Source: a virus
Lineage: Duplodnaviria > Caudoviricetes
Strand: one strand, 5' to 3'
DNA: 64,000 nucleotides
IMG/VR virus record: IMGVR_UViG_3300028364_000013
This document shows positions 1 through 64,000 of this stretch, piece by piece; the first letter of the stretch is position 1; each line of letters starts with the position of its first letter. The notes beneath the pieces are model-generated. The model did no database searches. It had not been told where the DNA came from and worked only from the letters and a program-made list of their open reading frames with translations. The translations under genes were made by a program, and so were the position numbers.

Positions 1-35
1 TATAAAATCAAAAAAAAAAAAAAAAAAAAAACAAA

Positions 36-236
36 ATGAAGGAAGTAACTAACAAAGAGATTCGAGATATTGCCGAAGGAATCGTAACAAAAACAACTGA
101 GTCAATTAATGATTATGACGCTGTTGATAGTGTTTCGACTATTTTAAAGGACATGTTCTCTAAGATGAATATTGCAGTGGAGGCTATAAAAAATAACCCA
201 GACTGTAAATGCACAAATTGTAGCTGCGACAAGTAA
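36..236 (+). CDS. hypothetical protein, Cys-rich C-terminus
   Basis: ORF; ends CKCTNCSC. Confidence 0.7.
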   Translation: MKEVTNKEIRDIAEGIVTKTTESINDYDAVDSVSTILKDMFSKMNIAVEAIKNNPDCKCTNCSCDK

Positions 237-262
237 GCTTATTGTTTAACTAATATTTTTAC

Positions 263-514
263 ATGAAGAATAAGTTAAGAGATTTTATAGAAATGTTTAC
301 ATTTGGAGTAGTGCTTTTTACACTAACTCTAATAGCAATTCAAGTAGTAATGAATCTTGTAAATTATGTTTCAGAAGGAAAACCAATTTCTTTAGAATTT
401 AATTTAAGATTATTTTTTTCACTTGAGATTTTAATCATATCTTTGTCAACACTTATATCATTGATATATGTTTACGCATTTAATAATTACAAAAACATTC
501 CAGATGACAAATGA
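263..514 (+). CDS. hypothetical membrane protein (2 TM)
   Basis: ORF with two hydrophobic segments. Confidence 0.7.
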   Translation: MKNKLRDFIEMFTFGVVLFTLTLIAIQVVMNLVNYVSEGKPISLEFNLRLFFSLEILIISLSTLISLIYVYAFNNYKNIPDDK

Positions 515-992
515 AGAAATAGAAAAAGGAGTTAAAATAAGCTGCAGCGTATCTGACGATGGAGAACAAGGTTTCATATTCAACGAAGCCTCAGAAAAGC
601 TTTTCGCCAGAATAAACTTCTATGAATCTGGATTCAATCTATCTATAGGAGAAAAGAAGGCTATATTAGAAAAAACAGTACATTCTATTTTCGAAACTAT
701 AGAGAATGAAGACGAAAAAAGAAAAAGCAAATCCTGGAGCACAAGATGCGAAGCGTTTAAAGACGCTTATCAGTATGAGCCTAAAGAAAAAGGTCACATT
801 GTATGGCTCATGACATCTATTCTTGACCTCTCAAGAGAGGAGGCAGATAGAAGATGGGCTATTGCAAGCGATTTAATGCAACACCCAGACTTCAAAGACA
901 AGCAAAGCATCGTTATGAACAAAGTTTATTTAAACAATAAACATCTAAAAAATAGCGATTTAGATGATGTCGAATATATTAGAACAAATTAA
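504..992 (+). CDS. hypothetical protein
   Basis: ORF; ATG at 504 overlaps the upstream gene end. Confidence 0.75.
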   Translation: MTNEEIEKGVKISCSVSDDGEQGFIFNEASEKLFARINFYESGFNLSIGEKKAILEKTVHSIFETIENEDEKRKSKSWSTRCEAFKDAYQYEPKEKGHIVWLMTSILDLSREEADRRWAIASDLMQHPDFKDKQSIVMNKVYLNNKHLKNSDLDDVEYIRTN

Positions 993-993
993 A

Positions 994-1022
994 TAGAACA
1001 TTTTATAATAATAATCGTATAA
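994..1022 (+). promoter_or_regulatory. class B ECF-like promoter
   Basis: TAGAAC-N16-CGTATAA; ATG of next gene 5 nt after. Confidence 0.7.
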
Positions 1023-1027
1023 AGAAT

Positions 1028-1366
1028 ATGGAAACAGCAAACACAGGAACTGGCTCAGAAACGCTAAGCCAAGAAGAAAAAATTGAAATATTAAAAGCAA
1101 TGTTCTCAACTCTTGAAGTTGATAATAAAGCTGTCTTTACTCAATGGTGTCACGAGGAAATCGAAAGAGGAACTGGAGCGCTGCTTGGAGAGAAGATGAC
1201 AAAGATGAACGAGCAAATGAATTCATTCGTTGCAAAAGCTTATGATAAAGTCGTTAAGGCTGGAACAGAAGTTTACGATAGAACAAATGAAGCGTTTAAG
1301 TTTGCAAATGAAGAAGAAATTGAAAAGTCTCCAAACTCAAGCAGCAGCAAGGGTATTTGGGACTAA
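1028..1366 (+). CDS. hypothetical protein
   Basis: ORF; apparently leaderless from pB. Confidence 0.8.
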   Translation: METANTGTGSETLSQEEKIEILKAMFSTLEVDNKAVFTQWCHEEIERGTGALLGEKMTKMNEQMNSFVAKAYDKVVKAGTEVYDRTNEAFKFANEEEIEKSPNSSSSKGIWD

Positions 1367-1441
1367 AGATATATAACGTCTGTATCTAAGGATGGTCATC
1401 TATGCGTCTCGCAATTGACATCTTTATTTATTGGTTCAAAG

Positions 1442-1469
1442 AAAAAGCCTCCAGCAATGGGGGCTTTTT
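1442..1469. terminator. bidirectional intrinsic terminator
   Basis: AAAAAGCCTCC-AGCAAT-GGGGGCTTTTT between convergent genes. Confidence 0.8.
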
Positions 1470-1474
1470 CGATT

Positions 1475-2260
1475 TTAAGAATAATAAGAGCCGTAAACTT
1501 CAGAATTTAAACCATAATCAATAATCACAACCCTTTCTATTCCACCCTCTTTAACGACACCGTAGGAGCTAAGTCTTGTTAAATCCCCTGCAGGTATTCC
1601 AAAATTTCCTATGTACTGAAATATTCCATACACAAACTCGTCTTCCCACATCTCTTCTACAACAGCTTTATCAATATCTTGCTTATACGAACTTCTGTCA
1701 CCAATCCCATTCGCATCTTCTCCATAATTGTGAATAGCTACAGCAAAATCTCTAAAATCAAATCCAGTAATTTTTTTAAAATCAGCCACTTTAAGCTTTT
1801 GGGCCAATTCCATTTCGGTCCACAAGCTATTTGGGTCATAGTCATAAATTGTAGCCAAAACATCATCTAAGCCTTCTTTTGCAAAGTCAATCTCAACCTG
1901 GTTTTGAGCAATACCTTTTTTGTTCTTAGCAAGCTTTAAAACTTTCTCATCATCAATTTTATATACAATTCTTGACGAACCAGAAGAAATCCTTTGAAGA
2001 AATGCTTCACAATATCTAATTCTCTCTGCAAACGTTGTAAGAGTCTTAAACTCCTCTATCTTAAACATTTCAGGATAACCCTCTTCCAAAGAATCTTCTT
2101 TCACCATGGTTCCAAATTTGTGCTGCCCAGTCGTAGGATAGCTCCTCATCTGTGGGTTGAACTGTGGGTCAAAAAAGTCTGGAAAGTCTTTGTAGTCACT
2201 ATAGACAACAGCTTCAAAAACCTTTTTAAGTTCTTCTTGTATTATTTTTTTTATATTCAT
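1475..2260 (-). CDS. protein kinase-like fold protein
   Basis: SSGSSRIVY Gly-loop, VLK lysine, GDL..S.YG catalytic-like loop, IIDYG (DFG-like). Confidence 0.7.
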   Translation of the reverse strand: MNIKKIIQEELKKVFEAVVYSDYKDFPDFFDPQFNPQMRSYPTTGQHKFGTMVKEDSLEEGYPEMFKIEEFKTLTTFAERIRYCEAFLQRISSGSSRIVYKIDDEKVLKLAKNKKGIAQNQVEIDFAKEGLDDVLATIYDYDPNSLWTEMELAQKLKVADFKKITGFDFRDFAVAIHNYGEDANGIGDRSSYKQDIDKAVVEEMWEDEFVYGIFQYIGNFGIPAGDLTRLSSYGVVKEGGIERVVIIDYGLNSEVYGSYYS

Positions 2261-2342
2261 TGTTCGTTAAACCAGTTATAGTCATCGTAGTCTTCTTCAG
2301 GCTCCATCTATTTTTGTGTTGTCTTAATAAATAGTTTTTATT

Positions 2343-2374
2343 TTTGGAAATTTTTTCATTTATTCGTACCTTCG
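2343..2374 (+). promoter_or_regulatory. Bacteroidota housekeeping-sigma promoter
   Basis: TTTG-N20-TACCTTCG. Confidence 0.6.
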
Positions 2375-2379
2375 CTGCA

Positions 2380-2571
2380 ATGAAAACAAGAGCAAGAAAA
2401 ATGAAGTGGGATAAAGCGGGGGAGCAATTGCATAAAATTTTAACAGAAAGACTTAAGGACCCTAAGTTTGCTAATACAGCTTTTGTAAAAAGAGGTTTGT
2501 GGATGACAAGGCAAAGTCTTATCTTTTCTATTGAGGAGAAAAATAAATACATCTTAAAAAAATATTGCTAA
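2380..2571 (+). CDS. hypothetical protein, C-terminal KYC tag family
   Basis: ORF ends YILKKYC. Confidence 0.7.
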   Translation: MKTRARKMKWDKAGEQLHKILTERLKDPKFANTAFVKRGLWMTRQSLIFSIEEKNKYILKKYC

Positions 2572-2765
2572 TGTTAGAAGAAGACAAAATAAGAAGACTT
2601 CCAGAACATCTCAGAAACAAGAAATTTGTTCACTTGTCATCTAAAGACTTGCGCATAATAGTAAACAACGGGCTTTCAGATTATCAAGTAAATTATTTGA
2701 TTAAAGGGTATGAAAGAAATTACCACGAAATGTTTAGAGAAATTTTTATAAAACATTGCATATGA
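2571..2765 (+). CDS. hypothetical protein, C-terminal KHC tag family
   Basis: TAATG coupling; ends IFIKHCI. Confidence 0.7.
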   Translation: MLEEDKIRRLPEHLRNKKFVHLSSKDLRIIVNNGLSDYQVNYLIKGYERNYHEMFREIFIKHCI

Positions 2766-2992
2766 AAAAGAAGCACAGAAATATAACGATAGATGGGGGC
2801 GACTTATGGGCGTGGTCAGTAATAAGAGGCTATCAAGGAGTTTCAACTATTAAAATATGGAAGGATAAAAAACTTAAGTATGAAAAAAGATATATTTCAG
2901 AACCTGAGTGGGTTAATCCTCCGACTGGAATGCCAACTGTAACTCCAGGGTTAATTTCCAGGTTCATTAAAATACATTTGGTAAATAAATAA
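2762..2992 (+). CDS. hypothetical protein
   Basis: ORF overlapping the upstream stop. Confidence 0.7.
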   Translation: MKKKHRNITIDGGDLWAWSVIRGYQGVSTIKIWKDKKLKYEKRYISEPEWVNPPTGMPTVTPGLISRFIKIHLVNK

Positions 2993-3012
2993 ATTTTAAC
3001 TAAATTTGAGCA

Positions 3013-3238
3013 GTGAAAAAAGCAACACAATTAATGCAAATATTGTCATACGAGCACACCAAGCCCTTGTCGGAGAAGTATGCAAAAAGTTGTGCTCCAG
3101 GTTGCCACAATGGAAGAAAGAATCAAAATAATGATGAGCTTCGGAATGGTTGACAAAGCAGATGAGGCCAATAAATTGTTAATGGAGCTTTTGGTAGCAA
3201 TTAGAGAAGAGTTTATTAACGAACAAAATGGCGAGTAA
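3013..3238 (+). CDS. hypothetical protein, apparent frameshift at A5 run 3084-3088
   Basis: adding one A joins GTG start to a helical C-terminal ORF. Confidence 0.5.
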
Positions 3239-3240
3239 AT

Positions 3241-3537
3241 ATGAGCGAAGATAAAGACGTTGTATACGGAATACATCAAGGCTGCATCTACGAAGGTGGA
3301 GGAGTCAACAAAAACCTCTTCAAAGATAAAGAAGCTGCAGTTGCTGAAGCGACAAGGATTTTTGAAATGGAGATAGCTCGCCAAGAAGAATATAGAAAAC
3401 TTGAAGTAGAAGATGAAGACCATGAAGTTATGTTAAGGCACTATGAAGAGTTTAAGTGGAGAAAATGTGACAAGAGAGAAAATAGATGGCACAACACTGT
3501 TGATGAAATACAAGTTGTAGATTTTACAATTCAATAA
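3241..3537 (+). CDS. hypothetical acidic protein
   Basis: ORF. Confidence 0.75.
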   Translation: MSEDKDVVYGIHQGCIYEGGGVNKNLFKDKEAAVAEATRIFEMEIARQEEYRKLEVEDEDHEVMLRHYEEFKWRKCDKRENRWHNTVDEIQVVDFTIQ

Positions 3538-3538
3538 T

Positions 3539-3868
3539 ATGAACTGGGAAGAACACTTAGAGTAGCTCAACTCCTCAAGCATTGAAGAACTTGATGTTGA
3601 GATTGAAAAAATCATAGAGGAACAAAACGAAGCCGCCAAGACAGCTATGAATCAAATTCACTTCACTCTTAGGCTTGCGAAGACAAAGGAGGAAATACTA
3701 AAGACGGTTGAAGAAATTGAATTAGATTACCACAATACGTCCATGCATTCAATAACTCCTTGGAGACTTAAGAATAGAAAAGAAAAATATAACGAAGACC
3801 CAGAGGTATATGAAAAAGAGTGGAACGAACTCCAGGAATTTGCTGAAAAACTAAGAAAAGAAGCTTGA
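3539..3868 (+). CDS. hypothetical protein with in-frame TAG at 3563-3565
   Basis: ATG 3539 in frame with ORF 3647-3868; one internal TAG. Confidence 0.6.
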
Positions 3869-4071
3869 TATGGTTTATAAAATTGCCTCAATATTTTTTT
3901 TATGTAATCGGAATCGTTGTAATGTTTATTCCAATGATGACTGGAAGGCCAGACTTAAAATACACACTTGTACCTGCAGGTTTTGTTGTGTCAATTATAG
4001 GTCGATTATTAATGGGGTGGGAAAAAGAAAAAGTTAGCAACAAAGATATACTTGATGATGGAGAATTTTGA
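3865..4071 (+). CDS. hypothetical membrane protein
   Basis: two hydrophobic segments. Confidence 0.7.
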   Translation: MIWFIKLPQYFFYVIGIVVMFIPMMTGRPDLKYTLVPAGFVVSIIGRLLMGWEKEKVSNKDILDDGEF

Positions 4072-4114
4072 CTTATAAAAATTTAAGAAATACGTTAACA
4101 CTTATGATGGCCAG

Positions 4115-4366
4115 ATGGGTCACAAGAAATATAGCGTGAAAACAATCATAGACGATTTCCTTTATGGAATAGGTATCTGCTTGGACGAAGAAGGGTTTGA
4201 GAATGCTGACGGATATAGAAAATTTAAAGAAAAACTAATGGAGCACCTGGACGCAGTTCCAGCTTCAGAAGTTCCAAAGAAATGTTATTGCGGACAACCC
4301 GTTGATACAACTAACCAAGATTGCGTTGACTATAACTTATGTTCAGACCACGTAATGGACTCATAA
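4115..4366 (+). CDS. hypothetical protein, C-terminal Cys/His cluster
   Basis: CYCG...C...LCSDH. Confidence 0.7.
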   Translation: MGHKKYSVKTIIDDFLYGIGICLDEEGFENADGYRKFKEKLMEHLDAVPASEVPKKCYCGQPVDTTNQDCVDYNLCSDHVMDS

Positions 4367-4380
4367 AAAAATAAATAATT

Positions 4381-4848
4381 ATGTATATTGATAAAATAGA
4401 AGACATCCCAAGTGATGTAATGGTAGTTCTTAAGAAAGTGTTTGCAGAATACTTTCAAGAGGAAGAAGGTGAGGGCGAAGAAATGACTATCGAGGAGGTA
4501 GTAGAATGCCTAAGAGAAAGTTATGATGACTATGACGAGACTACAGGCTCGTGCTATATCACATGCACATACCACACTACAATAGATGGTTTTAGATTTG
4601 AAGTTGATGGGAGTTCTTACAGAAAAGACCAATCTGTCTGTGATGAAGAAATGGGTGATGGATTTTCAGTAGTCTCTCTTGATGAAGAAAAGAAGAAGAA
4701 AGAGAAGGCTAAAAACGCTAAGAGAGCAAAGTCTGATGAGAACTGGAGAGAGTTCTTTGTTAAAATTGATGGCTATATAACTCCAGAGAAAGCTTTTGAG
4801 CTTTTAAAAGATTATAAGTTTCCAACCAAGTGGAAACAAACAGCTTAG
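4381..4848 (+). CDS. hypothetical protein
   Basis: ORF. Confidence 0.8.
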   Translation: MYIDKIEDIPSDVMVVLKKVFAEYFQEEEGEGEEMTIEEVVECLRESYDDYDETTGSCYITCTYHTTIDGFRFEVDGSSYRKDQSVCDEEMGDGFSVVSLDEEKKKKEKAKNAKRAKSDENWREFFVKIDGYITPEKAFELLKDYKFPTKWKQTA

Positions 4849-4858
4849 TCGAGATAAA

Positions 4859-4887
4859 TAGAACACTTTCTTTTATTTATCGTATAA
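4859..4887 (+). promoter_or_regulatory. class B ECF-like promoter
   Basis: TAGAAC-N16-CGTATAA. Confidence 0.7.
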
Positions 4888-4894
4888 CCTAAGT

Positions 4895-5197
4895 ATGGAA
4901 GCTACTAAAGAATCAGTAATCGAATTTTTGAGAAAAGAATATGAAGAAAGTGTCCTTCAGCATTTAGTTGAAGAGGCAATCTATAATTATCTTGATGAAG
5001 ATTGGGAAGACGAGTATGAAGACGAGCAAGATGCTTATCGAGAAACTGGTCGTGGAGAAGCTGAGTCTGAAGTAAGCACTGACATTCAAAACGAAATCCT
5101 TAAGCAACTTGGGTTTACTCACGAACAATACTGTGAAGTTATTGGCCAAGACGTTTGGGATACAGTCACAGAAGTTTACGAATTTTTAGAACACTAA
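4895..5197 (+). CDS. hypothetical acidic protein
   Basis: ORF after pB. Confidence 0.8.
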   Translation: MEATKESVIEFLRKEYEESVLQHLVEEAIYNYLDEDWEDEYEDEQDAYRETGRGEAESEVSTDIQNEILKQLGFTHEQYCEVIGQDVWDTVTEVYEFLEH

Positions 5198-5199
5198 AC

Positions 5200-5649
5200 A
5201 TGAAAGATAACGTTAAAGACGCAATCGAAGAATACCAGTGCCCAGGATGCATGGCTGGAAGCGACATTACATGCTTCAAGAAAGATGACGAAGGATTAAG
5301 TTCAGCTTGTGGAAATCACAGAGCTGGAACTGCAGCAGTTGGCATAGGTAAGTTTTTTCTTGGAATGCCGAAAGGATTCAATAGACTTGGAGCAGGATTT
5401 GGCGGAGACAAAAATCTTAGAATTGATATGTTCGAAACTTATGATGATAGCTGGGCAAAAAATGATGATGCAGGTTATAAGAAGTGGAACATCCCAGTGT
5501 GGAAGTACAAAAACAAGAATGGACACACCATGTTAAGAGGTTTGTCTCCAAGAAACAACAGCTCTTTCTTGCATGTAATTCTTGAGGATTGCATGGATAA
5601 ATTTGATTGTCTTGAGATTACTCAAGATGATGTAGATGGAATGGATTAA
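5200..5649 (+). CDS. hypothetical Cys-containing protein
   Basis: ORF from ATG 5200. Confidence 0.8.
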   Translation: MKDNVKDAIEEYQCPGCMAGSDITCFKKDDEGLSSACGNHRAGTAAVGIGKFFLGMPKGFNRLGAGFGGDKNLRIDMFETYDDSWAKNDDAGYKKWNIPVWKYKNKNGHTMLRGLSPRNNSSFLHVILEDCMDKFDCLEITQDDVDGMD

Positions 5650-5651
5650 TT

Positions 5652-5981
5652 ATGAAGCACTTTAGCGGAAAAGAACTTGAACCAAGTAAGTTTTACCAAA
5701 TGGGCGACTTCATTGTAGAATTCATTAAGGACACTGGTGAATTGATAGAATCCTATCCAGGAAAGTTTTCTGGCGTTTATCTATGCAAGTTAACTAACTT
5801 CACAAATAGTTCTAAACACAACTTAGGAGAATTAGAACGTGAAATGAAACTGGTGAAAAATCAAAACTACCCGTGTTTTCAAGAAATAAGCAAAGAAGAT
5901 ATTCAAAAATATATTGACTCTAAAGAAAGAGGCATTAAGTTAGAGCAGGAAAGAATTTGTTTTTTAAAGAAATTTCTATAA
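5652..5981 (+). CDS. hypothetical protein
   Basis: ORF. Confidence 0.75.
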   Translation: MKHFSGKELEPSKFYQMGDFIVEFIKDTGELIESYPGKFSGVYLCKLTNFTNSSKHNLGELEREMKLVKNQNYPCFQEISKEDIQKYIDSKERGIKLEQERICFLKKFL

Positions 5982-6132
5982 AAAAATAATACAATTTTTT
6001 CATCGCACAGTCATTGCCGACAGGCGGATTCCGACAAAATTTTTTCACCATTAATTAAATTTAAAAATATTCTAATTAAATTTCTTCTTATTTATTGTAT
6101 ATTTATTATTAAGACTTATAATAAGCAAATAG

Positions 6133-6342
6133 ATGAGCAAGGAAGATGCGTGTTTTATCCACAACGGAGAAATATACTACATAGTTGGAGCAGCCGAACG
6201 AGATATTGAGAGGTACCTCGAAAATATTGTTGACTTTTATGAGACTGACGAATATCAATCGCTCAATCTAATAAGAATAAAGGCTCAAAAATACCTTATA
6301 GATAGACAAATTCAGCTAATAATGAGCAAATATTGCATTTAA
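6133..6342 (+). CDS. hypothetical protein, C-terminal KYC tag family
   Basis: ends QLIMSKYCI. Confidence 0.7.
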   Translation: MSKEDACFIHNGEIYYIVGAAERDIERYLENIVDFYETDEYQSLNLIRIKAQKYLIDRQIQLIMSKYCI

Positions 6343-6344
6343 AA

Positions 6345-6376
6345 TTTGCAAGGGTTAAAAAGTTTCTATAGATTTG
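6345..6376 (+). promoter_or_regulatory. Bacteroidota housekeeping-sigma promoter
   Basis: TTTG-N20-TAGATTTG. Confidence 0.75.
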
Positions 6377-6406
6377 TAGTCTAATTTAATTACAAAACAA
6401 AAATTT

Positions 6407-7162
6407 ATGGAAACGAAAAATGATACTGCACAAGATGCAGCATTCGCAAAGATGTCCGACATTAAAATCTGGATTTCTACACAGTATGAAAAGTTCGTAC
6501 TAAGCGAATTCAACAGAGACCCGTCTCACTACAAAAAAGTTAAAGAGTCAATCGAAGCAAACGATTATACTCAATATCAACCAATCCTTGTTAACAAGCA
6601 AATGGAGATTGTCGATGGACAAAACAGATACCTTGCATGTAAAGAGCTTGGCCTTCCAATTCATTTCATCGTATCAGAAGATATTCATATCTATGCTGCT
6701 GCAGACATCAACAGAGCTGCTAAGAACTGGAACGCTATGGATTATGCTCGTCACTATGCTAAGAGAGGGAAAGACTCTTACATCATGCTTTTAGACCTTT
6801 GTGCTAAATACGACCAGAGAATTTCTGTAGTTGGTGCATTCGGTAAAATCTCAAAGAACGCACGTTCTCACTCACACAACATTAAACAAGGTTCTTTCGA
6901 ATTTAGAGAAGACATCGACATTGACGATTTCTTTACTCACATGGCTATCTTCGAAAATTACTATGATTTCGCTAAGAAAGAAAAGTTTGTTAAGGCAATG
7001 CTTAAACTTTATATGCACCCTAACTATGTTCATGAGAAAATGACTACCAAGCTTAAACTTAACTCAGGTATCGTTCGTGAACAATCTAAAGTTGGAGACA
7101 TGGTCAATGAGCTTGTTAAGCTATACAACTTCCACACAAGAACTGGTAAAATACACTTCTAA
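6407..7162 (+). CDS. ParB/sulfiredoxin-like N-terminal domain protein
   Basis: PILVNKQMEIVDGQNRYLACKELGLP motif. Confidence 0.75.
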   Translation: METKNDTAQDAAFAKMSDIKIWISTQYEKFVLSEFNRDPSHYKKVKESIEANDYTQYQPILVNKQMEIVDGQNRYLACKELGLPIHFIVSEDIHIYAAADINRAAKNWNAMDYARHYAKRGKDSYIMLLDLCAKYDQRISVVGAFGKISKNARSHSHNIKQGSFEFREDIDIDDFFTHMAIFENYYDFAKKEKFVKAMLKLYMHPNYVHEKMTTKLKLNSGIVREQSKVGDMVNELVKLYNFHTRTGKIHF

Positions 7163-7415
7163 GTGGGAAGACTTGTCTTAAATATAAGATTCGTCCAACA
7201 TGGAGAAAAACATGATTACACCATCCAGAGGAAAACTTTCTTTGGATGGCGTAGTTATAGATACGAAGTTGGCGGTTGTGGCGGAGGCTCTGTCTTATAT
7301 GAATACACTGATACAGATAAATCTGCCCTCCTCGACAAAAATAATCGAATCCATATACTTGACAAAGAAAGAATTTGTCAAAGTAATTGAGCATCCAATG
7401 ATTAAAAAATACTAA
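7163..7415 (+). CDS. hypothetical protein, apparent frameshift at A5 run 7337-7341
   Basis: ORFs 7163-7390 and 7200-7415 join at GACAAAAATA. Confidence 0.55.
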
Positions 7416-7416
7416 G

Positions 7417-7746
7417 ATGAACGAAGAAGAATTTTTGGAGAAAACCAGAGAACATCGTGAATATAAAAGGCTCCTGGAATACCAAGATGCTGAACAGGTT
7501 GACGCTGCCATTCTTAGAATTAAAAACGGCTACGGCATCACTGAAAGCAATTACGAACTTAGATTCTATGTTGAGTCAGAAAGTATTACAGAGGTAAACA
7601 TTCACTTCAGAGATTTCATGGCTGACATCTCTGCTTTGTTCGAAAAATACAAGGGAAAAGGAATCACAGAAGGAGACCTTGACAGAAAAGGAAGCACTCG
7701 CCCTGCAGCGCTTGACATTGTTACAGATACTTTAAATAAAATATAA
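7417..7746 (+). CDS. hypothetical protein
   Basis: ORF. Confidence 0.75.
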   Translation: MNEEEFLEKTREHREYKRLLEYQDAEQVDAAILRIKNGYGITESNYELRFYVESESITEVNIHFRDFMADISALFEKYKGKGITEGDLDRKGSTRPAALDIVTDTLNKI

Positions 7747-8273
7747 TGACAACACTAAGATTAGATGATAAAATATTTACAGCTGAATACATTGAGACGA
7801 TTTCAGAATTGGAGGAGTATATTCCAGAATTGGAGACAAAATCTTTTTTAGATATAACAAAAGACATCATCAATCCAAAAAAGAAAACCGTTCACGTACA
7901 ATTCACAATTCAACTTGTGTCTGGTGAAAAATTGACTAAAAGATTCGGAGCAGGAGGTTTATCTGAAGAAGTGAAGAGCGTTGCTAATGAAAAGTATCAA
8001 GAAATATCTAAAGATTGCGGTATTGCTGAACTCATCAGAATCAAAGAGGAGAAAGGCGAAATGATAGTAGCCCAAGAATACGATAGAGCCGCTAAACTTC
8101 GTGATGATGAAAAGAAAGCTTGGGATAATGTAGAGGGGAAAAACTTCTACGAGAGAATCAAAAAAGAAGTCCTTACAGACATCGTTATGAAAAATCTAAG
8201 AGATATTGCCGAAGAGAAGAGAACGTGGCTCCAGGAGATTGTAAACAGCACCAAAGCGCCAATTAATATATGA
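7746..8273 (+). CDS. UVR (UvrB/C motif) domain protein
   Basis: KEEKGEMIVAQEYDRAAKLRD matches the UVR pattern. Confidence 0.6.
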   Translation: MTTLRLDDKIFTAEYIETISELEEYIPELETKSFLDITKDIINPKKKTVHVQFTIQLVSGEKLTKRFGAGGLSEEVKSVANEKYQEISKDCGIAELIRIKEEKGEMIVAQEYDRAAKLRDDEKKAWDNVEGKNFYERIKKEVLTDIVMKNLRDIAEEKRTWLQEIVNSTKAPINI

Positions 8274-8506
8274 AAGAACCACACAATAGCTTTTTAGATT
8301 ACTTTCTAAAGATACTCCCAGGAATCCTTGGGATGATACTTCTGGTAATCGTAATTAACGCAATACACGTAACCAAGCTATCAACAAGACTCGACAGTCC
8401 AATGGAGCCAACACTTGAGATTTCCGCAGAAGGAGATACAACTTATATTTACGAAATGCATAACAACGATACAACAGATGTTACATTTCACATAGACTTT
8501 AAATAA
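8270..8506 (+). CDS. hypothetical membrane protein
   Basis: single TM. Confidence 0.7.
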   Translation: MKEPHNSFLDYFLKILPGILGMILLVIVINAIHVTKLSTRLDSPMEPTLEISAEGDTTYIYEMHNNDTTDVTFHIDFK

Positions 8507-8948
8507 TGGGATATTTTTTATAGCAGTGATTGCATTTGCAATTGGATACATAATCGGAATTAAGTCTAAGGCTATTGCCAAGATTAAAGCCAGAGAAAAA
8601 ATTAAGGAAGAACCCAAGTTTAACATTAATGAATTTATTCGTGATGAAGGAGGTGCAATCAAAAAGGTAATCAAAGGTAGAGTTGCTCCACCACCTCCGC
8701 CACCATCAAGGATAATTAAAGAAGGCACAATGCCAACTCCACCAAAGAAGAAAGTTGAGCATGTTAAACCTGGCATCACATACTATAGAGGAACATTTAC
8801 AAAAGTCAACAGATGCGGTAACTGCGAAGCGATAGGAATGCAAAGTGATATGTGGGCTCACAATCCTTGCCCTAAGTGTGGTGGTAATGTTAAATATTAT
8901 GGCGCTGGCAAATGGGAAAATAGCAGCTGGGTAATGTCAAAGGTCTAA
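8506..8948 (+). CDS. membrane-anchored Pro-rich protein with C-terminal zinc ribbon; apparent frameshift at T6 run 8514-8519
   Basis: N-terminal TM, PPPPPP, CGNC...CPKC. Confidence 0.65.
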
Positions 8949-9008
8949 AATAAAAAAAGTCACTCTAAATTTAGAATGACCGTTTTTACGTAAAAATTTT
9001 TTGACCTC

Positions 9009-9569
9009 TTAATCGTTTTTAAGCTTCAGCTTCTTAACGTCATCACCGTCATAGTAAACAGTGTCTATTTTATAAACTTTCCTGTCAATCACAGTGTCTT
9101 TGTGGACTATGTTGTATACAATAGAGTCTTTCTCAACAATATTCCACTGTACAGAATCTTTGTAAATATAGTTGTAAATAATTGAGTCAAGAACTATTTC
9201 GCTAATCGTCATGCCAGCGTCAATTATAATAACACCCTTGGCATCTTGAGCATCCTTCAATAGCTTCTGCGCATCTTTCACTTTCTTTTTAAGTTTCTCA
9301 ACCTCTTCTACTGTAAGGTTATCGTTTAGGACGATGTTGTTCAAGCTGTCAATCTCACTGCTGTACATATTTCTCCTGGTATCAAGGTCATGAAGCATCT
9401 CTGTTAGCAAGCTGTCGCTCTCGTGCTGCAACTCTCCTAACTTTTTTATATCCTCCTTATCCTTCTGGTAAATCTTTGTGAAATCTTCTGACTTGCACAT
9501 TTTAACCATGAACATCAGCGCCAATCCTGATACCGCTATTAATATAGCTTTCTTATATTCTTTTTTCAT
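9009..9569 (-). CDS. TM plus coiled-coil protein, possible spanin-like
   Basis: N-terminal TM, coiled coil, DS/DT-rich tail; function inferred. Confidence 0.55.
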   Translation of the reverse strand: MKKEYKKAILIAVSGLALMFMVKMCKSEDFTKIYQKDKEDIKKLGELQHESDSLLTEMLHDLDTRRNMYSSEIDSLNNIVLNDNLTVEEVEKLKKKVKDAQKLLKDAQDAKGVIIIDAGMTISEIVLDSIIYNYIYKDSVQWNIVEKDSIVYNIVHKDTVIDRKVYKIDTVYYDGDDVKKLKLKND

Positions 9570-9574
9570 ATTTT

Positions 9575-9796
9575 TTAGTGATTGTGAAGCTCTTTGAGTG
9601 ACTCAATGAACTTCTCGTTTAATTCTTTGTAATCCTCTTTGAGGGTTTTAATGTCCTCTTGCAATGTCTCCACTTGTGACGTTAAGGTACTCTTATTATC
9701 GTAATAAAGGTAACCCACCGCCATTAGGGACATGAAGAGTAATGCCACTATCGGATTCTTTACGAATTCCTTAAATGATACTCCTGGTAATGCCAT
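9575..9796 (-). CDS. small membrane protein, possible holin-like
   Basis: MALPGVSFKEFVKNPIVALLF TM plus coiled coil. Confidence 0.55.
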   Translation of the reverse strand: MALPGVSFKEFVKNPIVALLFMSLMAVGYLYYDNKSTLTSQVETLQEDIKTLKEDYKELNEKFIESLKELHNH

Positions 9797-9883
9797 AATT
9801 GTTTTGTTTTTGTGTTGTTTTGTTATATTTAATAAATATACATTCTTTTTGAAAATTGACCATTTTTTCATAACTTTGAGCAC

Positions 9884-10147
9884 ATGAACGAATCGAATAA
9901 AACAGAGATTGTCTGGAACCAGACTGGTACCAATATTGTGGGATTTGTGGTTGACGGAGAAAATATGGGAGCCGAAGCATTCAATGAGATGATGCAAATA
10001 GCAGGACTTTCAACAATTAGCATAAGCACGCAGCTAACAAATCTTAAGGAGAGAATTACGCATGAGCGAACAATTACAGAAAAATTATTGACGCTCGATA
10101 CAATAATAGGAGTTATGATGAAGAAAATAAAAATAGACCACTGCTAA
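9884..10147 (+). CDS. C-terminal [HY]C tag family protein
   Basis: ends KKIKIDHC. Confidence 0.7.
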   Translation: MNESNKTEIVWNQTGTNIVGFVVDGENMGAEAFNEMMQIAGLSTISISTQLTNLKERITHERTITEKLLTLDTIIGVMMKKIKIDHC

Positions 10148-10485
10148 TGACAAAAGAAGAGATAAAATTGCCAACAGAAGAATACACCTATGAATTCCAT
10201 GGCACCGAGTTCTCAATTAAGCCTGTTTCACAAGAAACAAGAGAGCTGTTGGAACTGTATGGCATTGACATAGAAGCAGCTCTCACAAGCATTCTTAAAA
10301 AAGAAATTGATAAGGAAATAGCTAAAACAAAAACAATTGAACTTAGCACTCTTTCTCTGGAGGGAAGAGTAGAGAAGATGAAGTCAATGCTTGATACAGA
10401 TATTCCAGACTTTCTTAGGAAAGATATTCTGGCAAACCTCTTGACTGTGATGGAGAAGAAAATAAGAAAGGACTACTGTGAGTGA
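10147..10485 (+). CDS. C-terminal [HY]C tag family protein
   Basis: ends KKIRKDYCE. Confidence 0.75.
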   Translation: MTKEEIKLPTEEYTYEFHGTEFSIKPVSQETRELLELYGIDIEAALTSILKKEIDKEIAKTKTIELSTLSLEGRVEKMKSMLDTDIPDFLRKDILANLLTVMEKKIRKDYCE

Positions 10486-10573
10486 ACAGAATATATATGA
10501 CCCCAACGAGTTCAAGCCCAAGAAATGCATCCACCTAATGCACTATAACATAAAAGAGAAGCATTGTGAGTAA
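10478..10573 (+). CDS. C-terminal [HY]C tag family peptide (31 aa)
   Basis: GTG start; ends NIKEKHCE; below ORF-track cutoff. Confidence 0.55.
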   Translation: MSEQNIYDPNEFKPKKCIHLMHYNIKEKHCE

Positions 10574-10856
10574 GGATAATAAAAGAACGTTTGTCGTGTA
10601 TCCAAATACAGTTAGCGATGAGGATATGGAACGGTTTCTTGCAAGTTTGAGGAAATCGCTTAGAATGCCACCCATTCATATGAGGGACATTTTTATTGAT
10701 ACCAAGGATAGCATTGAGAATAATGTTGAATCTCATAAGAGATATTCAGATGCTTACTTTAAACAAGGAGAGTATAAAGATGAGTTTACCATGTATCACC
10801 TGGAGAAATATTTGTATTACATGAATTTATTAATTTTAAAAAAACACTGTGCATAA
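10566..10856 (+). CDS. C-terminal [HY]C tag family protein
   Basis: ends LILKKHCA. Confidence 0.75.
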   Translation: MSKDNKRTFVVYPNTVSDEDMERFLASLRKSLRMPPIHMRDIFIDTKDSIENNVESHKRYSDAYFKQGEYKDEFTMYHLEKYLYYMNLLILKKHCA

Positions 10857-11106
10857 AGGAAAAGAATTTATACCGCCAGGGATTATAACTCCAAAAGGAG
10901 AACTTATATATTTAAACTTCCAAGTTACTTCTACTGAAAAAATCATAGAACAGACTTTTTCCCTGGAGGACAACATTCGTCACTACGACATTAATTATGA
11001 ATGCAACAAAGACTCCATGTTATCTCTTGGGAGAGCATGTGACGCACTTATGAAATCAATTTACTACAGGATGAAAAAGATACTTAGAGACCATGGCGAA
11101 TATTAG
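10849..11106 (+). CDS. C-terminal tag family protein
   Basis: ends RMKKILRDHGEY. Confidence 0.7.
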   Translation: MHKGKEFIPPGIITPKGELIYLNFQVTSTEKIIEQTFSLEDNIRHYDINYECNKDSMLSLGRACDALMKSIYYRMKKILRDHGEY

Positions 11107-11299
11107 AAGAAGGAGGGGAGGCAAGGTCACCGAGAACCAAATTATTAACTGGGAAACCGTCCATCAAGAATATTTAGACAATCTCTACGATAATACCATT
11201 GAAATGTCATATGAAGAATGTGCTGAAATGTCAGTGTTTTCAATATTTAAGGTAATACAACTTAGAATGATAAAAATAAAACAAGACCACTGTGGATGA
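11093..11299 (+). CDS. C-terminal [HY]C tag family protein
   Basis: ends RMIKIKQDHCG. Confidence 0.7.
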   Translation: MANIRRRRGGKVTENQIINWETVHQEYLDNLYDNTIEMSYEECAEMSVFSIFKVIQLRMIKIKQDHCG

Positions 11300-11531
11300 T
11301 TTTAGAAATGATATAAACGAATTGGAATATAGGACCAAAATTTATGACCTTGATTATGTTAAGTACTGCAAGGCTATGGATTGCGGATATGTAAGTCACA
11401 TTAGAAGTGACGGTTCAGTTCAGAATAGACTTGGCTCCAAGAGAGGGTGGGAAGAAACCGCACTCTTCTGTGTAACAAATTCAATTGAATATAGGATGAT
11501 GTTAATTAAATTGAAGCATTGTGATAAATAA
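11292..11531 (+). CDS. C-terminal [HY]C tag family protein
   Basis: ends RMMLIKLKHCDK. Confidence 0.7.
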   Translation: MDDFRNDINELEYRTKIYDLDYVKYCKAMDCGYVSHIRSDGSVQNRLGSKRGWEETALFCVTNSIEYRMMLIKLKHCDK

Positions 11532-11706
11532 CCTAACAAAAGAAGAAGTCAATGGAGTTCTCAAGCAACAAGGTTTGACGCTGGAGCAATTGTTGAATCT
11601 AATGGAAAGTAATTTAAGAATCATGGGAGAAGACAAACAAGAGGAGTCTCACTATTGGATTATTAAATTGCATTACCATAAAATATATAGAAAACACTGT
11701 GAGTAA
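11521..11706 (+). CDS. C-terminal [HY]C tag family protein
   Basis: ends KIYRKHCE. Confidence 0.7.
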   Translation: MINNLTKEEVNGVLKQQGLTLEQLLNLMESNLRIMGEDKQEESHYWIIKLHYHKIYRKHCE

Positions 11707-11887
11707 GATTACAAGAGAAGAAATAATTAAGTGGGAAACCAGGTGCAACCAATCAATAGGAGATTATGAAACTGAAGTCCATTTCTGGGGCCTCAGCACA
11801 GGTACTCATGAACTCGTTAGAGCTTATCGTTTCCTGGATTTGGCTGTCAGGTGTAGGCGTGAAAAAATAATACAAGATTACTGCTAA
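11699..11887 (+). CDS. C-terminal [HY]C tag family protein
   Basis: ends EKIIQDYC. Confidence 0.7.
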   Translation: MSKITREEIIKWETRCNQSIGDYETEVHFWGLSTGTHELVRAYRFLDLAVRCRREKIIQDYC

Positions 11888-12055
11888 TGAATGAAGATAT
11901 AGAACTCTGGGAATTTAAGTACGAAGAATATACTCGAACATTTGAAGAGAAAAAAGATGGGCCTATCAGAAACTTCGTTGCTGCACCTTGCATATAAGTG
12001 TCTTGTCATTTCTCACATACATAGAATGAAGAAACTATTCAAAGACCACTGTTAA
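11887..12055 (+). CDS. C-terminal [HY]C tag family protein, apparent frameshift at A6 run 11950-11955
   Basis: shifted frame ends RMKKLFKDHC. Confidence 0.55.
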
Positions 12056-12076
12056 CTTGTTCCCAAAATTTACAAT

Positions 12077-12540
12077 AAAAAATTTGGGAAAAAATTTTTA
12101 AGGATTCACTTTTTGTAAGTCCATAGGAAAAAGGGGCACCCCCTTATACGGACCCCCTACCCCCCAGAGAAAGTTTCTTGTTCGTCATGACGAATGAACA
12201 ATATCTTTGAGTGCGGCAAATAGAACACCTAATCGCAGCGCTTTATGCGGCAAATAATTCCGATGGTCATTCCGCTCGTTAAAGCTTTGCTATCAGTGTT
12301 GTGTAGAGGTTTTTTCTCAGAGAGATTCCGATGGTCATTCCGAGCGTAATTGGTCCAGAAATTAGCTTAAAAAATTTGGGAAAAAATTTTTAAGGATTGA
12401 CTTATTAACAAAGAGAAAACTTTTCCTCGTCATGATGAAAGAACTATTTATTCCGAACGTTACGGCAGTTAGCTATCCTAATCGCAGTAAAGGATGCGGC
12501 AAATAAGTATTAAGAAAATTCCGATGGTCATTCCGAACGT
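12077..12540. repeat. imperfect tandem repeats in non-coding region
   Basis: AAAAAATTTGGGAAAAAATTTTTAAGGATT at 12077 and 12369; ATTCCGATGGTCATTCCG at 12257, 12325, 12518; GCGGCAAATA x3; CCTAATCGCAG x2. Confidence 0.9.
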
Positions 12541-12856
12541 ATTATAAGCCCAGGAGCTTATATTGTCCTTTATAAGCAATATAGCTTATATTCACAATTC
12601 TCAAAGACATTCTATAGGACATTTTGTCCTTGACGGGATTGGTTGAGAAAAATAATAATAAACCTGGAGCAACAATGCGTATGATAGGGAATATACGTTG
12701 GTTGAGAATATTGTAAAAAAAATGGGGAAAAATTCGTGAGAGGTCTTGGACCCCCTATGGAGGGGCGGCTTTTTTAGGGGCTTATTTTCCTTCCGAGCCT
12801 TAAATAGACCCCTTAAATAAGAGCCTATCTGTAAGGGGCTTAAACAGGGTAGGGGG

Positions 12857-12997
12857 TTAGTACCTCTTACCTTTGTGCTTTGCCTTTCGTGTGTACGTCT
12901 TCTTAGACTTGTGTACGCTATGCTTCATTGCATCTTGTATCTCACCTTGCGTCAATTGAATGACTTCAAACTTTGGTGCTTTAATATCTTTGCTCAT
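12857..12997 (-). CDS. small basic protein (46 aa)
   Basis: MSKDIKAPK...VHKSKKTYTRKAKHKGKRY after a minus-strand pA. Confidence 0.7.
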   Translation of the reverse strand: MSKDIKAPKFEVIQLTQGEIQDAMKHSVHKSKKTYTRKAKHKGKRY

Positions 12998-13046
12998 AAT
13001 TTCTACTTGTTTGGTTACATTAATATAACGACAGGAATTTAAAAAG

Positions 13047-13307
13047 TTACAATTTTAATTTTACAAGCATTATCTTTGTATATTCATCAAGAATATCACC
13101 AGCGCTTTTAGAGACAAGAATGTTTTTGTTTTTGTTTTTTAAGGTATATACCCTGTCGGCATAGAATCCAGGCTGCTTGTTAATATTAATATTGGTTACT
13201 GTTACTTCACCGTCAGCTGAATGGTACTCTTCAAAGCAAATGACTCCTGAATCTCTTACAGTATTCTCCTGAATTTTGTTCTTTTGCTCTTGCGTTAAAT
13301 CAATCAT
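13047..13307 (-). CDS. hypothetical protein
   Basis: ORF after minus-strand pA. Confidence 0.75.
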   Translation of the reverse strand: MIDLTQEQKNKIQENTVRDSGVICFEEYHSADGEVTVTNININKQPGFYADRVYTLKNKNKNILVSKSAGDILDEYTKIMLVKLKL

Positions 13308-13369
13308 CTTTTAATGTTTTTATTGGTTACATATATATAACGACCAAAATTCAAAAAGTTACAAAGATA

Positions 13370-13397
13370 TAGAACATTAATTTTTATTTGCGTATAA
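13370..13397 (+). promoter_or_regulatory. class B ECF-like promoter at left island edge
   Basis: TAGAAC-N15-16-CGTATAA, back-to-back with a minus-strand pA. Confidence 0.65.
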
Positions 13398-13491
13398 GAA
13401 AGTAAGCGAACTTTCTAAGGTAGAAATTTGATTTTGTAACTTTTTAAAAACATATCGTTATAAGTATGTAACCAATAATAAAACAAACATT

Positions 13492-14061
13492 ATGAAAAAT
13501 TTAGTAAGAATTACAAGAGACCAAGCAGTAACAATGTTCACTAACTACAAAAAAGAAGTTTCGGCTTCGGGTGTAGCATTTTCAAACATTGCATACTTAG
13601 TAGACGAGTCAAAGTCTAAAACTGTAAAAGGTAAGAAAGTTTTACAGAAAATGGTTGAAACGAACGCAACAATAGGGAGTGATTATGCAAAGAAAGTTAA
13701 CAAAATTCTTGACAGAGAGGGAAAGGAAATTGTTTTTGAAGCGCAACCAATGAGAGGTAAAGATTATGTTTCAGAAGGAAACCCAGTGTGTATGGACACA
13801 AAGACACAAGAAAAAAGATACTTAGTATTCATTGTTGAAGGACATTCAAAGCCACAAACACAATTGATTTTAGATGGAAAGTTAGTTGACCGTAAAGATG
13901 TTTGGAATGATACTTACATTACACCTGCGGGATTGAAACCAAATGCAGTTGCAGGACGTGGAACGATTAACGAAGAAAATAACTTCTTTTTCAGAACGCT
14001 TGACTTTAACAACTTAATTTCTTTCAATATGAATGGTAATATGTACCTAATTGAGGGATAA
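13492..14061 (+). CDS. hypothetical protein
   Basis: ORF after pA. Confidence 0.85.
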   Translation: MKNLVRITRDQAVTMFTNYKKEVSASGVAFSNIAYLVDESKSKTVKGKKVLQKMVETNATIGSDYAKKVNKILDREGKEIVFEAQPMRGKDYVSEGNPVCMDTKTQEKRYLVFIVEGHSKPQTQLILDGKLVDRKDVWNDTYITPAGLKPNAVAGRGTINEENNFFFRTLDFNNLISFNMNGNMYLIEG

Positions 14062-14079
14062 GAAACGAAACAACAACGA

Positions 14080-14108
14080 GGGGGGCGAATTGCTCCCCTT
14101 TTTTTTTA
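14080..14108 (+). terminator. intrinsic terminator
   Basis: GAGGGGGGCG-AAT-TGCTCCCCT plus T-run. Confidence 0.7.
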
Positions 14109-14129
14109 TAAACTTAGAAACTCTCCCTA

Positions 14130-14348
14130 ATGGCAAAGATAGTATTATTAGAAGATGCAAAAAAGATGATTGGCGGACTTGTTAAGGCAGTTGGTACGTG
14201 TGGCATTGGCGATGGCGTTACTGTGCATGGAATACTATTAGAACTCTCCCCAATACCTATTGTATTGGTCTTAAAAGGTAACGGGCATAGCCAGCCTTAC
14301 TCAGTAGATAAAAACACCTTAGAACGCATTGAAACTCTCCCTAATTAG
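14130..14348 (+). CDS. hypothetical protein
   Basis: ORF. Confidence 0.65.
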   Translation: MAKIVLLEDAKKMIGGLVKAVGTCGIGDGVTVHGILLELSPIPIVLVLKGNGHSQPYSVDKNTLERIETLPN

Positions 14349-14405
14349 ATTGTAACTTTTTGAATTGCTATCGTTATATCTATGTAACCAATAAAGATAA
14401 ACAAA

Positions 14406-14648
14406 ATGGCAATAGGATTCAACACACCGTCAAAAAGACAAGCAGAAGAGTTAGAAGGACAAAACTCTCCCCAACCTCAACAAATGGGCGAAATGCCTAC
14501 GGGTCACTTACAAGCTCAGACAATACAAAAAATGCAAGCCTTGGGCGATATGATTTGCTCACCAAATTTTGCAACTCTCCCCGTGGCACAAAAAGAAATG
14601 ATGTTAATTGATTTTGCATATTTCACAAACCTTGCAAACGTTTTGTAA
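14406..14648 (+). CDS. hypothetical protein
   Basis: after pA; stop is the TAA of the next pA. Confidence 0.75.
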   Translation: MAIGFNTPSKRQAEELEGQNSPQPQQMGEMPTGHLQAQTIQKMQALGDMICSPNFATLPVAQKEMMLIDFAYFTNLANVL

Positions 14649-14698
14649 CTTTTTAAATTCATTTCGTTATACACTTGTAACCAATAAAGACAAACAAA

Positions 14699-14962
14699 AT
14701 GGCAAAGCATTATAAGTACGAAAAATTAATGGAGCATAACCCGACAAGCTACGGAGCAATGACAAACTCAAAGGGTCAAGAGATAGAGTTCTTTGAGCAC
14801 CCAATGCAAGGAGATATGTCAGTTGTTATATGTGTATGCCACAAATTAGAGAAAGCGGCAGATAGCACGTTTTTTGAAACTGATGACATGGAAGCAGAGC
14901 ATGGAGAATATGAGCCAAGTTTTCAAAATGGAAAATTATATATTGGAGATTTTGAAGCTTAG
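14699..14962 (+). CDS. hypothetical protein
   Basis: after pA. Confidence 0.8.
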   Translation: MAKHYKYEKLMEHNPTSYGAMTNSKGQEIEFFEHPMQGDMSVVICVCHKLEKAADSTFFETDDMEAEHGEYEPSFQNGKLYIGDFEA

Positions 14963-15019
14963 ATAATTGTAACTTTTTGAAATCGTATCGTTATACACTT
15001 GTAACCAAAAACAAAAGAC

Positions 15020-15412
15020 ATGAAAATTATTTTAGATAAAGTAGAAGTTTTAGAGATGGTGCATAACGCACTTTGCAACGGAGGGTTAAGCGAACTCGCA
15101 ATGTGTTCGGTTCGATTAAACATAGTTCAAGAGGACTATGAGGAAGCGAAAAACACTTGGAACGCAGAGAATGACAATAGCCCGTGTCGTGAGGACATTT
15201 ACGCTCAAATTCTTAAAAGCGGAAAGCCTTTACAGTTTTTTGACTATGAGGGGGATGAAGCGTTAGAATTCACGCTTGAGGGTGCGATAGAAGCCCTTAG
15301 CAATGAAGATGCGTCTGAAATAGTGTTGACCTACAAAGAAGAGGGGGATGATGCGATAACGGCTACTGAATTGCTTCAGCACTGTTTATATGGAGAAGTA
15401 ATTTTTGGATAA
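15020..15412 (+). CDS. hypothetical protein
   Basis: after pA. Confidence 0.8.
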   Translation: MKIILDKVEVLEMVHNALCNGGLSELAMCSVRLNIVQEDYEEAKNTWNAENDNSPCREDIYAQILKSGKPLQFFDYEGDEALEFTLEGAIEALSNEDASEIVLTYKEEGDDAITATELLQHCLYGEVIFG

Positions 15413-15593
15413 GATGGTTGATAAAATTTATTACATAACAAACCCTTATAGTGATGAGGGTAGAACCACCAAAAACTTTGACATTCCAAAGTGTGGAAAA
15501 GAAAAGCGCAGAGAGAAGAGAAAAGCGCAGAGAAAGAAATTGTAACTTTTTGAAATCGTATCGTTATATGTATGTAACATAAAAACAACGACA

Positions 15594-16172
15594 ATGAAAG
15601 ACTTAACAAAAGAAATGCACTTCGAGGAAAACTGTAAGACAACCCTTGGAGAACTTGAAAGATTAGCAAACAGATTACTTGCAACGATTTGGACAATTGA
15701 TATTTACAGTTTCAAAGAAGCAAGTGTTATTAACTTAAAAGAATTGGGGTGGAAGTTTGAGTATAATTCAAGAAAAAGAGCAGCAGGTCTTTGTAATTAC
15801 AGAAACAAAACGATTTACCTTTCAAAGTATTTGGTAACTCAAAACTTAAGCAAAGGATTAGAATTTGAAAACACATTGCGTCACGAATTAGCGCACGCAC
15901 TTGATGGAGCAATGGGAGGAAGAAACCACCACAACAACGTGTGGAAAGCAATAGCAAGAAAAGTACTTTGCACCGCAGAAAGATGCTACAAGTCGGAGGA
16001 CATTAGCGACACTCAAAGTAAATACACATTAGTTTGTGAAAATGGATGCGGGAAAAAAAGTGCGAGTCACAAAAAGAAGAAAAGAATTAGTGCTTGTGGA
16101 AAATGTTGTAACGAACACAACAACGGAAGATACACCGAAAAGTATGCACTAACACAGATACAGAACTATTAA
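15594..16172 (+). CDS. SprT-like zinc metalloprotease domain protein
   Basis: RAAGLC, TLRHELAH (HExxH), HNNVWKAIA, C-terminal Cys cluster. Confidence 0.85.
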   Translation: MKDLTKEMHFEENCKTTLGELERLANRLLATIWTIDIYSFKEASVINLKELGWKFEYNSRKRAAGLCNYRNKTIYLSKYLVTQNLSKGLEFENTLRHELAHALDGAMGGRNHHNNVWKAIARKVLCTAERCYKSEDISDTQSKYTLVCENGCGKKSASHKKKKRISACGKCCNEHNNGRYTEKYALTQIQNY

Positions 16173-16289
16173 GAGATTATTGTTTGTGTGGTTACGACAA
16201 TAAGGGGAGGCTGAAAAGTCTCCCTTTTCTTTGTTTGCCCCGAACGAGCGAAGCGTTGTAACTTTTTAAATAACCATCGTTATATGAAT

Positions 16290-16364
16290 GTAGGTAGGAA
16301 ACTGATACGGGCATGACATTTCAAAAATGGCGGAAGAGTAGACTCCAACACGCCCTCTTTTTTT
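16290..16364 (+). ncRNA. candidate sRNA, GAGTAGACTCCA family (copy A)
   Basis: own pA, no ORF, GGGC...GCCC stem plus T-run. Confidence 0.55.
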
Positions 16365-16409
16365 AAAACTCTCCCTTGTAACTTTTTAAAACCTCATCGT
16401 TATACAGAT

Positions 16410-16622
16410 ATGAAACTAACGCAGACACCCAACGCAGAATTAAACGCTAAGGCAATGGATAATGCTTTGCCTGATGGAAATTACTTAACCTGCCCTAAGT
16501 GGGGATACAGTGAGCGTGAGGTGGTCATAAAGGATGGAATACTCTCTCTTGTAAATGACAGTGAACATAAGTTCACACAACATTGGTTTTTCAAAGTCAA
16601 TGATGTATTAAAGTCTTTGTAA
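16410..16622 (+). CDS. hypothetical protein (leaderless)
   Basis: ATG 5 nt after pA -10; stop inside next pA. Confidence 0.8.
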   Translation: MKLTQTPNAELNAKAMDNALPDGNYLTCPKWGYSEREVVIKDGILSLVNDSEHKFTQHWFFKVNDVLKSL

Positions 16623-16668
16623 CTTTTTAAAACTGTGTCGTTATACATACATAACCAACAAGACAATT

Positions 16669-17013
16669 ATGAAATTTTTATTTGGATTTAGCAACGGATG
16701 TTACTGGCTGATTATTAGAACCGCAGAGGAACTGGAATTTGCCCTGAAGCATATGAACATGACCAACAGAGCAATGGATGTTTATTTGGAGGCGTTGACA
16801 AACAATAAAGTAATTTACCTTAATGAAGCAGGCGGATACCATACTGGCAGAATTCAGAATACAGATAAAACTCAAATGATTGAGAAAGACGCTTCAAGAT
16901 TTCCAACGAAGATGGATAGGGTTGAGGTTTTGAAAGAGGAATTACTGGTAGAAATAAATGAACTGGAAGAGGCTTTAAATATGCCATTAACTAAAAAAAT
17001 TATACTGGACTAA
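16669..17013 (+). CDS. hypothetical protein
   Basis: after pA. Confidence 0.8.
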   Translation: MKFLFGFSNGCYWLIIRTAEELEFALKHMNMTNRAMDVYLEALTNNKVIYLNEAGGYHTGRIQNTDKTQMIEKDASRFPTKMDRVEVLKEELLVEINELEEALNMPLTKKIILD

Positions 17014-17342
17014 TGGAAGATATTTTAAACATATTAAAAGAACTTTTGATAGGGTTAGAGTTCAATGATAGGACTAATTATATTGTTGTATGCAAATTCA
17101 GCATGAGCAATGTTAGAGCGTGGGAAAGAGATGGGTTACCAGCCTCAATGAAAGGTGAGAAGCCAGACCAAGTAATTTACCTGATGCCAGAGATTTCTCA
17201 CAGACTTAACCAGAAGGAGCAGGTGTATAATTCAGCAAAAGCTCTGGAAGAACTTATGGGCTTGGGATACAAAGTGGATGTGTGCGCTACAAAGAATGAT
17301 TTTATTATGGGAGATGACAATTTTATAACTCTCCCTTTGTAA
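17013..17342 (+). CDS. hypothetical protein
   Basis: coupled; stop inside next pA. Confidence 0.75.
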   Translation: MEDILNILKELLIGLEFNDRTNYIVVCKFSMSNVRAWERDGLPASMKGEKPDQVIYLMPEISHRLNQKEQVYNSAKALEELMGLGYKVDVCATKNDFIMGDDNFITLPL

Positions 17343-17370
17343 CTTTTTAAACCTGAATCGTTATACAGAT

Positions 17371-17688
17371 ATGAAAACAGCAAAGAAAGATTTACAAGAG
17401 TGGGCAAAAGCAACCATAGCCGCAAAGGTTCAGGAGCTTGAGGCTGCAATGAGATTCATTCTAAGAAACCAGCAGTATGACGGATTCTTTGATGCTGATG
17501 ACGACAAGAACGAAGGTAGAGGCAGACAGGGAAGGGTGTATATTGAGATGGACGGTGAAACGCCTGTGTTATATGTCAACTGGGATGAGGTTTACGCTAT
17601 TAATGAGCAGGAGGCGTTATTTGAAGAACTTTTTGAAGGTGATTTCTCCAGCAACAAAGTAGTTAGAATTACAGGCGTGAAATTATGA
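17371..17688 (+). CDS. hypothetical protein (leaderless)
   Basis: ATG 5 nt after pA -10. Confidence 0.8.
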   Translation: MKTAKKDLQEWAKATIAAKVQELEAAMRFILRNQQYDGFFDADDDKNEGRGRQGRVYIEMDGETPVLYVNWDEVYAINEQEALFEELFEGDFSSNKVVRITGVKL

Positions 17689-17954
17689 ACAGGGCTTGGA
17701 TAGTATTCACCATTGATGACCAGCAGGTGTACCAGATAGAGTACAGGGGATGTACTGGACAGGATGTGATTGACGGATACAAAACCATGATTGCTGGTGA
17801 ATACAGGATACAGGAGTCGGATGTTCAGGTAAGTTTTAAGGATGACCTGAAGCAAGACCAGAAGACCGTCCTGAAGACAAAAGAAAAAATTACCAGCTCG
17901 GAGCTGGTCAGGGATACCTTAGAGATGTTAGTCCAGAAGGTGAACCAGAACTAA
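17685..17954 (+). CDS. hypothetical protein
   Basis: ATGA overlap. Confidence 0.75.
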   Translation: MNRAWIVFTIDDQQVYQIEYRGCTGQDVIDGYKTMIAGEYRIQESDVQVSFKDDLKQDQKTVLKTKEKITSSELVRDTLEMLVQKVNQN

Positions 17955-18086
17955 AAATATTATTGTTTGTTATATGTTACAATGTTACAAATAGAGAAGG
18001 CAGGGAGTTGTTACCCTGCCTTTTCGCATTTCTGTAACTTTTTAAAATGTCATCGTTATATAGATATAACCAATAAAACAAAAAAT

Positions 18087-18275
18087 ATGTCAAATCAAGA
18101 AGTAATAAAAAAAGTAGAAAAAGAATTACCAGAATTCGTAAAAGCCTGTTCTGGAGATGAAGGAACAATTTTATTAACTCAAGAAGCTTTTGCAAACGAA
18201 GAAGCTGAGTTATTAGGTATTGCAATTAAGTATGCTGGTATTAAAAACAAAGAAATAATGATAATACCAGCTTAG
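18087..18275 (+). CDS. hypothetical protein
   Basis: after pA. Confidence 0.75.
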   Translation: MSNQEVIKKVEKELPEFVKACSGDEGTILLTQEAFANEEAELLGIAIKYAGIKNKEIMIIPA

Positions 18276-18377
18276 TATTTCTTGAATATACGATAATTAA
18301 GAGGGCTTATGTCCTCTTTTTTAGTTTGTAACTTTTTAAACATTCATCGTTATATAGATGTAACCAAAACAAAAGAC

Positions 18378-18560
18378 ATGACAAATCCAGTACAACAAGG
18401 CTCTCAAATTAAATTTTATGGAACTGATTACACAGTAGATTCAGTTGGTTCAGCAAAGAATGATGAGATTATGGATGCCGTTGTGGTGACAATGGGCAAC
18501 GGAGTTCAAAAGACTTTGTGGTGGACGGATAGAGAAGGGTGTACAGTAGTTAAGTTTTAA
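18378..18560 (+). CDS. hypothetical protein
   Basis: after pA. Confidence 0.75.
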   Translation: MTNPVQQGSQIKFYGTDYTVDSVGSAKNDEIMDAVVVTMGNGVQKTLWWTDREGCTVVKF

Positions 18561-18592
18561 TTGTAACTTTTTAAAACCTCATCGTTATACTG

Positions 18593-18789
18593 CTGTAACA
18601 GATGGTTGTATGAGTAGTTTCTGAATTAAAAACTAAAGAAATTGGAAGAAGAACAAGAGAAATTAAGAGATGAATTTGAGAAAAAGACCTATAATAAATG
18701 TTGGTCTGAACCTCATTTTAATGATGTATTATTTAGCGATAGGTATGTTAAATGGTTGGAGGAGCAATTACTTATACAACGTGTTAGCA
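18593..18789 (+). mobile_element. attC-like long palindromic element
   Basis: CTGTAAC ... GTTGTATGAGTAG / TTACTTATACAAC ... GTTAGCA. Confidence 0.5.
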
Positions 18790-18835
18790 ATAGCGAAGCG
18801 TAGTTTTAATGTGTGACAACATAAAAACAACAGAA

Positions 18836-19021
18836 ATGAAAAGAATAATTTTTAGCGGATTAGATAAGTACATTTTTTCAAACATAGAGGACGGTATGTT
18901 AATTGAAAAGAATGGTCAAGAAGTTGGGGTGTATCCAGGATTTGAAGTTGGCGAAAATTTGGAGGGTGATTATTTGATTGAATTGGCTGAAGAATTTGAA
19001 GAAGACCTTGAAGAGGATTAA
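18836..19021 (+). CDS. hypothetical acidic protein
   Basis: ORF. Confidence 0.7.
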   Translation: MKRIIFSGLDKYIFSNIEDGMLIEKNGQEVGVYPGFEVGENLEGDYLIELAEEFEEDLEED

Positions 19022-19238
19022 ATTGTAACTTTTTAAAATACAGTCGTTATACAGATAAGAACCAATAAAATAAAGAAGCCATGAAAAAAAGATTCTGATA
19101 CAGCAAAGTCTGAACTTCCAAAAAACAGAGATTAACAACTGCAAGAGCAGACCTGATTTTTCCTAATCATAACTCGTCCTCACAAGGGGCGGGAAAAACG
19201 TGATTTGTAACTTTTTGAAATCGTATCGTTATACAAAT

Positions 19239-19289
19239 AGGAAACGGGCCTGGCTTTATAAGTCGGAAGAGTAGACTCCAACCTGCCTT
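19239..19289 (+). ncRNA. candidate sRNA, GAGTAGACTCCA family (copy B)
   Basis: own pA; CTGGCTT-TAT-AAGTCGG hairpin plus GAAGAGTAGACTCCAACCTGCC. Confidence 0.6.
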
Positions 19290-19372
19290 ATATTTTCCTT
19301 GTTCGTCATGACGAATGAAATTGTAACTTTTTGAATTACTATCGTTATATGCTTGTAACCAATACAAAAGAC

Positions 19373-19588
19373 ATGGAAATTAAGAAAGAAAACATCCGTT
19401 CAATACGTGCATTAAGAAGTGCAAAGGGCGGACGTGACTTGACACCTGTATTTAAAGGAGAAATGTTTCCTGTGTTTGTTCACGTTACAACAGAAGAGTT
19501 TGAAGGCGTTAGAGGTAATGACGAGTCAATGAAAGATTTAGCCATTCAAAAAATAAATTCACCTTCATTTGTTCCAAGTAGATTGTAA
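19373..19588 (+). CDS. hypothetical protein
   Basis: after pA; stop inside next pA. Confidence 0.75.
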   Translation: MEIKKENIRSIRALRSAKGGRDLTPVFKGEMFPVFVHVTTEEFEGVRGNDESMKDLAIQKINSPSFVPSRL

Positions 19589-19635
19589 CTTTTTAAATTA
19601 ATTTCGTTATACAGATATAACCAAACAAAAAAGAT

Positions 19636-20013
19636 ATGAAAACGATTGTACAGAACTTATTAGGAGGAATTAATTATTTTGGAAGCAGTTCAAGAAACTC
19701 TGATGAGTTTAATAAATTCTTCAGATTATTCAAAAAAGAGTTTACAAAAGAGTTGTTAAACATTGCAGCAACAAGTATTGAATTTAGTAAAGGTCATTTT
19801 GGATTGAGCGGATTTTTTAAAGTTGATGAGCAATTTTATTACTTCTCAATTTCAGATGTTAGAGGTGGATTCGGTTTTAATAGAAACAATGAGCCAGAAA
19901 TGTTAGTTCGTACAGCAAAACACAACAAAGATTATTCAGGAGGTTCAAATAACTATGTTGTAATTAAGCCAGAAATGCACAAAGAAATAGCCAGAAAGTT
20001 TAGACTGGACTAA
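19636..20013 (+). CDS. hypothetical protein
   Basis: after pA. Confidence 0.8.
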   Translation: MKTIVQNLLGGINYFGSSSRNSDEFNKFFRLFKKEFTKELLNIAATSIEFSKGHFGLSGFFKVDEQFYYFSISDVRGGFGFNRNNEPEMLVRTAKHNKDYSGGSNNYVVIKPEMHKEIARKFRLD

Positions 20014-20067
20014 TTGTAACTTTTTAAATTCCTATCGTTATACCTATGTAACCAATACATAAAGACA

Positions 20068-20328
20068 ATGAGCGAAATTAAGACATACCTAGCAAATTTA
20101 ATTGAAGAGAAAGGTAAAAGTGTTGATGCTGAAATTAAAATTGAAGGTCACATTGGGATTACATACCAAAACCTTATAGAATTCATTGAAGGCATTCCTA
20201 ATGAGATGCAAAAAGAAATTCGTACAATGCTTGTAAAAATAGATTTTCATAATGGAGATGTATTTGACTATTTGTTGCACCTTGCAAAAGGAATGGCAAA
20301 ACAAGCCGAAGCCAATATGGGTTGGTAA
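20068..20328 (+). CDS. hypothetical protein
   Basis: after pA. Confidence 0.8.
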   Translation: MSEIKTYLANLIEEKGKSVDAEIKIEGHIGITYQNLIEFIEGIPNEMQKEIRTMLVKIDFHNGDVFDYLLHLAKGMAKQAEANMGW

Positions 20329-20384
20329 TTGTAACTTTTTAAATTACTGTCGTTATACAGATATAACCAAATAAAAATAAAATT

Positions 20385-20660
20385 ATGATAGCAATAACAC
20401 TTATAGAGTTAGACAACTGTGAAGCACCGAACATTGGTACAATTATTTCTAATACTACAGACGAAGAAGAGTTGGTTAAAAAAGCTACCAAAGCAATTGA
20501 AAGTCATTTTGACGCTAAAGTTACGTCTATTAAAATTCAAGACGGTCTTGGGTTTTCTGATGTTAAAAATAGCCCACCTTTAGATGTTGTTGTTAGAGTT
20601 GAAGCAGAAGTAGGAGAGGAAGATTTTAAAATAGAGATTCAACAAACTTGGGTTTACTAA
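20385..20660 (+). CDS. hypothetical protein
   Basis: after pA. Confidence 0.8.
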   Translation: MIAITLIELDNCEAPNIGTIISNTTDEEELVKKATKAIESHFDAKVTSIKIQDGLGFSDVKNSPPLDVVVRVEAEVGEEDFKIEIQQTWVY

Positions 20661-20719
20661 TTTGTAACTTTTTAAATTCGTGTCGTTATACCTATGTAAC
20701 CAATAAACAAAAGGAAATT

Positions 20720-21037
20720 ATGAAAGTAGGAGACGTTTTAAACCCAGCAGAAATAGGAGAAAGAGGATTTGACCCAAAGGATTTGTTTAACAACCTTAGA
20801 AGACTTCAAACAGTATGGTGCTGGGGTGCGCACGCTTGGACAATTAACAAAGACAAGTTTTTAAGATTCAAGTCAGAAGGATTTTTGCATAAGGGACACG
20901 TTTACATTATTTTAGGGTGGGATGATACATTCAAAGTAATTTTAACCACGCTTAAAGGCAAAGTAATTAGCATTGATGAAAACGTTTACGTTGACGTATT
21001 GGTGCAGACAATTGACCACAGAATAGAAAGAAAATAA
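20720..21037 (+). CDS. hypothetical protein
   Basis: after pA. Confidence 0.8.
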   Translation: MKVGDVLNPAEIGERGFDPKDLFNNLRRLQTVWCWGAHAWTINKDKFLRFKSEGFLHKGHVYIILGWDDTFKVILTTLKGKVISIDENVYVDVLVQTIDHRIERK

Positions 21038-21122
21038 AACAAAAGCCCTCAATTAGTTTGGGGGCTTTTTTGTAACTTTTTAAATATTCATCGTTATACT
21101 TATGTAACCAAAACATAACAAG

Positions 21123-21341
21123 ATGAGATTTGACAAAGATGAAATAATAGACGGATTGGCAGGATTGCCATTCGAATTCACAGAAGAAATTGCTAAACTT
21201 AAATTAGAGGTTTTCGATTCAAATGGAATTGGAATTATGCCCGACAACCATGCGGATGTTACAGAGGCAATTCAAAAAGCAAACAGATATTCTCAACTAC
21301 TTTCAAAAAGAAATACATTTTGGAAGGCAACACTGAACTAA
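21123..21341 (+). CDS. hypothetical protein
   Basis: after pA. Confidence 0.75.
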   Translation: MRFDKDEIIDGLAGLPFEFTEEIAKLKLEVFDSNGIGIMPDNHADVTEAIQKANRYSQLLSKRNTFWKATLN

Positions 21342-21344
21342 GAT

Positions 21345-21749
21345 ATGAAAAACTGGATTAAAAAAAGGTTGATAAAACTTTTCACCTGCATAGGTTTGTC
21401 GAGTTTTCAAACAAAAGATGGTAGAAGCTATAGAGTGACTGGGTACTACTTTTGTTACAACTTTTCAGACGGAGATAGAAGGTTTGTAAGGTGTCATAAA
21501 GTTTTCGCCAACACAATAGGTGGATATGGCGTTGCAGGAGCTTACATTCCATTTAAAGACGTAGCTTCAATTAAATTTAGTTTAAAGCGTTGGCATTTCT
21601 TTAGAGATTCATTTAAAAGTAGAAAACGTCAAATAAAAAAAGACAAAGATACTTTTGATTTTTTAAAGTCAATTGAAAAGGGTTTAACTAAAAACGAATT
21701 TGAAGATTTAGCGTGGGAATTGACATGGAAAAGTTTTGAAAGTTTATAA
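21345..21749 (+). CDS. hypothetical protein
   Basis: ORF. Confidence 0.7.
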   Translation: MKNWIKKRLIKLFTCIGLSSFQTKDGRSYRVTGYYFCYNFSDGDRRFVRCHKVFANTIGGYGVAGAYIPFKDVASIKFSLKRWHFFRDSFKSRKRQIKKDKDTFDFLKSIEKGLTKNEFEDLAWELTWKSFESL

Positions 21750-21789
21750 ATTCTCCCTATATTTATAGAAGTAATTAAATACACTCAAA

Positions 21790-21975
21790 ATGACAATTAA
21801 TCAAGCGCTCGACCAACTGACACAAGGACAAAATTTAAACCAAGAACAACAAGATTTAAGACTCTCCCTAATAAAGGTTAAAGTTGAATTTGGTGGTAAG
21901 ACTGTTATTGAAAATTGTGAGCAAGTCAAAAACATTATTAAGTTCGGTAACAAAAACGGAACTCTCCCTTTGTAA
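21790..21975 (+). CDS. hypothetical protein
   Basis: ORF after ATATTTAT motif. Confidence 0.7.
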   Translation: MTINQALDQLTQGQNLNQEQQDLRLSLIKVKVEFGGKTVIENCEQVKNIIKFGNKNGTLPL

Positions 21976-22053
21976 GCAAAGCTGAAAAACGTTAGTTTGT
22001 AACTTTTTAAATTCGCATCGTTATATAATTGTAACAAATTAATATAACAACTT

Positions 22054-22269
22054 ATGTACGAAATTAGTAAAGCTTTAGGAGAAGATGACTTCGAAAACCA
22101 CTGCCTTCAACCAAGTGATGGGGGTCAGTATAGCGCAGAAAATGCAATTAACATTCTTGAAAACGGATACGGTGGCTCGATTCAGCACGCTGAAACGGGA
22201 AGAGGATTTATTGTAAGTCCTAATAGGGAAGGTAACGCATGGTTAAGAAAAGAACTAAAGATAAAATAA
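22054..22269 (+). CDS. hypothetical protein
   Basis: after pA. Confidence 0.75.
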   Translation: MYEISKALGEDDFENHCLQPSDGGQYSAENAINILENGYGGSIQHAETGRGFIVSPNREGNAWLRKELKIK

Positions 22270-22463
22270 TGGAGCAGAAAATAATTACTTCAAGACACGC
22301 AAGCGGTCTTAATAAAAAGATTGCTGACATGCAAGCTGAAGGGTGGGAGCCGTTGGGTTCTCACCAAGTGGTGACGGTACACCAACAAAACAGATTTTCG
22401 GGAACTCAACACAAAGATACTACTTTTGAAAATGAGTATTCACAAACAATGATAAAGAAATGA
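22269..22463 (+). CDS. hypothetical protein
   Basis: TAATG coupling. Confidence 0.75.
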   Translation: MEQKIITSRHASGLNKKIADMQAEGWEPLGSHQVVTVHQQNRFSGTQHKDTTFENEYSQTMIKK

Positions 22464-22735
22464 GAAAGTTAAATATAGCCAGCTGGTTAAAAAGTGAAAT
22501 AACTACCAGCGAATTAGTCAAAGATATTATTAAAGCTGGTGGTTTTTTAGGAAAGATGCCCAGCATGAAAAAGGCTAACGCTATTGGTTTTGAGTTGCTG
22601 GGGCAATTGGACAAGCAGAGAACGATAACAGAGAAAAGGTTGGGTCGTTTTTACGTGAGTTCAGAGTTCGACAACAATAAAGCGCATTTTTATTATAATG
22701 CGCAGTCAAAACTTTTAACAATTGAGATTCGTTAA
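22460..22735 (+). CDS. hypothetical protein
   Basis: ATGA overlap. Confidence 0.7.
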   Translation: MRKLNIASWLKSEITTSELVKDIIKAGGFLGKMPSMKKANAIGFELLGQLDKQRTITEKRLGRFYVSSEFDNNKAHFYYNAQSKLLTIEIR

Positions 22736-22770
22736 ATTGTAACTTTTTAAACTTCAATCGTTATACAGAT

Positions 22771-23193
22771 ATGGACGCACAATTTTATATAGACAGAGCA
22801 TTTGGACACCCTATTTTTATTAACGTAAAAGATGGTGTTATTACAGATTTTCCTCACGAAGGAAAGATGGAAGACAAACTAAATGAAAAATATGCTGGCA
22901 AAAGCATTTCAGAATTCAAAACAGAGTTCGAAGAAATTATGAAGCCTTCATTTCATTGTGTAAAGTCTTTAGAATATACAGGAGCGCTTCAAACCAAGGA
23001 AAGTATTATAAACCGAATTAAGGCTGAAAAAGAGCGCATAAACCGTACCTTCTTTCATAAAAGAATTAGAGTCGATGGACTCATTGAAGAAGTTGAAGCG
23101 AAGTATTCAAAAAAACTTGATGAAGCGATTAAAGAAGTAGCGATTCAAAGAGAAATTCTTGAAAAACACCACAACTTTTACTTAAAGTCATAA
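22771..23193 (+). CDS. hypothetical protein (leaderless)
   Basis: ATG 5 nt after pA -10. Confidence 0.8.
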   Translation: MDAQFYIDRAFGHPIFINVKDGVITDFPHEGKMEDKLNEKYAGKSISEFKTEFEEIMKPSFHCVKSLEYTGALQTKESIINRIKAEKERINRTFFHKRIRVDGLIEEVEAKYSKKLDEAIKEVAIQREILEKHHNFYLKS

Positions 23194-23273
23194 TTGTAAG
23201 CGAAGCGGAAAAGCGTCAGCTTGTAACTTTTTAAATACTCATCGTTATACACTTGTAACAAAAACATTATAAC

Positions 23274-23456
23274 ATGAGCGCAACAGCAGAAGCACAAGAA
23301 TTTGCAAAAGAGTTTTTAGGAAAGAACCCTGAATTAAAAGATGAAGTTAACGATATGTTTCAACTTATGCAAGATGAAATAGAAGCGGGAGAGTCAGAGC
23401 AGAACGAATTAGATTTATTCATTGGGGCTTGTAAAGATTTATTAGAAGATGAGTAA
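23274..23456 (+). CDS. hypothetical acidic protein
   Basis: after pA. Confidence 0.75.
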   Translation: MSATAEAQEFAKEFLGKNPELKDEVNDMFQLMQDEIEAGESEQNELDLFIGACKDLLEDE

Positions 23457-23790
23457 GCGAAAATTATTTAAAGACCTGAAGTCTGTGGTGCTATGGGACT
23501 TAGCAGAAGAACGTCAGGAGGAAGAGGAAGAAAAATCTACCATTGCATTTGGAAAGTTCTATGATGAAGCAACAAAGGATTCAAATTCTGATATGTTGTT
23601 TGATGGAGTTAAGGAGTTCAACGAACTTTATTCTGATAGATACCACGCAATTTTGGTGTATGGAGATAAATACAATTACGTGCAAGTAATTACGCTTGAG
23701 TACTTGGTAAAGAACTACAAAGAACTTTCAAGAGAGTTCAACGGATTGCCTGATTTAGAGAAGACAAAAAAGATTATTAATATATTGTAA
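23449..23790 (+). CDS. hypothetical protein
   Basis: stop inside next pA. Confidence 0.75.
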   Translation: MSKRKLFKDLKSVVLWDLAEERQEEEEEKSTIAFGKFYDEATKDSNSDMLFDGVKEFNELYSDRYHAILVYGDKYNYVQVITLEYLVKNYKELSREFNGLPDLEKTKKIINIL

Positions 23791-23840
23791 CTTTTTAAAA
23801 ACAAATCGTTATACAAACATAACCAATAAAACTTTAAGAC

Positions 23841-24089
23841 ATGGCAGAATTTGATTCAGCAGACGACATTATAGACTTCATTGACTTTAATAAGTTAAGA
23901 GAGCAAAAGGAAGCATTGATTGAAATATTGGGTGCAGTTAAAGGTGTAAAGAATGGGATAATTAAAACCGTTAGTGAAGAAAAAATTAACGAAGTGCAAG
24001 GCATTATTCATTTGATTGACCACATTCAAGACTACGCAGTTGATGTATTGGGTAAGGATGAAAATGAAGTGTTTAACTTAGAAGATTGA
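23841..24089 (+). CDS. hypothetical protein
   Basis: after pA. Confidence 0.8.
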   Translation: MAEFDSADDIIDFIDFNKLREQKEALIEILGAVKGVKNGIIKTVSEEKINEVQGIIHLIDHIQDYAVDVLGKDENEVFNLED

Positions 24090-24142
24090 TTGTAACTTTT
24101 TAAAAACAAATCGTTATAAACATAACTAAAAACACTAAAGCA

Positions 24143-24592
24143 ATAGCAAAAGGATTTAAAGATAAATTAGAGGAAATTGAGCAAGAGGTTATTCAGAAAA
24201 TAATTGAACTTGTTAATACAAAAGGGATAGGAGTAAAAAGCAATGTTGTCAGCGAGAACGTTCTAAAATTAGAAAACGGCAAAGATGATGAATTGATGTA
24301 CAACATTGATGGAGCTTCAACTTATGTTGTTGCAGTTTCTCCATACGCATTGATTAGCGAAAGCGGTTACAGTTATGCACATAGTGGAATTGAGTTTGAA
24401 CAACTTTGCGAAATAGTGGACGCATTTACACCAATAGAAGATGTAAATGATAAAACTCAATTAGAATTTACTGATAGAGAATTAACAGCAGTTTTGCAAT
24501 TGATTAATAATAACATTAGCGACAGAAAATGTGACGAAAACGAACTTGGCTATATGGGATTATTGGACTTGAAAAACAAGTTGCAAAAATAG
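24143..24592 (+). CDS. hypothetical protein with ATA at the expected start
   Basis: open frame from ATA 24143 in AAAGCA-ATA-GCA context after pA. Confidence 0.6.
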   Translation: MAKGFKDKLEEIEQEVIQKIIELVNTKGIGVKSNVVSENVLKLENGKDDELMYNIDGASTYVVAVSPYALISESGYSYAHSGIEFEQLCEIVDAFTPIEDVNDKTQLEFTDRELTAVLQLINNNISDRKCDENELGYMGLLDLKNKLQK

Positions 24593-24694
24593 ATATTTGT
24601 TTGTTTGGTTATGAACATAGAGAGAGGGTAATGACTGAGGTTGTTATCCTCTTTCGCTTTTTGTAACTTTTTAAAAAACCATCGTTATACAGAT

Positions 24695-25030
24695 ATGGAC
24701 ACACAGACACAGATAGTAGAAATTAAAGTAGAGAACGCCTTCAAAGGTGCGTCTAACTACATTTCAAGAAACTTACTTGAATGTATGAGATTCTGGAACA
24801 ATACGGGAATTGCTGAATTGCAAATTGCCAGAGAGGAAGAGCCAGACGAACATACAAAAGCATTTGATGATGAAGTTCTGGATAAGATGCTGATTGATTG
24901 CAGAACTTTCTGTAATTCTGATACTGCAAAAAGAACAGGAAAGTTTGAATGTGGAAGAACCAGAAGTCATGTCTGGGTTCACATGAATGACGAGAGAATG
25001 TTCATGTTTTACACAAACGTAGCAATATGA
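24695..25030 (+). CDS. hypothetical protein (leaderless)
   Basis: ATG 5 nt after pA -10. Confidence 0.8.
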   Translation: MDTQTQIVEIKVENAFKGASNYISRNLLECMRFWNNTGIAELQIAREEEPDEHTKAFDDEVLDKMLIDCRTFCNSDTAKRTGKFECGRTRSHVWVHMNDERMFMFYTNVAI

Positions 25031-25308
25031 ATGTAGTTGTTGTGGGATGCGGTAGCGGTGGTTCTGCTGGTGCAAAGTTAGCTTTGATGGAACTTGCAAT
25101 GGAGCAAGGCTATACCATAGTAGTTGATGACGTTAAGAATGTTTTTGAGCCAGAGCCAGAAGTATTTCTAATTACCAGAAATGATATTTTAGAAATGCCA
25201 GAGGTTTTTATTGAACCAGATAAAGTTCCATTTTCTAAATTTAGAGAAACAAAACAAAAAGGTAAACATTTGGCTAAAAAAAGAAATTTTAGCCATAGAA
25301 GAAGATAA
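25027..25308 (+). CDS. hypothetical protein
   Basis: ATGA overlap; N-terminal VVVVGCGSGG resembles a Rossmann loop but the protein is too short for an enzyme call. Confidence 0.7.
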   Translation: MNVVVVGCGSGGSAGAKLALMELAMEQGYTIVVDDVKNVFEPEPEVFLITRNDILEMPEVFIEPDKVPFSKFRETKQKGKHLAKKRNFSHRRR

Positions 25309-25579
25309 TTGTAACTTTTTAAATTGATTTCGTTATACAAATAGGAAACGATATGTTCATATAATGGTAGAATGGTGATACCTACTATTAAAACACTTAT
25401 GGCAACGGTGTTGAACAGTGTTATATGCTGTATAATTGCAAGGGTGGTGTTACACACTAATAAAACTTTTACATTGCATATAACGAACAATATGAGAGCC
25501 CAGAGGATTTTCTTCTGGGCTTTTTTTGTAACTTTTTAAAAATTAATCGTTATACAGATATAACCAAAAAAAAGAAATT

Positions 25580-25975
25580 ATGGAAACTACAACATTAGTA
25601 AAAAGCGAAATTAGAGTAATAGCAATTGATGAAACAAGATTTTGGAAACAACAACTTCAAGATGCTTGTGGAAAGATTGAAACGGTTTATATGTACGATA
25701 GTTCTGTAACTACAAACCTTTGTGAGATTACACCTTCTTATGAGTTAACACCTCTTTACTACGTGATTGAGAATGAAGTGAGTGATGAGATTCGTGATAA
25801 AGTTGATGAGAACATTTCAGATGAAGAGCCAATTTATATGCACTGTAACGTTGTTGATGAATTGGAAAGCATTTCAAGTGAGAATGGATTTGACTTTGAG
25901 AGTTCTGAAAGTGATGAGTACAAAGAAGAGTTTGAGAGTGCAAGAGAATATTTGAATGGAAACCATTTAATTTAA
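25580..25975 (+). CDS. hypothetical acidic protein
   Basis: after pA. Confidence 0.8.
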   Translation: METTTLVKSEIRVIAIDETRFWKQQLQDACGKIETVYMYDSSVTTNLCEITPSYELTPLYYVIENEVSDEIRDKVDENISDEEPIYMHCNVVDELESISSENGFDFESSESDEYKEEFESAREYLNGNHLI

Positions 25976-25980
25976 TATAT

Positions 25981-26151
25981 ATGAAAAACTTTGAAATTAA
26001 AATTGCAGGAAGTGGTACAGTTGACCAAATTGCAACAAGACTATTAGATATTGCAAGAAAAATGCAAGTTGCAAATGTTCATGGCGGCGTTGATGAATTA
26101 GAGGGAACTTATGATGATGATATTTTGATTACAGAAATTACAGAAGATTAA
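25981..26151 (+). CDS. hypothetical protein (56 aa)
   Basis: MKNFEIKIAGSG...; below ORF-track cutoff. Confidence 0.7.
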   Translation: MKNFEIKIAGSGTVDQIATRLLDIARKMQVANVHGGVDELEGTYDDDILITEITED

Positions 26152-26204
26152 TTGTAACTTTTTAAATTCGTGTCGTTATACACTTGTAACCAAAAAACAC
26201 ACAG

Positions 26205-26396
26205 ATGAGTTTCGCAAGACAATTAGAAAGAAAAATTATAGGAAACATTAGCAAGGTTTCCAAAGGAGAATTAACAGTTAAGGACGCTGGGATAGGCAAA
26301 TTGATTACCCGTCTCAAGGAGATGGATGAAGCCGCAGCAGAAGACCTACAGACAAAGTACGTCTCTACAGTGAAAGCCTTGAATGATAAAAATTAA
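26205..26396 (+). CDS. hypothetical protein
   Basis: after pA. Confidence 0.75.
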   Translation: MSFARQLERKIIGNISKVSKGELTVKDAGIGKLITRLKEMDEAAAEDLQTKYVSTVKALNDKN

Positions 26397-26586
26397 ATGG
26401 AGGGTTTGTCTCCTCTGCTGGGTCTCGTACCCATTCCGTAGGTAGCCGATAATGGCGGTTACCACTTTTGTTTGAATGGTTAAAACCATTTGTCAGTCCA
26501 GAATGCCCCAGCCTACAAGTTGGGGTATTTGTGTTTTGTAACTTTTTAAATCTGGGTCGTTATAACACCAGACTAAAACAAAAGAT

Positions 26587-27090
26587 ATGAGAAAATTTGA
26601 ACATGAGGGCTGGGTTCTTGAGATTACCACGCCAACAACCATTGTAGTAACCAAACTCGGAGAGAGTAGAGAATACGATGTGAGAACAATTGTAGAAGCA
26701 AACCATGATGAGGGCGTGGAAGATTATGTGTACCTTACTCACGAGGACAATTCTTTTACGCAAGTTAAATTTGAAGATGAAGACTTCTTGGTCATAGATT
26801 TATTTGATGTAGATGGAGAATTTATTGATTCAATTGGAAGTCACGTATTTGGAGAAGGGGTGAAGATGAATAAGCCAACAAAAGAGAGAATTAAGAGATT
26901 TAGAGAAGACTGGGGGCAAAGTCATGAGGAAATTTGCAGCTGTCTGGGATATGACGAAGAGGATTCTGATGACATGATTATGGGAGATGACTACTTCTGG
27001 GATGAAGCCGCTGAACTATGGTGCAACAAAAGCGCCTCTGGCCTTCAAGGAGATGACCAAGAAGTTGCTGATTATTTGAGAGCTTTGTAA
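26587..27090 (+). CDS. hypothetical acidic protein
   Basis: after pA; stop inside next pA. Confidence 0.8.
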   Translation: MRKFEHEGWVLEITTPTTIVVTKLGESREYDVRTIVEANHDEGVEDYVYLTHEDNSFTQVKFEDEDFLVIDLFDVDGEFIDSIGSHVFGEGVKMNKPTKERIKRFREDWGQSHEEICSCLGYDEEDSDDMIMGDDYFWDEAAELWCNKSASGLQGDDQEVADYLRAL

Positions 27091-27139
27091 CTTTTTAAAT
27101 ACTCATCGTTATACACTTGTAACCAAAAAACACATAGAC

Positions 27140-27436
27140 ATGAGCGTATTGACAAGAGAAGAGTTGACAGCGGAATTAGAAGGAATGTTTCCAAAAATGT
27201 TACTAAGAACAACAGAACAGTTTGACGGAGCAGAGGGAGGCATATGGACTTCTGGAGAGGACGGGATTGATGGTCCTATTATGAACCACCTGCCTTTATT
27301 CAACTACTACTCACAAGACGGTGGAAGCAACTACTACACATTCGGAGTGAACAACAAGTTTTATGAGTTCCTTGAAGAGCGTGGATGGTATGCAGAGTTC
27401 AACGACCCTGGAACCGTAATGTTATGGGAGGCGTAA
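27140..27436 (+). CDS. hypothetical protein
   Basis: after pA. Confidence 0.8.
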   Translation: MSVLTREELTAELEGMFPKMLLRTTEQFDGAEGGIWTSGEDGIDGPIMNHLPLFNYYSQDGGSNYYTFGVNNKFYEFLEERGWYAEFNDPGTVMLWEA

Positions 27437-27584
27437 GCCTTTTGTAACTTTTTGAAATCCTATCGTTATATATTTAGAACCAAAGGCGAACTGATTTAAG
27501 ATGCTGCAACGGTATTGGTACGATTCCCTTAACCTCGTATCTATCCAGTAAGATGCTGGCGTGACTCAACACAAAAAATAAATT

Positions 27585-27797
27585 ATGACACCAAAAGAAA
27601 AAGCAAACGAATTAGGTAACAAATTTTACCAAGGGAGTGTATTTGATTATGATAAACAAGGACACTTAAAGGAGATTGAAAGAGCAAAAGAACGCACAAA
27701 AATTTGTGTACAAGCTATATTAGATGCAGTTACAACAATAGCAGATAAAAAGTTTGATTACTACACAGAGGTAATGAAAGAGATTGATAACCTCTAA
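27585..27797 (+). CDS. hypothetical protein
   Basis: MTPKEKANEL start; followed by attC-like site. Confidence 0.75.
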   Translation: MTPKEKANELGNKFYQGSVFDYDKQGHLKEIERAKERTKICVQAILDAVTTIADKKFDYYTEVMKEIDNL

Positions 27798-27801
27798 TGT
27801 T

Positions 27802-27926
27802 TGCTAACGGTTTGTACAAGAATATGAGTAGTAGCGGTAAAAAGCAAGATAACCCTTTCGGATGGTCAACAATGCTAATAACCTGCAAAAGATGGTTTAA
27901 AAACCAAGTGAAGCTATTGCTCATTC
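27802..27926 (+). mobile_element. truncated attC-like element
   Basis: TGCTAAC plus GAATATGAGTAGTAGC / GCTATTGCTCATTC arms; no GTT right core. Confidence 0.45.
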
Positions 27927-27994
27927 TTTTTTAAAAATACGCTTCGATTACCACTTGATATTCTAAAAATACTTTTATATATTGTCTACACGAA

Positions 27995-28086
27995 GGAGAG
28001 GTAGCTCAGAGAGTTCTGTAAAAGAATCAGGTAGAGCAGCGGCGCTGAACACCCGTGTGTCGCAAGTTCGAATCTTGCTCTCTCCA
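27995..28086 (+). tRNA. tRNA-Phe(GAA)-like with about 20-nt D-loop insertion
   Basis: GGAGAGG/TCTCTCC acceptor, GCTC/GAGC D stem, loop CTGAACA, GTGTC variable region, GCAAG-TTCGAAT-CTTGC T arm. Confidence 0.7.
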
Positions 28087-28089
28087 CTA

Positions 28090-28137
28090 AAAAAGACTCA
28101 CTTAGATTTTTAATCAATTTATAAGTGAGTCTTTTTA
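28090..28137. terminator. intrinsic terminator
   Basis: AAAAAGACTCACTTA ... TAAGTGAGTCTTTTT. Confidence 0.75.
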
Positions 28138-28152
28138 TTTTTCATACTATTT

Positions 28153-28683
28153 ATGATGAAAAATAAAGACAGAGAAAAAGATATTATTCGATTATATACC
28201 GAAGAAGGAGAAACTTGTACTAATATTTCTAAGATTGTAAAAATACAAAGAAAAAATGTATACCTAATTCTTGAAAGAAATGGGGTTCAACTAAGGAAGT
28301 CTGTAAATATAAAATGTTCAATCTGTAGAAGAGAAATAACTAACAATTCAAGAAAAAGAACAAAATGCGGTACTTGTATGACTAAGGTTAGAAGGTATAT
28401 TGAAAGAAAAACATCTGTTGAATATCTTGGAAATAAATGTAAAAGATGCGACTGGTCTGGTGATATATCTGGATTTGATTTTCACCACAGAGTTTCAGAA
28501 GAAAAAAGTTTTGGAATTAGTGCTCTAACAGTTGCAAATAAAACATGGAAACTTGTTAAGCAGGAGCTTGATAAATGTGATTTACTTTGCGCTTTGTGTC
28601 ATCGACTTGAACATTCAGATTATCAAAATGAAAATTTAATTAAAGAATCAAAAAATTATAGTGGAATTTTATTCAAAGAGTAA
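28153..28683 (+). CDS. HNH homing endonuclease with N-terminal HTH and zinc finger
   Basis: CKRC...FDFHH...ELDKCDLLCALCHRLEH. Confidence 0.85.
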   Translation: MMKNKDREKDIIRLYTEEGETCTNISKIVKIQRKNVYLILERNGVQLRKSVNIKCSICRREITNNSRKRTKCGTCMTKVRRYIERKTSVEYLGNKCKRCDWSGDISGFDFHHRVSEEKSFGISALTVANKTWKLVKQELDKCDLLCALCHRLEHSDYQNENLIKESKNYSGILFKE

Positions 28684-28831
28684 CTTGATTTTTAATATCT
28701 AATTTATTATATTAACACAACGATTGTTTTCATATTCAGTTGTTTTGTTATTTATATTAGTTAGAGCTCAGAGGAAATTCTTCTGGGCTTTTTCTATTTG
28801 TAACTTTTTGAAACCTCATCGTTATACTAAT

Positions 28832-29299
28832 ATGAAAAAATTAACAATAAATACTGGCGACCTAACGGATGCACAAACAAGTTTGCTTATGGATTTATTC
28901 TGTGACGTTCTTGGTGGAGATGAAATGAATGAGATGACACTTAAACCCCATTCATTCACATTGTCAGTAGAAGAGGTAGGAACCTCAAAAGACCAAAAGA
29001 TTGCTGAGATAAAAAGAATTCTTAGAAAGTGTTGTGATGACAGTACGTCAACTTGCGACCTTGAAGCAGATGGCTCTCCTTGTATTAGTAGCACAGGAAC
29101 TAACAGAAATAATATTTCAGTTTTAGTTGAAAGATTCTCGACAGATGGTGTGGGTATTTTTACTTACCACAATGAAACTGAAATTTCAGAAGGAGATTTG
29201 AGCTACGAAGAGCTTGAGGAAGACATTATTGATGAGATTCTTGAATTGCTTGAACAAAAAGAAATTGAAGACGACAAAACAATGGAGCGTTGCATGTAA
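28832..29299 (+). CDS. hypothetical acidic protein (leaderless)
   Basis: ATG 5 nt after pA -10. Confidence 0.8.
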   Translation: MKKLTINTGDLTDAQTSLLMDLFCDVLGGDEMNEMTLKPHSFTLSVEEVGTSKDQKIAEIKRILRKCCDDSTSTCDLEADGSPCISSTGTNRNNISVLVERFSTDGVGIFTYHNETEISEGDLSYEELEEDIIDEILELLEQKEIEDDKTMERCM

Positions 29300-29353
29300 T
29301 TGTAACTTTTCAAATTCATGTCGTTATATACTTGTAACAAAAAACAAAAAAAC

Positions 29354-29659
29354 ATGGCACACAACAACAAATACAGAGCATTAAGAATTAGTCCTCCAAA
29401 GTTGGAGGTAAGCAAACAGTCGAGAGAGGTTATTTTCACAACAATAAGTTGTATGTGTGATAACGTTGGGACGCTTAGATTCAGAAAAAATGATAGTGGT
29501 GACTTTAAAATGTCAGGGATGGGATTTGCCTTAAGCAATTGGCAAATGAAACATACAATTCACGATATTGAGTGGGCTGCTGATGCAGGAGAGTGGAAAG
29601 AAGTGATTAAAATGATTAACTCAGGAACTGAGGCAATTGAAAAAGTTAAGAGCAGATAA
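29354..29659 (+). CDS. hypothetical protein
   Basis: after pA. Confidence 0.8.
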   Translation: MAHNNKYRALRISPPKLEVSKQSREVIFTTISCMCDNVGTLRFRKNDSGDFKMSGMGFALSNWQMKHTIHDIEWAADAGEWKEVIKMINSGTEAIEKVKSR

Positions 29660-29837
29660 GAAATTGTAACTTTTTAAATTACCATCGTTATACAAACAAG
29701 AATAGCAAACGAGCCATTCAAAAAGTACAAATCTGAAATAATAAACTGACCTAAAGAGTGGTCACAACGAAATTTGTAACTTTTTGATAACTCATCGTTA
29801 TATAAATGAACCAATAAATTAATTAAAACCCAAAAGA

Positions 29838-30413
29838 ATGAAAAAATTATTTGCGATAGCCGTAGTCGGCTTGATGGTAGCATTTTCCTCAAATGCCTTT
29901 GCTTCAGATTCTGATAGCAATAACGACAACACAGAGTTTGTCATTGAAAGCGCACACGTTGATGCAGTAGCATTTGAATTCGTGCCAGTGGTAACTGAAT
30001 TTACCTTTAACGTTGAAACTGAGCAAGTCAGTTATGACTTTCAGTCAGCAGACGTGTCTGTGAATAGCGCAAGTGTGGGGGAGGACTTTGAGTTTGCCGT
30101 GAACACGGAAGGCTTGTACACCTCTAACTTAAAGTTTGACATACCTATTGATGACGGCTATTCCACGAATATAGATAAGTTTACCTTGAATGAACCCATA
30201 CCAAATTTGACAGAGTTTACTTTGAGCGACAATAAACCTATACCAAATTTGACCGAGTTTACCTTTAGTGTTAATAACTTTACATTGAATGAACCCATAC
30301 CAAATTTGACCGAGTACGTCACCAATTACAACGAAATATATGGTTATGCCAGTCCCAAGTTAGTCAAGGACATTGCAACCAACGTGGGTAAGTTTACCAA
30401 ATACAACTTATAA
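29838..30413 (+). CDS. secreted protein with PIPNLTE repeats
   Basis: signal peptide MKKLFAIAVVGLMVAFSSNAFA; three (FTL)NEPIPNLTE-type repeats. Confidence 0.8.
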   Translation: MKKLFAIAVVGLMVAFSSNAFASDSDSNNDNTEFVIESAHVDAVAFEFVPVVTEFTFNVETEQVSYDFQSADVSVNSASVGEDFEFAVNTEGLYTSNLKFDIPIDDGYSTNIDKFTLNEPIPNLTEFTLSDNKPIPNLTEFTFSVNNFTLNEPIPNLTEYVTNYNEIYGYASPKLVKDIATNVGKFTKYNL

Positions 30414-30429
30414 ACATTATATTATATTG

Positions 30430-30460
30430 AAAGTCCTTACTATTGAGTAAGGACTTTTTT
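30430..30460 (+). terminator. intrinsic terminator
   Basis: AAAGTCCTTAC-TATTGA-GTAAGGACTTTTTT. Confidence 0.8.
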
Positions 30461-30522
30461 GTGCATTAAAAATTAATTTCTTCAGCTGTTGTAACTTTTT
30501 AGATTCTCATCGTTATATTTGT

Positions 30523-30685
30523 AGGGACCAAGAGAGGGACCATGATACTTTGAAATATATTACGATGTGGGACCTATGGTCCATGCGTTTTTCGAGCGCT
30601 CGCATGCATCAAGCCTTTAAGAGGTTTTAGGGACCATGCAAATTTAGGCCAGCGCTTTTAAGAGGTTTTAAGCGCTGGCTTTTTT
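30523..30685 (+). ncRNA. candidate sRNA with GGGACC repeats
   Basis: own pA, four GGGACC, ends in GCCAGCGCTT/AAGCGCTGGC terminator. Confidence 0.45.
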
Positions 30686-30742
30686 GTGTCTTGTAACTTT
30701 TTGAATTGCTATCGTTATACATACATAACCAAACAATACATT

Positions 30743-31138
30743 ATGAAAATATTATTAGCAGGAGCAATTATAGACTTCTACATAAGCCCAAAGAAATACG
30801 AAACCTACAAGACCAATGCAGGCAAGCACAATTACATTTACCGTGAGCTTAAAAAGTACTTAGACTCTTTAACGGGAAAGGTTGTAAATGGTATTACCAT
30901 TAGAGATGCAAGTATTACTTCAAACAACTTTTGGGGTATTAAAAAATTCTGCAAACCAAATGACCTCAACTACTCATGTAACAATGAAGTGCCTTTGAGA
31001 GAAGATAAGACTACAATTCGAATTTTCATGATTGACATTGTGGGAGTTTACGAAGGAGAAGTAGAACTTCAAGACCAATTCTTTCAAGTTAGTGATAAGA
31101 ATTTTCACCTAAAATTAAGTAACGTAAAAACTGTATAA
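30743..31138 (+). CDS. hypothetical protein
   Basis: after pA. Confidence 0.8.
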   Translation: MKILLAGAIIDFYISPKKYETYKTNAGKHNYIYRELKKYLDSLTGKVVNGITIRDASITSNNFWGIKKFCKPNDLNYSCNNEVPLREDKTTIRIFMIDIVGVYEGEVELQDQFFQVSDKNFHLKLSNVKTV

Positions 31139-31140
31139 TT

Positions 31141-31290
31141 ATGGCTTGTGATTTAACGTACCCTGAGTGTGGAAACAACTTAGGCAAAGATACTGAAAAC
31201 CCAAAACTTGCATACTGTGATAGATGTGAGGAGGAAGATATTAAGAACCCACGGGGCTATGAAGTTGATGAGGACGGAAACGAAATTTAG
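31141..31290 (+). CDS. small zinc-ribbon-like protein
   Basis: YPECG...YCDRC. Confidence 0.6.
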   Translation: MACDLTYPECGNNLGKDTENPKLAYCDRCEEEDIKNPRGYEVDEDGNEI

Positions 31291-31326
31291 ATTTGTAACT
31301 TTTTGAAAACCTATCGTTATACAAAT

Positions 31327-31377
31327 GTCCGATAGGTTTTCTTTTTTACCTATCGTAAGAGTAATCCACTCCTGCCC
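31327..31377 (+). ncRNA. candidate sRNA, AATCCAC-CCTGCC subfamily (copy F)
   Basis: own pA; CGATAGGT/ACCTATCG hairpin plus AAGAGTAATCCACTCCTGCCC. Confidence 0.55.
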
Positions 31378-31463
31378 GAAAGTCTGGTGCTATCATCATG
31401 ACGAATGGAATTGTAACTTTTTGAATTCATATCGTTATATAGGTATAACCAAATAAAAACATT

Positions 31464-31802
31464 ATGGCACACGATAATATTACTCTAAAAAAACAAAACA
31501 ACTTTGTTGAAGCAATTAAAAAGGGCTTATTAGATATGGGCGCAACAATTGTAAAGCAAGAGTTTAGTGATACTCAATTTGTTTTGAATACAATTGCAGG
31601 TAAGTTGAATATTACGCTGTATGGCTCTCAAAAATTTCTTTATACTGTTTACAGTAGATTTGAAGAGGTTGACAAAGCAAAAGGTAAATTTAACTGTAAC
31701 CCTTATAGCGGAAAGTACAATGTACATTTGTCAGCAAAAGGTAATACAGAAAAATATGCTATTGCAGACGCATTGCAACATTTTGAATGTACATTGAATT
31801 GA
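31464..31802 (+). CDS. hypothetical protein
   Basis: after pA. Confidence 0.8.
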   Translation: MAHDNITLKKQNNFVEAIKKGLLDMGATIVKQEFSDTQFVLNTIAGKLNITLYGSQKFLYTVYSRFEEVDKAKGKFNCNPYSGKYNVHLSAKGNTEKYAIADALQHFECTLN

Positions 31803-31862
31803 TTTTGTAACTTTTTAAATTCCTATCGTTATATAGGTATAACCAAATAAATAAAAGAAATT

Positions 31863-32558
31863 ATGAGTGAGTCAGTAGATTATAAAGGATATTCAATTGA
31901 GATTGAAAGTGATGATTGTCCAATGAACCCACGTACAGCTTGGGACAATGAAACAATAATGGTTTGTCAACACGGACGTTACTCTTTAGGTGACGAAAAG
32001 CATGGGGTTGACCTTGACGGATGCAATAGTTGGGCTGATGTTAAAAAAGCAATTGTAAAGCAAAAAAAGCCAATTGTAATTTTGCCACTTTACTTGTATG
32101 ACCATTCAGGAATTACAATGAACACAACGGGATTCAGTTGTGGTTGGGATTCAGGACAAGTAGGATTCATTTTCATTAATGAAGCAAAGGCTAAAGAAAT
32201 TGGATGGACAAAAGCATATGCCAAAACTTTAGCAAAAGGTGATGACGAAAAATACAAAGGTAAGACAAGAGAAGAAATTCTTACAGACTTTATGGTGAGT
32301 GACGTTGAAACATACGACAACTACATTAGCGGACAAGTTTACCAATTCACTGTTAAAGATAAAGACGGTGAAGAAGTTGAGGACGGTTCTTGTGGTGGAT
32401 TCTACGGGTATGACCACGACAAAAGCGGACTTCTTGACCATGCACAAAGCACAATTGATGGAGAAATTAATTGGAACATTAAGCAAAGAGTTGAAAAACT
32501 TAAAGAGTTGATTAAAGCAAAAGTGCCAGTAATTTACAGAGTACTACCAAGTTTATAA
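31863..32558 (+). CDS. conserved hypothetical phage protein (LYLYDHSG...WDSGQVG motif)
   Basis: 231 aa ORF after pA; function not assigned. Confidence 0.85.
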   Translation: MSESVDYKGYSIEIESDDCPMNPRTAWDNETIMVCQHGRYSLGDEKHGVDLDGCNSWADVKKAIVKQKKPIVILPLYLYDHSGITMNTTGFSCGWDSGQVGFIFINEAKAKEIGWTKAYAKTLAKGDDEKYKGKTREEILTDFMVSDVETYDNYISGQVYQFTVKDKDGEEVEDGSCGGFYGYDHDKSGLLDHAQSTIDGEINWNIKQRVEKLKELIKAKVPVIYRVLPSL

Positions 32559-32683
32559 ATTTGCGACCAGCAAAGCAGGTCTATACCTGCGGTCAGAAAG
32601 GGGGATTTTCAAAGTCTCCCTTTTTGTTTTGTAACTTTTTGAATTCCTATCGTTATATAGTTGTAACCAAATAAAAATAAATT

Positions 32684-33124
32684 ATGTTAAGCTCAATAAA
32701 TAAAGAACAGAAATTATATGTAACTCCCTGCGGAGGTGGATTCTCTTGTTTAGGCTTTGACGTTTGCCACAACAAAACTATTAAGTTAGCAAAAGAATTG
32801 GATAGAGAAGATTTGATTCCAACACGCAAAGGAACAAAGAAGGCATACAACAATTACGAAACGCTTGTCTCCCTTGCAAGAGAGAAAAACATTGCTACTG
32901 GATGGCAAAGCAAAGCAGGGCTTACTCCAGAATTAATTGGCAAAGAAGGTCATAGAGTAGAGGTTGTTACTTCTTATGGAGAAAAAGTTCGTTTCATTGT
33001 AGGAAAGTCTACGGGATGGATTCCTTGCCACCTTGAAATTAAAAGAACAGATTCTTCTGGAGGTGGTGGCGCAATTGGTTCTCCATACAAAAGTATTAAG
33101 ATTGTAGAATACAATGCAAGATAA
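32684..33124 (+). CDS. hypothetical protein
   Basis: after pA. Confidence 0.8.
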   Translation: MLSSINKEQKLYVTPCGGGFSCLGFDVCHNKTIKLAKELDREDLIPTRKGTKKAYNNYETLVSLAREKNIATGWQSKAGLTPELIGKEGHRVEVVTSYGEKVRFIVGKSTGWIPCHLEIKRTDSSGGGGAIGSPYKSIKIVEYNAR

Positions 33125-33178
33125 ATTGTAACTTTTTGAATTCCTATCGTTATACTATTGTAACCAAATAAGAAAGAG

Positions 33179-33763
33179 ATGAAAAGAAATATAGCAACCA
33201 TAGTAGAACATTATTTAGTAGCCGCTTTATGGACAAATGAGATTGACGATATGTCAGTTAAGTGCAATGTAAGTAGCAAGTCAATTAAAGATGCTATATT
33301 GCAAGTGCAATGCTTCTTAGGTGCAGCTCTCCCTTTGCTTACTGAGGAATGGACAGACGAACAAATAGGTCATGACTTATGGCTTACTCGTGGCGGACAT
33401 GGTGCAGGATTTTGGGATAGAGATTTGCCAAACGGAAAAGAACTTACTGCAATTTGTGAATTGTGTAGATTCAATAGTGAAGTGTGGGCAGACCGTGAAA
33501 ATGATATTGTTCATATTGATGGTGATGAAGAGGCACTTAACTTATTTGAACACTACGAACTTCTTCCTCAAAACGTACAAGACCTTTTAATTGAACTTGG
33601 TGAATTAGAGGACACTTATGAAGATTGCGACAAACTTATTGCAAGGCTTGAAGAATTAGGCTACACTTGTAGTTACTACCTCAACGCTGAACCTTATGAT
33701 TTAAGGTTAAATGAAGAGCCAACTTTTGAAGGTCAAAGCGAACCTTATAATTCTAAAGCATAA
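33179..33763 (+). CDS. hypothetical protein (GHDLWLTRGGHGAGFWDR motif)
   Basis: after pA; appears to be two fused domains. Confidence 0.85.
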   Translation: MKRNIATIVEHYLVAALWTNEIDDMSVKCNVSSKSIKDAILQVQCFLGAALPLLTEEWTDEQIGHDLWLTRGGHGAGFWDRDLPNGKELTAICELCRFNSEVWADRENDIVHIDGDEEALNLFEHYELLPQNVQDLLIELGELEDTYEDCDKLIARLEELGYTCSYYLNAEPYDLRLNEEPTFEGQSEPYNSKA

Positions 33764-33815
33764 TTGTAACTTTTTAAATTCATATCGTTATACATACATA
33801 ACCAATACATTAGAC

Positions 33816-34088
33816 ATGACAAATTCAGCAAAGAAAAAGAAAATAAAAGCATTAGCAAAGAAAATGTTAAAAACCTCCCTTAAAGAAATGGAGGCTAAGA
33901 TTGATAAGGCTTTAAACTCTGGAGCGTTGGATGTTGACGAATGGGATGAAAACTCAAACCCTTCAATTCTCCCTAAAGTAATTGTTATTGCAATTATGGA
34001 AGATGAGGCAGAGCAATACAAAGCAAAAGGCACTTCATTTGAGAAAGAAATGAAGAAAGATGTTTCTAACTTAAAATGTTTTATATAA
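33816..34088 (+). CDS. hypothetical protein
   Basis: after pA. Confidence 0.8.
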   Translation: MTNSAKKKKIKALAKKMLKTSLKEMEAKIDKALNSGALDVDEWDENSNPSILPKVIVIAIMEDEAEQYKAKGTSFEKEMKKDVSNLKCFI

Positions 34089-34504
34089 TGATTTACGAAG
34101 TAGAAACATTCAAACTCATAGGGCTAACCATTTTCTTATACCAAGAAGTTGATTACTTAGAATTGGTGAAAGAAAAGAATATGCCAGAGAGACTAATTAA
34201 CACGAGAGTTAATAAGCCTGTGGTAAAACACCCAAGAAGATTTTACGTAAGTGACCTGAAAGAAATTCAGGGTAAGGACATTCAGGTTCTCAATAGAGAA
34301 GAGAGCTCAGACAAGCTGCCTTATTTCGCAGATGTAACGTCAGACATTCCAGGATACCTCAATATTGAGCCAGACACTTACAAGAGCTGTCAGCTAATGG
34401 CAGAGACTCATGGAGGCTACCTACAATTTTTCGATAACAAGACGGAGAAGATTTTAAGAATTGCAATTAATTCAAATACTTACTCTCCCTTAAAAAGCAA
34501 ATAA
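34088..34504 (+). CDS. hypothetical protein
   Basis: TAATG coupling. Confidence 0.75.
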   Translation: MIYEVETFKLIGLTIFLYQEVDYLELVKEKNMPERLINTRVNKPVVKHPRRFYVSDLKEIQGKDIQVLNREESSDKLPYFADVTSDIPGYLNIEPDTYKSCQLMAETHGGYLQFFDNKTEKILRIAINSNTYSPLKSK

Positions 34505-34506
34505 AA

Positions 34507-34722
34507 ATGAAAAAGGTAACTTTATACTCAAAAGATTTTAACTTCTTTCTTCAGGAGCAAATAGGAATTGTGACTACTGGCAACGGTAGAGAGTCACGAT
34601 TTTTCTCAAGACTTGACAGTGCTTTGTTTAAAGAGACAAGGCGTAATGAAAAAATGAGTGAAGAGAAGGAAAAAGAAATTTGCAAAGACATTCATTTAGG
34701 ACTAAAATATTATAAAGATTAA
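34507..34722 (+). CDS. hypothetical protein
   Basis: ORF. Confidence 0.7.
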   Translation: MKKVTLYSKDFNFFLQEQIGIVTTGNGRESRFFSRLDSALFKETRRNEKMSEEKEKEICKDIHLGLKYYKD

Positions 34723-34852
34723 AAATATTGTTTGGTTACAATAGGGGGGAGGCTTAGGTCTCCCTTTCTTGTTTTTGCTTCGGTACGAACAATGAAATTG
34801 TAACTTTTTAAATTGCTATCGTTATACAGATATAACCAAAGAAAAAGAAATT

Positions 34853-35180
34853 ATGAGACAGTTAAAAAAAGAATTAGAAACATATTGTGAGTTACACTGG
34901 TGGAACATGGGCTCAAAAACTCTGTCCTTCAAAGGAGATTTGAAAGATTTGTTGGAAAAGCAGAACATTACTTTTACCAAGAAAAAAAACAGAAACAGAA
35001 GGAATTTTTACATACACCTTCAAAAGCTCTTATGGTATTAGTTTTAAAACAACTGGCTTGATACATGACTTTCCACACCTTGCAAAGCAGTTTATTCAAA
35101 TGGAATTAGTACGAATGGGTGATAAGTCGCAGCTACGTGTTAGTGGAGCTTGGAGACCTGTTGTAAATGTAAACTATTAA
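34853..35180 (+). CDS. hypothetical protein, apparent frameshift at A8 run 34982-34989
   Basis: shifted frame continues TETEGIFTY...VVNVNY. Confidence 0.6.
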
Positions 35181-35231
35181 TTGAGACACAAGATAAATTG
35201 TAACTTTTTAAAAACCTGTCGTTATACAATT

Positions 35232-35726
35232 ATGAAATTATCCATAGCACATATACTCAGAACATTTCCAGAAGCACTTTCTCTGGCGTTCATAGAAACG
35301 GAAGCGAACACAACTGAACACCCAGAGTTTGGATTAAAAAAATTGACTCTGGCGCAGTTCAAAGCTTCACCTGGACATTACAAGCAAAGGCTTTATAGAA
35401 ATATTCAGTCAGCTATTCAAACGGAAGTAGATTCTATTTTGAGTGGTGAGGCTTACCAAGATTGCTTAGATGCACCACTGGTGAACTCTCCCTTAGTTGG
35501 ATTGCTCTGGAACAAAGATGTTGAAGGTGCGCATGAGATTAACAAAAGGTTAAAGTACCCAGAGTTAATGAATGTAGTTGACGAATTGTATAAGGAGCTT
35601 ACAGACAAAGTTGATGTCTCCCTTGCTAAAGCCAAAGGCGTTGAGTCAAAGATGCCTTACAAAGGTCAGTTCGTATTAGAAGAGATTATTCAAATGACAC
35701 AAGAGAAGTGGTCAAAAAGCGTTTAA
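35232..35726 (+). CDS. hypothetical protein (leaderless)
   Basis: ATG 5 nt after pA -10. Confidence 0.8.
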   Translation: MKLSIAHILRTFPEALSLAFIETEANTTEHPEFGLKKLTLAQFKASPGHYKQRLYRNIQSAIQTEVDSILSGEAYQDCLDAPLVNSPLVGLLWNKDVEGAHEINKRLKYPELMNVVDELYKELTDKVDVSLAKAKGVESKMPYKGQFVLEEIIQMTQEKWSKSV

Positions 35727-35787
35727 TTGTAAGCGCAGCGGAAAAGCGTCAGCTTGTAACTTTTTAAAAACCTATCGTTATACATAT

Positions 35788-36072
35788 ATGGAAAAAGATA
35801 CTACATACTTAATTAGCGTTGCCATTCGAGATGAGAACGGCAAGGTCGTAGAAGACAAAAAAGGAATTAAAACTACTGGAATGAATTTCGAAATAACAGT
35901 ATTCAACGATAAGCAGTTGGAATTTCAAATGAAAACATTGCACCGTCAGTTTAGAGCATTTTTACCAAACCATAAAATTAACATTGAAGCAGGTTTGCTT
36001 AATAAAATTTCAAGAACTGTAATGTGTATGGCTTCATTTTATGGTAGTGAAGAGAGGTTTGTAAAACACTAA
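35788..36072 (+). CDS. hypothetical protein (leaderless)
   Basis: ATG 5 nt after pA -10. Confidence 0.8.
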   Translation: MEKDTTYLISVAIRDENGKVVEDKKGIKTTGMNFEITVFNDKQLEFQMKTLHRQFRAFLPNHKINIEAGLLNKISRTVMCMASFYGSEERFVKH

Positions 36073-36145
36073 TTGTAACTTTTTAAAACCCTATCGTTAT
36101 ATTAATATGAAACAAATAGAACTTACCATAGAAACATTTTAAGAG

Positions 36146-36331
36146 ATGAGAAAATTCGTAGATACATATTTAACTGGAACAACTTACCCAGCAATTGGAA
36201 TAGACAAACCAGAGAACCATGAAGAGATTGTTGATTTCATTGTGGATGATGTCAAAGAGACAGCTGACCCAAAAGATTGGCACAGCGGAGATGTTGACAT
36301 TGCATTCAGAAGATTTTTAGAGAGCAAATAA
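36146..36331 (+). CDS. hypothetical protein
   Basis: ORF. Confidence 0.7.
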   Translation: MRKFVDTYLTGTTYPAIGIDKPENHEEIVDFIVDDVKETADPKDWHSGDVDIAFRRFLESK

Positions 36332-36356
36332 TTCTAATTTTATAAAACACGACATA

Positions 36357-36740
36357 ATGAAAAGCAAATTCACAGAAATTCTTACAGACCACGTTGATGA
36401 AAACGGAGTTGTACACATGGATGGTTATAAAACAAATGACAGCGATGAAGAAGGAGTTGTTATTGGAGTTGTAATAAACGGTGAGCCATACTGGAGAGAC
36501 CCAGAGTACCAGTTTGACCCTTATGTTATAGAAACTGTTGCAGAAGTAAAGAAATGGCAACAGGAGCAGCGAGAGGCTTTAAAAAATGAGATTAAAAAAG
36601 CTGTTACCAACGTTGTTTATGATTTAAACGCAAAACCAAGGTTAACTTTTACTGACGGCTCTCCCTTAGAAAAGAAACTCTCCCTTATTGATGGTGGAGT
36701 TGATGAGATTATGAAACTAATAAAGACTGACATTTTGTAA
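36357..36740 (+). CDS. hypothetical protein
   Basis: stop inside a degenerate pA. Confidence 0.8.
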   Translation: MKSKFTEILTDHVDENGVVHMDGYKTNDSDEEGVVIGVVINGEPYWRDPEYQFDPYVIETVAEVKKWQQEQREALKNEIKKAVTNVVYDLNAKPRLTFTDGSPLEKKLSLIDGGVDEIMKLIKTDIL

Positions 36741-36808
36741 CTTTTTAAAATAACTGGACGTTGAATAACGACTAAGAACTAAATTCCTCCCCCTGTGCCT
36801 CATTTAAT

Positions 36809-36840
36809 TTTGGTAATTAAAATCTTTATTCATACATTTG
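36809..36840 (+). promoter_or_regulatory. Bacteroidota housekeeping-sigma promoter
   Basis: TTTG-N20-TACATTTG. Confidence 0.8.
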
Positions 36841-36860
36841 TGTAAATTAAAACATAAATT

Positions 36861-37028
36861 ATGAACAAAGAAGAGATTTTCGAAGAAATGCAAGAGTTGT
36901 GGACAACTTTTGAAACTGAACACAGCGGAGGAACTAAAGCATCTGCAGGAAGAGCAAGAAAAGCTATTGGTGAAATCAAAAAATTAGTTACTGCTTATAG
37001 AGCTGCATCTGTTGAGGCTGACAAATAA
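36861..37028 (+). CDS. histone H1-like (Hc1-family) small DNA-binding protein
   Basis: 55 aa; GTKASAGRARKAIGEIKKLVTAYRAASV resembles Bacteroidota Hc1-like proteins. Confidence 0.7.
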   Translation: MNKEEIFEEMQELWTTFETEHSGGTKASAGRARKAIGEIKKLVTAYRAASVEADK

Positions 37029-37048
37029 GAAAACTTAAACTAAACTAC

Positions 37049-37082
37049 AAAAAGCGTTATCATTAATTTGGTAACGCTTTTC
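37049..37082. terminator. bidirectional terminator
   Basis: AAAAAGCGTTATCA ... TGGTAACGCTTTT between convergent units. Confidence 0.7.
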
Positions 37083-37159
37083 TATTTTTATTATAAATAG
37101 ATAAAAAATATAAAATCGAACCCCAATTTCACAATTAAGTTTATAGGGCTATTAACTTG

Positions 37160-37233
37160 CACTCCGTATCGGATTCAAACCGATGGTCTTCTCATAGAAA
37201 GTGAGACGTGTTGGGTCGCTACACTAACGGAGC
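37160..37233 (-). tRNA. tRNA-Glu(TTC), atypical
   Basis: cloverleaf; anticodon loop CTTTCTA (U37), T loop TTTGAAT, D loop lacks GG. Confidence 0.8.
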
Positions 37234-37236
37234 GTT

Positions 37237-37321
37237 TGGTCTTGCGTATCGGATTCGAACCGATGAACCTTTCGGGCTGCCTTGAAAGGGCAGTTACTTT
37301 GAGCCGCTTGTATAACGCAAG
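37237..37321 (-). tRNA. tRNA with TTC anticodon and long variable arm
   Basis: CTTGCGT/ACGCAAG, A73, encoded CCA, CTGCC-CTTTCAA-GGCAG, variable CCCGAAAGGTTC. Confidence 0.8.
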
Positions 37322-37496
37322 AAATATAAGCACAAAAAAAGAGGATAACACTTGTGCTATCCTCTTGACTACGATTTTGCGATTTAAAAATCCCTCAATC
37401 TGGTTTGTTAACTTAGAGCATAGCGAAGTAGTGGAGTCTCCTCCAAACGTTCACTGTTCTCTATGTTTACAAATCTTTTCATTTTCTTATTTTTTG

Positions 37497-37569
37497 TTGC
37501 GCAGGCCAGACTCGAACTGACGACCTCAAGATTATGAGCCTTGCGAGCTACCAACTGCTCCACCGCACT
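37497..37569 (-). tRNA. tRNA-Met(CAT), initiator-like
   Basis: TGGAGCAGTTGGTAGCTCG D arm, CTCATAA loop, 1:72 mismatch; lacks the three G:C anticodon-stem pairs. Confidence 0.85.
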
Positions 37570-37597
37570 ATATATAAATAGTAATCTTTTTTATTTA

Positions 37598-37626
37598 TTA
37601 TACGCAAATATAAGAATAAAGTTCTA
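37598..37626 (-). promoter_or_regulatory. class B promoter driving the tRNA cluster
   Basis: TAGAAC-N16-CGTATAA on minus strand. Confidence 0.7.
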
Positions 37627-37676
37627 TTAAATCCAAATGTTTTTGTAACTTTTTTAAAATTAATCGTTATACACGT

Positions 37677-38003
37677 ATGAAAAGAACAGCTCTATTTACA
37701 CTCACAGGTCAAACATACTGGCACTTTCACGCCATTGGCACAGGCATTATTTTTAATTACCATATTAATGCAAAACAAGTAATAACTACGTGTGAACTTT
37801 CAGGTCAAATGATAGAGGTTAAGGATTATTACCAAGAAGGAGGATTTGATTCACCTGAGGAATTCAGACAAAACTGTATTACAATTTACCAAGAGATGAT
37901 TCAAGACGGAGCGACCATAGTGTTGGACTACATAGACAACCCCGATATTTTTATGAGTGGTGAAGTTGCTATTGGATATGACCCAAAGGTGATTTGTAAC
38001 TGA
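37677..38003 (+). CDS. hypothetical protein (leaderless)
   Basis: ATG 5 nt after pA -10. Confidence 0.8.
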   Translation: MKRTALFTLTGQTYWHFHAIGTGIIFNYHINAKQVITTCELSGQMIEVKDYYQEGGFDSPEEFRQNCITIYQEMIQDGATIVLDYIDNPDIFMSGEVAIGYDPKVICN

Positions 38004-38066
38004 TTGTCTAATTTGTAACTTTTTAAATTCCTGTCGTTATACAGACACGAACCAATAAAACACGAC

Positions 38067-38354
38067 ATGAATATTACAGAAGACAATTTTGACGAGGTAT
38101 TCAAACCTCAAACCAACCACCTTGACGACAACGCAGGATTCAACGGATGTATGTATGAAACATACGGAGAAGAAGTTGACTACGTTTTCAACCTCGCTAA
38201 AACTACAAAGAAAGTTTGGACAATTATTGAGGGGGATGATGATACAATGTTTTACGTTGCAGGATTCCACTATGTAAACAGAATAGGATTCCTTGTATGT
38301 GAAGTTGAGTATGAAGATGGACAAGAGGACATTCAATTAGATACTGATTTTTAA
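38067..38354 (+). CDS. hypothetical protein
   Basis: after pA. Confidence 0.85.
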   Translation: MNITEDNFDEVFKPQTNHLDDNAGFNGCMYETYGEEVDYVFNLAKTTKKVWTIIEGDDDTMFYVAGFHYVNRIGFLVCEVEYEDGQEDIQLDTDF

Positions 38355-38364
38355 AAACACGAAA

Positions 38365-38634
38365 ATGAAAATAACAGACGCACAAGACATATTGATTAAT
38401 GTAATTAATTGTTACCTTGAAGATTGTTCAAGCGAAGACCCAGAAGAGCAGGAGAGAGTTAGAAAAGCTTGGGCAACATTGACTCAACAAAAATTTACTG
38501 TCAAAGTACCTCTGGAAGAGGATGAGTTGGAACGGATGCAACATGAAGGCGAAGAGTTTGAGTGGGAATTTCCAACCGAAGAGAATGACACCCAGAACGT
38601 CACGATAATTATTAGTAAGAGAGAGAGCGAATAA
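38365..38634 (+). CDS. hypothetical acidic protein
   Basis: ORF. Confidence 0.8.
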   Translation: MKITDAQDILINVINCYLEDCSSEDPEEQERVRKAWATLTQQKFTVKVPLEEDELERMQHEGEEFEWEFPTEENDTQNVTIIISKRESE

Positions 38635-38701
38635 GCTCTCTTTTTTTGTTTGTAACTTTTTGAATTGCTATCGTTATACAACCAGACTAAAACAAAAGAC
38701 A

Positions 38702-38971
38702 ATGAAAGATTTCAAACAAGAGTACGAAGAGAGACAAAATAATTATGAAAAGGAATGTCAGGCTGAATTAAAAGCAGACAAGAAATTCCAACTCTCCCTA
38801 ACTCCTGAACAAGCAGTTATTGTTCTTGAGCCAAGCCATGCGCCTGAAAACTTTTACTGTGATGGAGAAGTTAGCCATGCTCAGGGTCTGGCAATGTGGA
38901 AAGGTAGATTAAAAAATTCAGGATTGAACCCTGATAATGTTAACATGATTGTTAAATACATTTTCGGATAA
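38702..38971 (+). CDS. hypothetical protein
   Basis: after pA. Confidence 0.8.
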   Translation: MKDFKQEYEERQNNYEKECQAELKADKKFQLSLTPEQAVIVLEPSHAPENFYCDGEVSHAQGLAMWKGRLKNSGLNPDNVNMIVKYIFG

Positions 38972-38992
38972 TGACGACAAAACTTTAAATAT

Positions 38993-39283
38993 ATGATGAA
39001 TCAAAAAGAATGGCTTGAAAGAGCAGTAAAATTTGACTTAGGAGAGTGCATTTTTTACAAAAGACCCATTGTAATTGAAAGAAGATTGCAAATAGATGAT
39101 ACTGAAAAATGGGTTCTGAAAATGCACGAATGGGTATTGGGTAAAGATGGTGAATTTCATAGAGAACCAATGCCGTCAAGTAGAACTGATGAATTTATTG
39201 AGAACACAAGATTTAACAGCCCTGACGAATGCCATTCTTTTTGGGTTGAAAACGTGAACTCTGAAAAACCATTGTACGCTTAG
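38993..39283 (+). CDS. hypothetical protein
   Basis: ORF. Confidence 0.8.
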   Translation: MMNQKEWLERAVKFDLGECIFYKRPIVIERRLQIDDTEKWVLKMHEWVLGKDGEFHREPMPSSRTDEFIENTRFNSPDECHSFWVENVNSEKPLYA

Positions 39284-39377
39284 CATTGTGTACAACGTAT
39301 TGCTATATGAATAGTGCGACATTAAATGCACGGAACCTTGAATTAATAACAGAACTAAATAATTAAATTTCTAAAAA

Positions 39378-39617
39378 ATGAAAACATACTTAAATATTGA
39401 ATTGCCTAAAAACTTTATGAATGTAGGAATTACTAATAATAACGAATTAGTAGCCGACACAAACAATAGTGCTGAATGGGACACTTTAAAATTTCCACTA
39501 CCAAAAGGTAAATGGAGAATACATAGTTATAAGGCGGAATTAGATACGCAGACTACAAAAACAATACTAAAGTTAATTGATACTAGAAGTTGGATACGTA
39601 GATTTTTAGAAATTTAA
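39378..39617 (+). CDS. hypothetical protein
   Basis: ORF between attC-like relics. Confidence 0.75.
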   Translation: MKTYLNIELPKNFMNVGITNNNELVADTNNSAEWDTLKFPLPKGKWRIHSYKAELDTQTTKTILKLIDTRSWIRRFLEI

Positions 39618-39650
39618 TTATGGCATTAAAAGCACTAAACTTTAATTACA

Positions 39651-39751
39651 GCACGAACGTTTTGTGTATGTGTAGTAAGGCTATGCACGTACATTGAATA
39701 GAAGAGCTGAACTAATTTAGCCTTATTACATATACACTTTGTTAGCGTTTC
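39651..39751 (+). mobile_element. attC-like site
   Basis: GCACGAAC; arms GTGTATGTGTAGTAAGGCTA / TAGCCTTATTACATATACAC; GTTAGCG. Confidence 0.65.
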
Positions 39752-39783
39752 GTTTTTGAGCGTTGGCAGTAAACAACAATAAA

Positions 39784-40053
39784 ATGAAAAAAGTAGATAA
39801 AAATTTATGGGTATGTACAACTGCTGATATTAAAAAATCAAAACCATCAGACTTTGGAAATGGTGCAGTAATATACGTGAAACCTAATACTAAGGGTGAT
39901 TATAAGTATATTATAAATTTAGACAAAAAAGGATATAAAACATATTCTCTTGGAAGTAGGGTTGAAGATGCTAATACTGGTAAAAAACTAACAACGGCAG
40001 GTTCTAAAAAAGGTATGCGACCATATTTTATAGACGATTTTTTAAGTAGATAG
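39784..40053 (+). CDS. hypothetical cassette protein
   Basis: ORF between two attC-like sites. Confidence 0.75.
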   Translation: MKKVDKNLWVCTTADIKKSKPSDFGNGAVIYVKPNTKGDYKYIINLDKKGYKTYSLGSRVEDANTGKKLTTAGSKKGMRPYFIDDFLSR

Positions 40054-40069
40054 AAATGCGTTGGCAAAT

Positions 40070-40135
40070 GAACGCTAACGTTTTGTGTATGTGTAGTAGC
40101 GAGGCACGAGCTATGCACTATATTTTGTGTTGTGC
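40070..40135 (+). mobile_element. attC-like site
   Basis: ACGCTAAC; GTGTATGTGTAGTAGC / GCTATGCACTATAT; GTTGTGC. Confidence 0.65.
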
Positions 40136-40167
40136 TTAGTTTTTGTTGCGACTTTATGTGTACTGCA

Positions 40168-40199
40168 TTTGGTACTCTCAATTTTATTTAGTACCTTTG
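40168..40199 (+). promoter_or_regulatory. Bacteroidota housekeeping-sigma promoter
   Basis: TTTG-N20-TACCTTTG. Confidence 0.75.
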
Positions 40200-40207
40200 T
40201 TGGTACA

Positions 40208-40417
40208 ATGATTAATTATAGAACTATGGTGATTTATGCAATACAGCTTAGTAATAGCGTTGAAACTTCTTATGACTTAAACGTTATAGAACGGAAAGCA
40301 AAGAAATACGCTGAACAAAAAAAGACAGCAACTATAACCGAGAACGGAAACGAGATTGGATGGATAGGTGAGGATTTAACTAAAATAAAAGGTTGGGGAT
40401 GGAATATAAAGAAATAA
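40208..40417 (+). CDS. hypothetical protein
   Basis: ORF after host-type promoter. Confidence 0.65.
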   Translation: MINYRTMVIYAIQLSNSVETSYDLNVIERKAKKYAEQKKTATITENGNEIGWIGEDLTKIKGWGWNIKK

Positions 40418-40623
40418 CAGCATTTGAACTTTGCGGAAACTACCAAGACCAAAAGTTTAAGTTGAAAGGTGGTAGAGTTGTGTGGGAAAGCATTTCTTAT
40501 GCTCAAAATACAGATAAATGTTACTTAACTCGAATAGTAAAAAGCGGTGGAAAACCTTTTATTTTAGGATTGAGGTACAAAAGTATGTATGTGAAACCCG
40601 AAACAAAGGTTATAGTGTTATGA
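40399..40623 (+). CDS. hypothetical protein
   Basis: ORF. Confidence 0.65.
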   Translation: MEYKEITAFELCGNYQDQKFKLKGGRVVWESISYAQNTDKCYLTRIVKSGGKPFILGLRYKSMYVKPETKVIVL

Positions 40624-40844
40624 GTATAGAAGAATTTTTAAAAGACAGACCAAGCCTTTCTTTGCGTAGACTGGAAACAGAGGCTGATTTGCCAACTAAA
40701 ACTTTAAGTCATTACGTTAATGGTAGAAGAAAATTGAGTGCTGAACATATTGAAAAACTGACGCCTGTATTGTCGAAGTACGGATTTAAGCAACAATTTG
40801 AAAATGATGGATGGTCAGTTGACGACTTGTTGGCCAAGTTGTAA
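40620..40844 (+). CDS. XRE/Cro-like HTH protein
   Basis: SLRRLETEADLPTKTLSHYVNGRRKLS; stop inside next pA. Confidence 0.75.
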   Translation: MSIEEFLKDRPSLSLRRLETEADLPTKTLSHYVNGRRKLSAEHIEKLTPVLSKYGFKQQFENDGWSVDDLLAKL

Positions 40845-40904
40845 CTTTTTAAATTCCTGTCGTTATACCAGTACCTAAGAATAATTAATTAAAACCTCAA
40901 AATT

Positions 40905-41420
40905 ATGCGTTACTTCAACGAAATGAGCATGACTCTGCTTATTCAACAAAACGAGAGTCTTCAAAAAGAATTTGCTAACCTTGGCTATGATGCCAGTGAA
41001 AAGGGATTAGAGCAAATAAAACTTCTTATTAACAACCATTTTCTGAACCACAAGTGCAAGAAAGTACTAACAAAGATTTTCAAAGAACACGTTGAGAATG
41101 CCACAGGATATATTCCAGCAATGTATGACGGCTTTGATGATGTATGCAGTGTATTTGAACCTTTTGAAGGTCAACGTTTCTACACTTACTCTATTGATGA
41201 GAGAAACGGAGAATACGAATACACCCACAAAGGAGTTGTTGCATTGGATGATGGAACAAACGCTGATGAGTGGCTTGAAGAGTATACAAGCGACTTCTAC
41301 GGTGGCGGTGGAGATGAAGAAGATGGTGGCTACTGGTTCAATGGAGAAATTATGTGTTTCGCAGGTGGAACGCAGGAGATTTCTAAGGATGTTTTTGATG
41401 TAGTAAAGAAATACATTTAA
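40905..41420 (+). CDS. hypothetical protein
   Basis: after pA. Confidence 0.8.
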   Translation: MRYFNEMSMTLLIQQNESLQKEFANLGYDASEKGLEQIKLLINNHFLNHKCKKVLTKIFKEHVENATGYIPAMYDGFDDVCSVFEPFEGQRFYTYSIDERNGEYEYTHKGVVALDDGTNADEWLEEYTSDFYGGGGDEEDGGYWFNGEIMCFAGGTQEISKDVFDVVKKYI

Positions 41421-41532
41421 TAATACAGGGGGGCAGAAATGTCCCCTTTGTGCGTTTACGCCAAGTAGCTAAGCGGATTGTAACTTTTTAAATTCCTGTC
41501 GTTATAACCTTGAGCATTAAAAACTTCAACAA

Positions 41533-42051
41533 ATGAAAAACGTAAAGATTATTCAATTAACAATAGTATTTGATAGACTATTACAATTTAGCCCAAACAT
41601 TGGCGCAGTAACTCTAAGCAGGGGCGGTAGAGAATACATTTTAGATGTATGTTATAGCGAAACCTATGGAGAACCTGATTGTGGAGAAGCAACAGAAATT
41701 ATTTGTAAACTTGAAGTTGACAAAGAAATTTTTGAAGACTGTAAGTACGACTTAACACAGGAAGATTTGTTAAGCGAAGATTTGTTAGCCTTATTCTTTG
41801 TAGAAAGTGATGAAGAAGAATTTGAAATTGAAAGTATTAAATTAGAATTTGAAATTGATGGAGAACGAAAGTCAATTGATGCTCACAATGAAATGGAATA
41901 CGAAGAGTCAACTGTGACGGCTATGGACGTTCTTAATTGGCACGGAAGTGACCACAGCATTGAAGAACTTGCTCAAGTGCTGGCTGATGTTGTAAATGGA
42001 AAGTATAACTTTGTGCTTTGTAGAGAAGAAATTCTTAACCTAAAAGGATAA
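41533..42051 (+). CDS. hypothetical acidic protein
   Basis: after pA. Confidence 0.8.
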   Translation: MKNVKIIQLTIVFDRLLQFSPNIGAVTLSRGGREYILDVCYSETYGEPDCGEATEIICKLEVDKEIFEDCKYDLTQEDLLSEDLLALFFVESDEEEFEIESIKLEFEIDGERKSIDAHNEMEYEESTVTAMDVLNWHGSDHSIEELAQVLADVVNGKYNFVLCREEILNLKG

Positions 42052-42108
42052 TTGTAACTTTTTAAATACTCATCGTTATACAAATATAACACTTTAAAAC
42101 CTCAACAA

Positions 42109-42453
42109 ATGAAAATTTTAAAAAAAGGAAACGCATTCATTGCGTACAGAACACAAAAAGGAGAACTTGGCTCTCCAATTGCAGAAGCAGGCTCAGAGAT
42201 TGGAAGAATTTCAATTACTACTGGTAAATATACAGGAGGAACAGGTGCGCTTGTAGAACTTTCAAAACACCTTGACGATTTCAATAAACCAAAAGAAGAA
42301 GAACTTCAAAAACTTGTTGATGAAGTTATAGAGCAAGTGGTAGCAGATGCTAACTCTGGCGATACAACGGTATTGGACGAAATTCTAAAGAATGTACCAA
42401 AAGAAGTATTAATTCAAAGCCTACCCGAAGAAGCGTGGGCAAAATATAAATAA
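42109..42453 (+). CDS. hypothetical protein
   Basis: after pA. Confidence 0.8.
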   Translation: MKILKKGNAFIAYRTQKGELGSPIAEAGSEIGRISITTGKYTGGTGALVELSKHLDDFNKPKEEELQKLVDEVIEQVVADANSGDTTVLDEILKNVPKEVLIQSLPEEAWAKYK

Positions 42454-42473
42454 ACCTCAAAAACTAAAACCTC

Positions 42474-42839
42474 ATGGGAGTATTTGCAGAAGGTAGCATA
42501 CAAATATACCTTAACAGCGAAGAAGAAGCTGTAAAAGTATGCGAAATGATTAAGAACATTAAAGAGCGAACCGATAAACGCCTAAAGCAAGATGGTCACT
42601 TTGCTGTTCACGATTCGGATGTACACGGAGAAATGGTCGAGATAAGACTTTCCTCTGGTAGAACTCAAAACTGTGAATTTCAAATGGAAATGGTTGTTGA
42701 CGAACTTAAAGTAATGGTCCAGTCTGGAGAAATTACAGAAGTTGCAGAGTACAGCTCCAGCATGATGATAGACGGTGGAGGTCAGTACATGGAAACAGAA
42801 GATTTCCTCGAACCTCCAAGACAGCCTAAAGAAGAATAA
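42474..42839 (+). CDS. hypothetical protein
   Basis: ORF. Confidence 0.8.
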   Translation: MGVFAEGSIQIYLNSEEEAVKVCEMIKNIKERTDKRLKQDGHFAVHDSDVHGEMVEIRLSSGRTQNCEFQMEMVVDELKVMVQSGEITEVAEYSSSMMIDGGGQYMETEDFLEPPRQPKEE

Positions 42840-42910
42840 GCCTACAAGCCTCCGTAACAGGGGGCTTTTTTGTGCTTTGTAACTTTTTGAATTCCTATCG
42901 TTATACACAT

Positions 42911-42963
42911 GGAGACGGGCACGACATTCAAAAATGGCGGAAGAGTAGACTCCAACCTGCCTT
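42911..42963 (+). ncRNA. candidate sRNA, GAGTAGACTCCA family (copy C)
   Basis: own pA; near-identical to copy A. Confidence 0.6.
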
Positions 42964-43060
42964 AAACTTTTTTGACCTATATTTTATTGTTTTAGGCGTT
43001 TTGTAACTTTTTGAATTGCCATCGTTATATAGTCATAACCAATAAAAAAACATTAAGACA

Positions 43061-43255
43061 ATGGCAGTTTATACACTACATAACAACTCTGGAGATTACC
43101 TGCACGCCAAGTCAATAAGCAAGCAAAAAATGATTGATGCCTGCAATAGTTTGAGATTTGGAGCAAAAGTTTGTGAAGAGTATTTAGCTCCATCTCCCTG
43201 GGATAAAGCAAAAATTACCAAGCACGCTAGAGAAATTTATAACAATAAAAAATAA
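43061..43255 (+). CDS. hypothetical protein
   Basis: after pA. Confidence 0.75.
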   Translation: MAVYTLHNNSGDYLHAKSISKQKMIDACNSLRFGAKVCEEYLAPSPWDKAKITKHAREIYNNKK

Positions 43256-43262
43256 GAAAGCA

Positions 43263-43493
43263 ATGTCAAGATTTAGAATTAAAGATAGAGATACAGTTAA
43301 AGCAACAGCAACCTGCTCAAGAAGTGGAAAGCTTTTAGCAACACTATACGATAGTGGCTTTACAACAATTAATAGCGCTAGGTCAGCTTTGATGAGGAAG
43401 ATACCCTTCTATGGCGGAAAGTTAATAAGCATTTCAATTACAAATATTGATGAAGAGACACATAAGTCTTTTGACGTTAAAGTAAACCGATAG
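43263..43493 (+). CDS. hypothetical protein, paralog of 46761-46982
   Basis: shared FRIK.DT.KAT..CS.S.K.LA..YDSGFT...SALMRKIPFY. Confidence 0.8.
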   Translation: MSRFRIKDRDTVKATATCSRSGKLLATLYDSGFTTINSARSALMRKIPFYGGKLISISITNIDEETHKSFDVKVNR

Positions 43494-43550
43494 TTTGTAA
43501 CTTTTTAAATTCCTGTCGTTATACACTTGTAACCAATAAAAACATTAGAC

Positions 43551-44357
43551 ATGAAGACTGTAAAATTAAACAACAAGACTTATTATATTGACGGTGTTTC
43601 AGGAGCACTTAAGGAGCTGTTGAATAGAGCCAGCAAAGAACGCAAAGAAGCTCTTTTATTCGAACAGCCAGAAGCAATTTGCTTTTACAACCACAAAAAC
43701 TTTCAGGGCAACCCAGATTACTTAGGTGATGCTGTAGGAATTCTTGAGAATGTTAAACAACCAACAGCTCAACAGGTACGCCACGCAATGATATGGGGTC
43801 TTGGATACCCAGGTGAAGGTCTGGATTACATGATTAAAGCAGGAGGTGAAAGTAATTCTGATAGTATGTTCTCTTCATGCCTTAAGGTAATGATAGCTCA
43901 CCCAAAGACTGGTCTGGATACTGATGTTGTTGTTCTTAAGAAGTACAGCACAAAAATTGAAGACGTTTATATTACTGAGGCTGAGGTACGTGAATTATAC
44001 AAATTGTGCCAAACGCCAGAAGAGACAAAAAAGATTAACCAGACAAAGGTTGAAGGAGCTATTGGAATGCTCTGGAGAACTTTCCAAGGCTTCAAAGTTA
44101 ACATTAGTGGAAACAATAGAATTGCAACAAAGAAGCACGTTGAAATGATGACGCAGTTTCTTTTTGAAGTTGGTACGCCAGAAGCAATTGAAATTCATAT
44201 TAATAGAATGATTAAGAACCAAACTCGAAACCTTTCCACAACTTTAAATGAAGAGGCTTCAAGCCAGACAACAGCAGAATTTCACGCAACAGCAAGAGAG
44301 AGGTTGGCATTGCTTGACAATTTCAAAGTCTCCCTATTAGATAGGCAAGCAGCATAA
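43551..44357 (+). CDS. hypothetical protein
   Basis: 268 aa ORF after pA. Confidence 0.85.
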   Translation: MKTVKLNNKTYYIDGVSGALKELLNRASKERKEALLFEQPEAICFYNHKNFQGNPDYLGDAVGILENVKQPTAQQVRHAMIWGLGYPGEGLDYMIKAGGESNSDSMFSSCLKVMIAHPKTGLDTDVVVLKKYSTKIEDVYITEAEVRELYKLCQTPEETKKINQTKVEGAIGMLWRTFQGFKVNISGNNRIATKKHVEMMTQFLFEVGTPEAIEIHINRMIKNQTRNLSTTLNEEASSQTTAEFHATARERLALLDNFKVSLLDRQAA

Positions 44358-44447
44358 GTAAAGTCTCCCTTTGTGCGTTTACGCCAAGTAGCGAAGCGGA
44401 TTGTAACTTTTTAAATAATAATCGTTATAAAATAAAAACACGATACC

Positions 44448-44810
44448 ATGAACAAAGAAATTTACCAAGGAATTACCAAAGATGACGTATGGGGTGAATA
44501 CACTGAAGCAGGTGACCCAAGAGGTTCTCACAAAAAGATTAGTCAAGGAATGATTATAGCTCAAGGAATTCCTTATAAGCCAAACTCACCAGAAGGTAAA
44601 GACCTTTCAAAAAAGATTGGCGTTCCTGCTATTTGTCCAATAACAAAAAAGACTCTACCTTATAAGAGTGTAAGTGTTGTATGCAAAGCAGAAGACCAAG
44701 GAGCAGTTGAATACTGGTTGGAATATGTACACGGAGCACACAGCATTGATGGTACAGCAACGCTTGATGATGGTAAGGTTGTTATAATTTCTAACTATAT
44801 GTGTTGGTAG
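44448..44810 (+). CDS. hypothetical protein
   Basis: after pA. Confidence 0.8.
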   Translation: MNKEIYQGITKDDVWGEYTEAGDPRGSHKKISQGMIIAQGIPYKPNSPEGKDLSKKIGVPAICPITKKTLPYKSVSVVCKAEDQGAVEYWLEYVHGAHSIDGTATLDDGKVVIISNYMCW

Positions 44811-44868
44811 TTTTGTAACTTTTTAAATCCGTGTCGTTATATACTTGTAACATAAAAAATATAACAAC

Positions 44869-45429
44869 ATGAGTATTAAAAACACATTGGCGACAGCCTC
44901 AGAATTAAAGATTACTTTAAAAAAGTTAAAGACCTTTCCAGGACATGATGGAATGGAGGGATTTGACGCAGATATTTGTGTGGATGGCAAAGCTGTCCTG
45001 CACGTATATGACAGCGCACATGGTGGATGCTTTGAGTACAGCCCAATTGGAACTGACTACAAACAAGCAAGAAACGTTGAGGCTGAATTAGAAGAGAAGT
45101 TGAAAACCTTTCCTGAACATGAAACAGAGATGGGTGGTGGACGAACTTACTCAAGCCGTGATACACTTGATTGTGTAATTGGTGCGCTTGTTTCTGAAGC
45201 AGGATTTCAAAAACAATTAAATAGAGATGCTAAAAAAGGAATTCTTATTGAAGTACCGAATGGCTACAGCATTATTTCATTCAAAGCAGGTACAATTACA
45301 GCAATGCTTAAAAAGTACAAGCAGGAGGCTGTGGCAACTATGCTTCAGGGCGTAGTGAAGAGAGAACTTAAAGCAGGAAACAAAATTCTAAACTTAGAAT
45401 ACCTAAAGTCAATAGGTGTAAAAGCATAA
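44869..45429 (+). CDS. hypothetical protein
   Basis: after pA. Confidence 0.85.
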   Translation: MSIKNTLATASELKITLKKLKTFPGHDGMEGFDADICVDGKAVLHVYDSAHGGCFEYSPIGTDYKQARNVEAELEEKLKTFPEHETEMGGGRTYSSRDTLDCVIGALVSEAGFQKQLNRDAKKGILIEVPNGYSIISFKAGTITAMLKKYKQEAVATMLQGVVKRELKAGNKILNLEYLKSIGVKA

Positions 45430-45512
45430 AACTAAAGCCCTCATTGACGTGGGGGCTTTTTGTAACTTTTTAAATTACCATCGTTATACACTTGAACTAA
45501 TAAAAAAACATT

Positions 45513-45725
45513 ATGAAAAAATTAATTTTTACAGTAGAAATAGAATTTGAAGATAAGGTGTGTTCAGATGGAGATATTCGTGAAGTCATGCACAATGTTG
45601 CAGATGGTTTGTCATTTGCAGCTGATAGAGAAGGGCTTGCACCTGAAGATAGTGAAACATTTACAAGAAAAATTAAAGTTTCTTCAAGTGTTATTGATGA
45701 TTCTGTTGAGAAAGTTATAGTTTAA
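45513..45725 (+). CDS. hypothetical protein
   Basis: after pA. Confidence 0.8.
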   Translation: MKKLIFTVEIEFEDKVCSDGDIREVMHNVADGLSFAADREGLAPEDSETFTRKIKVSSSVIDDSVEKVIV

Positions 45726-45782
45726 TTGTAACTTTTTAAATTGCCATCGTTATACAAGTGAACCAATAAACAAATACATATT

Positions 45783-46592
45783 ATGAAAATAATTCAAAAA
45801 AGTGATTTTTACAAAGTAGCATTAGCAGCAATAATTGTTGAGAAGGGATTCAACGTCAGAACAGACCTTGGAGACATTGATGCGCTCGCTCAGTCAATTG
45901 CAAAACTTGGACAGCAGACTCCAATTATTGCAACGAAAGTTCGTGGAGAGGACAAATTCCTCTTGACAGCAGGACACCGTAGATTGGCAGCAATTGCGAT
46001 TGCCAACAAAAAGTATGGTGCAAACATTACTCACGTAAATGTGATGAGCGCAAAAGGAGATGAGAAAGGTCGTGTCTTAACAATGTTGCTTGATGGAGAG
46101 GCTTCAAAGAAACTTTCAGCCTCTGAGATGGCTACTGGGTTTGCAAGACTTAAAGCAATGGGAATGAAGCCGTTGGAGATTGGTGCAAACGTAGGTCTTT
46201 CACAAGCGCAGGTGTACAACATTATTAATGTCACCAAAGCACCTCAGACCATTCAAGACATGGTTGAGAAAGGATTGATTTCTGTGGCTCTTGTGAATGA
46301 GATTCAGAGAACAACCAAAGACCCAGAAGAGCAAGTGAAGTTGGCAGAAGAGGCTGTGGCAAATGCGAATGTTGATGCAGGGGATGAGGATGGAGAGCCA
46401 AAGAAAAAGAAGGCTACCTCAGCAAATGCTAACACAAAGAAATTGTCAGCGGATGTTGCCAAGTTGGAAGCAGCAATTGAACTTGCAATTGAGGATAACC
46501 CTGCAAGTGGTAAAGCAGCAGTACTTAAAGCAATTGTTAACAAATTGAAGTCTAAGGCTTCGGCAGAAGATATTGCCAAGCTATTGAAATAA
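45783..46592 (+). CDS. ParB/Spo0J-like protein with HTH
   Basis: FNVR...LAQSIAKLGQQTPI...LTAGHRRLAA; central HTH (GMKPLEIGANVGLSQAQV). Confidence 0.85.
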   Translation: MKIIQKSDFYKVALAAIIVEKGFNVRTDLGDIDALAQSIAKLGQQTPIIATKVRGEDKFLLTAGHRRLAAIAIANKKYGANITHVNVMSAKGDEKGRVLTMLLDGEASKKLSASEMATGFARLKAMGMKPLEIGANVGLSQAQVYNIINVTKAPQTIQDMVEKGLISVALVNEIQRTTKDPEEQVKLAEEAVANANVDAGDEDGEPKKKKATSANANTKKLSADVAKLEAAIELAIEDNPASGKAAVLKAIVNKLKSKASAEDIAKLLK

Positions 46593-46629
46593 GATTGATA
46601 GGGAGGAATTCACACCTCTCCCTTTTTTC

Positions 46630-46699
46630 GCTCCTATCAGTTGGTAGAAAGCTGGGCTTCTAAAACCCGCAGTCCACGGTTCGAACCCGTGTGGGAGCA
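46630..46699 (+). tRNA. degenerate tRNA with CTA (amber) anticodon
   Basis: GCTCCTA/TGGGAGC acceptor, TGGGC-TTCTAAA-ACCCG, CACGG-TTCGAAC-CCGTG; D arm shortened. Confidence 0.55.
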
Positions 46700-46760
46700 C
46701 AAGTTGTAACTTTTTAAATCACCATCGTTATATAATTAACTAATAAAAAACCAAAATAAA

Positions 46761-46982
46761 ATGTTTAGAATTAAAGAAACAGATACAATTAAAGCAACTG
46801 TATGTTGCTCAAAAAGTAGAAAAATTTTAGCTTCAGTATATGATAGCGGATTTACAAGAATTAGCCAAGTTGAGTCAGCGTTAATGAGAAAGATACCTTT
46901 CTACAGCGGTAAATTGCTATATGTTTCGATTGTAAATATAGACAAAGAACTATGTAAGACTTTTGATGTTAAGGTTAACTGA
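46761..46982 (+). CDS. hypothetical protein, paralog of 43263-43493
   Basis: after pA; sequence similarity visible by eye. Confidence 0.8.
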   Translation: MFRIKETDTIKATVCCSKSRKILASVYDSGFTRISQVESALMRKIPFYSGKLLYVSIVNIDKELCKTFDVKVN

Positions 46983-46995
46983 TAGAATTGTAGGG

Positions 46996-47151
46996 ATGTC
47001 TCACCCAGTTGTGGGTCACGGAAGAGTTAAGAAGGATAAGATTCTAATTCGAAGTCTCCCTAAGTGGTACCAGAAATTTGGATTCGTTAAGACTCCTGAA
47101 TACACTGAGAAAAAAAAAAAAACGTACAATGTTGTACACTCCAAAAACTAA
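46996..47151 (+). CDS. small basic protein
   Basis: ORF containing an A13 run of uncertain length. Confidence 0.55.
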   Translation: MSHPVVGHGRVKKDKILIRSLPKWYQKFGFVKTPEYTEKKKKTYNVVHSKN

Positions 47152-47156
47152 ATAAC

Positions 47157-47525
47157 ATGAGCAGCATAGATAATAAATTCGAACAGTACCTGAATACCTT
47201 GGACCAAGTAGTGGCAAATATGTTAAGAGCAGCTGTTGAAGTAATTCCACAGGACCAGAGAAGAAAGTTCATTATTGATAACTGTCCAGTGAAAGCCCCT
47301 GTAGCAAATGACGCTAACTCAGACATGGCAGAGCACTGCTTGCCTGAAGAACCTAAGTCAAGAATATGGACTGTTGAAGTTTGTCGAACAACTCACGCCT
47401 TCAGAACAATGAAAGTTGTAGCAACAACTGAACAAGAAGCTTGTGAGAATGCAATTGACGCTGCTGGTGATGTAGAGTTCGGAAGTGGTGAGGCAGATTA
47501 TTCAACTCCAGACGGAGCATACTAA
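47157..47525 (+). CDS. hypothetical protein
   Basis: ORF. Confidence 0.75.
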   Translation: MSSIDNKFEQYLNTLDQVVANMLRAAVEVIPQDQRRKFIIDNCPVKAPVANDANSDMAEHCLPEEPKSRIWTVEVCRTTHAFRTMKVVATTEQEACENAIDAAGDVEFGSGEADYSTPDGAY

Positions 47526-47623
47526 AATTATAAATTTAGAAAACGTTCTTTGAAGTATTGTTTTATAAAAATAGAAAACAGAGTTATTTTGGTTTTTCAT
47601 TTTTATTTTATATATTTATTAAT

Positions 47624-48721
47624 ATGAAAGATATATTAATAAAATTTAAAAAGGTTCATGGTGAATTGTATGATTATTCATACGTAGATTATAAAGACAG
47701 ATTAACTAAAGTAGCTATAGGGTGTAAAGTTCATGGTGAATTCCTTCAAACTACAGCAGCCCACATTAGTGGCCAAGGTTGTCCAGAGTGTGGTAAAATT
47801 AAAAGAAGGATAGGGAAGAGAATTACTTTTGATGACTTCCTGATAAGAGCTAAAGATAAACATGGAAACAAATTTTCTTATAATAAAGAATCTTATGTTG
47901 ATATAGAAAAAGCTTTTGTTATTGTATGCCCTAATCATGGTGAGTTTACACAGTCTCCCAAAACTCATATAAAGAGTCACGGTTGTCCAAGATGTGGAAA
48001 CAACTCTGCATCACACAAACTCTCCCTTACTCGTCAAGAGTTTGTAGATAAAACTATCAGCGTTCATGGTGACAAATTCATTTATGATAAAGTCAAATAT
48101 ATCAACAATAGAACTCCTATTATTATAACTTGTAAGTTTCATGGAGATTTTAATCAAAAACCTAATTATCATTTATCTGGAAATGGTTGTCCTAAATGTG
48201 GAGGCACCTCTAAACTTTCTCTTGAAGGCTTTATAGATAGGAGTAATTTGATTCACGATTTTAAATATGATTACTCTAAATCAGAATTAATCAATAGCAA
48301 AAAAAAAGTTAAAATAATTTGCTTAAAGCATGGAGAATTTATGCAATCTCCCTCTCACCATATGATGGGCTCAGGATGCCCAACATGTAATGAGTCTAAA
48401 GGAGAAAAGTTGGTTGCAAAAATTCTTAAAGAAAAAAGCGTTAACTTTGTAAGACAAAAGAGATTTAAATATTGCAAAAATAAAGCAGTTCTCCCTTTTG
48501 ATTTTTATTTACCAGACTTAAATGTTTTGATTGAATTTGATGGTGCGCAGCATTTTTATCCTTGGAGATTAAAAGATACAGAAGTTGCAAAATTAAAACT
48601 TAAGAAGACACAAGAAAATGACCTTATCAAGACTGAATTTTGTAAAAAAAATGAAATTAAATTATTAAGAATTCGTTTTGATGAGAATGTTAAAAATAAA
48701 TTAGATAAACTATTAAAATGA
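47624..48721 (+). CDS. homing-endonuclease-like protein: tandem C-x2-HG zinc-finger repeats (DUF723-like) plus C-terminal PD-(D/E)xK/DUF559-like nuclease
   Basis: four C..HGEF.Q....H..G.GCP.C repeats; PFDFYLPDLNVLIEFDGAQH. Confidence 0.8.
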   Translation: MKDILIKFKKVHGELYDYSYVDYKDRLTKVAIGCKVHGEFLQTTAAHISGQGCPECGKIKRRIGKRITFDDFLIRAKDKHGNKFSYNKESYVDIEKAFVIVCPNHGEFTQSPKTHIKSHGCPRCGNNSASHKLSLTRQEFVDKTISVHGDKFIYDKVKYINNRTPIIITCKFHGDFNQKPNYHLSGNGCPKCGGTSKLSLEGFIDRSNLIHDFKYDYSKSELINSKKKVKIICLKHGEFMQSPSHHMMGSGCPTCNESKGEKLVAKILKEKSVNFVRQKRFKYCKNKAVLPFDFYLPDLNVLIEFDGAQHFYPWRLKDTEVAKLKLKKTQENDLIKTEFCKKNEIKLLRIRFDENVKNKLDKLLK

Positions 48722-49695
48722 AGCCAGGCCAAAACATAATTAAACAAATAGAAGACGGGAATTTCAATTTAAGTTCGCATCCAGTTTTTAGTCATAATCC
48801 AAAAAGATTAATGGATATTGGTTTTAATAAATCTCTTGAGTTAATTAAAAGAAGAGTTGGAGACCACAATCTCTCCCCAGTATATTTATTTAATTTATAT
48901 AAAACGTATCAATTTAAAATAGATATTATTGAGAGTAGCATTAAATCAGAGCTTGAACAAATAGCGGAAGATACAATTAGAGAAATGTATGATGTACCAG
49001 AAGATATAAATATTAAACCAAAGATTGTTAATCAAGATGATATTGAATATGATTTTGACTCTGAAAATGAAAAAATAGAAGTCTCCCCAGAAAGACTAAG
49101 ATTAATAAAAGAAGAAGCAAATAAAAGAATAATACTAAATTCTATTGTTCATGGTTCATCTGTTATGATTTGGTCAAGCGCATATTATATTGTAAAAGAA
49201 AAACTTGATGAATTAAATAATAAATTAATTGAACTATATGATATTTATTCTGCAGTTGTTAGTTATTTACTTTGGCTTCAGGAACCAAGTCAAGATTTGT
49301 CTGGAGTAGAAAAACAAGGAGTTTGTGAAATTGATTTTGAAGATGGATTAAGTTGTGAAGGAATAAATTTTCCAGTACTTTTATTGGAGACAAATAAAGT
49401 GGTGATTGATTATCTTATTTGTAAAGGTATACCAACCGATTTTAGTGAAGAAGAGTTAAAATTATATTATGCTCTTTCAGATGATTATAATCAAGAAATT
49501 TGGCATAATACATTGTCTCCAGTTATATATTCTGATTTTTTAGAAACAATAGAAATAGAATCAAATAAATTACCTGATGTAATATCAAAATTATCTCAAC
49601 TAAATTATGAAGAATTAAAAACTGTGTTCATATCTATACAACAAGATTCAAAAGAATCAGGAAAAATAGAACTTTTAAAATTTAAAATCGTATAA
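48718..49695 (+). CDS. hypothetical protein
   Basis: 325 aa ORF; stop is the TAA of a class B promoter. Confidence 0.85.
   Translation: MKPGQNIIKQIEDGNFNLSSHPVFSHNPKRLMDIGFNKSLELIKRRVGDHNLSPVYLFNLYKTYQFKIDIIESSIKSELEQIAEDTIREMYDVPEDINIKPKIVNQDDIEYDFDSENEKIEVSPERLRLIKEEANKRIILNSIVHGSSVMIWSSAYYIVKEKLDELNNKLIELYDIYSAVVSYLLWLQEPSQDLSGVEKQGVCEIDFEDGLSCEGINFPVLLLETNKVVIDYLICKGIPTDFSEEELKLYYALSDDYNQEIWHNTLSPVIYSDFLETIEIESNKLPDVISKLSQLNYEELKTVFISIQQDSKESGKIELLKFKIV
49667..49695 (+). promoter_or_regulatory. class B promoter upstream of the RadA-like/sigma region
   Basis: TAGAAC-N16-CGTATAA. Confidence 0.65.
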
Positions 49696-49701
49696 TATAA
49701 G

Positions 49702-49848
49702 ATGAGGAATATACAGATGATTGAACCTTTGGTAGAACCAAAGCCAGTTACGAAACCATCTCCAACGGAAAAGCCCAAGGAGAAACCAAGGAGAGGAGAC
49801 CCATGGACAGTGCCCGCACCGAAAGTGAACCCCACTCCAAAGGCCTGA
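49702..49848 (+). CDS. small proline-rich protein
   Basis: EPKPVTKPSPTEKPKENPRRGDPWTVPAPK. Confidence 0.6.
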   Translation: MRNIQMIEPLVEPKPVTKPSPTEKPKEKPRRGDPWTVPAPKVNPTPKA

Positions 49849-49899
49849 ATAATACAGACTGTAACTTTTTAAATATTAATCGTTATAAACATAATAGTC

Positions 49900-50109
49900 A
49901 TGAAGAAGAGAGATTTTAGCATAAAGAAAAAGATTATAAACAAAGGAGAGTATGATATGCTTAGAGGGATGATGACTGATGAAGCATTTTTCGATACATT
50001 CATAGTGTGTGACAAGTTGGTCACAAGAATGCTCGCTGCTGAGGCAGTAACATATGTAGCATTTACAGATGTTTCTCCAGTATACAATGATACAGCAAAA
50101 TTAAACTAA
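49900..50109 (+). CDS. hypothetical protein
   Basis: after pA. Confidence 0.7.
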   Translation: MKKRDFSIKKKIINKGEYDMLRGMMTDEAFFDTFIVCDKLVTRMLAAEAVTYVAFTDVSPVYNDTAKLN

Positions 50110-50116
50110 GATAAAG

Positions 50117-51025
50117 ATGAAAACGAAAAGAACATATGATGAAGTTGAGATTATTAATACTCCGTCTATTAAGACAGGGATTAAAACTCTTGACCTGTTC
50201 CTTTCTAACAATGGAGGGTTCGAACTTGGAAACCTGATTCTTATGACAGGAACTTCAGGTGCAGGTAAGACAACTCTTTGCAAACTGATTCAAAGAGAAA
50301 TTAAAAAACCAACATTATTTCACGCCTTAGAAAGTTTAGCGTCTTCAGTTAAGAGACAAACTCTTAGAATTAAAACACATTCCAACTGTTTTATTACTGA
50401 CGGGAAAGATTACCAAGACTTTGATGAGTTCATGGATTTCATTTATAGAGATAAGCCAAGATTTGTTATGGTTGATTCACTTCAACACGCTGTGAAACAA
50501 CTTAGGAAAAAAGGCATGGGAAAAGATGAGGCTTACCACCACGTACTGGACTCTTTATACAGATGGAAAGATGAGACGCAAGGAATTGTAATTCTTATTT
50601 GTCAGTTGAATAAAGACAACACGTTTTCAGGACCGTCAGGAATGTTGTTCGATGCGGATGTTCAGGTACACTTAGAGTACAACTCTAAAACAGGAGTTAG
50701 AACAATGGATACGAAGAAAAATAGAATGGGTCAACTGGACTCGATTTATTATGAGTTCTCTTCAGGAGTTGAGGTGATGAAGTTCTACACTCAAGAAGAA
50801 TGGGATGTAATTAAAATGGGTGTCACTTTGCCAGAGATGTTAATGAACATCATCTTCCAGTATTCAAACGCCTACAGGAACCACGATTCGTATTCTGTAT
50901 TTAAGAAAGAATTCAACAAGAAGATTAAGGTGATTTATAATTCTATTGATGATGACCTTGAGATTTGTTTATCAGTTACAAAACTGATGAGTGAATTAAC
51001 TAAAAAGTATTTTGTAACTTTTTAA
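50117..51025 (+). CDS. RadA/Sms-like RecA-family ATPase
   Basis: Walker A GTSGAGKTT, Walker B VMVDSLQ, SGP....DADVQVHL, KNR. Confidence 0.8.
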   Translation: MKTKRTYDEVEIINTPSIKTGIKTLDLFLSNNGGFELGNLILMTGTSGAGKTTLCKLIQREIKKPTLFHALESLASSVKRQTLRIKTHSNCFITDGKDYQDFDEFMDFIYRDKPRFVMVDSLQHAVKQLRKKGMGKDEAYHHVLDSLYRWKDETQGIVILICQLNKDNTFSGPSGMLFDADVQVHLEYNSKTGVRTMDTKKNRMGQLDSIYYEFSSGVEVMKFYTQEEWDVIKMGVTLPEMLMNIIFQYSNAYRNHDSYSVFKKEFNKKIKVIYNSIDDDLEICLSVTKLMSELTKKYFVTF

Positions 51026-51069
51026 ATAACCATCGTTATACATACACGAACCAATAAATAGAGAGAGAT

Positions 51070-51711
51070 ATGACAAACGTAAAGAAAGATTCAGAACAAG
51101 CTACTAAAGATAAAGCAAACGTAGCAGTGCTTCAAGATATTAATGCCACAGCAAGAGCAAAAGATGATGCTTTTAGTAAGCTGTATGGTAGACACAACCA
51201 ACAAGTCCGCATTCACTTCCTCAAGAGATTGAGAGATACAGATGTTGCTGAGGATTTGCTTATGATAACTTTTGTAAAGGCGCATGAGAACATTAACACT
51301 TATGACCCAAAAGTGGGTGCATTTTCTACTTGGTTGTACAAGATTGCAAACAACTCTTTGATTGACTTGTTGAGAAAAGCAAAGTTCGAAGTTCTTTCTT
51401 TGGATTCGCTTCAAAGTAAGACGTCAGACGACAATGATGGAATGGAATTTCAATTAGATTCAGATACTCCAAACCCATTGCAAATTCTTGTTCATGATGA
51501 GGTAACAAAACAAGTTTCTGATGCAGTTAATTCTATTAAGTCCAAAAAAGTTCGTGAATTAATGATTTGCAGATACATTGATGAAATGAGTTTTGAAGAA
51601 ACGGCAAAGGCTCTTGGTCTTGAATTGAATTCAACACTTAGAACAGCTGTTGCAAGAGGTAAAGAGATTCTTAAAAAGAAATTAGCTAACCTTGAAAATA
51701 ATGTCTCATAA
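51070..51711 (+). CDS. RNA polymerase ECF sigma factor (sigma70 group 4, SigW/RpoE-like)
   Basis: region 2 VAEDLL...FSTWLYKIANNSLIDLLRK; region 4 RYIDEMSFEETAKALG...RGKEILKKKL; lacks regions 1.1 and 3. Confidence 0.92.
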   Translation: MTNVKKDSEQATKDKANVAVLQDINATARAKDDAFSKLYGRHNQQVRIHFLKRLRDTDVAEDLLMITFVKAHENINTYDPKVGAFSTWLYKIANNSLIDLLRKAKFEVLSLDSLQSKTSDDNDGMEFQLDSDTPNPLQILVHDEVTKQVSDAVNSIKSKKVRELMICRYIDEMSFEETAKALGLELNSTLRTAVARGKEILKKKLANLENNVS

Positions 51712-51942
51712 CATAAAACCAACGGTCTTATGACCGACCCCATACTACTGGGATGTGATAGTGTAGTGACTATTGTCTGGAAGTAGTGTTATGATAAAAA
51801 GCTATTAGTTCGGTGAATGAAGCAAAGCGTTAGCGCCAATAGTTTAAGTGCCCCGTGGTTATGATACACCACGGGGTTTTTTGTGCGTTGCCCCGAACGA
51901 GCGCAGCGTTGTAACTTTTTAAATATCCATCGTTATACAAAT

Positions 51943-52022
51943 AAGAAAAGGGCCTGGCGGAGAAAGTCGGAAGAGTAGACTCCAACGTGCGTTGGATTTT
52001 GTGAACAAGCTCCAACCTGCCC
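51943..52022 (+). ncRNA. candidate sRNA, GAGTAGACTCCA family (copy D)
   Basis: own pA; second CTCCAACCTGCCC at about 52010. Confidence 0.55.
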
Positions 52023-52105
52023 AATACTCTCGTGAAATATAAATTTATAATTTTAGAAAAATAAAGCCCGTTATTAACATATCGCCTAAAAAAGATTGTT
52101 TTAGG

Positions 52106-52134
52106 TAGAACATTTTAAAATCTCTTACGTATAA
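52106..52134 (+). promoter_or_regulatory. class B ECF-like promoter
   Basis: TAGAAC-N16-CGTATAA. Confidence 0.7.
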
Positions 52135-52280
52135 GATAATGAAAGAACAAATAGATTTATATTTTTTACACTTTGTAACATTTTGTAACATTTTGTAACT
52201 TTTTAAATCTATGTCGTTATACAGTCATAACCAATGACCGCAGGGCAAGACCTGCTTTGCAGTCGCAAAAAACAATTATT

Positions 52281-53156
52281 ATGAAAAATGAAAATGCATT
52301 TAACTGGGACATTAAGCAAACAGGAATTCTTGACATTAATGGAAACCCTATAAAAGGGTACAAAGAAATTACTCGTGATGACAATGGGTCAAGCATTGCT
52401 GTTATGAAAGAGTCTTATACGCCAATGACAACTCAACAATTCTCTGATACAGCAAACGAAGTTGCAGGTGCAATTGGAGGTTCTGGACTTATTTTTAAGG
52501 ATTGGAATGACAATAGTGTTGAAGGGCAAATGGGAGCTAACAAGCCCGTGATTACTTGTCAGATGGAAATGAGCGAGCCTCTTGAGATTGCAGGCTCAAA
52601 GATTGAAGGTAAGTTAACAATTGGTGTTGGATTTGACGGAGGGCGTAGCTTCTTTATTGGTCACACAAATACTTACCTTAGATGCACAAATGAATTCTCT
52701 TCAATTGTGAAGGACTTCAAAAGCAGACTTACTGTAAATAACATGGTAAGAGTTGAAGACATTATTAAAAACATTCAAACGTATAGAGATTACGAAAGAA
52801 ATTTATACGAAAACTTTGAGAGATTTCATAACACAAAAATTGATGAAAAGATTGTTCAAGAATGTCTTGCACGTCTTGTTGATTTGACTGTTGAAGAGAG
52901 AGCAATGACTGTTAAGGAGAGAAACACAGAGTTGTCTTCTCAAAAGTTGAACAAGATTGATGACATTACTGCAAGTATTAGAACAGAAATGGCAGAGCTT
53001 GGTAACAACGCTTGGGGATTATTCAATGGGGTCACACATTATTCTACACATATTATGAACTCAAGAGGTTCAAATGAGTTGAGTACAATGTTCGGAGCAA
53101 AGAACAAAGCAAACCAAATTGTTTATGGCTTAGGTCTTGAATTACTTGATGCATAA
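52281..53156 (+). CDS. DUF932-family phage/plasmid protein
   Basis: FDG....GHTNTYLRCTN and NAWGLFNGVTHY motifs. Confidence 0.75.
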   Translation: MKNENAFNWDIKQTGILDINGNPIKGYKEITRDDNGSSIAVMKESYTPMTTQQFSDTANEVAGAIGGSGLIFKDWNDNSVEGQMGANKPVITCQMEMSEPLEIAGSKIEGKLTIGVGFDGGRSFFIGHTNTYLRCTNEFSSIVKDFKSRLTVNNMVRVEDIIKNIQTYRDYERNLYENFERFHNTKIDEKIVQECLARLVDLTVEERAMTVKERNTELSSQKLNKIDDITASIRTEMAELGNNAWGLFNGVTHYSTHIMNSRGSNELSTMFGAKNKANQIVYGLGLELLDA

Positions 53157-53232
53157 GATGCTAAACAACAAACTTAAGGAGAGCAGAAATGTTCTCCTTT
53201 TTTTGTGACCAATTTTGTCTAAGGAAAGTTTA

Positions 53233-53321
53233 GGGCAGGGGTGGATTGCCTGTCAAGGCTGTGCTCTTGACTTTAAGGCACAGGGCACTTATTCTTACCT
53301 TGCCTGTTTCACTCAAGGGAC
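53233..53321 (-). ncRNA. candidate sRNA, AATCCAC-CCTGCC subfamily (copy H)
   Basis: own minus-strand pA; possible pseudoknot CTGTGC/GCACAG plus GTCAAG/CTTGAC. Confidence 0.5.
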
Positions 53322-53411
53322 ATAGTTATAACGATAATGGTTTAAAAAGTTACAACCGTTGGAATTCTGGTTTTTAATTCATATTTATCAGAAAATCTAA
53401 AACCAACAACC

Positions 53412-53657
53412 ATGAACCTAAAAGAAGCAAAACAATTGTTTGAAGAAATAGTAGAACTTTGTTACCAGACAGAAAATCAACAACTGATTGAAACCATTGA
53501 ACAAATTTATCCAGAAGTAGAAGAAGCAACAGCAGTTTTTAAAGTAATATCTTCAGCTGAAGAATTACAAGTTATCATAAACGAAATAGAATTCCTTCCT
53601 GAAGAAGAAGAGGATGTCCAGGAGCTGCAGGAGATAATCGAAAAGTTGTCAGAATAA
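53412..53657 (+). CDS. hypothetical very acidic protein
   Basis: ORF after ATATTTAT motif. Confidence 0.8.
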   Translation: MNLKEAKQLFEEIVELCYQTENQQLIETIEQIYPEVEEATAVFKVISSAEELQVIINEIEFLPEEEEDVQELQEIIEKLSE

Positions 53658-53714
53658 CATAAATAATTTTTATTTGTAAAAGTCTTTGCGTATCTTTGTG
53701 CAAAGACTTTTTTT

Positions 53715-54284
53715 ATGCACAGAGGAATTATCATATACTTATCAATCCTGATAGGCTTAGCTCTTACAGCTGGGGGTAGCTATTTTATTATTGACAACCT
53801 AATAAAACCACAGGGGTTTATGTTCGAAGGAATCATGGCAGCAGGCCTGGGAATAACATTGCTTATGTCAGTAATCGTTGCCGCAACAATCGGAAAGGCA
53901 ATTATGCTGTTCGGTGAAATCCTGGAGCAGACAACAAAGCTAAATCAGGAAATTGTAAAACAAAGCCAGCCGCAATCCATATCCAGTATATTTCAGGGAA
54001 TGATGCCGCCAGGCTCAAACATGACTGTTACAAACCTGAACACAGGAGAAACATCATCCAATAAACCTGAACTGGGAAAAATGAGTGAGATGATTTTTAA
54101 CGCAATGGCTGCTGGCTTGAGCGGCAAGACAAATGTAGAACTTAAAGATATGAGTGTCAAGGAGTTAGAGAAACTCTTGGCAAAAGCTATTAAGGATGAT
54201 GACTATGAATCTGCAACAGAGATTAGTGCAATCCTGAAGGAGAAGAAGAATCCTGGTTCAGGTGACTCTGAAAATAATTCATAA
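53715..54284 (+). CDS. membrane protein with C-terminal UVR motif
   Basis: 2 TM; ELEKLLAKAIKDDDYESATEI. Confidence 0.7.
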   Translation: MHRGIIIYLSILIGLALTAGGSYFIIDNLIKPQGFMFEGIMAAGLGITLLMSVIVAATIGKAIMLFGEILEQTTKLNQEIVKQSQPQSISSIFQGMMPPGSNMTVTNLNTGETSSNKPELGKMSEMIFNAMAAGLSGKTNVELKDMSVKELEKLLAKAIKDDDYESATEISAILKEKKNPGSGDSENNS

Positions 54285-54288
54285 AAAA

Positions 54289-54317
54289 TAGAACATTCTA
54301 AATTTATAAACGTATAA
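54289..54317 (+). promoter_or_regulatory. class B ECF-like promoter
   Basis: TAGAAC-N16-CGTATAA. Confidence 0.7.
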
Positions 54318-54321
54318 GATA

Positions 54322-54455
54322 ATGTAGGCTGAAAGATACCTACATTCTAACGAGATTTCCTTTTGGAAGTTTTAGTTGTCTATCCTGAAGGTGGAATATC
54401 CTGACGGAATTGTCTCTTATCAGAAAAGCTCGGTTTTGTCACCGAGCTTTTCGCT
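54322..54455 (+). ncRNA. candidate pB-driven sRNA
   Basis: no ORF; ATGTAGG/CCTACAT hairpin; AAAAGCTCGG/CCGAGCTTTT terminator. Confidence 0.45.
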
Positions 54456-54554
54456 TTTATAGTAAGTTGCTTCGTTACGAACAACGAAGTTGCAAGCAAA
54501 GCGGAAAATGAATTTATTCATTGTAACTTTTTAAATTCCTGTCGTTATACAATC

Positions 54555-54767
54555 ATGGGAAACCCAAATTCAAAAAAACACAAAGCAAACCACGCAGGCT
54601 ACAGAGATAAGCCAGGGCGTAGAGCAATTGACGCACTTTGCGGAATGTACGCTGCAATTGGTAATGTAGAAATTCTGGTTGGAACGCCAGGAGAAGGAAA
54701 GCCGAGACTCGGAACTCCAGTAAACAAAACACAGCCAAAACCAGGTACACAGCTTAGTTTATTCTAA
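54555..54767 (+). CDS. small basic protein (leaderless)
   Basis: ATG 5 nt after pA -10. Confidence 0.7.
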   Translation: MGNPNSKKHKANHAGYRDKPGRRAIDALCGMYAAIGNVEILVGTPGEGKPRLGTPVNKTQPKPGTQLSLF

Positions 54768-54820
54768 ATTGTAACTTTTTAAATTGACATCGTTATACAC
54801 TTAAATTAAAAACAATTATT

Positions 54821-55324
54821 ATGAAAAAGTATTTATTAGTATTAGCATTAGCAGGATTGTTCACTTCAATTTCAAGTTGCAAGAAAGAAACAATTGAACC
54901 GAAACCTGAACCAGACACAACAGTTGTCACAACCAATGAACCAGTAGCAATGAACCTTCAGGTTTATTCTTTTGATGACGGCAATGGATTTGCAGGATAT
55001 GACTTCAAAGTTGTCATAAAAAGCCCAAATGAGTCCGTTGACTCTTTGTCTACAACATTCTCCAATTATTCTGATGGAGTTACTTCACCAAACTTTGCAA
55101 CACTTCAATGTAATGTAGATACCAGTCTCGTTTATACGATAGACATATATGATAATGCAAATAATTATTTGTTAACTGTTCCTTTAGAGTTTCATTGGGA
55201 AGATTATATTCTGGCAGTCAATGATGATGCAAGTAGTACAATTACTGGAGAAGTATTTAACCATGATAACATAGAAACACAAAACGCCTCACAGGCTCAT
55301 GTTGTTTTAGCTATTGGTAAGTAA
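54821..55324 (+). CDS. lipoprotein
   Basis: signal peptide with lipobox ISSC-KKE, Bacteroidota style. Confidence 0.8.
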   Translation: MKKYLLVLALAGLFTSISSCKKETIEPKPEPDTTVVTTNEPVAMNLQVYSFDDGNGFAGYDFKVVIKSPNESVDSLSTTFSNYSDGVTSPNFATLQCNVDTSLVYTIDIYDNANNYLLTVPLEFHWEDYILAVNDDASSTITGEVFNHDNIETQNASQAHVVLAIGK

Positions 55325-55422
55325 ACTTTGTAACTTTTTAAATTCCTGTCGTTATACAGATATAACATAACCTGCGTGAGATTGTTCATGCAGGTTTTTT
55401 AACCACATTAAAACTTAGAGAT

Positions 55423-55752
55423 ATGAAATTCGTTTACATTATTGAAATTGGACAGCTTAGCAAATTAGAGAACAAATTTAACTTCTATGACATGGAAGTG
55501 TTCCCAAGTCAAAAGGCAGCTGACCATGTTGTTAAAAATATGATTGAGTGTAATACCTCTGGAGATTTTGAAGAACTTGTTAAGCAAGGTGATGTTAGAA
55601 TTGAGAAGTCTGAAGAAGGCGGATTCAAGAGAGGTGAAGTTAGTCATACTGTTTATACTTACAATTGCATGGGGTCTGGATTCAATAACGTTCCTACCAA
55701 AATGACAGTGAGATACGTAGTTAGAAAAATGTTAGTAAACAGAAACTTTTAA
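55423..55752 (+). CDS. hypothetical protein
   Basis: after pA. Confidence 0.8.
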   Translation: MKFVYIIEIGQLSKLENKFNFYDMEVFPSQKAADHVVKNMIECNTSGDFEELVKQGDVRIEKSEEGGFKRGEVSHTVYTYNCMGSGFNNVPTKMTVRYVVRKMLVNRNF

Positions 55753-55756
55753 TATT

Positions 55757-55942
55757 ATGGCAGACGCAAGAACAAAACAAACAAGAGTGCTTACTATTAC
55801 AATAGAAGTCTCTTCAGATGTAAAACTTCCTTCAGACCATGAGATGGTCTTAATTGCTGCAGCAGCTTCAGGAGCTATGGCAGACAAAGCAAAAGAGAAA
55901 GGGTTGACGCTCGATAACTTAATAACTCATAGCAATGACTAA
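55757..55942 (+). CDS. hypothetical protein
   Basis: ORF. Confidence 0.7.
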   Translation: MADARTKQTRVLTITIEVSSDVKLPSDHEMVLIAAAASGAMADKAKEKGLTLDNLITHSND

Positions 55943-56270
55943 TTTATTCTGGATACAAAAATATAGACAACAAATTTTCGCTCTGGAGCTTCTGGTGGCG
56001 ATTATTTTTGGACCTGCTCTGGCAAACATCCTGAGCGGCTCCGTCCTGTTAAGCCTGGTAATGATTGCAGCAGTTTTTCTATTTTTAGAAATTACTCTGG
56101 CTTTTACCAGGGTCACCTTTGCGAAGGTAGCCCATGAGAATACCAAGAAGATTTATGATAAGACACAGGCAGCACACAAAAAGATTAAACAGGACTACCA
56201 GGATATGACTGGTGAGCAACTGGACAAGCGCAGGGCAATACAGCATTCAAAAAAGAAACGTAAGCCCTAA
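55935..56270 (+). CDS. hypothetical membrane protein
   Basis: 2 TM plus basic tail. Confidence 0.75.
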   Translation: MTNLFWIQKYRQQIFALELLVAIIFGPALANILSGSVLLSLVMIAAVFLFLEITLAFTRVTFAKVAHENTKKIYDKTQAAHKKIKQDYQDMTGEQLDKRRAIQHSKKKRKP

Positions 56271-56307
56271 GAAGGCAAAAACAATATAAACTAAAAAGAG
56301 ATTATCA

Positions 56308-56339
56308 TTTGGTAGTCTCTTTTTTAATCACTACATTTG
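56308..56339 (+). promoter_or_regulatory. Bacteroidota housekeeping-sigma promoter
   Basis: TTTG-N20-TACATTTG. Confidence 0.8.
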
Positions 56340-56361
56340 CTTACATAAAAATTAATTAGAG

Positions 56362-56598
56362 ATGAGACTTACAGTACACGTATCAGGCGCAAAGAAAGAC
56401 ACGCACGAAAAGAAGACCAAAGAAGGAATTGTTAATGTTAAAAAAACATTTAACACTCTATCGTTCTCAAGTGTGAACCCAGAAGATGTTGGAAGCATCC
56501 TAAACAAGATTAAAGCTGAAGGGCTTGGAGAGCCTACCAAGCATTACCTCTCTAACGAGAAGATTCCTGGTCACGCCAGAGGGAAAAGAAAAGCCTAA
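56362..56598 (+). CDS. small basic protein
   Basis: ORF after host-type promoter. Confidence 0.75.
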   Translation: MRLTVHVSGAKKDTHEKKTKEGIVNVKKTFNTLSFSSVNPEDVGSILNKIKAEGLGEPTKHYLSNEKIPGHARGKRKA

Positions 56599-56712
56599 AC
56601 CCTGAACACAAATATATGAAAACCTTCAGCTATGCTGGGGGTTTTTTTTTGTCCAGTCGGGACTGGTCAAATTCAGATTTGTAACTTTTTAAAAACACAT
56701 CGTTATACAAAT

Positions 56713-56780
56713 GTCGATGCGAACAGCGAGACGGGTCTGGTCACCGAGGTGAACCGAAAGAGTAGACTCCAGCCTGCCTT
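56713..56780 (+). ncRNA. candidate sRNA, GAGTAGACTCCA family (copy E)
   Basis: own pA; hairpin GGTCAC-CGAG-GTG-A-ACC replaces the copy B hairpin. Confidence 0.6.
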
Positions 56781-56865
56781 ATATTTTCTTGCCAACCATT
56801 TTGTAAGCGAATCGGAAAAAGATTTTATTCTTTGTAACTTTTTAAATTCTTATCGTTATACAAGT

Positions 56866-56937
56866 GTAGACAATGAGAGACACATCTACTACCCCAGAAC
56901 TGAAAAACTTATGGCAGGGTTAATCCACTCCTGCCCC
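56866..56937 (+). ncRNA. candidate sRNA, AATCCAC-CCTGCC subfamily (copy G)
   Basis: own pA; GGCAGG-GTTAATCCACT-CCTGCC stem-loop. Confidence 0.5.
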
Positions 56938-57039
56938 AAACTTTTTTGCCCAATTTATTATTTGAGCCTGCTCCATCGAGCACGCAGTGCTTATGCAGAA
57001 TCATTCTTAATAAGCATCATTTAAAAAGTTACAATTTTA

Positions 57040-57068
57040 TAGAACATTTGTTGATAACTTACGTATAA
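57040..57068 (+). promoter_or_regulatory. class B promoter at right island edge
   Basis: TAGAAC-N16-CGTATAA next to a degenerate minus-strand pA. Confidence 0.7.
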
Positions 57069-57446
57069 GATAATACTAAGTAACTAACGAAAAAACACAT
57101 TATGAAAAATTACTGACATATAGAAATCTCCAAAACTTTTTAAGCAAACACCGACCATGCTCTGAACTCGTTTCTTAGCTCTTCTACGCACGCCATGCTT
57201 AGTGGTCCAATATGCGCTTAAGAATCCTAAAGATTTCTTAGATTATTTCCCATAATTTCTATGACAGTATTTTGCACCTTCGGATGCAAGACTAAATAGG
57301 ACGACCCAGAGCTCGACTTGCTTCTTGCACTCAAGCTTTGGTATAGTCCTATTTTTTAGAAATTTAGGTGATGCACATGTACGAACAATTTCAATATCGC
57401 CTAAATTTTGGAAATTTGGATGGTTGAGAAAATTCAGTACTATGGT

Positions 57447-57620
57447 GTGGGGAAATGTGGGATGTGCAGCACCGAATATTAAACTACCTCTTTTCGATGT
57501 TTTTAATACCTAACTATCTGATTATTAGAAAAAATAGTTATTAACATTACCAACCTTTCCCTAAATGCACCCCCTAAATTTCCATTTTTTAGGCTATTAT
57601 TTTATCCCACATTTCCCCAC
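57447..57620. repeat. 17-bp perfect inverted repeat in non-coding region
   Basis: GTGGGGAAATGTGGGAT (57447-57463) / ATCCCACATTTCCCCAC (57604-57620). Confidence 0.85.
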
Positions 57621-58018
57621 CCTCCACCACATAAAATTGCACCCTCTCCCGCTCCCTCCCAGCTCTCCCCAGAATCGACCTCAAATATTACCCACTTCTC
57701 CCTGATTTTATACCCCTAATATAAGCTGCTGGTTGGGGATAAAACTATGCCAATCCAGAGACAAAATCCCCTTATCTCCCCAGAGATATTACCCAGGTCA
57801 TCGTGACATATTTACACCCCTCCCCTTGCTCACTCTGACGTTTCACAACTCTCCCTATGCAAATTGTTATAAATTTAGAAAATGCCTATACAATACATCT
57901 ATTTAATGTTTCTATTTAATCGTGATGCTCTGGGTACAATCTGCTCCTGCAGAATCAAAATATCCCTATACAAAAAAAGGAGAACTGCTTTCACAACTCT
58001 CCCTATTAATAACGCAAA

Positions 58019-58131
58019 TTATAATGACAGGACTCGAACCTGCAGCTAACTGAACCATTCAGTCGGATGGAGTCGAACCATCACTTCCTCTACCAGTAGG
58101 GTAGGTCGGATACCAATTTCGACACATTACA
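58019..58131 (-). ncRNA. tRNA-like RNA with two TPsiC-type arms
   Basis: TGTAATG/CATTATA acceptor, D arm with TGGTA, GATGG-TTCGACT-CCATC and GCAGG-TTCGAGT-CCTGT. Confidence 0.6.
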
Positions 58132-58134
58132 ATA

Positions 58135-58563
58135 TTACATTAATCTTCTATCAATATATTTACCTCCAGACCAAATCTCTACCTTGTTACTATCTTTAAT
58201 TAATTTAATTTCAGTTTCTCCTTCTGAAAAAAGAAATTTAACTAATGATTCTAAATCGTTTGGTTTAATTTGTTCTGGCTTTAGTTCATCTACCACAGAT
58301 ACTTGTACTGAATTTAAAAACCATTCCCAGCGTTCCTTTACAAAGCCTTTTGCTTCTTCTAAGGATTCAAATGACTCGCTTTCATTTGCTGTATCATTTT
58401 GCATGGTTGGAAAGTGGCAAGTAACAAAAAAAGCGACCTCACCTTTAACTTCCAATCTGGTTATCCAGGCAATCCTAATATTATTGTAAGATGCTGTTCT
58501 TGCCCACCTACCCATTTTATCTGGTTGGTCTGTGCTGCTGTATCTATTCGAGTATTCAATCAT
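58135..58563 (-). CDS. hypothetical protein
   Basis: ORF from MIEYSNRY. Confidence 0.75.
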   Translation of the reverse strand: MIEYSNRYSSTDQPDKMGRWARTASYNNIRIAWITRLEVKGEVAFFVTCHFPTMQNDTANESESFESLEEAKGFVKERWEWFLNSVQVSVVDELKPEQIKPNDLESLVKFLFSEGETEIKLIKDSNKVEIWSGGKYIDRRLM

Positions 58564-58909
58564 TTTTTTTAAGTTTGCACCATAGTTGACCACTCTTGTC
58601 TCTTGTGGTATTAATTTGTTCAACGTACCCTCTATCTCTATATGGAGATTCCTTAGAGAAAGGAATGGTTGAAATTGTTTCCATCTCAAACTCTATTGGA
58701 AAATATTTTTTAGATTGTTCTAAATACATAGGAATGTCTTTGTCTACGAAGAATGTAGATGCTACTATGTTATTAACTTGCGGGCTTTTAACATAATCAG
58801 CATCGCCAGAATGATATATTTTATTCGTAAAAGAATCGTGGTAATACCCTTTTATATCAGCAATTTCATCAACTACAACTGTTCCTTGTGGTAATTTAAT
58901 TCTTTTCAT
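58556..58909 (-). CDS. hypothetical protein
   Basis: ORF. Confidence 0.75.
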   Translation of the reverse strand: MKRIKLPQGTVVVDEIADIKGYYHDSFTNKIYHSGDADYVKSPQVNNIVASTFFVDKDIPMYLEQSKKYFPIEFEMETISTIPFSKESPYRDRGYVEQINTTRDKSGQLWCKLKKND

Positions 58910-58952
58910 TGTTCTTTTTATTAAAAATAAATAAATTTGGAATTCACCTTTA

Positions 58953-59402
58953 CTACGCTTTAATCTTATCTATGATTTCGTTAGCCAATTCAAGCTGTGT
59001 TTTTGCGTGGTCAAAGATTTCCTTTGTAATAACTTCTGCTCCATACAATTCATCTGCAGACATATTATCATTACAATCTCTAAGAGCATTCTTTATGTTT
59101 GAGAACTGAACTTTCTCTCCTATGACATCATAGAGTTGTTCCCATTCAGTATCCATGCTTCCAGGCTTAATGCTATCAATTCTAATGTAGTCAACATCAA
59201 GTCCGAATGTGGCATCCTCATCTCTCACTTTTATATATACACCAGTGAAGTCGCTGCATACTTTATCATCATTGCTTAGTTTAGCCTTACGCTCTGCCTC
59301 AAGCTCTTTACCAAACTTATCGACAAGTTGTGCCACTGTAATAGATTTAATGTCTTCAGGGGCATCTTTAAGCATTCTCCATATTCTTGACTTATTTTTC
59401 AT
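58953..59402 (-). CDS. hypothetical protein
   Basis: ORF. Confidence 0.8.
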   Translation of the reverse strand: MKNKSRIWRMLKDAPEDIKSITVAQLVDKFGKELEAERKAKLSNDDKVCSDFTGVYIKVRDEDATFGLDVDYIRIDSIKPGSMDTEWEQLYDVIGEKVQFSNIKNALRDCNDNMSADELYGAEVITKEIFDHAKTQLELANEIIDKIKA

Positions 59403-59403
59403 C

Positions 59404-59790
59404 TTATAATTTTTTAAAAGAAGACAGTGCGCTTTCTAAGTCAGCATCAAACTGTTCCTTTGTTCTTGTGTAGTAATCTTCCTCCAGTAGCATTCTACTT
59501 ATTTCTGCAGCCTTACTTTTTTCTTCTCTATTAATATGGTTTTCAATCATACTAACTCTTACATTAAACCTTTCAACTATGCACTCCATGCTTTGATAAA
59601 CACAAGTAACTTCAAGTTCATATACATCTCCTTTTTTATTGTATTGATTGCCTTCCCACGTAACAAAAGTTGGAACTATTCTAATAGCTCTTCTAACTCC
59701 TGTCTGAAAACAATAGAATGGTTTTTCTGGAATGAATATTTCAGTTTCTTCTACTGGAACTTTCTCGTATTCGTATGTAGTTATCTTCAT
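59404..59790 (-). CDS. hypothetical protein
   Basis: ORF. Confidence 0.8.
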   Translation of the reverse strand: MKITTYEYEKVPVEETEIFIPEKPFYCFQTGVRRAIRIVPTFVTWEGNQYNKKGDVYELEVTCVYQSMECIVERFNVRVSMIENHINREEKSKAAEISRMLLEEDYYTRTKEQFDADLESALSSFKKL

Positions 59791-59796
59791 GTCTTC

Positions 59797-60231
59797 TTAT
59801 GAATTTTGTTTAAAGATTTCTGCAGACATTACAATAGAGCAATCTTCTTGAATTCCTTTTACTATAGCATCAATTGATTTCTTAAATCCTTGAATATCTA
59901 CTTCACCGTTTTGGTCTAAGTAATTTTTCAAAAACAATTTACATTCAAGAGAATTAATCATTGACGTATCTATTTCTGATATATGAACAGTTTCAACAGT
60001 ATGGTCATGTATATTATTTTTTTCAAGTGTATAGATACCACACCCATCTGACTCAAAGCCTTTATTTCTAAGTGACTTTTGAACTCCTGCAGCAGCGCTA
60101 TACTTAGATGGTGGGTCAACAGTTACTTCAATAGAGTATAGACTATCCTTAACTCTAACTCCACCTTGTTCAATACCCATAGAGTATTCGTCCTCAATAG
60201 TTTCTAATAGTGTTCTAAAATCTTCAAACAT
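59797..60231 (-). CDS. hypothetical protein
   Basis: ORF after pB. Confidence 0.8.
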   Translation of the reverse strand: MFEDFRTLLETIEDEYSMGIEQGGVRVKDSLYSIEVTVDPPSKYSAAAGVQKSLRNKGFESDGCGIYTLEKNNIHDHTVETVHISEIDTSMINSLECKLFLKNYLDQNGEVDIQGFKKSIDAIVKGIQEDCSIVMSAEIFKQNS

Positions 60232-60251
60232 AGTTAATTATTTATAATCTA

Positions 60252-60280
60252 TTATACGCAAGAAATTTAGAAATGTTCTA
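60252..60280 (-). promoter_or_regulatory. class B ECF-like promoter
   Basis: identical 30-mer to the 62418 copy. Confidence 0.75.
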
Positions 60281-60303
60281 AAATTTATCTTATAAAAGTT
60301 TAA

Positions 60304-61383
60304 TTAGTATTTAAGCTTCACCACTTTGGATACAATATCATTCCAGATTAATTCAGCTTCTTTACGCCTTGTCCTATGCGTGTTGCAATTAAAACACTGA
60401 CTCTCTTTACCAGATAGAAATTCGTAGCTAACACTTTTTGTGTATCCTGTCGTAATGAATTCTTCGAATCTAAGTTCTATCTTATCCTGGATGCCTTGGT
60501 CTAACAGAAATTTAAAAGTTTTCTGTATCATCTCAGATTTAGACTTAGATTTTCCATCTCTCATTTTACCAAGTTCTTCCAGTGGATTATTAGATACGAA
60601 ATAATAGAAAGGAGTGTTTCTAACACCTTTAATATACACTCCGAATACAGCGTGCATATTTTTATTCCAAATGTCTATAGAGGGTTCGAAATCACTTTGT
60701 ACAGAAATCTTATCTCTAAGTATAGAAATTTCCTCTGACATTTCAATAACATCTCTACCAAAGCTCATAATCTTCTGGTTCTTTTTATCAATTTCGCATT
60801 GCAATTTTTTCTCTTTATCAATGAGCCTTCCTATTCTCTTAGAGATTCTTCCTATCTCCTTATAACCTTCTTTAATCATTTTTTCGAACTTCATCTCACT
60901 ATCGTTAAGTCTTTGTTCTATTGAGCGTATTTTTAAATTGGTATAGTCATACTCTTCTTTAACAAGATGTAAGTCTATATGACTATCGTAGTCCTTAAAT
61001 TTAACTCCAGTCATCTCTAACTTTCCATACTGGTTTTCAATAAGGTGATTTACTTTTTCAAAGTCAAATTCTTTTGTAAGATGTTTTTTGGATAAACCCA
61101 GTTTATTGGATGGAATAGAGGAATTATATTTTGGCTTGAACTTACCTATGAAATATGCCTCCAAGTTATTTAGGTGGATGTTGTCTTCAACTATTATGTA
61201 AGCTACTCCATCAAAAGTTTTATCATTGTGCCCGCCAAAAGACCTTGATATTACGTTAAGGGATTGTCCAACGTAAACAACTCTATTATCGTGTACGAGA
61301 AAGTATATACCAGAGCCTCCACTAATATTAGAATCCTTAGATGATGAAATAACATCCTTATGATTTACTTTTGTTATTGCCAT
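60304..61383 (-). CDS. GIY-YIG nuclease domain plus coiled-coil protein
   Basis: SGIYFL....VVYVGQS....R....H...LE..FI.KFKPKYN. Confidence 0.75.
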   Translation of the reverse strand: MAITKVNHKDVISSSKDSNISGGSGIYFLVHDNRVVYVGQSLNVISRSFGGHNDKTFDGVAYIIVEDNIHLNNLEAYFIGKFKPKYNSSIPSNKLGLSKKHLTKEFDFEKVNHLIENQYGKLEMTGVKFKDYDSHIDLHLVKEEYDYTNLKIRSIEQRLNDSEMKFEKMIKEGYKEIGRISKRIGRLIDKEKKLQCEIDKKNQKIMSFGRDVIEMSEEISILRDKISVQSDFEPSIDIWNKNMHAVFGVYIKGVRNTPFYYFVSNNPLEELGKMRDGKSKSKSEMIQKTFKFLLDQGIQDKIELRFEEFITTGYTKSVSYEFLSGKESQCFNCNTHRTRRKEAELIWNDIVSKVVKLKY

Positions 61384-62411
61384 GCCTTATTATAAATTTC
61401 ACAATTATGAATTGCCATAACCACATCTCTCATAGAATAGAATCTATATCTACTGCTTCCTCCATCATTGTCATAATCATATTCAGCATTAGGATTTTCT
61501 TCAGCACAAGTTTCTTGTGGGTGGGCTACATAATCTTTCTTAGCGTAATGTTCTTTTAATTCTGACACTGGATAGTATTTCATACTAAACAAAGCGTAGG
61601 CATCAGAGTAATCTGCTGGACAAATTGCATACTTTACTTCCCCATTGTTATCAGATAGATAAATTACTTTAAACTTTGGATTTATGTTTTCACTGGATAC
61701 TGTCAGTTTTTTATCTGCCTTATCAATAATATTTTGAAGTCTTGTCTCTATTGTTATAAAGTCAATCACTTTAATTTCATCTACGAAAAAGTTTCTTGGA
61801 TAGTCACTATTAGATTTTGTGTATCCGCTTATGTGCAATGCTTCAACTTTACCTGCACCAACAAAGTTTATAGGATATATAACTCTTTCGCTTCCTTTGT
61901 ATGTTATGTTAATATAAGAGTTTTCATCTATGGCTTTTTGAATTGAATCAATTGTATTTTTTACTTGCTTTGTTATTATGAATTCTCTTACTGGAGCTTT
62001 TGGTTTTGGCTTGGGTTTAATTATTTCTTCAAAAGCCTTGCATGCATCAATTGTATTTTTAATTTCTTTTCTTGATTGCTCCAGCAGTATTGTTAATTTG
62101 TCACGTTTCTTGTTTACAATATATTCATCTACCTCTTTAGTTTTATCAAAAGCCTGTTCAAGCATTTCTTGAAGTTTACAGTTCTCTCTGTAGTTAAAAT
62201 CTTTTATAAGGATTGACTGCTCCTTTAGGAGTGTTTTAAGTTTGCTACAGTTTTCTTCGAGGTGTGACAAGAAGTAATCTTCACTATGGGAACAACTATA
62301 CTTATTTGCATATGTTTCTTTACCAGTTCTCTTATACATTAGATTATCGAACATCGTTATTTTGGAACGTGTTCCATTGTATATTTTAAAGAAATAATTG
62401 CTTAAATTCAT
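61374..62411 (-). CDS. WYL-domain protein
   Basis: AIDENSYINITY...RVIYP.......EA.......RNFFVDEI. Confidence 0.65.
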   Translation of the reverse strand: MNLSNYFFKIYNGTRSKITMFDNLMYKRTGKETYANKYSCSHSEDYFLSHLEENCSKLKTLLKEQSILIKDFNYRENCKLQEMLEQAFDKTKEVDEYIVNKKRDKLTILLEQSRKEIKNTIDACKAFEEIIKPKPKPKAPVREFIITKQVKNTIDSIQKAIDENSYINITYKGSERVIYPINFVGAGKVEALHISGYTKSNSDYPRNFFVDEIKVIDFITIETRLQNIIDKADKKLTVSSENINPKFKVIYLSDNNGEVKYAICPADYSDAYALFSMKYYPVSELKEHYAKKDYVAHPQETCAEENPNAEYDYDNDGGSSRYRFYSMRDVVMAIHNCEIYNKAWQ

Positions 62412-62417
62412 ATATTA

Positions 62418-62446
62418 TTATACGCAAGAAATTTAGAAATGTTCTA
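62418..62446 (-). promoter_or_regulatory. class B ECF-like promoter
   Basis: TAGAAC-N16-CGTATAA. Confidence 0.75.
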
Positions 62447-62534
62447 TTTTTATGACACAACAGCCTCTTTCTCTTTGCTAAGATAGAATTCTTTGTGCAT
62501 GTTTTTTATAAAATTCATTGTTGTAATTTTTTTG

Positions 62535-62804
62535 TTAAAGTCTTACCTTACTCTTAAGAGAGGTTTTGATGGTATCGTACTTGCTTTCAAACAACAGAGG
62601 GAAGTTTGATGGCATGGCAGTTTCTTCTATGACTGTTTCATAAAAGTATCTTCTTTCAGTGTCTGGGTCTTCTATTCTTGAAAGGCTCACGCTTTCTTCT
62701 ACAGTATAAGTGTATGTGTTTGTGTTTCCTTTGGTCCATGCTATTAGGTGAATCATAAAAACGCCTATGACCAATGACAATAATGTTCTATTTAAGTTTT
62801 TCAT
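62535..62804 (-). CDS. hypothetical membrane/secreted protein
   Basis: N-terminal hydrophobic segment. Confidence 0.7.
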   Translation of the reverse strand: MKNLNRTLLSLVIGVFMIHLIAWTKGNTNTYTYTVEESVSLSRIEDPDTERRYFYETVIEETAMPSNFPLLFESKYDTIKTSLKSKVRL

Positions 62805-62808
62805 AATT

Positions 62809-63624
62809 TTATCTTCTTCTGGTGTAACGTGTGTTCCAAACTTCATCTGAAGTTCTATTATAAAGTTTCATGTCGCCATCATTAAACATAATGAGCAGAG
62901 TAAGCATTGACATTCCAAATGACATAAGCAAAATCCAAATCAAGTTTAAATATTGATGCCATTCTCCAGTGAATCCATTGAATAATACTCCAAACACTGT
63001 TGATATGATTACAGTCCATGCAGACATTAATACTGAAGTCATTGATGATGTTGATTCATAGAATATTCCCTTAAGTCTTCTTAGGGATGAGAACTCTTCT
63101 TTTCCCCACTTGTGAATGAAGACAAACTTTTCTAATTCACCACGCTCTGTTCTAACTTTGTACACAAGTATTAGGTCTGTCTTGGCTGATGGCTTTGCAT
63201 CTGAGTACTCCAGGTCGAATGAGTTCTCTGGAGCGATGATGTAGAATGACTCACTTACTGCTCCAATCTCTGGGTGCTCGGCTACAAATGCCTTAAGCTT
63301 TTCAGCAACTTCTGTATCGAGGTCTCCTCTAAAGTGTTTTGTTGGCAAGAGTCTAAGGTCATACTTAATGCATATATCCTTAATCTCTTCTTCAGTAAAT
63401 ACAAAGCCCTTATAGGTATCTTCAAGGTTCTTTCTATCTATCTCAAGTCCTTTGATTTTCTCAGCTTCCTTAATGTCGTGGTCAAGACCAGTTCTTTTAA
63501 GGATTTCTCTATCACCGTCTTCTCCAGACATAAGAAGTTTAACTGAAGGAACGTTCTCTGTCTTATCAACAGACATTTGTCTCTTACTTTCCAGTTCTTC
63601 CTTTATTCCTTTTATTTCGCTCAT
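62809..63624 (-). CDS. hypothetical protein with two C-terminal TM segments
   Basis: ORF from MSEIKG. Confidence 0.8.
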   Translation of the reverse strand: MSEIKGIKEELESKRQMSVDKTENVPSVKLLMSGEDGDREILKRTGLDHDIKEAEKIKGLEIDRKNLEDTYKGFVFTEEEIKDICIKYDLRLLPTKHFRGDLDTEVAEKLKAFVAEHPEIGAVSESFYIIAPENSFDLEYSDAKPSAKTDLILVYKVRTERGELEKFVFIHKWGKEEFSSLRRLKGIFYESTSSMTSVLMSAWTVIISTVFGVLFNGFTGEWHQYLNLIWILLMSFGMSMLTLLIMFNDGDMKLYNRTSDEVWNTRYTRRR

Positions 63625-63731
63625 AATTTTGTTTTTATAACCACTGTACAATCATGCACAATAGCATTATTATTTAACATACGACTAACACTGTTATCGT
63701 GTTGTCTTTTGGTTCTTTATTTTTCATCGTG

Positions 63732-64000
63732 TTATTTTAAAATAATTCCTCTATATGATTCCCTTTTTAGGAATATAAAACCATCTTCTTTTGCATACAC
63801 CATAAGAGAGCATTCTCCTTTGTAATGTTCACCTGGGTCAACTCTTGAGTAAACCTTTGTCAATGCGCCAGAATGGTCATAGAATAAATCCTCATTAAGG
63901 ATAAGCATTTTATATTTAAGTCTTCCATCATCTGACTCTACAGGCTCATATATGAAGCAGCTGATTACATCCTCTTCTAATATAATCTTTCTACCGATTA
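63732..64000 (-). CDS. hypothetical protein (5' partial)
   Basis: open frame running off the window edge. Confidence 0.7.
   Translation of the reverse strand, partial: IGRKIILEEDVISCFIYEPVESDDGRLKYKMLILNEDLFYDHSGALTKVYSRVDPGEHYKGECSLMVYAKEDGFIFLKRESYRGIILK

Follow-up and report, generated by a model that had tools for sequence, protein, structure and literature searches.

Class B sites and the features they head

The window analysed here is a stretch of 64,000 nucleotides within a 142-kb record of a large, uncultured phage with Bacteroidota-type hosts. It contains nine exact copies of a bipartite motif, TAGAAC-N16-CGTATAA (class B), at 994, 4859, 49667, 52106, 54289 and 57040 on the plus strand and at 37598, 60252 and 62418 on the minus strand, compared with 0 expected (none in 100 shuffles). 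An earlier note on this DNA had counted ten copies; the tenth (13370..13397, plus strand) was confirmed, though with a spacer of 15 nt. The same note had seen an identical 30-mer in the copies at 60252 and 62418, and we found that the identity extends to 31 nt.

Two of the sites flank an island of a second motif, class A (TTGTAACTTTTT..TCGTTATAC), whose 74 copies are confined to 13-57 kb (span 13026-56858), in agreement with the proposed placement of class B at the island edges. The left-edge variant at 13370 stands in tandem, upstream of a class A site at 13436 and the gene 13492-14061, and the right-edge site (57040..57068, plus strand) reads into about 1 kb without a credible ORF. The proposed positions ahead of a tRNA cluster and of the sigma region were also borne out: 37598..37626 (minus strand) heads a tRNA-Met/tRNA-Glu/tRNA-Glu block on the same strand (37569-37159), antisense to the island, and 49667..49695 (plus strand) lies 1.4 kb upstream of a sigma gene. 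WYL and GIY-YIG genes had been placed behind the sites at 60252 and 62418, but Pfam and PHROGs found neither domain there, and the sole GIY-YIG protein found lies outside the window (G000:117359-118213).

Several of the remaining sites sit directly against a reading frame. The ATG of a 112-aa ORF (1028-1366) begins 13 nt after the C of CGTATAA in the site at 994..1022 (plus strand), an arrangement of the leaderless type, and the corresponding distances are 15 nt for a 100-aa ORF (4895-5197) behind 4859..4887 (plus strand) and 14 nt for a 345-aa ORF (62411-61374) behind 62418..62446 (minus strand). The site at 60252..60280 (minus strand) precedes a 144-aa ORF (60231-59797) and the genes after it. 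At 52106..52134 (plus strand), a 19-codon ORF (52139-52198) starts 12 nt after the C; this site, which is conserved in relatives, is in tandem, upstream of a class A site at 52195 and a DUF932 gene. A conserved small RNA (54324..54460, plus strand; about 140 nt) is putatively driven by the site at 54289..54317 (plus strand); its conserved core lies between a 5' hairpin and a terminator hairpin (54423-54452). Compensatory changes occur in 10 of its 31 predicted pairs (6 lineages), and it matched no Rfam family. Overall, class B is predicted to drive tRNAs, the small RNA and genes for a PARP-like ADP-ribosyltransferase, NAPRTase, a CCA-adding enzyme, peptide deformylase and others.

A motif scan beyond the window extended the class. 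The 142-kb record holds 19 exact copies of TAGAAC-N16-CGTATAA and 0 of a reversed control pattern, and the relaxed form T[A/G][G/A]AAC-N16-CGTATAA gave 26 class B sites, 25 with N16 and one with N15; a relaxed match at 37226 was discarded as spurious, being inside a tRNA gene. The fuller consensus is (a/t)aaT[A/G][G/A]AACATTT-N-CGTATAA, with AAC-N16-CGT. AAC and CGTATA occur in 26/26 sites, and information content is highest at these two blocks; most sites read TAGAAC, and 4/26 read TGAAAC exactly. The AAC-to-CGT distance (N16 in 25 sites, N15 in one) falls within the 16 +/- 1 nt expected of SigW-type ECF promoters. The 26 sites all fall between genes or touch or overlap a stop codon, and each shares its strand with the gene, tRNA block or small RNA that follows. 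They lack the -7 element TAnnTTTG that, with a -33 TTG, makes up the Bacteroidota housekeeping promoter; TTG..TAnnTTTG sites of this host type were found at 12 separate places elsewhere in the record, intergenic, co-oriented and with a gene start <200 nt away.

The closest parallel is the sigma-W promoter of Bacillus subtilis, TGAAAC(TTT)-N16-CGTA(TA), with the consensus TGAAACTTT / CGTATA (PMC5758882; bioRxiv 10.1101/2021.05.28.446236), and the earlier note's description of AAC-N16-CGTA as having sigW-type spacing and -10 agrees with that consensus. The two have in common the AAC core of the -35 element, the CGTATA -10, the 16-nt gap between AAC and CGT and T-rich sequence immediately behind the -35 element. 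They differ in that most phage sites read TAGAAC, with the G one position later, and in that class B is carried by a phage of a Bacteroidota-type host, often abuts the start codon and has a putative reader. These features support class B as a separate, genuine promoter class of the ECF/SigW type, one that bacterial RNA polymerase would use when combined with an ECF-type sigma; it is the phage's conserved, genome-wide promoter class.

Predicted transcription starts and the sigma operon

At 10 of the 26 class B sites, an ATG begins 6-10 nt after CGTAT (binomial P about 6e-5), and the conserved small RNA has its 5' hairpin beginning at the same distance as those ATGs, which places both 13-16 nt after the C of CGT. 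This fixed distance, seen for start codons and RNA alike, argues indirectly that class B sites very probably mark transcription starts and that many give leaderless messages. The 18 sequencing runs found for positions 48500-58400 are all DNA. The start point is most likely 13-14 nt after the C of CGT. The constant promoter-to-ATG distance points to leaderless translation, and the phylum makes little use of Shine-Dalgarno sequences.

The sigma gene (51070..51711, plus strand) encodes 213 aa with a Sigma70_r2 domain (PF04542, 54 bits) and a weak r4_2 match (PF08281). It has only the sigma-2 and sigma-4 domains and scores 80.9 bits against the family model TIGR02937 (cut-off 42.9), as expected of an ECF (group 4) sigma; the best named NCBIfam models are SigW equivalogs, below their cut-offs. 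No anti-sigma gene was apparent beside it.

Both promoter classes precede this gene. The class B site at 49667, whose TAA is the stop codon of an upstream 325-aa ORF, heads the operon and has a counterpart in the corresponding place at 8 related loci. It is followed by a class A site at 49861..49885 (plus strand), ahead of a 69-aa ORF and a KaiC/RadA-like ATPase gene, by a second class A site at 51014..51038 (plus strand), 32 nt ahead of the start codon of sigma, by the sigma gene itself and by an intrinsic terminator (51850..51877, plus strand). The latter is the first strong terminator downstream of 49667 and closes the operon; none was found between 49667 and the end of the sigma gene, so the two classes appear to be wired in series. 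A search of ESM Atlas with the conserved 325-aa neighbour gave nothing.

Further sigma genes had been envisaged in the rest of the genome, but across the 142-kb record PF04542, PF08281 and PF04545 detected only the gene at 51070. A weak region-4 match at G000:117359-118213 proved to be the GIY-YIG/NUMOD homing endonuclease, and three proteins behind host-type promoters (window 6407-7162 and 468-992; G000:12399-13040) showed no likeness to sigma factors in profile comparison.

Conservation of class B and drift of class A

Comparison with 11 related metagenome loci separated the two classes. Class A reads TGTAAC..CGTTATAC in this phage and differs by lineage among the relatives: ..CGCTATA in L043, L045 and L051, TGTCAC.. 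in L047, CCGAC.. in L050, TGTGAT..TGTTAGAG in L049, ..TGATATAC in L052 and ..TGTTATAC in L055. Class B is unchanged, present as GAAAC/AGAAC-N16-CGTATA at matching positions although the sigma proteins of these loci are only 44-75% identical. As one class varies by lineage and the other stays constant, it is very likely that they have different readers. The sigma gene lies inside the class A array in every case. Each orthologue shows, at the place of 51014, the class A variant of its lineage, and in 12/12 orthologues this local variant is no more than about 80 nt ahead of the sigma start. A class B site lies 0.45-1.4 kb upstream of sigma in 8 lineages, and none was found there in L053 and L055.

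The sigma proteins themselves are uneven in their conservation. Residues 79-84, which form the -10 'specificity loop' (its role is described in PMC6648896), and the equivalent of sigmaE F175 (for its role, see PMC1540707) vary more than any other part of regions 2 and 4, which are otherwise invariant, and both are constant in bacterial relatives that have a conserved promoter. By contrast, the equivalents of sigmaE R171 and R176, which contact C-31 and G-35 (PMC1540707), are almost invariant in the phage orthologues, and FSTWLYKIA in region 2.4 is invariant. Class A differs at -31 in L049, at -33 in L047 and at -35 in L050. No clean residue-to-base code emerged between sigma orthologues and class A variants: the correlations that we considered, at residue 100 (His), loop residue 81 (Lys) and K198 (to M/Q), failed with more lineages or involved residues that are not listed as base contacts.

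The closest cellular relatives of the phage sigma are FCB-group ECF sigmas (Ignavibacteria, Zixibacteria, Bacteroidota) that have FSTWLYKIA and are 32-38% identical to it. About 20 of 80 members of this group have TGAAAC-N16/17-CGTA(T), which equals the class B consensus, upstream of their own gene. The phage protein differs from them in its region 4.2 recognition helix and in its variable specificity loop. Among Bacteroidota sigma orthologues, no promoter of the TGAAAC-N16/17-CGTA(T) type was found upstream, the gene following another gene, and distant homologues (<=35% identity) had no repeated bipartite motif. One candidate relative, P0038, is on a bacterial contig. Possible hosts gave little sign of a class B regulon: GAAAC-N16-CGTATA was not enriched in 5 Crocinitomicaceae genomes (2 matches versus 7 for the control) and was clearly below control in 81 genomes of the same class (hand count, roughly 100 versus 250). 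Two of the 81 were exceptions (G057, 11 versus 6; G011, 5 versus 1), and the G057 site nearest the sigma homologue drives other genes.

Among viruses, a scan of IMG/VR with TAGAACAT-N14-CGTATAA returned only single, chance-level matches, and no sigma relatives were found there besides the phage's own record. The cultured Cellulophaga phages phi4:1 and phi17:2 have a 717-aa protein in common with this phage (46-54% identity), and neither the sigma nor the class B motif was found in them.

Proposed readers and a candidate cascade

The meeting of class A and class B at the phage's own sigma gene suggests that the two probably form a transcription cascade. The earlier note had proposed a sigma cascade with at least three specificities. 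The host-type sites, the likely difference between the readers of the two classes and their joint position before the sigma operon support this in part; only one sigma gene was detected in 142 kb. We favour, at a probability of roughly 0.5, an assignment in which the sigma at 51070 reads class A and class B is read by a second, conserved sigma beyond the visible sequence. The local class A variant close upstream of sigma in 12/12 orthologues is the usual criterion for ECF autoregulation, and the specificity loop and F175 equivalent vary in the phage but not in bacterial relatives with a conserved promoter; both point to class A as the target. The sigma and class A would then be a private pair that changes by lineage and sustains itself by positive feedback. 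Class B would depend on another sigma, one that evolves slowly and whose gene lies outside the 142-kb record, in the rest of the roughly 364-kb genome; a host ECF sigma is a less likely candidate for this role. Class B would prime expression of sigma, so the order would be B, sigma, A. The match between class A and sigma lineages may simply reflect shared descent.

We hold a reversed assignment with clearly less confidence. The sigma at 51070 would read class B as a middle-gene sigma, with 49667 autoregulatory, and class A, with its roughly 100 small early-type genes, would be read by another fast-evolving factor, such as a divergent or virion-delivered sigma, giving the order A, sigma, B. Much of the evidence set out above weighs for this reading and against the favoured one: the closest bacterial sigma family carries the class B consensus, not class A, upstream of its own genes; SigW, with its published consensus TGAAACTTT / CGTATA, is the best named model for the phage sigma; and the R171/R176 equivalents, which fit an unchanging -35, and FSTWLYKIA are as invariant as class B, while class A changes at the contacted bases. 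In 8 lineages class B also precedes the sigma operon. The favoured reading has against it, too, that no second sigma was found in 142 kb. An island of many small genes that have their own promoters and include a sigma gene is, moreover, the classical early-gene layout, established for SPO1 gp28 and T4. Against the reversal, no candidate reader of class A is visible in 142 kb either, and L053 and L055 have no class B upstream of sigma, where class A is universal. The specificity loop and F175 equivalent vary strongly while class B does not, and the region 4.2 helix (STLRTAVARGK) differs from that of the bacterial family with the upstream TGAAAC motif (GTVKARIFRAR).

We consider it rather unlikely that the class B reader is already present at the start of infection, as a host ECF sigma released by infection stress or a sigma delivered with the virion, with class B copying a conserved ECF envelope-stress consensus. 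Such a reader, if real, would start the programme and switch on the private, fast-evolving sigma and the class A island, forming a two-tier ECF cascade with one tier fixed by a conserved reader and the other free to drift.

It is improbable that there is no cascade and that the two classes are strong and weak, or near-cognate, variants recognised by the one sigma at 51070. The classes do resemble each other, with AAC and TATA 18 nt apart (AAC-N18-TATA) and CG(T) just upstream of TATA in both, so that only flanking bases differ, and B. subtilis ECF sigmas with similar -10 elements overlap in recognition (PMC5758882). However, class B still reads TGAAAC..CGTATAA in L049, where class A has moved to a TGTGAT -35, and the -35 of class A in L050 is CCGAC; one reader for both is unlikely. 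The classes also differ consistently in their -35 flanks and in genome location. Least probable is that class B is bound by some other DNA-binding protein or was left behind by a mobile cassette: a near-palindrome in several spacers (TTCTAAATTTAGAA) could bind a dimer and two copies have an identical 31-mer, but the two halves of the motif keep a strict 16-nt gap while the spacer varies, and the motif always takes the strand of the downstream gene, stands at a fixed distance from start codons and an RNA 5' hairpin, and is kept at matching positions across lineages with sigmas of only 44-75% identity.

Phage sigma cascades are known from SPO1, in which gp28 is followed by gp33/34, and from the early, middle and late programme of T4. 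As in those phages, several promoter classes occur in one genome, a phage-encoded sigma gene is preceded by a putative promoter of another class, and many small genes have their own promoters. Here, however, the two phage-specific classes both belong to the ECF type, a single sigma gene was detected in the 142-kb record, close relatives differ in one class but not in the other, and the temporal order is a proposal; reader identities and the order of events are inferred. Coliphage phiEco32 encodes a sigma, gp36, which guides the host core RNA polymerase to phage-specific promoters and is reported to act jointly with the phage co-factor gp79 (PMC12276001). The phage studied here likewise encodes a sigma predicted to serve phage-specific promoters; unlike in phiEco32, its sigma is clearly ECF by TIGR02937 and a second ECF-type promoter class stands beside it.

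We found no paper on the transcription programme of large Bacteroidota phages and none on ECF-type promoter classes in such phages. Two ECF-type classes in one genome, joined at a single sigma operon, offer a clear, testable model of a sigma cascade. The related loci provide a natural set of sigma/promoter pairs that may not cross-react, which would be useful for studying the evolution of ECF specificity and for synthetic biology.

Class B promoters in the window and its source record

The window corresponds, in reverse complement, to G000:C1:32279-96278. G000 is a virus record in IMG/VR, 142,155 bp long, with a CheckV completeness of 65%; the GC content is ~35%. At window positions 1-17, 5 of 17 bases are unlike the record, and the other 63,983 bases are identical. 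The phage genome probably extends far beyond the 142-kb record, because a protein identical to the window sigma factor was found on a 364-kb contig.

An earlier note had listed ten window copies of the SigW-like, ECF-type promoter TAGAAC-N16-CGTATAA (class B). Nine are exact (994, 4859, 49667, 52106, 54289 and 57040 on the plus strand; 37598, 60252 and 62418 on the minus strand), compared with 0 in 100 shuffles; the tenth, at 13370-13397, is present but has a spacer of 15 nt rather than N16. The identical repeat reported at 60252 and 62418 was confirmed as a common 31-mer, but neither Pfam nor PHROGs bore out the WYL/GIY-YIG label given to the genes behind these two sites. A motif scan of the whole record found 19 exact class B copies (0 for the reversed control pattern), and 25 N16 sites and one N15 site when the opening bases of the -35 block were relaxed to admit TGAAAC, TAAAAC and TTAAAC. 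A match at 37226 falls within a tRNA gene and was rejected as spurious. The resulting consensus, aaaTAGAACATTt..CGTATAA, has its information content concentrated in two blocks (-35 and -10). All class B sites are intergenic or overlap the stop codon of the upstream gene, and all are oriented toward the next gene, tRNA block or RNA.

The other promoter class of the phage, class A (TTGTAACTTTTTAAA..TCGTTATAcA, AAC-N15-CGT), is present in 74 copies, all within 13026-56858, with a copy directly upstream of most small genes of this island. Class B sites 13370 and 57040 flank the island and four others lie inside it (37598 on the minus strand, 49667, 52106 and 54289). Beyond the island, recognisable promoters are mainly of class B; these head genes for a PARP-like ADP-ribosyltransferase, a NAPRTase, a CCA-adding enzyme, a peptide deformylase and a PNK-like ATPase. 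The PARP catalytic domain (E 5e-25) lies in a 425-aa protein encoded outside the window in a class B-headed operon (G000:C1:27020-28297, +), and the NAPRTase gene (G000:107334-108599) stands behind a TGAAAC-type site.

Some class B sites outside the window overlap a terminator, with the -35 element in the hairpin loop and the T-run as spacer (G000 reverse-complement positions equivalent to 70108 and 87273). Around one-third of class B spacers have ATT(T)CTAAATTTA(G/T)AA in common, which is partly a perfect palindrome (TTCTAAATTTAGAA); examples are at window 54295-54310, at 60258-60273 (-) and at the G000 reverse-complement position equivalent to 65740. The shared spacer sequence could serve as an operator or as a tract that bends DNA, and relatives retain it at the small-RNA promoter. 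Downstream of class B 57040 lies ~1 kb without a credible open reading frame (57070-58010), which includes a markedly C-rich stretch (~57560-57850) in surrounding AT-rich DNA. A 113-nt tRNA-like element at 58019-58131 (-) scores 28.7 bits against Rfam tRNA, for which the gathering score is 29, and received no ARAGORN call.

Predicted transcription starts and a conserved small RNA

At 10 of 26 class B sites an ATG lies 6-10 nt after CGTAT, or 12-16 nt counting from the C of CGT, a clustering with a binomial probability of ~6e-5, and all but one of these 10 ATGs open reading frames of 48-385 aa. Site 54289 is followed instead by a conserved RNA of ~140 nt (54324-54460, +), located between the promoter and a terminator. 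This RNA comprises a 5' hairpin, a nearly invariant core and a terminator hairpin, shows compensatory change in 10 of 31 predicted pairs (six lineages) and matched no Rfam family. Its 5' hairpin starts 14 nt beyond the C of CGT, which matches the spacing of the start codons. Together, these two independent features predict a class B start ~13-14 nt after the C, which would place CGT at approximately -13 to -11, where an ECF promoter is expected to have it. A start at this position implies that many class B messages would have no leader.

A 19-codon open reading frame at 52139-52198 (+) starts 12 nt after the C of a class B -10 element. Relatives conserve the N-terminal peptide, M-x-E-x-I-D/N-L-Y, and have ATG, TTG or ATT at the start position. 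Common to both classes is a leader motif, (G/A)(T/A)AACCAATAAA, located ~6-18 nt past the -10 element in most non-leaderless class A units and some class B units, and in relatives too (examples are window 13460-13490 and 51040-51069, and G000 reverse-complement positions equivalent to -45270 and 72760). This motif may be a translation or RNA-stability signal.

Lineage variation and the probable readers of the two classes

Orthologues of the ECF-type sigma factor (51070-51711, +; 213 aa) occur on metagenome contigs with 44-94% identity, and we read 11 syntenic loci. Each contains a class A-like array, the sequence of which varies by lineage. The -35 and -10 elements are TGTAAC and CGTTATAC in this phage, TGTAACTTTTACCT and TCGTTATG in L041 and L048, TGTAAC and CGCTATA in L043, L045 and L051, TGTCAC and CGTTATA in L047, CCGAC and TCGTTAT in L050, TGTGAT and TGTTAGAG in L049, TGTAACATTT and TGATATAC in L052, TGTAAC and CGTTATAG in L053 and L054, and TGTAACC and TGTTATAC in L055. 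Class B is unchanged in all loci ((T)GAAAC/TAGAAC-N16-CGTATA), often in equivalent locations ahead of the sigma operon, the DUF932 gene and the small RNA. Had a single sigma factor drifted to TGTGAT..TGTTAGAG, it would scarcely continue to recognise TGAAAC..CGTATAA, and it is thus very likely, judging from this comparison of loci, that the two classes have two different readers.

A search for further sigma genes across the 142 kb detected only 51070-51711. We put the probability that this sigma factor reads class A at roughly one-half. In 12 of 12 orthologues the sigma start is preceded, within ~80 nt, by the local class A variant, and autoregulation of an ECF sigma is usually judged by whether the factor's own promoter stands ahead of its gene. 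Also pointing to class A, the sigma gene is always within the class A array, and two loci (L053 and L055) have no class B site upstream of sigma. Sigma regions 2 and 4 are otherwise invariant, and their most variable positions, likewise suggestive of class A reading, are the -10 specificity loop (residues 79-84; for the role of this loop, see PMC6648896) and the equivalent of sigmaE F175 (PMC1540707). Both are constant in bacterial relatives with a conserved promoter.

That the sigma factor instead reads class B is possible, if less likely. In the closest bacterial family, ~20 of 80 members have TGAAAC-N16/17-CGTA(T) ahead of their own gene, and the best named model for the phage protein is SigW. 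Moreover, the equivalents of R171 and R176, which are base-contact residues in sigmaE (PMC1540707), are nearly invariant, yet class A varies at the bases they contact. No clean residue-to-base code could be extracted by comparing sigma orthologues with class A variants.

The host is likely to belong to the Bacteroidota, because host-type promoters of that phylum (TTG..TAnnTTTG) are present, Cellulophaga phages phi4:1 and phi17:2 are the nearest cultured relatives on the basis of one 717-aa protein, and the closest cellular homologues of sigma are from FCB-group bacteria. A host ECF factor is not favoured as the reader of class B, because the class B consensus was not enriched in 86 Bacteroidota genomes, except G057 and G011, and no class B-type promoter was found upstream of Bacteroidota orthologues of the sigma family. 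G057, which shares its GTDB class with the Crocinitomicaceae genome G001, has 11 GAAAC-N16-CGTATA sites versus 6 control matches; these sites have AT-rich spacers, are scattered over many contigs and may represent a host ECF regulon that uses the class B consensus.

Wiring of the sigma operon

Ahead of the sigma gene and on its strand comes class B 49667, followed by two class A sites (49861 and then 51014). The first strong terminator on this strand is at 51850, so both classes could drive sigma; one of the two would be read by a factor that predates this sigma. This arrangement supports the sigma cascade proposed in the earlier note, without giving its direction. What stands of that proposal is a second ECF-type class that very likely has a reader of its own and that meets class A at the sigma operon. 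Neither sigma cascades nor ECF-type promoters are new in kind; new here is that a phage of Bacteroidota-type hosts pairs an unchanging class with a lineage-specific one and also has a predicted leaderless geometry.

Follow-up and report, generated by a model that had tools for sequence, protein, structure and literature searches.

A tandem array of small phage genes sharing a C-terminal His-Cys tail that overlaps the next start codon: a putative docking helix on a diversifying protein family

Why should a run of phage genes with dissimilar bodies end in the same residues, and why should those residues lie where the next gene begins? The question is raised by ten small abutting ORFs on the + strand of a very large lake-water phage, located at positions 9884-12055 of the 64,000-nt stretch of DNA analysed here (the window, part of a 142-kb record). 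Nine of them end in [HY]-C and the tenth, o5, in DHGEY (Table 1). A preliminary description of the locus had listed these endings, had noted the same ending on the ORFs starting at 2380, 2571, and 6133, and had considered either a common tag for docking or targeting, carried by a polymorphic set of unrelated small ORFs, or the scar of a mechanism inserting genes at a fixed junction. Upon checking, all coordinates and endings proved to be as described and the three outlying copies to be real.

Table 1. Features of the array, its flanks, and the outlying family members (coordinates in the window).
Feature	Coordinates	Strand	Product (aa)	Start or junction	Tail or sequence	Remarks
Promoter-like site	9848..9878	+			TAACTTTG	Bacteroidota housekeeping type, TTTG, 19 nt; consensus match only
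o1	9884..10147	+	87	TAATG junction to o2	..MMKKIKIDHC	
o2	10147..10485	+	112		..MEKKIRKDYCE	
o3	10478..10573	+	31	GTG start in TGTG	..NIKEKHCE	
o4	10566..10856	+	96	GTG start	..LLILKKHCA	dN/dS 0.28
o5	10849..11106	+	85	GTG start	..RMKKILRDHGEY, ends ILRDHGEY	Gly in place of Cys; CAT-GGC gives the ATG of o6
o6	11093..11299	+	68	ATG start	..RMIKIKQDHCG	
o7	11292..11531	+	79	GTG start	..RMMLIKLKHCDK, ends IKLKHCDK	dN/dS 0.29
o8	11521..11706	+	61	GTG start	..HKIYRKHCE	dN/dS 0.28
o9	11699..11887	+	62	GTG start (frame without ATG); TAATG junction	..EKIIQDYC	
o10	11887..12055	+			..RMKKLFKDHC	Last array gene; frameshift-broken
Weak hairpin, then A/T run	12054..12096	+				After the last gene; z -0.36, no better than shuffles
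Outlying family member	2380..2571	+		TAATG junction	..KYILKKYC	
Outlying family member	2571..2765	+		ATGA-type overlap with next ORF	..REIFIKHCI	
Outlying family member	6133..6342	+			..QLIMSKYCI	

Across the 142-kb record, 2906 stop-to-stop ORFs reach 25 aa or more; 32 of them close with [HY]C plus 0-3 residues, and 12 of these 32 are family ORFs on the array strand (o5 is left out by its DHGEY ending). The background thus amounts to ~0.7% of ORFs, and a chance origin of the endings is excluded. The shared ending also turned out to be longer than the tag of 6-8 aa first described, the conserved segment spanning ~21 aa with the pattern A-x3-L-x2-h-I-x-h-R-h-[EK]-K-I-x-[KR]-[DKR]-H-C. Tail statistics were drawn from 90 distinct members, collected from the window, the sister phage L005, L009, L010, L011, L012, and L015 (in the last five of which neighbouring genes carry the same tail), together with five further database proteins; in this set the tail shows H in 87% and Y in 13%, C in 94%, I at -4 in 84%, I at -11 in 70%, and L at -15 in 69%. 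A profile search of 1.84 billion representatives gave about 10 new members, all ending in [KD]H[CT] plus 0-5 residues. The preliminary description had made its reading depend on conservation of the tag at the protein level, and the tag passes this check: it is retained in homologues whose identity falls below 50%, and at least seven further metagenomic contigs carry it.

Regarding the bodies, they do look unrelated when compared in pairs, as first described: for most single window members, detected similarity is limited to the last 12-22 aa. An N-terminal motif is nevertheless common to o6 and o9, and comparison of profiles reveals kinship. Tag-stripped profiles of three subgroups match one another in register (hhalign 86-94%; A versus B 86%, P 5e-6; L011 bodies versus A plus B 94%, P 2e-7), and therefore constitute a diverged paralogous family. 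Considering that only o5, a member of the best-conserved subfamily (..LEEQIxHYxxKY..), matches the family profile among window members once the tail is removed, common descent of the bodies of o1, o2, o4, and o6-o9 is an extrapolation, and capture, in place of duplication, may be the source of some bodies.

AF2 folds a 58-aa domain into a helical hairpin (pLDDT 89) and gives the same hairpin at the C-terminus of window protein o4, H47-67/H72-95 (pLDDT about 81-86 there), both predictions deriving from shallow alignments anchored on the tail. In these models the tail closes a predicted ~55-aa helical hairpin, common to the paralogous family, whose second helix carries a heptad-like hydrophobic stripe and ends in the near-invariant K-I-x-[KR]-[DKR]-H-C, at most 5 residues from the C-terminus. 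The proteins are under purifying selection, with dN/dS values of 0.20-0.41 against L005 orthologues and a pooled pN/pS of 0.34. The bodies have diverged far more than the tail. In the orthologue comparison, the tails have only a slight advantage in conservation (88% identity, against 79% for the bodies).

The family is undescribed and fast-changing, and matches no Pfam or PHROG family: apart from a capsid-protein fragment in the o2 subfamily (see below), all ten ORFs and 10 longer relatives gave no match at E < 0.001 in Pfam-A and PHROGs. Blastn against GenBank phages found no match, and scans of viral contigs with o2 and with the upstream 186-aa gene returned no relatives; a further scan with a degenerate tag pattern gave four matches, all due to chance, and again no relatives. 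Word-indexed homologue searches with the family alignments recovered only their training members, and neither Foldseek against viral and PDB libraries nor a profile search of PDB sequences produced anything significant; the hairpin is too generic. The structure and family searches offered no match that gives a function.

Junctions between array genes follow few geometries. The preliminary description had the next start built from the tag, with GTG at six sites, ATG at the start of o6, and TAATG elsewhere, and all of these were found: the GTG starts of o3, o4, o5, o7, o8, and o9 lie in TGTG overlapping the Cys codon, the ATG of o6 lies inside CAT-GGC, and TAATG joins o1 to o2 and o9 to o10. GTG is needed for o3, o5, and o9, because no alternative ATG is available. 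Over the family, the next start is placed exactly +1 (GTG in TGTG) or +5 (ATG) from the Cys codon at 68 of 93 junctions, and within -3 to +20 of it at 87 of the 93; overlaps are mostly of 4 nt (25 junctions), 8 nt (21), 1 nt (17), 11 nt (9), or 14 nt (7). Readthrough or frameshifting into a polyprotein was rejected, as a stop ends every ORF and the frame shifts both ways, by +1 at TGTG and +2 at TAATG.

Tail codons show a mild synonymous enrichment in A (Ile ATA 64% versus 43%, Lys AAA 73% versus 61%, Arg AGR 98% versus 80%), and starts throughout the genome are A-rich, G-poor, and devoid of a Shine-Dalgarno sequence, the same pattern that is reported for Bacteroidia (PMC6847099). Together with the fixed start geometry, this enrichment suggests that the tail is constrained a second time, by translational coupling, and the co-directional array genes show the stop/start overlaps expected of operons read by termination-reinitiation. 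Such coupling is known for overlapping gene pairs (PMC6728339, PMC10666635), which share with the array the same-strand ATGA or TAATG overlaps (42 of the 93 junctions overlap by 4 or 1 nt). Unlike the pairs described, the array has a second class, with GTG inside the penultimate or an earlier codon (overlaps of 8, 11, and 14 nt), at a position fixed by a conserved amino acid and in a host group without Shine-Dalgarno use. Each downstream cistron would then probably be translated by termination-reinitiation, its start locked to the Cys codon of the preceding tail, as GTG inside TGTG or as ATG 5 nt past the first base of the Cys codon, while the Lys, Ile, and Arg codons of the tail would supply the A-rich, Shine-Dalgarno-less leader used throughout the phage.

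A putative promoter precedes o1. Its motif is also conserved ahead of the L005 orthologue of o1 and matches the window at 12 places, where 4.2 would be expected. The site ends 5 nt ahead of the ATG of o1, a spacing that would leave the first cistron with no leader or almost none. The array is probably one operon transcribed from this host-type (Bacteroidota) promoter, which would make it an early unit, and Bacteroidota are the likely host. An intrinsic terminator after o10 was rejected given the energy of the hairpin found there (Table 1), although this hairpin may, as a mere suggestion, mark the operon end.

These observations lead to the account that we consider reasonably probable: a lineage-specific family of small phage proteins (55-140 aa), each with a C-terminal hairpin of ~55 aa and an HC tail, turned over by recombination, expressed from a coupled early operon, and carrying a constant docking helix on diversifying bodies. 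The parts ahead of the predicted hairpin are highly divergent, and some appear to derive from other genes, as in o2. As our best guess, the tail is most likely a putative docking helix, possibly metal-binding, which the diversifying early proteins have in common and which would tie their bodies to one partner; a repertoire docked in this way would fit host-takeover or counter-defence proteins engaged in an arms race. The shared tag on a polymorphic set, as first proposed, is retained with regard to the conserved tail and the far more divergent bodies, and modified in that the ORFs are a paralogous hairpin family rather than unrelated.

Among large DNA viruses, poxviruses and African swine fever virus possess tandem multigene families (MGFs), "genomic accordions" thought to act in host range or counter-defence. 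The array resembles them in its tandem paralogues with rapid copy-number variation, and differs in belonging to a phage, in its far smaller proteins, and in a conservation almost confined to a 21-aa C-terminal helix. WXG100/LXG proteins, which bear C-terminal export signals, resemble the predicted hairpins of the array in being small and helical and in combining a conserved C-terminal motif with a variable remainder, and they were the nearest clusters by ESM Atlas language-model features, with a score (0.83) at noise level. The family has no WXG motif, no type VII secretion context, and a likely Bacteroidota host, and no match to PF06013 or PF04740 was found among window members and ten longer relatives.

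The tail could also serve as a packaging or targeting signal, directing small polymorphic proteins to the capsid interior, from which they would be injected along with the DNA. T4 internal proteins are the precedent, being a polymorphic small set of late gene products from a hypervariable locus, with a shared N-terminal capsid-targeting sequence that is cleaved by the prohead protease. Variable small proteins, a hypervariable locus, and one short constant peptide are indeed common to both, and a capsid association could be read into the o2 subfamily. A stretch of o2, residues about 32-58 (nt about 10240-10320), is similar to a conserved segment from the interior of the T4-type major capsid protein gp23, with PF07068 scores of 32.6 bits for relative P0019 (E 7.7e-8), 17.4 for P0003, 15.4 for P0002, and 12.4 for o2 itself (E 0.1), against a family threshold of 24.4 bits. 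The subfamily match covers only profile positions about 151-210 of 376, and a full-length HK97-fold gp23 was rejected for o2 on this partial coverage; by these profile matches, the segment appears to be a captured capsid-protein fragment and not a capsid protein. On the contrary, the constant peptide of the array is C-terminal, lies in a predicted folded hairpin, and has no protease-site motif; the sole promoter-like site is of host type, suggesting early rather than late expression; and about 50 cargo species would be unprecedented. A packaging role is thus unlikely.

With starts placed so regularly, the ending might instead be mainly a nucleic-acid signal, composed of an A-rich initiation region and the next start codon, with peptide conservation as a by-product of dual coding. 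Besides the +1 and +5 spacing and the A-enriched synonymous sites, this agrees with the pairing of a TGT Cys codon with a GTG start in 34 of 37 cases and with the ATG that arises at the next-start spot in every kind of Cys loss, of which there are three (H-G twice, Y-T once). Moreover, at GTG junctions the His and Asp/Lys codons put A at -3 and -6, both positive determinants of initiation (PMC6847099). However, considering that (i) codon positions 1, 2, and 3 of the tail hold 8.9, 11.1, and 4.8 bits of information, the first two being far more informative than the third, (ii) TGT and TGC are about equally frequent as tail Cys codons, and Cys is equally conserved at ATG junctions with TGC, where -3 is C, (iii) terminal genes retain the Cys, and a full tail is kept without an overlapping neighbour by o10, with no gene downstream, and by the member at 6133, the next gene of which begins 65 nt further on, (iv) many overlapping gene pairs of the same phages, outside the family, have no such tail (L012 genes 456-3188), (v) conservation reaches 21 aa upstream in a heptad pattern, and (vi) the strong GAC bias before His, rejected as an RNA signal, is explained by total GATC avoidance (0 GATC in 142 kb), a chiefly nucleic-acid origin is quite improbable. 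The tail is a protein-level feature, kept in distant relatives despite different DNA, with either Cys codon, and on terminal genes.

How the array changes was followed by comparison with L005. Whole genes have been lost or gained between arrays, and in-frame chimeras and a frameshift add to the differences. In the chimeric o3, a deletion joins the N-terminus of L005 gene 2180 to the tail of L005 gene 3986, the ~2 kb between these two (about 6.5 genes) being missing from the window. As for o2, it corresponds to two neighbouring genes of L005, fused in frame at an 8-9 nt microhomology. The o6 cassette is missing from L005, and here the crossover lies inside two tags, the right-hand one included, showing that whole genes are gained and lost by ordinary homologous or unequal recombination between tags. 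Products are also altered in place: a stop after 39 aa shortens the L005 orthologue of o1, while o10 is split into 11887-11997 and 11942-12055 by a frameshift at an A6 run (11950-11955), the intact L005 orthologue (56 aa, halves joined) having A8. The AA insertion at this run was seen in sequencing run X8, and the o10 frameshift is also present in three other samples; contigs of four sequencing runs contain only the window and L005 types. Three processes would make the family expand and contract: duplication in tandem, unequal recombination between copies of the tail-coding DNA, and in-frame deletion at microhomologies. They would account for the 10, 14, or about 50 array copies of close relatives (in L011, about 49 of 59 consecutive genes bear the tail).

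T4-type hyperplastic regions, where modular shuffling is mediated by PeSLs (PMC2839356, PMC4122927), are likewise clusters of small, non-essential ORFan genes, with whole-gene insertion, deletion, or replacement between close relatives and recombination at short boundary repeats. Their repeats are intergenic cassettes of promoter plus stem-loop between unrelated genes, whereas in the array the repeat is coding (the protein tail), the genes belong to one family and overlap by 1-14 nt, and junctions have no local inverted repeat and no excess of promoter or terminator matches. Crossover at the repeated boundary element, in tags, is seen in one of the three indels relative to L005, and the other two break inside ORF bodies at microhomologies of 5-9 nt. 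This distribution weighs against site-specific cassette insertion at the junction by an integron-like or comparable system, to which the related 25-39 nt sequence at every gene boundary and the whole-gene indel with its crossover in tags might be ascribed. Junctions have neither stem-loops nor inverted repeats, including imperfect ones of attC type, no integrase or other recombinase gene adjoins the array, and tag DNA is only 67-76% identical between copies, varying at synonymous sites. Such a system is very unlikely, and the insertion scar of the preliminary description is not upheld. That the ORFs are no genes at all, and represent a non-coding repeat or an annotation artefact, is scarcely credible despite their belonging to no known family, in view of the dN/dS values, frames that stay open and abut for >2 kb, protein-level conservation across contigs with different DNA, and a 3-nt periodicity of that conservation.

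The probable reading of a diversifying family with a constant docking helix bears on the many small ORFan genes of large phages, the logic of which is opaque: one invariant, predicted C-terminal helix unites a block of them here and ~50 genes in a relative. A 21-aa peptide as bait, with two mutable residues (His and Cys), provides an experimental handle, and the gain, loss, and chimera events form a natural series on how phage accessory repertoires diversify. With GTG starts built into a conserved Cys codon, the array also appears to show clearly how a single short stretch can answer to protein-level and translation-initiation constraints at once, in a host group without Shine-Dalgarno use. 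More tentatively, the HC tail might be an address label, one phage or host machine reading the K-I-x-x-x-H-C helix, perhaps through a shared metal site, and handling 10 to >50 effectors per genome, some built from captured fragments such as that of the capsid protein. If true, this would be a phage effector-repertoire system, and the array its nursery, any fusion made in frame with the tail giving rise to another protein that can be delivered.

Ten small ORFs (o1 to o10, numbered in order) abut or overlap one another on the + strand at 9884-12055, and nine of them end in [HY]-C plus 0-2 residues, o5 being the sole exception with D-H-G-E-Y; o10 lies in two frames (11887-11997 and 11942-12055). 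In a census of stop-to-stop ORFs of ≥25 aa across the entire 142-kb virus record, endings of this type were found in 32 out of 2906, 12 of them family members encoded on the strand of the array (o5 left out of the count). The background frequency of tail-like endings is thus ~0.7% of ORFs, which excludes chance for nine of ten consecutive ORFs. The tandem array proposed in the preliminary description is confirmed, as is the recurrence of its ending in three outlying ORFs (see table).

Coordinates of array-related and other features in the window
Feature	Position	Remark
Tail-bearing outlier ORF	2380-2571	same ending as array
Tail-bearing outlier ORF	2571-2765	same ending as array
Tail-bearing outlier ORF	6133-6342	same ending as array
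Promoter-consensus copy	9848-9878	ends 5 nt before o1 ATG
GTG start overlapping Cys codon (TGTG)	10478, 10566, 10849, 11292, 11521, 11699	
ATG start within CAT-GGC	11093	
TAATG junctions	10147, 11887	
36-nt direct repeat, 97% identical	12076-12111 and 12368-12403	non-coding stretch after array
Three tRNA genes	37159-37569	- strand

Four lines of evidence indicate that the conserved ending K-I-x-[KR]-[DKR]-H-C (the HC-tail) is a feature of the protein. Regarding homologues, relatives of o2 differ in their N-termini and share the same 75 C-terminal residues and tail, while a 58-aa C-terminal profile, searched without word filter, gave 25 matches at E < 0.001 among 1.84 billion cluster representatives. 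One of these, a TPR protein, was discarded as a false positive, and about ten are new members of <50% identity, all ending in [KD]-H-[CT] plus 0-5 residues. Regarding neighbours, the sister phage locus L005 holds an array of 14 genes, four further metagenomic loci (L009, L010, L012 and L015) hold arrays of 2-11 tail-bearing genes, and in another, L011 (JGI 3300033153 Ga0366824_1000436, a 64-kb contig; positions 1017-16183), ~49 of 59 consecutive small genes within 16 kb bear the tail, a lower bound, as the array continues past the end of the locus examined. Among 90 distinct members, position 0 is H (87%) or Y (13%) and position +1 is C (94%); ahead of them, the preferred residues are I at -4 (84%), K at -5 (54%), R at -8 (42%), I at -11 (70%), L at -15 (69%) and A at -19 (44%), a spacing that fits a helix of 21 residues whose hydrophobic stripe is heptad-like. 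Information over 14 tail codons amounts to 8.9, 11.1 and 4.8 bits at codon positions 1, 2 and 3, respectively, and TGT and TGC for Cys, as CAT and CAC for His, are used about equally. Finally, the tail is kept by the array's terminal gene and by the ORF at 6133, without need of a downstream gene, and many overlapping gene pairs of the same phages do not carry it. These four lines together uphold the earlier claim of a tag conserved at the protein level against refutation. Orthologue pairs of the window and L005 show a dN/dS of 0.20-0.41 (pooled pN/pS 0.34), which speaks for real genes, with the exception of the o1 fragment, truncated in L005.

The N-terminal parts had been described as unrelated, which holds only at the pairwise level: with the last ~12 residues removed, BLASTP found 5 significant pairs among 49 L011 members, and a handful among window and L005 members without their tails, while a tag-stripped profile from outside members recognised only o5 among those of the window. 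On the contrary, tag-stripped profiles match in register by hhalign, both for the o5-like subfamily A against the L005-3473-like subfamily B (probability 86%, P 5e-6) and for the 49 L011 bodies against A+B (94%, P 2e-7). They have in common a first helix s-l-E-E-x-I-x-x-Y-e, a variable loop and a second-helix start A-x3-L-x3-I. AlphaFold2 modelled the 58-aa domain as a two-helix hairpin (pLDDT 89), and residues 47-95 of o4, at its C-terminus, as the same hairpin (pLDDT about 81-86); built on shallow, tail-anchored alignments, these models are supportive of the fold rather than proof. We conclude that the ORFs form one diverged family on a ~55-aa hairpin, the "tag" being its best-kept end; for o1, o2, o7, o8 and others, a shared ancestry of the body itself is extrapolated.

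The junction types described previously (GTG within TGTG, ATG in the DHG variant, and TAATG) occur as listed in the table, and since no usable ATG exists in o3, o5 or o9, their extents require GTG starts. After tail-bearing genes, the next start lies -3 to +20 nt from the Cys codon at 87 of 93 junctions, as an exact +1 GTG in 33 and an exact +5 ATG in 35, with overlaps of 4, 8, 1, 11 or 14 nt. Replacements of the Cys (H-G twice, Y-T once) each make an ATG at that place. Synonymous enrichment in A is mild in tails versus gene bodies (Ile ATA 64% vs 43%, Lys AAA 73% vs 61%, Arg AGR 98% vs 80%). The junction would be inherited with each duplication and maintained because the tail codons may also serve as the region in which the following cistron is initiated, a second, weaker constraint. 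Translation of that cistron would probably proceed by termination-reinitiation, a mode demonstrated for overlapping gene pairs elsewhere (PMC6728339, PMC10666635).

The codon before His is GAC in 31 of 34 cases, a preference discarded as an RNA signal because the record holds no GATC, which GAT-CAY would make. Throughout the 142-kb record (G000), window included, GATC is absent (about 340-450 expected), as is CCGG (37-126 expected), and CTAG is found 12 times where about 240 would be expected, which looks like restriction-site avoidance.

Window and L005 are collinear, with DNA identities of 79-95%, and differ by three events. In the first, ~490 bp are missing from the window and two L005 genes are fused in frame into o2, at a microhomology of 8-9 nt; in the second, ~2 kb (6.5 genes) are missing, leaving the 31-aa chimera o3 at a microhomology of 4-6 nt. 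In the third, o6 is an extra gene in the window whose right boundary is a crossover within tags, L005 presenting there an o5-like tail to R-M-K-K-I followed by the o6-like K-Q-D-H-C-G. This crossover, together with the two microhomology joints, indicates that tag recombination moves whole genes as one among several routes of turnover, being neither the sole nor the main one. Point disruptions also occur: the L005 counterpart of o1 ends early at a stop, and o10 has a frameshift in a poly-A run (11950-11955), A6 in the window versus A8 in L005 and run X8, where the gene is intact (56 aa). Three other samples yielded assemblies of identical DNA, this frameshift included; its presence in four independent assemblies excludes a sequencing error. 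Gene accretion by insertion at a fixed junction is not supported, as the junctions inspected showed neither inverted repeats nor other hallmarks of site-specific systems; the initial interpretation therefore stands in part, for the conserved tail.

Protein P0004 (L005:1351-1752) shares its first 36 residues with o2 and differs in its C-terminal 97, without HC-tail, so genes swap heads and tails with one another. A few clearly duplicated pairs, adjacent or nearby, are seen in L011 (10152/10376, 11444/11680, 10862/12273). In o2 (window 10240-10320), P0019, P0002, P0003 and L005:1759-2187, ~45-60 aa homologous to the T4-type major capsid protein gp23 (its internal conserved part, Pfam PF07068 positions about 151-210) are fused to the HC-tail; P0019 scores beyond the Pfam threshold and matches residues 303-347 of the capsid protein of a Flavobacterium phage at 40% identity.

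Upstream of the arrays of three phages (window 6407-7162, L011:250-1020, L012:456-1205) lies a conserved ~250-aa protein with a ParB-like D-G-Q-N-R motif, no match in Pfam and distant relatives in Flavobacterium, Streptococcus and Enterococcus phages. Elsewhere, a 387-aa ORF (47558-48721) has many tblastn matches in jumbo phages, the best in uncultured 735-kb phages; since some of these matches carry annotations as HNH or other endonucleases, the ORF probably encodes a homing endonuclease. The tRNA genes comprise two adjacent tRNA-Glu(UUC), one 85 nt long, and a tRNA-Met.

The parent IMG/VR record has an estimated completeness of 65%, and the same proteins were found on contigs up to 364 kb; runs with this DNA are lake-water and salt-lake metagenomes. 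Start contexts in the record are rich in A between -14 and -3 and poor in G, with a Shine-Dalgarno-like motif at only 11 of 242 starts, a pattern known from Bacteroidia (PMC6847099). The window contains 12 copies of the Bacteroidota-type promoter consensus TTTG-N17-21-TAnnTTTG versus 4.2 expected, and the copy preceding o1 is conserved in L005. These signals suggest that the host may be a Bacteroidota member and the array a putative early operon read by the host polymerase.

Searches of the family against Pfam, PHROG, PDB sequences and folds gave no match, and it has no entry in curated libraries. The nearest systems are T4-type hyperplastic regions with shuffling of promoter/stem-loop (PeSL) cassettes (PMC2839356, PMC4122927), T4 internal proteins, tandem multigene families of large DNA viruses and coupled overlapping operons. 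The array resembles parts of each and is a member of none, its repeat being coding, not intergenic, and its constant peptide being C-terminal and part of the fold. It is best described as a multigene family of a phage, arranged as a hyperplastic array with probable translational coupling. A constant tail, hyper-variable bodies, copy numbers of 10 to about 50, chimeras, pseudogenes, purifying selection on surviving members and a probable early promoter are the signature of an arms-race accessory repertoire. This favours reading the tail as a putative constant docking helix that would join diverse bodies to one partner, possibly with His and Cys contributing to a shared metal site, over the weaker alternative of a packaging signal as in T4 internal proteins. 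The interest of the family rests on its invariant HC-tail, its expansion to such numbers and its dual-use junction.

Follow-up and report, generated by a model that had tools for sequence, protein, structure and literature searches.

A dense, lineage-private array of ECF-type promoters in a huge phage and a candidate sigma factor as its reader

A repeat array filling a 44-kb island

In the window (the whole 64,000-nucleotide stretch of phage DNA analysed here), a 28-mer with the layout TGTAACTTTTTRAA-N6-TCGTTATA, hereafter class A, recurs 74 times from 13024 to 56860 in a pattern search allowing up to 3 mismatches. The copies, 71 on the plus and three on the minus strand (13024, 13336 and 53327), reproduce exactly the count and extent given in an earlier note on this DNA; 70 are perfect and four (29301, 29775, 30490 and 37644) carry one mismatch. 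The island that they mark holds an ECF sigma gene with ATPase and DUF932 genes as its neighbours, a ParB-like gene and many small ORFs (Table 1). Copies 13336 and 13435 stand back to back and mark its left border. The median spacing between copies is 500 bp, and the plus-strand copies face about 99 plus-strand ORFs of at least 45 aa, or about 0.7 copies per gene. Of the inter-promoter intervals, 39 contain one ORF, 21 two to six and 11 none, so the proposed density of nearly one promoter per gene holds approximately.

Table 1. Features of the class A island and its surroundings
Feature	Position	Strand	Remarks
Class A island	13024..56860	.	74 copies, ~99 small plus-strand ORFs, most of no known family, ~11 RNA-only units
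Leftmost class A copy	13024..13051	-	faces left; ATG of 46-aa ORF 26 nt downstream
Class A copy	13336..13363	-	faces left, ORF 13047-13307
First plus-strand class A copy	13435..13462	+	ORF 13492-14061; conserved leader
Leaderless-type unit, example	16377..16404	+	ATG exactly 5 nt past motif
Further leaderless-type units	17338, 22738, 24662, 28799, 35199, 35755, 37644, 54522		ATG 5 nt past motif
RNA-only unit, example	19206..19233	+	small RNA with core GGAAGAGTAGACTCCAAC
Sister RNA-only units to 19206	16257, 42878, 51910, 56680
Class B promoter	37598..37626	-	opposite strand; drives tRNA genes 37160-37569
ParB-like gene	45783..46592	+	in conserved core common to all relatives
Class B promoter heading sigma operon	49667..49695	+	~1.4 kb upstream of sigma
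Class A copy within sigma operon	49860..49887	+
RadA/KaiC/DnaB-C-like ATPase gene	50117..51025	+	immediately 5' of sigma gene
Class A copy directly ahead of sigma gene	51013..51040	+	overlaps ATPase gene end; 29 nt before sigma ATG
ECF-superfamily sigma (P0001)	51070..51711	+	213 aa; sole sigma in examined 142 kb
Class A copy with small RNA	51910..51937	+	just past sigma terminator
Class B promoter	52106..52134	+	tandem with class A 52194-52221 before DUF932 gene; tandem recurs in relatives
Class A copy ahead of DUF932 gene (52257-53156)	52194-52221	+	tandem with class B 52106
Third minus-strand class A copy	53327..53354	-	no downstream ORF, RNA-type unit
Class B promoter	54289..54317	+	conserved small RNA downstream
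Last class A copy, RNA-type unit	56833..56860	+	island's right border; class B 57040-57068 next
Class B copy beyond right border	57040-57068

The array is genuine and restricted to one phage lineage. In the 142,155-base record examined, about 40% of a genome of about 364 kb, no class A copy was found outside the island at up to 3 mismatches, which bears out its confinement, and all 74 matches to the relaxed core GTAAC-N15-CGTTAT lie within it. Neither 100 dinucleotide shuffles of the sequence (same motif) nor the other IMG/VR contigs (exact match) gave a single hit. As to the prospect, raised in the earlier note, that the motif might be equally common in host genomes, 185,579 cellular genomes (596 Gb) yielded one single-copy match, about chance level, the motif being over-specified for such an absence test. 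The source is an uncultured, huge phage from lake water, and the same sigma is carried on a 364-kb contig.

Class A copies as putative promoters

Every copy is built from two fixed blocks, of 15 and 8 nt, at constant spacing around a free 6-nt core, and at both ends identity among copies is lost no more than about 2 nt outside the motif. The elements TTGTAACTTTTT, comprising an AAC-containing -35 and a T-tract, and TCGTTATA, with a CGT-containing -10, are invariant in 70 of the 74. Changes saturate the six core bases and the flanks, so that each of the 22 specified positions appears to be under selection in its own right. AAC and CGT are 15 nt apart in every copy and in the variants of relatives, and 16 nt apart in the class B promoters described below. 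Characterised ECF promoters have spacers of 16-18 by the usual count, SigW promoters being AAC-N16-CGT. Class A shares AAC at -35 and CGT at -10 with the SigW type and with the 'sigma-ECF' class SM6 of Flavobacterium psychrophilum (PMC9723704), but differs from the SigW type by its 15-nt spacer, by TGTAAC and CGTT and by its far higher conservation. As for housekeeping promoters, class A has no TTTG or TAnnTTTG element of the Bacteroidota type and fits TTGACA-N17-TATAAT poorly. A Bacteroidota host is plausible, although we only infer it.

The orientation of the copies matches that of the downstream genes, and a same-strand ORF starting with ATG lies within 120 nt of 65 of them, the distance from motif to ATG having one peak of nine copies at exactly 5 nt and another of 42 copies at 20-29 nt. 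The predicted transcription start lies 6 nt beyond the TATA in block 2; nine ATGs fall on this putative +1, and in the 42 other units a conserved leader (R-TAACCAA-A-rich) begins at that very base. About 11 class A units are RNA-only, and for the small RNA of the unit at 19206 no Rfam family was matched. A terminator-like hairpin is present within 70 nt upstream of 24 of the 74 copies, compared to 10% of random positions. Taken together, sequence, position and conservation support the copies as probable promoters of ECF-type architecture that are private to the phage lineage. A role mainly as recombination sites or operators, for instance for a ParB-like protein, would fit the one indel junction between relatives that falls inside a copy, a block 1 that with 15 nt exceeds the footprint of sigma domain 4, and the conservation of the ParB-like gene in the island. 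It is nevertheless very improbable, since no inverted-repeat or palindromic structure was found in the motif, polarity is strictly gene-directed, the distance to the ATG is fixed with nine starts at the predicted +1, ECF boxes are present and relatives conserve the geometry with different boxes.

The phage sigma factor, a second promoter class and the reader of class A

Judged by profile and structure searches, the product of 51070-51711 is a true ECF-superfamily sigma factor. It scored 54.3 bits for Sigma70_r2 (PF04542, cut-off 24; 56.9 in the genome search) and 80.9 bits for TIGR02937 (sigma70-ECF, cut-off 42.9), and only 19.1 bits for Sigma-4 (PF08281, cut-off 25.7), while residues 26-206 align end to end with Bacillus subtilis SigW (5WUQ, E 8e-28), the best solved-structure match. 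The domain layout is that of ECF (group 4) factors, with Sigma-2, Sigma-4 and a short linker and without regions 1.1 and 3. Assignment to a named ECF equivalog (SigW, RpoE, SigM and others) was rejected, the best, SigW NF007223, reaching 100.7 bits with a cut-off of 209. Identity falls from 45% in the phage clade to at most 36% in the hits that follow, and the one checked among these, at 30%, is cellular. By its own statement, ECF classification 2.0 does not capture phage ECFs (PMC7826278), and this phage sigma family is without published classification. The gene does lie inside the island behind its own class A copy (51013-51040), as had been claimed. An adjacent gene for a cognate anti-sigma is a frequent but not a defining trait of ECF factors; here, no ORF that could encode one lies between the stop at 51711 and the promoter at 51910, no other sigma or phage RNA polymerase was found in the 142 kb, and no host-type TAnnTTTG promoter was found ahead of the sigma gene in any lineage.

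A further set of promoters of ECF type, class B (T[AG][GA]AAC-N16-CGTATAA), has 25 copies in the 142 kb, associated with tRNAs, NAD salvage, the CCA-adding enzyme, deformylase and other genes, and is unchanged across all relatives. A copy equivalent to the one heading the sigma operon lies 0.4-1.4 kb upstream of sigma in 8 of 12 relatives. The SigW consensus is TGAAAC-N16-CGTA; it is matched by class B and not by class A, and the closest cellular homologues of the phage sigma often stand behind a class B-like TGAAAC-N16/17-CGTA.

Class A, in turn, varies between genomes. Each of the 12 syntenic relatives (given below by L numbers; sigma 36-75% identical) has its own dense array with the same geometry and other boxes, namely GTAAC, GTCAC, GTGAG, GTGAT or CCGAC at -35 and CGTTAT, CGCTAT or TGTTA at -10. 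The 13 genomes contain at least eight box combinations, near-invariant within each genome and requiring at least six independent changes on the sigma tree, and a class A-type copy lies directly upstream of sigma in at least five of the 12 relatives. The deepest relative, L013, combines an unchanged class B with an island motif, TTTCTTTTTTTT-N10-ACCTATAA, that does not resemble an ECF promoter. According to Todor et al. 2020 (bioRxiv 10.1101/2020.06.23.168245), ECF specificity resides in the residues equivalent to RpoE 171 (-31), 84 (-13/-12, CG) and 56 (-11, T). The phage sigma family is invariant at all three (R, D and K), and class B retains the bases at -31, -13 and -11 in all relatives, whereas class A changes at -31 (L011, L007), -13 (L007, L018) and -11 (L008, L004, L016). 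Other residues covary with the promoters, each signal resting on one or a few events: RpoE 79 is polar in the 10 lineages whose -13 base is C, while the two with T have H or L; RpoE 175 is a unique residue (I, M or G) in three of four lineages with a non-AAC -35 core; and at RpoE 172, T goes with a class B that is mostly TAGAAC, and V or A with TGAAAC, a link to -34 that amounts to a single split between clades and has an exception in L016, with T and TGAAAC.

In our working model, the 74 repeats would be promoters recognised by the host's multisubunit RNA polymerase in complex with a sigma of ECF type (group 4), and the phage's own sigma would be the reader, to which we assign a probability of about 0.5. 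The ECF hallmarks of class A, the lack of a competing reader in the 142 kb, the arrays of the relatives and the patterns at 79 and 175 argue for this pairing; the invariant specificity residues, the class B-like homologues, L013 and a spacer one base under the SigW type argue against it. The earlier note had the phage run a private ECF regulon on its own sigma: the private ECF-type promoters for genes and small RNAs stand, and the reading by that sigma goes beyond what is established. Because class B and the specificity residues are invariant, class A varies and the cellular homologues are class B-like, class B may be what the sigma reads, in place of class A or in addition to it, and on the promoter context of those homologues and the invariant residues class B would fit at least as well. 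The published code fails at 175 for the phage family, so arguments based on it cut both ways. That the sigma reads class B, with class A as an earlier tier of an unseen factor or a host sigma, is in our view possible but falls short of an even chance.

In one such reversed cascade, a phage factor, either virion-delivered or the product of an immediate-early gene elsewhere in the roughly 364-kb genome, would read class A early, and the island sigma, itself a class A product, would read class B. Invariant class B with invariant residues, the nearest cellular homologues, SigW as best solved match with its consensus, L013 and the variation of 172 with class B would all fit, as would the resemblance of the island to an early hyperplastic ORFan region, such as the PeSL regions of T4-type phages (PMC2839356), and the presence of class B ahead of conserved genes of metabolism and translation throughout the record. 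We consider this order of events unlikely, however, as the 142 kb hold no candidate class A reader, class A has clear ECF hallmarks, the patterns at 79 and 175 follow class A, the 172/-34 link is a single clade split, and class B also precedes the sigma operon, so that the order of the tiers is not readable from position.

A host ECF sigma differing by host species, with each phage lineage tuned to its own host, would make box changes track host switches and require no phage product at time zero, and CGT-box ECF-type promoters do occur in Flavobacteriia (the SM6 class). This is improbable given the near-absence of the full, over-specified motif from cellular genomes and the 22 positions invariant in 70 copies, far tighter than host regulons. 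Moreover, host ECF sigmas are normally kept inactive by anti-sigmas.

If the phage sigma does read class A, transcription of its gene would begin at the family-wide class B promoter (49667) and later proceed from its own class A copies (49860 and 51013). This positive feedback would set off a burst from about 70 short transcription units, with the nine leaderless genes, the 42 units with conserved leader and the approximately 11 small-RNA units as outputs.

Comparison with known systems and cassette turnover

SPO1 gp28 and T4 gp55 are phage sigmas with their own promoter class. T7, T3, SP6 and K11 have co-evolving polymerase/promoter pairs. An ECF-family phage sigma is described as gp36 of phiEco32 (Savalia et al. 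2008, as cited in PMC7881722). Like gp36, gp28 and gp55, the present sigma is predicted to redirect the host core polymerase and has no adjacent anti-sigma; unlike in those phages, there are 74 promoter copies in 44 kb, 70 of them perfect at 22 positions, and two ECF-type classes coexist, the pairing of sigma and class being putative. As with the T7-like pairs and the orthogonal ECF sigma/promoter sets (Rhodius et al. 2013, as given in a citing paper), the promoters are near-invariant per genome and differ in a few key bases between sister genomes. Unlike the T7-like promoters, class A is bipartite and of sigma type, not of single-subunit polymerase type, and its co-evolving protein is a candidate only.

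The island also resembles the promoter-early stem-loop (PeSL) cassettes of T4-type phages (Arbiol et al. 2010, PMC2839356), where a hyperplastic region of small ORFans has a strong conserved promoter for each, often a terminator, and cassettes exchanged by recombination. PeSL promoters are of the host sigma-70 type, whereas class A is ECF-type and lineage-private, with a clear stem-loop at only about one third of its copies. Recombination between copies, the PeSL explanation of indels, accounts for the difference between L002 and L010, a 377-bp two-unit insert present in L002 only with its junction inside promoter block 1, and many homology breaks between relatives lie either within 5 nt of where a motif starts or some 30 nt further on. 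Class A copies may thus double as points of homologous recombination, through which, we propose, the phages acquire and shed genes and RNAs in the form of ready-to-express cassettes.

Tentatively, and at somewhat less than even odds, each class A variant may have a phage-encoded ECF-type reader with which it co-evolves, the island being both a private, orthogonal channel of expression and a capture platform. If so, a co-infecting relative or the host would be unable to drive the island, and recombination behind the 28-mer would make an expressed cassette of any gene or RNA.

The class A array and its transcription units

A pattern search of the window for class A, the 28-bp ECF-type promoter motif TGTAACTTTTTRAA-N6-TCGTTATA, with at most three mismatches allowed, returned 74 matches, 71 on the plus and 3 on the minus strand, of which 70 were perfect and four had a single mismatch. 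One hundred dinucleotide shuffles of the window gave no match at all. The array that the earlier note had claimed, with this number of copies, this strand bias and confinement to an island at 13024-56860, was thereby borne out in all details. The motif scan proposed there for the genome and for related phages gave the same picture: the surrounding IMG/VR record (142,155 bases, completeness rating 65%) holds no copy beyond 13.0-56.9 kb of the window, the relaxed core GTAAC-N15-CGTTAT included, and relatives carry box variants of their own. The exact pattern has no match in other IMG/VR contigs, where a query with the sigma also found no close relative. In 596 Gb of cellular genomes there is one single-copy match, which is about chance. 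At the repeated 28-mer, contigs from four DNA runs break or jump, which is what k-mer assembly should produce and is uninformative on cassette shuffling.

The extended consensus consists of TTGTAACTTTTTaAA, six nearly free bases and TCGTTATA, and identity between copies stops about 2 nt beyond the motif on either side. As the inner six bases are nearly free and flank identity ends so soon, the 22 fixed positions would each be under selection. Recent duplication or gene conversion was rejected as the source of this identity, because it would have fixed the inner six bases too.

For 65 of the 74 copies, an ATG-initiated ORF of at least 30 aa follows on the same strand at no more than 120 nt. The distance from motif to ATG is sharply bimodal. 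In nine units it is exactly 5 nt; in 42 it is 20-29 nt, and these 42 share a conserved leader, R-TAACCAA plus an A-rich stretch, without a Shine-Dalgarno sequence. The first base of this leader is the ATG position of the nine 5-nt units, which makes the sixth base after TATA the likely +1 and places CGT at about -12 to -10. The mRNAs of these nine units are predicted to be leaderless. Of the 74 copies, 24 have a terminator-like hairpin no more than 70 nt upstream, compared to 10% of random positions. About 99 ORFs of the island are on the plus strand; 39 intervals contain a single ORF and the median spacing is 500 bp. Nearly all products are without family, the exceptions being ParB-like, RadA/KaiC-like ATPase, DUF932, homing-endonuclease-like and sigma proteins; a protein atlas search with conserved island proteins of 186, 189 and 325 aa gave nothing informative.

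Eleven inter-promoter intervals have no ORF, and several of these hold recurrent small RNAs. The promoter-led small RNAs measure roughly 60-100 nt, have conserved cores (GGAAGAGTAGACTCCAAC and AGAGTAATCCACTCCTGCC; in relatives GAAGCCCGACATTGAAACAGCAGTCGCAAGG) and are kept between relatives; an Rfam search with them returned no family, even at E 0.5. Short recurring elements (for example GTAAGCGAAGCGGAAAAGCGTCAGCT-like) lie between terminator and next promoter, 20-40 nt upstream of some class A copies. A tRNA-like sequence, scoring 29 bits, exactly the Rfam tRNA threshold, and missed by ARAGORN, terminates 6 nt ahead of the class A copy at 46705. The three tRNA genes of the island run antisense to its direction and have two Glu UUC anticodons (one gene long and without Rfam confirmation) and one CAU. 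A 387-aa ORF with DUF723 and zinc-ribbon motifs, situated in the conserved core of the island, probably encodes a homing endonuclease; over about 200 nt its DNA is 66-70% identical to 'group I intron protein / HNH endonuclease' genes of Staphylococcus and other phages.

Positions of promoters and other features (window coordinates unless a contig is named)
Feature	Positions	Strand or remark
Class A starts 1-14	13024(-), 13336(-), 13435, 14351, 14644, 14968, 15541, 16257, 16377, 16618, 17338, 18033, 18327, 18562	plus unless marked
Class A starts 15-28	19024, 19206, 19322, 19584, 20015, 20330, 20663, 21071, 21998, 22738, 23222, 23786, 24091, 24662	plus
Class A starts 29-43	25310, 25527, 26153, 26537, 27086, 27443, 28799, 29301, 29665, 29775, 30490, 30692, 31294, 31412, 31806	plus
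Class A starts 44-58	32630, 33127, 33765, 34799, 35199, 35755, 36074, 37644, 38014, 38651, 40840, 41479, 42053, 42878, 43002	plus
Class A starts 59-74	43496, 44402, 44814, 45461, 45727, 46705, 49860, 51013, 51910, 52194, 53327(-), 54522, 54770, 55329, 56680, 56833	plus unless marked
Class B	994-1022, 4859-4887, 49667-49695, 52106-52134, 54289-54317, 57040-57068	plus
Class B	37598-37626, 60252-60280, 62418-62446	minus
Sigma gene (P0001)	51070-51711	plus; 213 aa
Small-RNA family 1	16257, 19206, 42878, 51910, 56680	class A-led
Small-RNA family 2	31294, 56833	class A-led
Small RNAs of relatives	L002 2431, 3195, 10703	promoter-led, kept between relatives
Short elements, upstream of class A	21998, 23222, 35755, 54522, 56833; 16257, 51910; 41479, 44402	
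Three tRNA genes	37160-37569	minus; class B promoter upstream
tRNA-like sequence	46630-46699	plus
387-aa ORF	47558-48721	plus
IS605 OrfB / Cas12f-like TnpB gene	L007 11321-12514	
Coding repeats	L014 10800-13100	26 in-frame repeats of 87 nt

Promoter variants and cassette turnover in relatives

About 36 sigma homologues are 45-94% identical to the sigma of the island, after which identity falls to 36% and below; a syntenic phage, L013, carries the homologue at 36%, and a homologue checked at 30% is of cellular origin. About 25 further homologues are on short Logan and ENA contigs, each of them with the class A copy a short way upstream of its sigma gene. We compared 12 sigma-encoding contigs of relatives. 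In all 12, ParB is followed by a few genes and then sigma; DUF932 comes after the sigma gene in ten, with a UVR-motif protein next on most contigs that extend there. A dense array is likewise present in all 12, built as block 1, N and block 2 with 15 nt from the core to the -10 triplet, and each has its own boxes.

Class A boxes in the relatives' contigs
Contigs	Block 1	Block 2
L008, L004, L016	TTGTAAC TTTTTAAA	TCGCTATA
L002, L010	TTGTAAC TTTTACCT	TTCGTTATG
L011	TTGTGAG TTTTGAA	TCGTTAT
L006	TTGTCAC TTTTAAAA	TCGTTATA
L012	CCGAC TTTTAAT	TTCGTTAT
L105	TTGTAAC TTTTAAAT	TCGTTATA
L007	TGTGAT TTTT	GTTGTTAGAG
L018	TGTAAC CTTTCTGA	TTTGTTATA
L013 (1-5305; most distant syntenic)	TTTCTTTTTTTT, then N10	ACCTATAA; 3 copies, fixed spacing

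Placed on the sigma tree, the box changes amount to at least six independent ones. Each array is near-invariant inside its own genome, and the preference of its reader must therefore differ among lineages, which points to a co-evolving specificity factor, most likely phage-encoded, as the reader of class A. That a host ECF sigma reads class A is improbable.

Relatives also differ by whole promoter-led units. Contigs L002 and L010 are 97% identical over 10 kb, and L002 has an additional 377 bp with two units, one for a small RNA and one for a 71-aa ORF. The single promoter of L010 matches the first L002 copy in its left flank and the third in its inner six bases and right flank, so that the indel junction lies inside block 1. 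Between other pairs, many homology blocks start within 5 nt of the motif start or stop about 30 nt past it. Such behaviour has been described for the promoter-early stem-loop (PeSL) cassettes of T4-type phages (PMC2839356); the promoter here is of a non-housekeeping type.

In L007 a TnpB gene, absent from the record of the window, lies three genes downstream of the sigma gene. A repeated pair in L014, an unrelated IMG/VR phage with a distant ECF sigma, was discarded as a promoter array, being an 87-nt coding tandem repeat located just downstream of the sigma match.

The sigma factor and the reader of class A

The claim of an ECF sigma gene inside the island behind its own promoter copy held up: P0001 contains Sigma70_r2, passes the TIGR02937 ECF superfamily model and has a class A copy directly upstream. 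It passes no equivalog model and aligns over its whole length to the B. subtilis SigW structure. Besides P0001, no second sigma is detectable in the 142-kb record, where the only other region-4-like match proved to be a GIY-YIG homing endonuclease. The phage RNA polymerase profiles PF00940, PF00562 and PF00623 have no match in these 142 kb, a result to be read with the record being a fragment and PF00940 being silent in control genomes too. RNA-guided transcription, as by dCas12f with sigma-E (PMC13472631), was rejected, as the record has no Cas12f/TnpB domain and the promoter boxes are ordinary. The protein is also found on a 364-kb contig, so the analysed record represents the genome only in part. 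Lake and salt-lake metagenomes are the source of the DNA. In named phage records the closest sigma homologues (26-34% identity) are those of crAss-like and Lak phages of Bacteroidota, which, together with the A-rich leaders lacking Shine-Dalgarno sequences, makes a Bacteroidota host plausible.

A second ECF-type motif, class B (T[AG][GA]AAC-N16-CGTATAA), has 25 copies in the record. It precedes the tRNAs (37626, minus) and genes for NAPRTase, a CCA-adding-type nucleotidyltransferase, peptide deformylase and AAA_33 proteins, often with the ATG 6 nt past the motif, as in the leaderless type. Inside the island, the copy at 49667 lies 1.4 kb upstream of the sigma gene, that at 52106 stands in tandem with class A 52194 ahead of DUF932, and that at 54289 precedes a conserved small RNA. 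Class B is constant and in equivalent locations in all relatives, including L013 and the lineages with the most divergent class A. As far as visible, the genome has two ECF-type promoter classes and, in 142 kb, one ECF sigma.

We put the probability that P0001 reads class A, whether or not it also reads class B, at about 0.5. In favour of this reading, a class A-type copy also lies directly upstream of sigma in at least five relatives, the private array encloses the gene, and no other reader of class A is visible. Two positions in RpoE numbering point the same way: position 79 carries a polar residue (N, R, T, S) in the ten lineages with C-13 and H or L in the two with T-13, and at position 175 I, M or G is confined to lineages with a non-AAC -35 core (three of four). 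It is possible, though rather unlikely, that the sigma reads class B only and an unseen phage factor reads class A. Todor et al. (bioRxiv 10.1101/2020.06.23.168245) assigned the -31, -34, -13/-12 and -11 bases to RpoE positions 171, 172, 84 and 56, with D at 84 favouring CG and K at 56 favouring T. R171, D84 and K56 are invariant in the phage sigma family, which counts for class B; C-31, CG and T-11 are constant in class B everywhere, whereas five lineages deviate in class A. At position 172, T goes with mostly TAGAAC class B and V or A with TGAAAC, an association that is not strict. Furthermore, TGAAAC-N16/17-CGTA is often found upstream of the nearest cellular homologues, and in L013 class B alone looks ECF-like.

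The published code mispredicts the phage family at position 175, where R should pair with T-32 and both classes have A; the covariation signals each comprise very few independent events. Recognition-helix substitutions show no enrichment over background between the family members P0012 and P0021. A scan for the host-type motif TAnnTTTG was barely above expectation and found none upstream of sigma in any lineage, so that one ECF-type class must be readable before sigma is synthesized.

Implications for huge phages of Bacteroidota

Phage sigmas with private promoters are textbook knowledge from SPO1 and T4. An ECF-family sigma is encoded by phiEco32 (Savalia et al. 2008, cited in PMC7881722), orthogonal ECF sigma/promoter pairs of bacteria are well studied (bioRxiv 10.1101/2020.06.23.168245), and the ECF classification explicitly leaves out phage ECFs (PMC7826278). 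For huge Bacteroidota phages, the literature searched gave no account of arrays of ECF-type promoters. A recent description of large aquatic 'moraphages' lists a core sigma and no promoters.

Huge Bacteroidota phages are abundant, and at this locus a transcription programme shows in the sequence: family-fixed and lineage-private ECF-type classes, mRNAs predicted to be leaderless, small RNAs behind promoters, and turnover of cassettes at promoter copies. What stands out is the identity of the class A reader, the coexistence of two ECF-type classes and the way promoter variants form a natural series. Should class A not be read by the sigma, an early-acting specificity factor is still to be found. 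Should the sigma read the private class, these phages would offer a natural series of close sigma/promoter pairs whose specificity has shifted; such a series could be used to test the published ECF specificity code and could supply orthogonal parts for expression in Bacteroidota.
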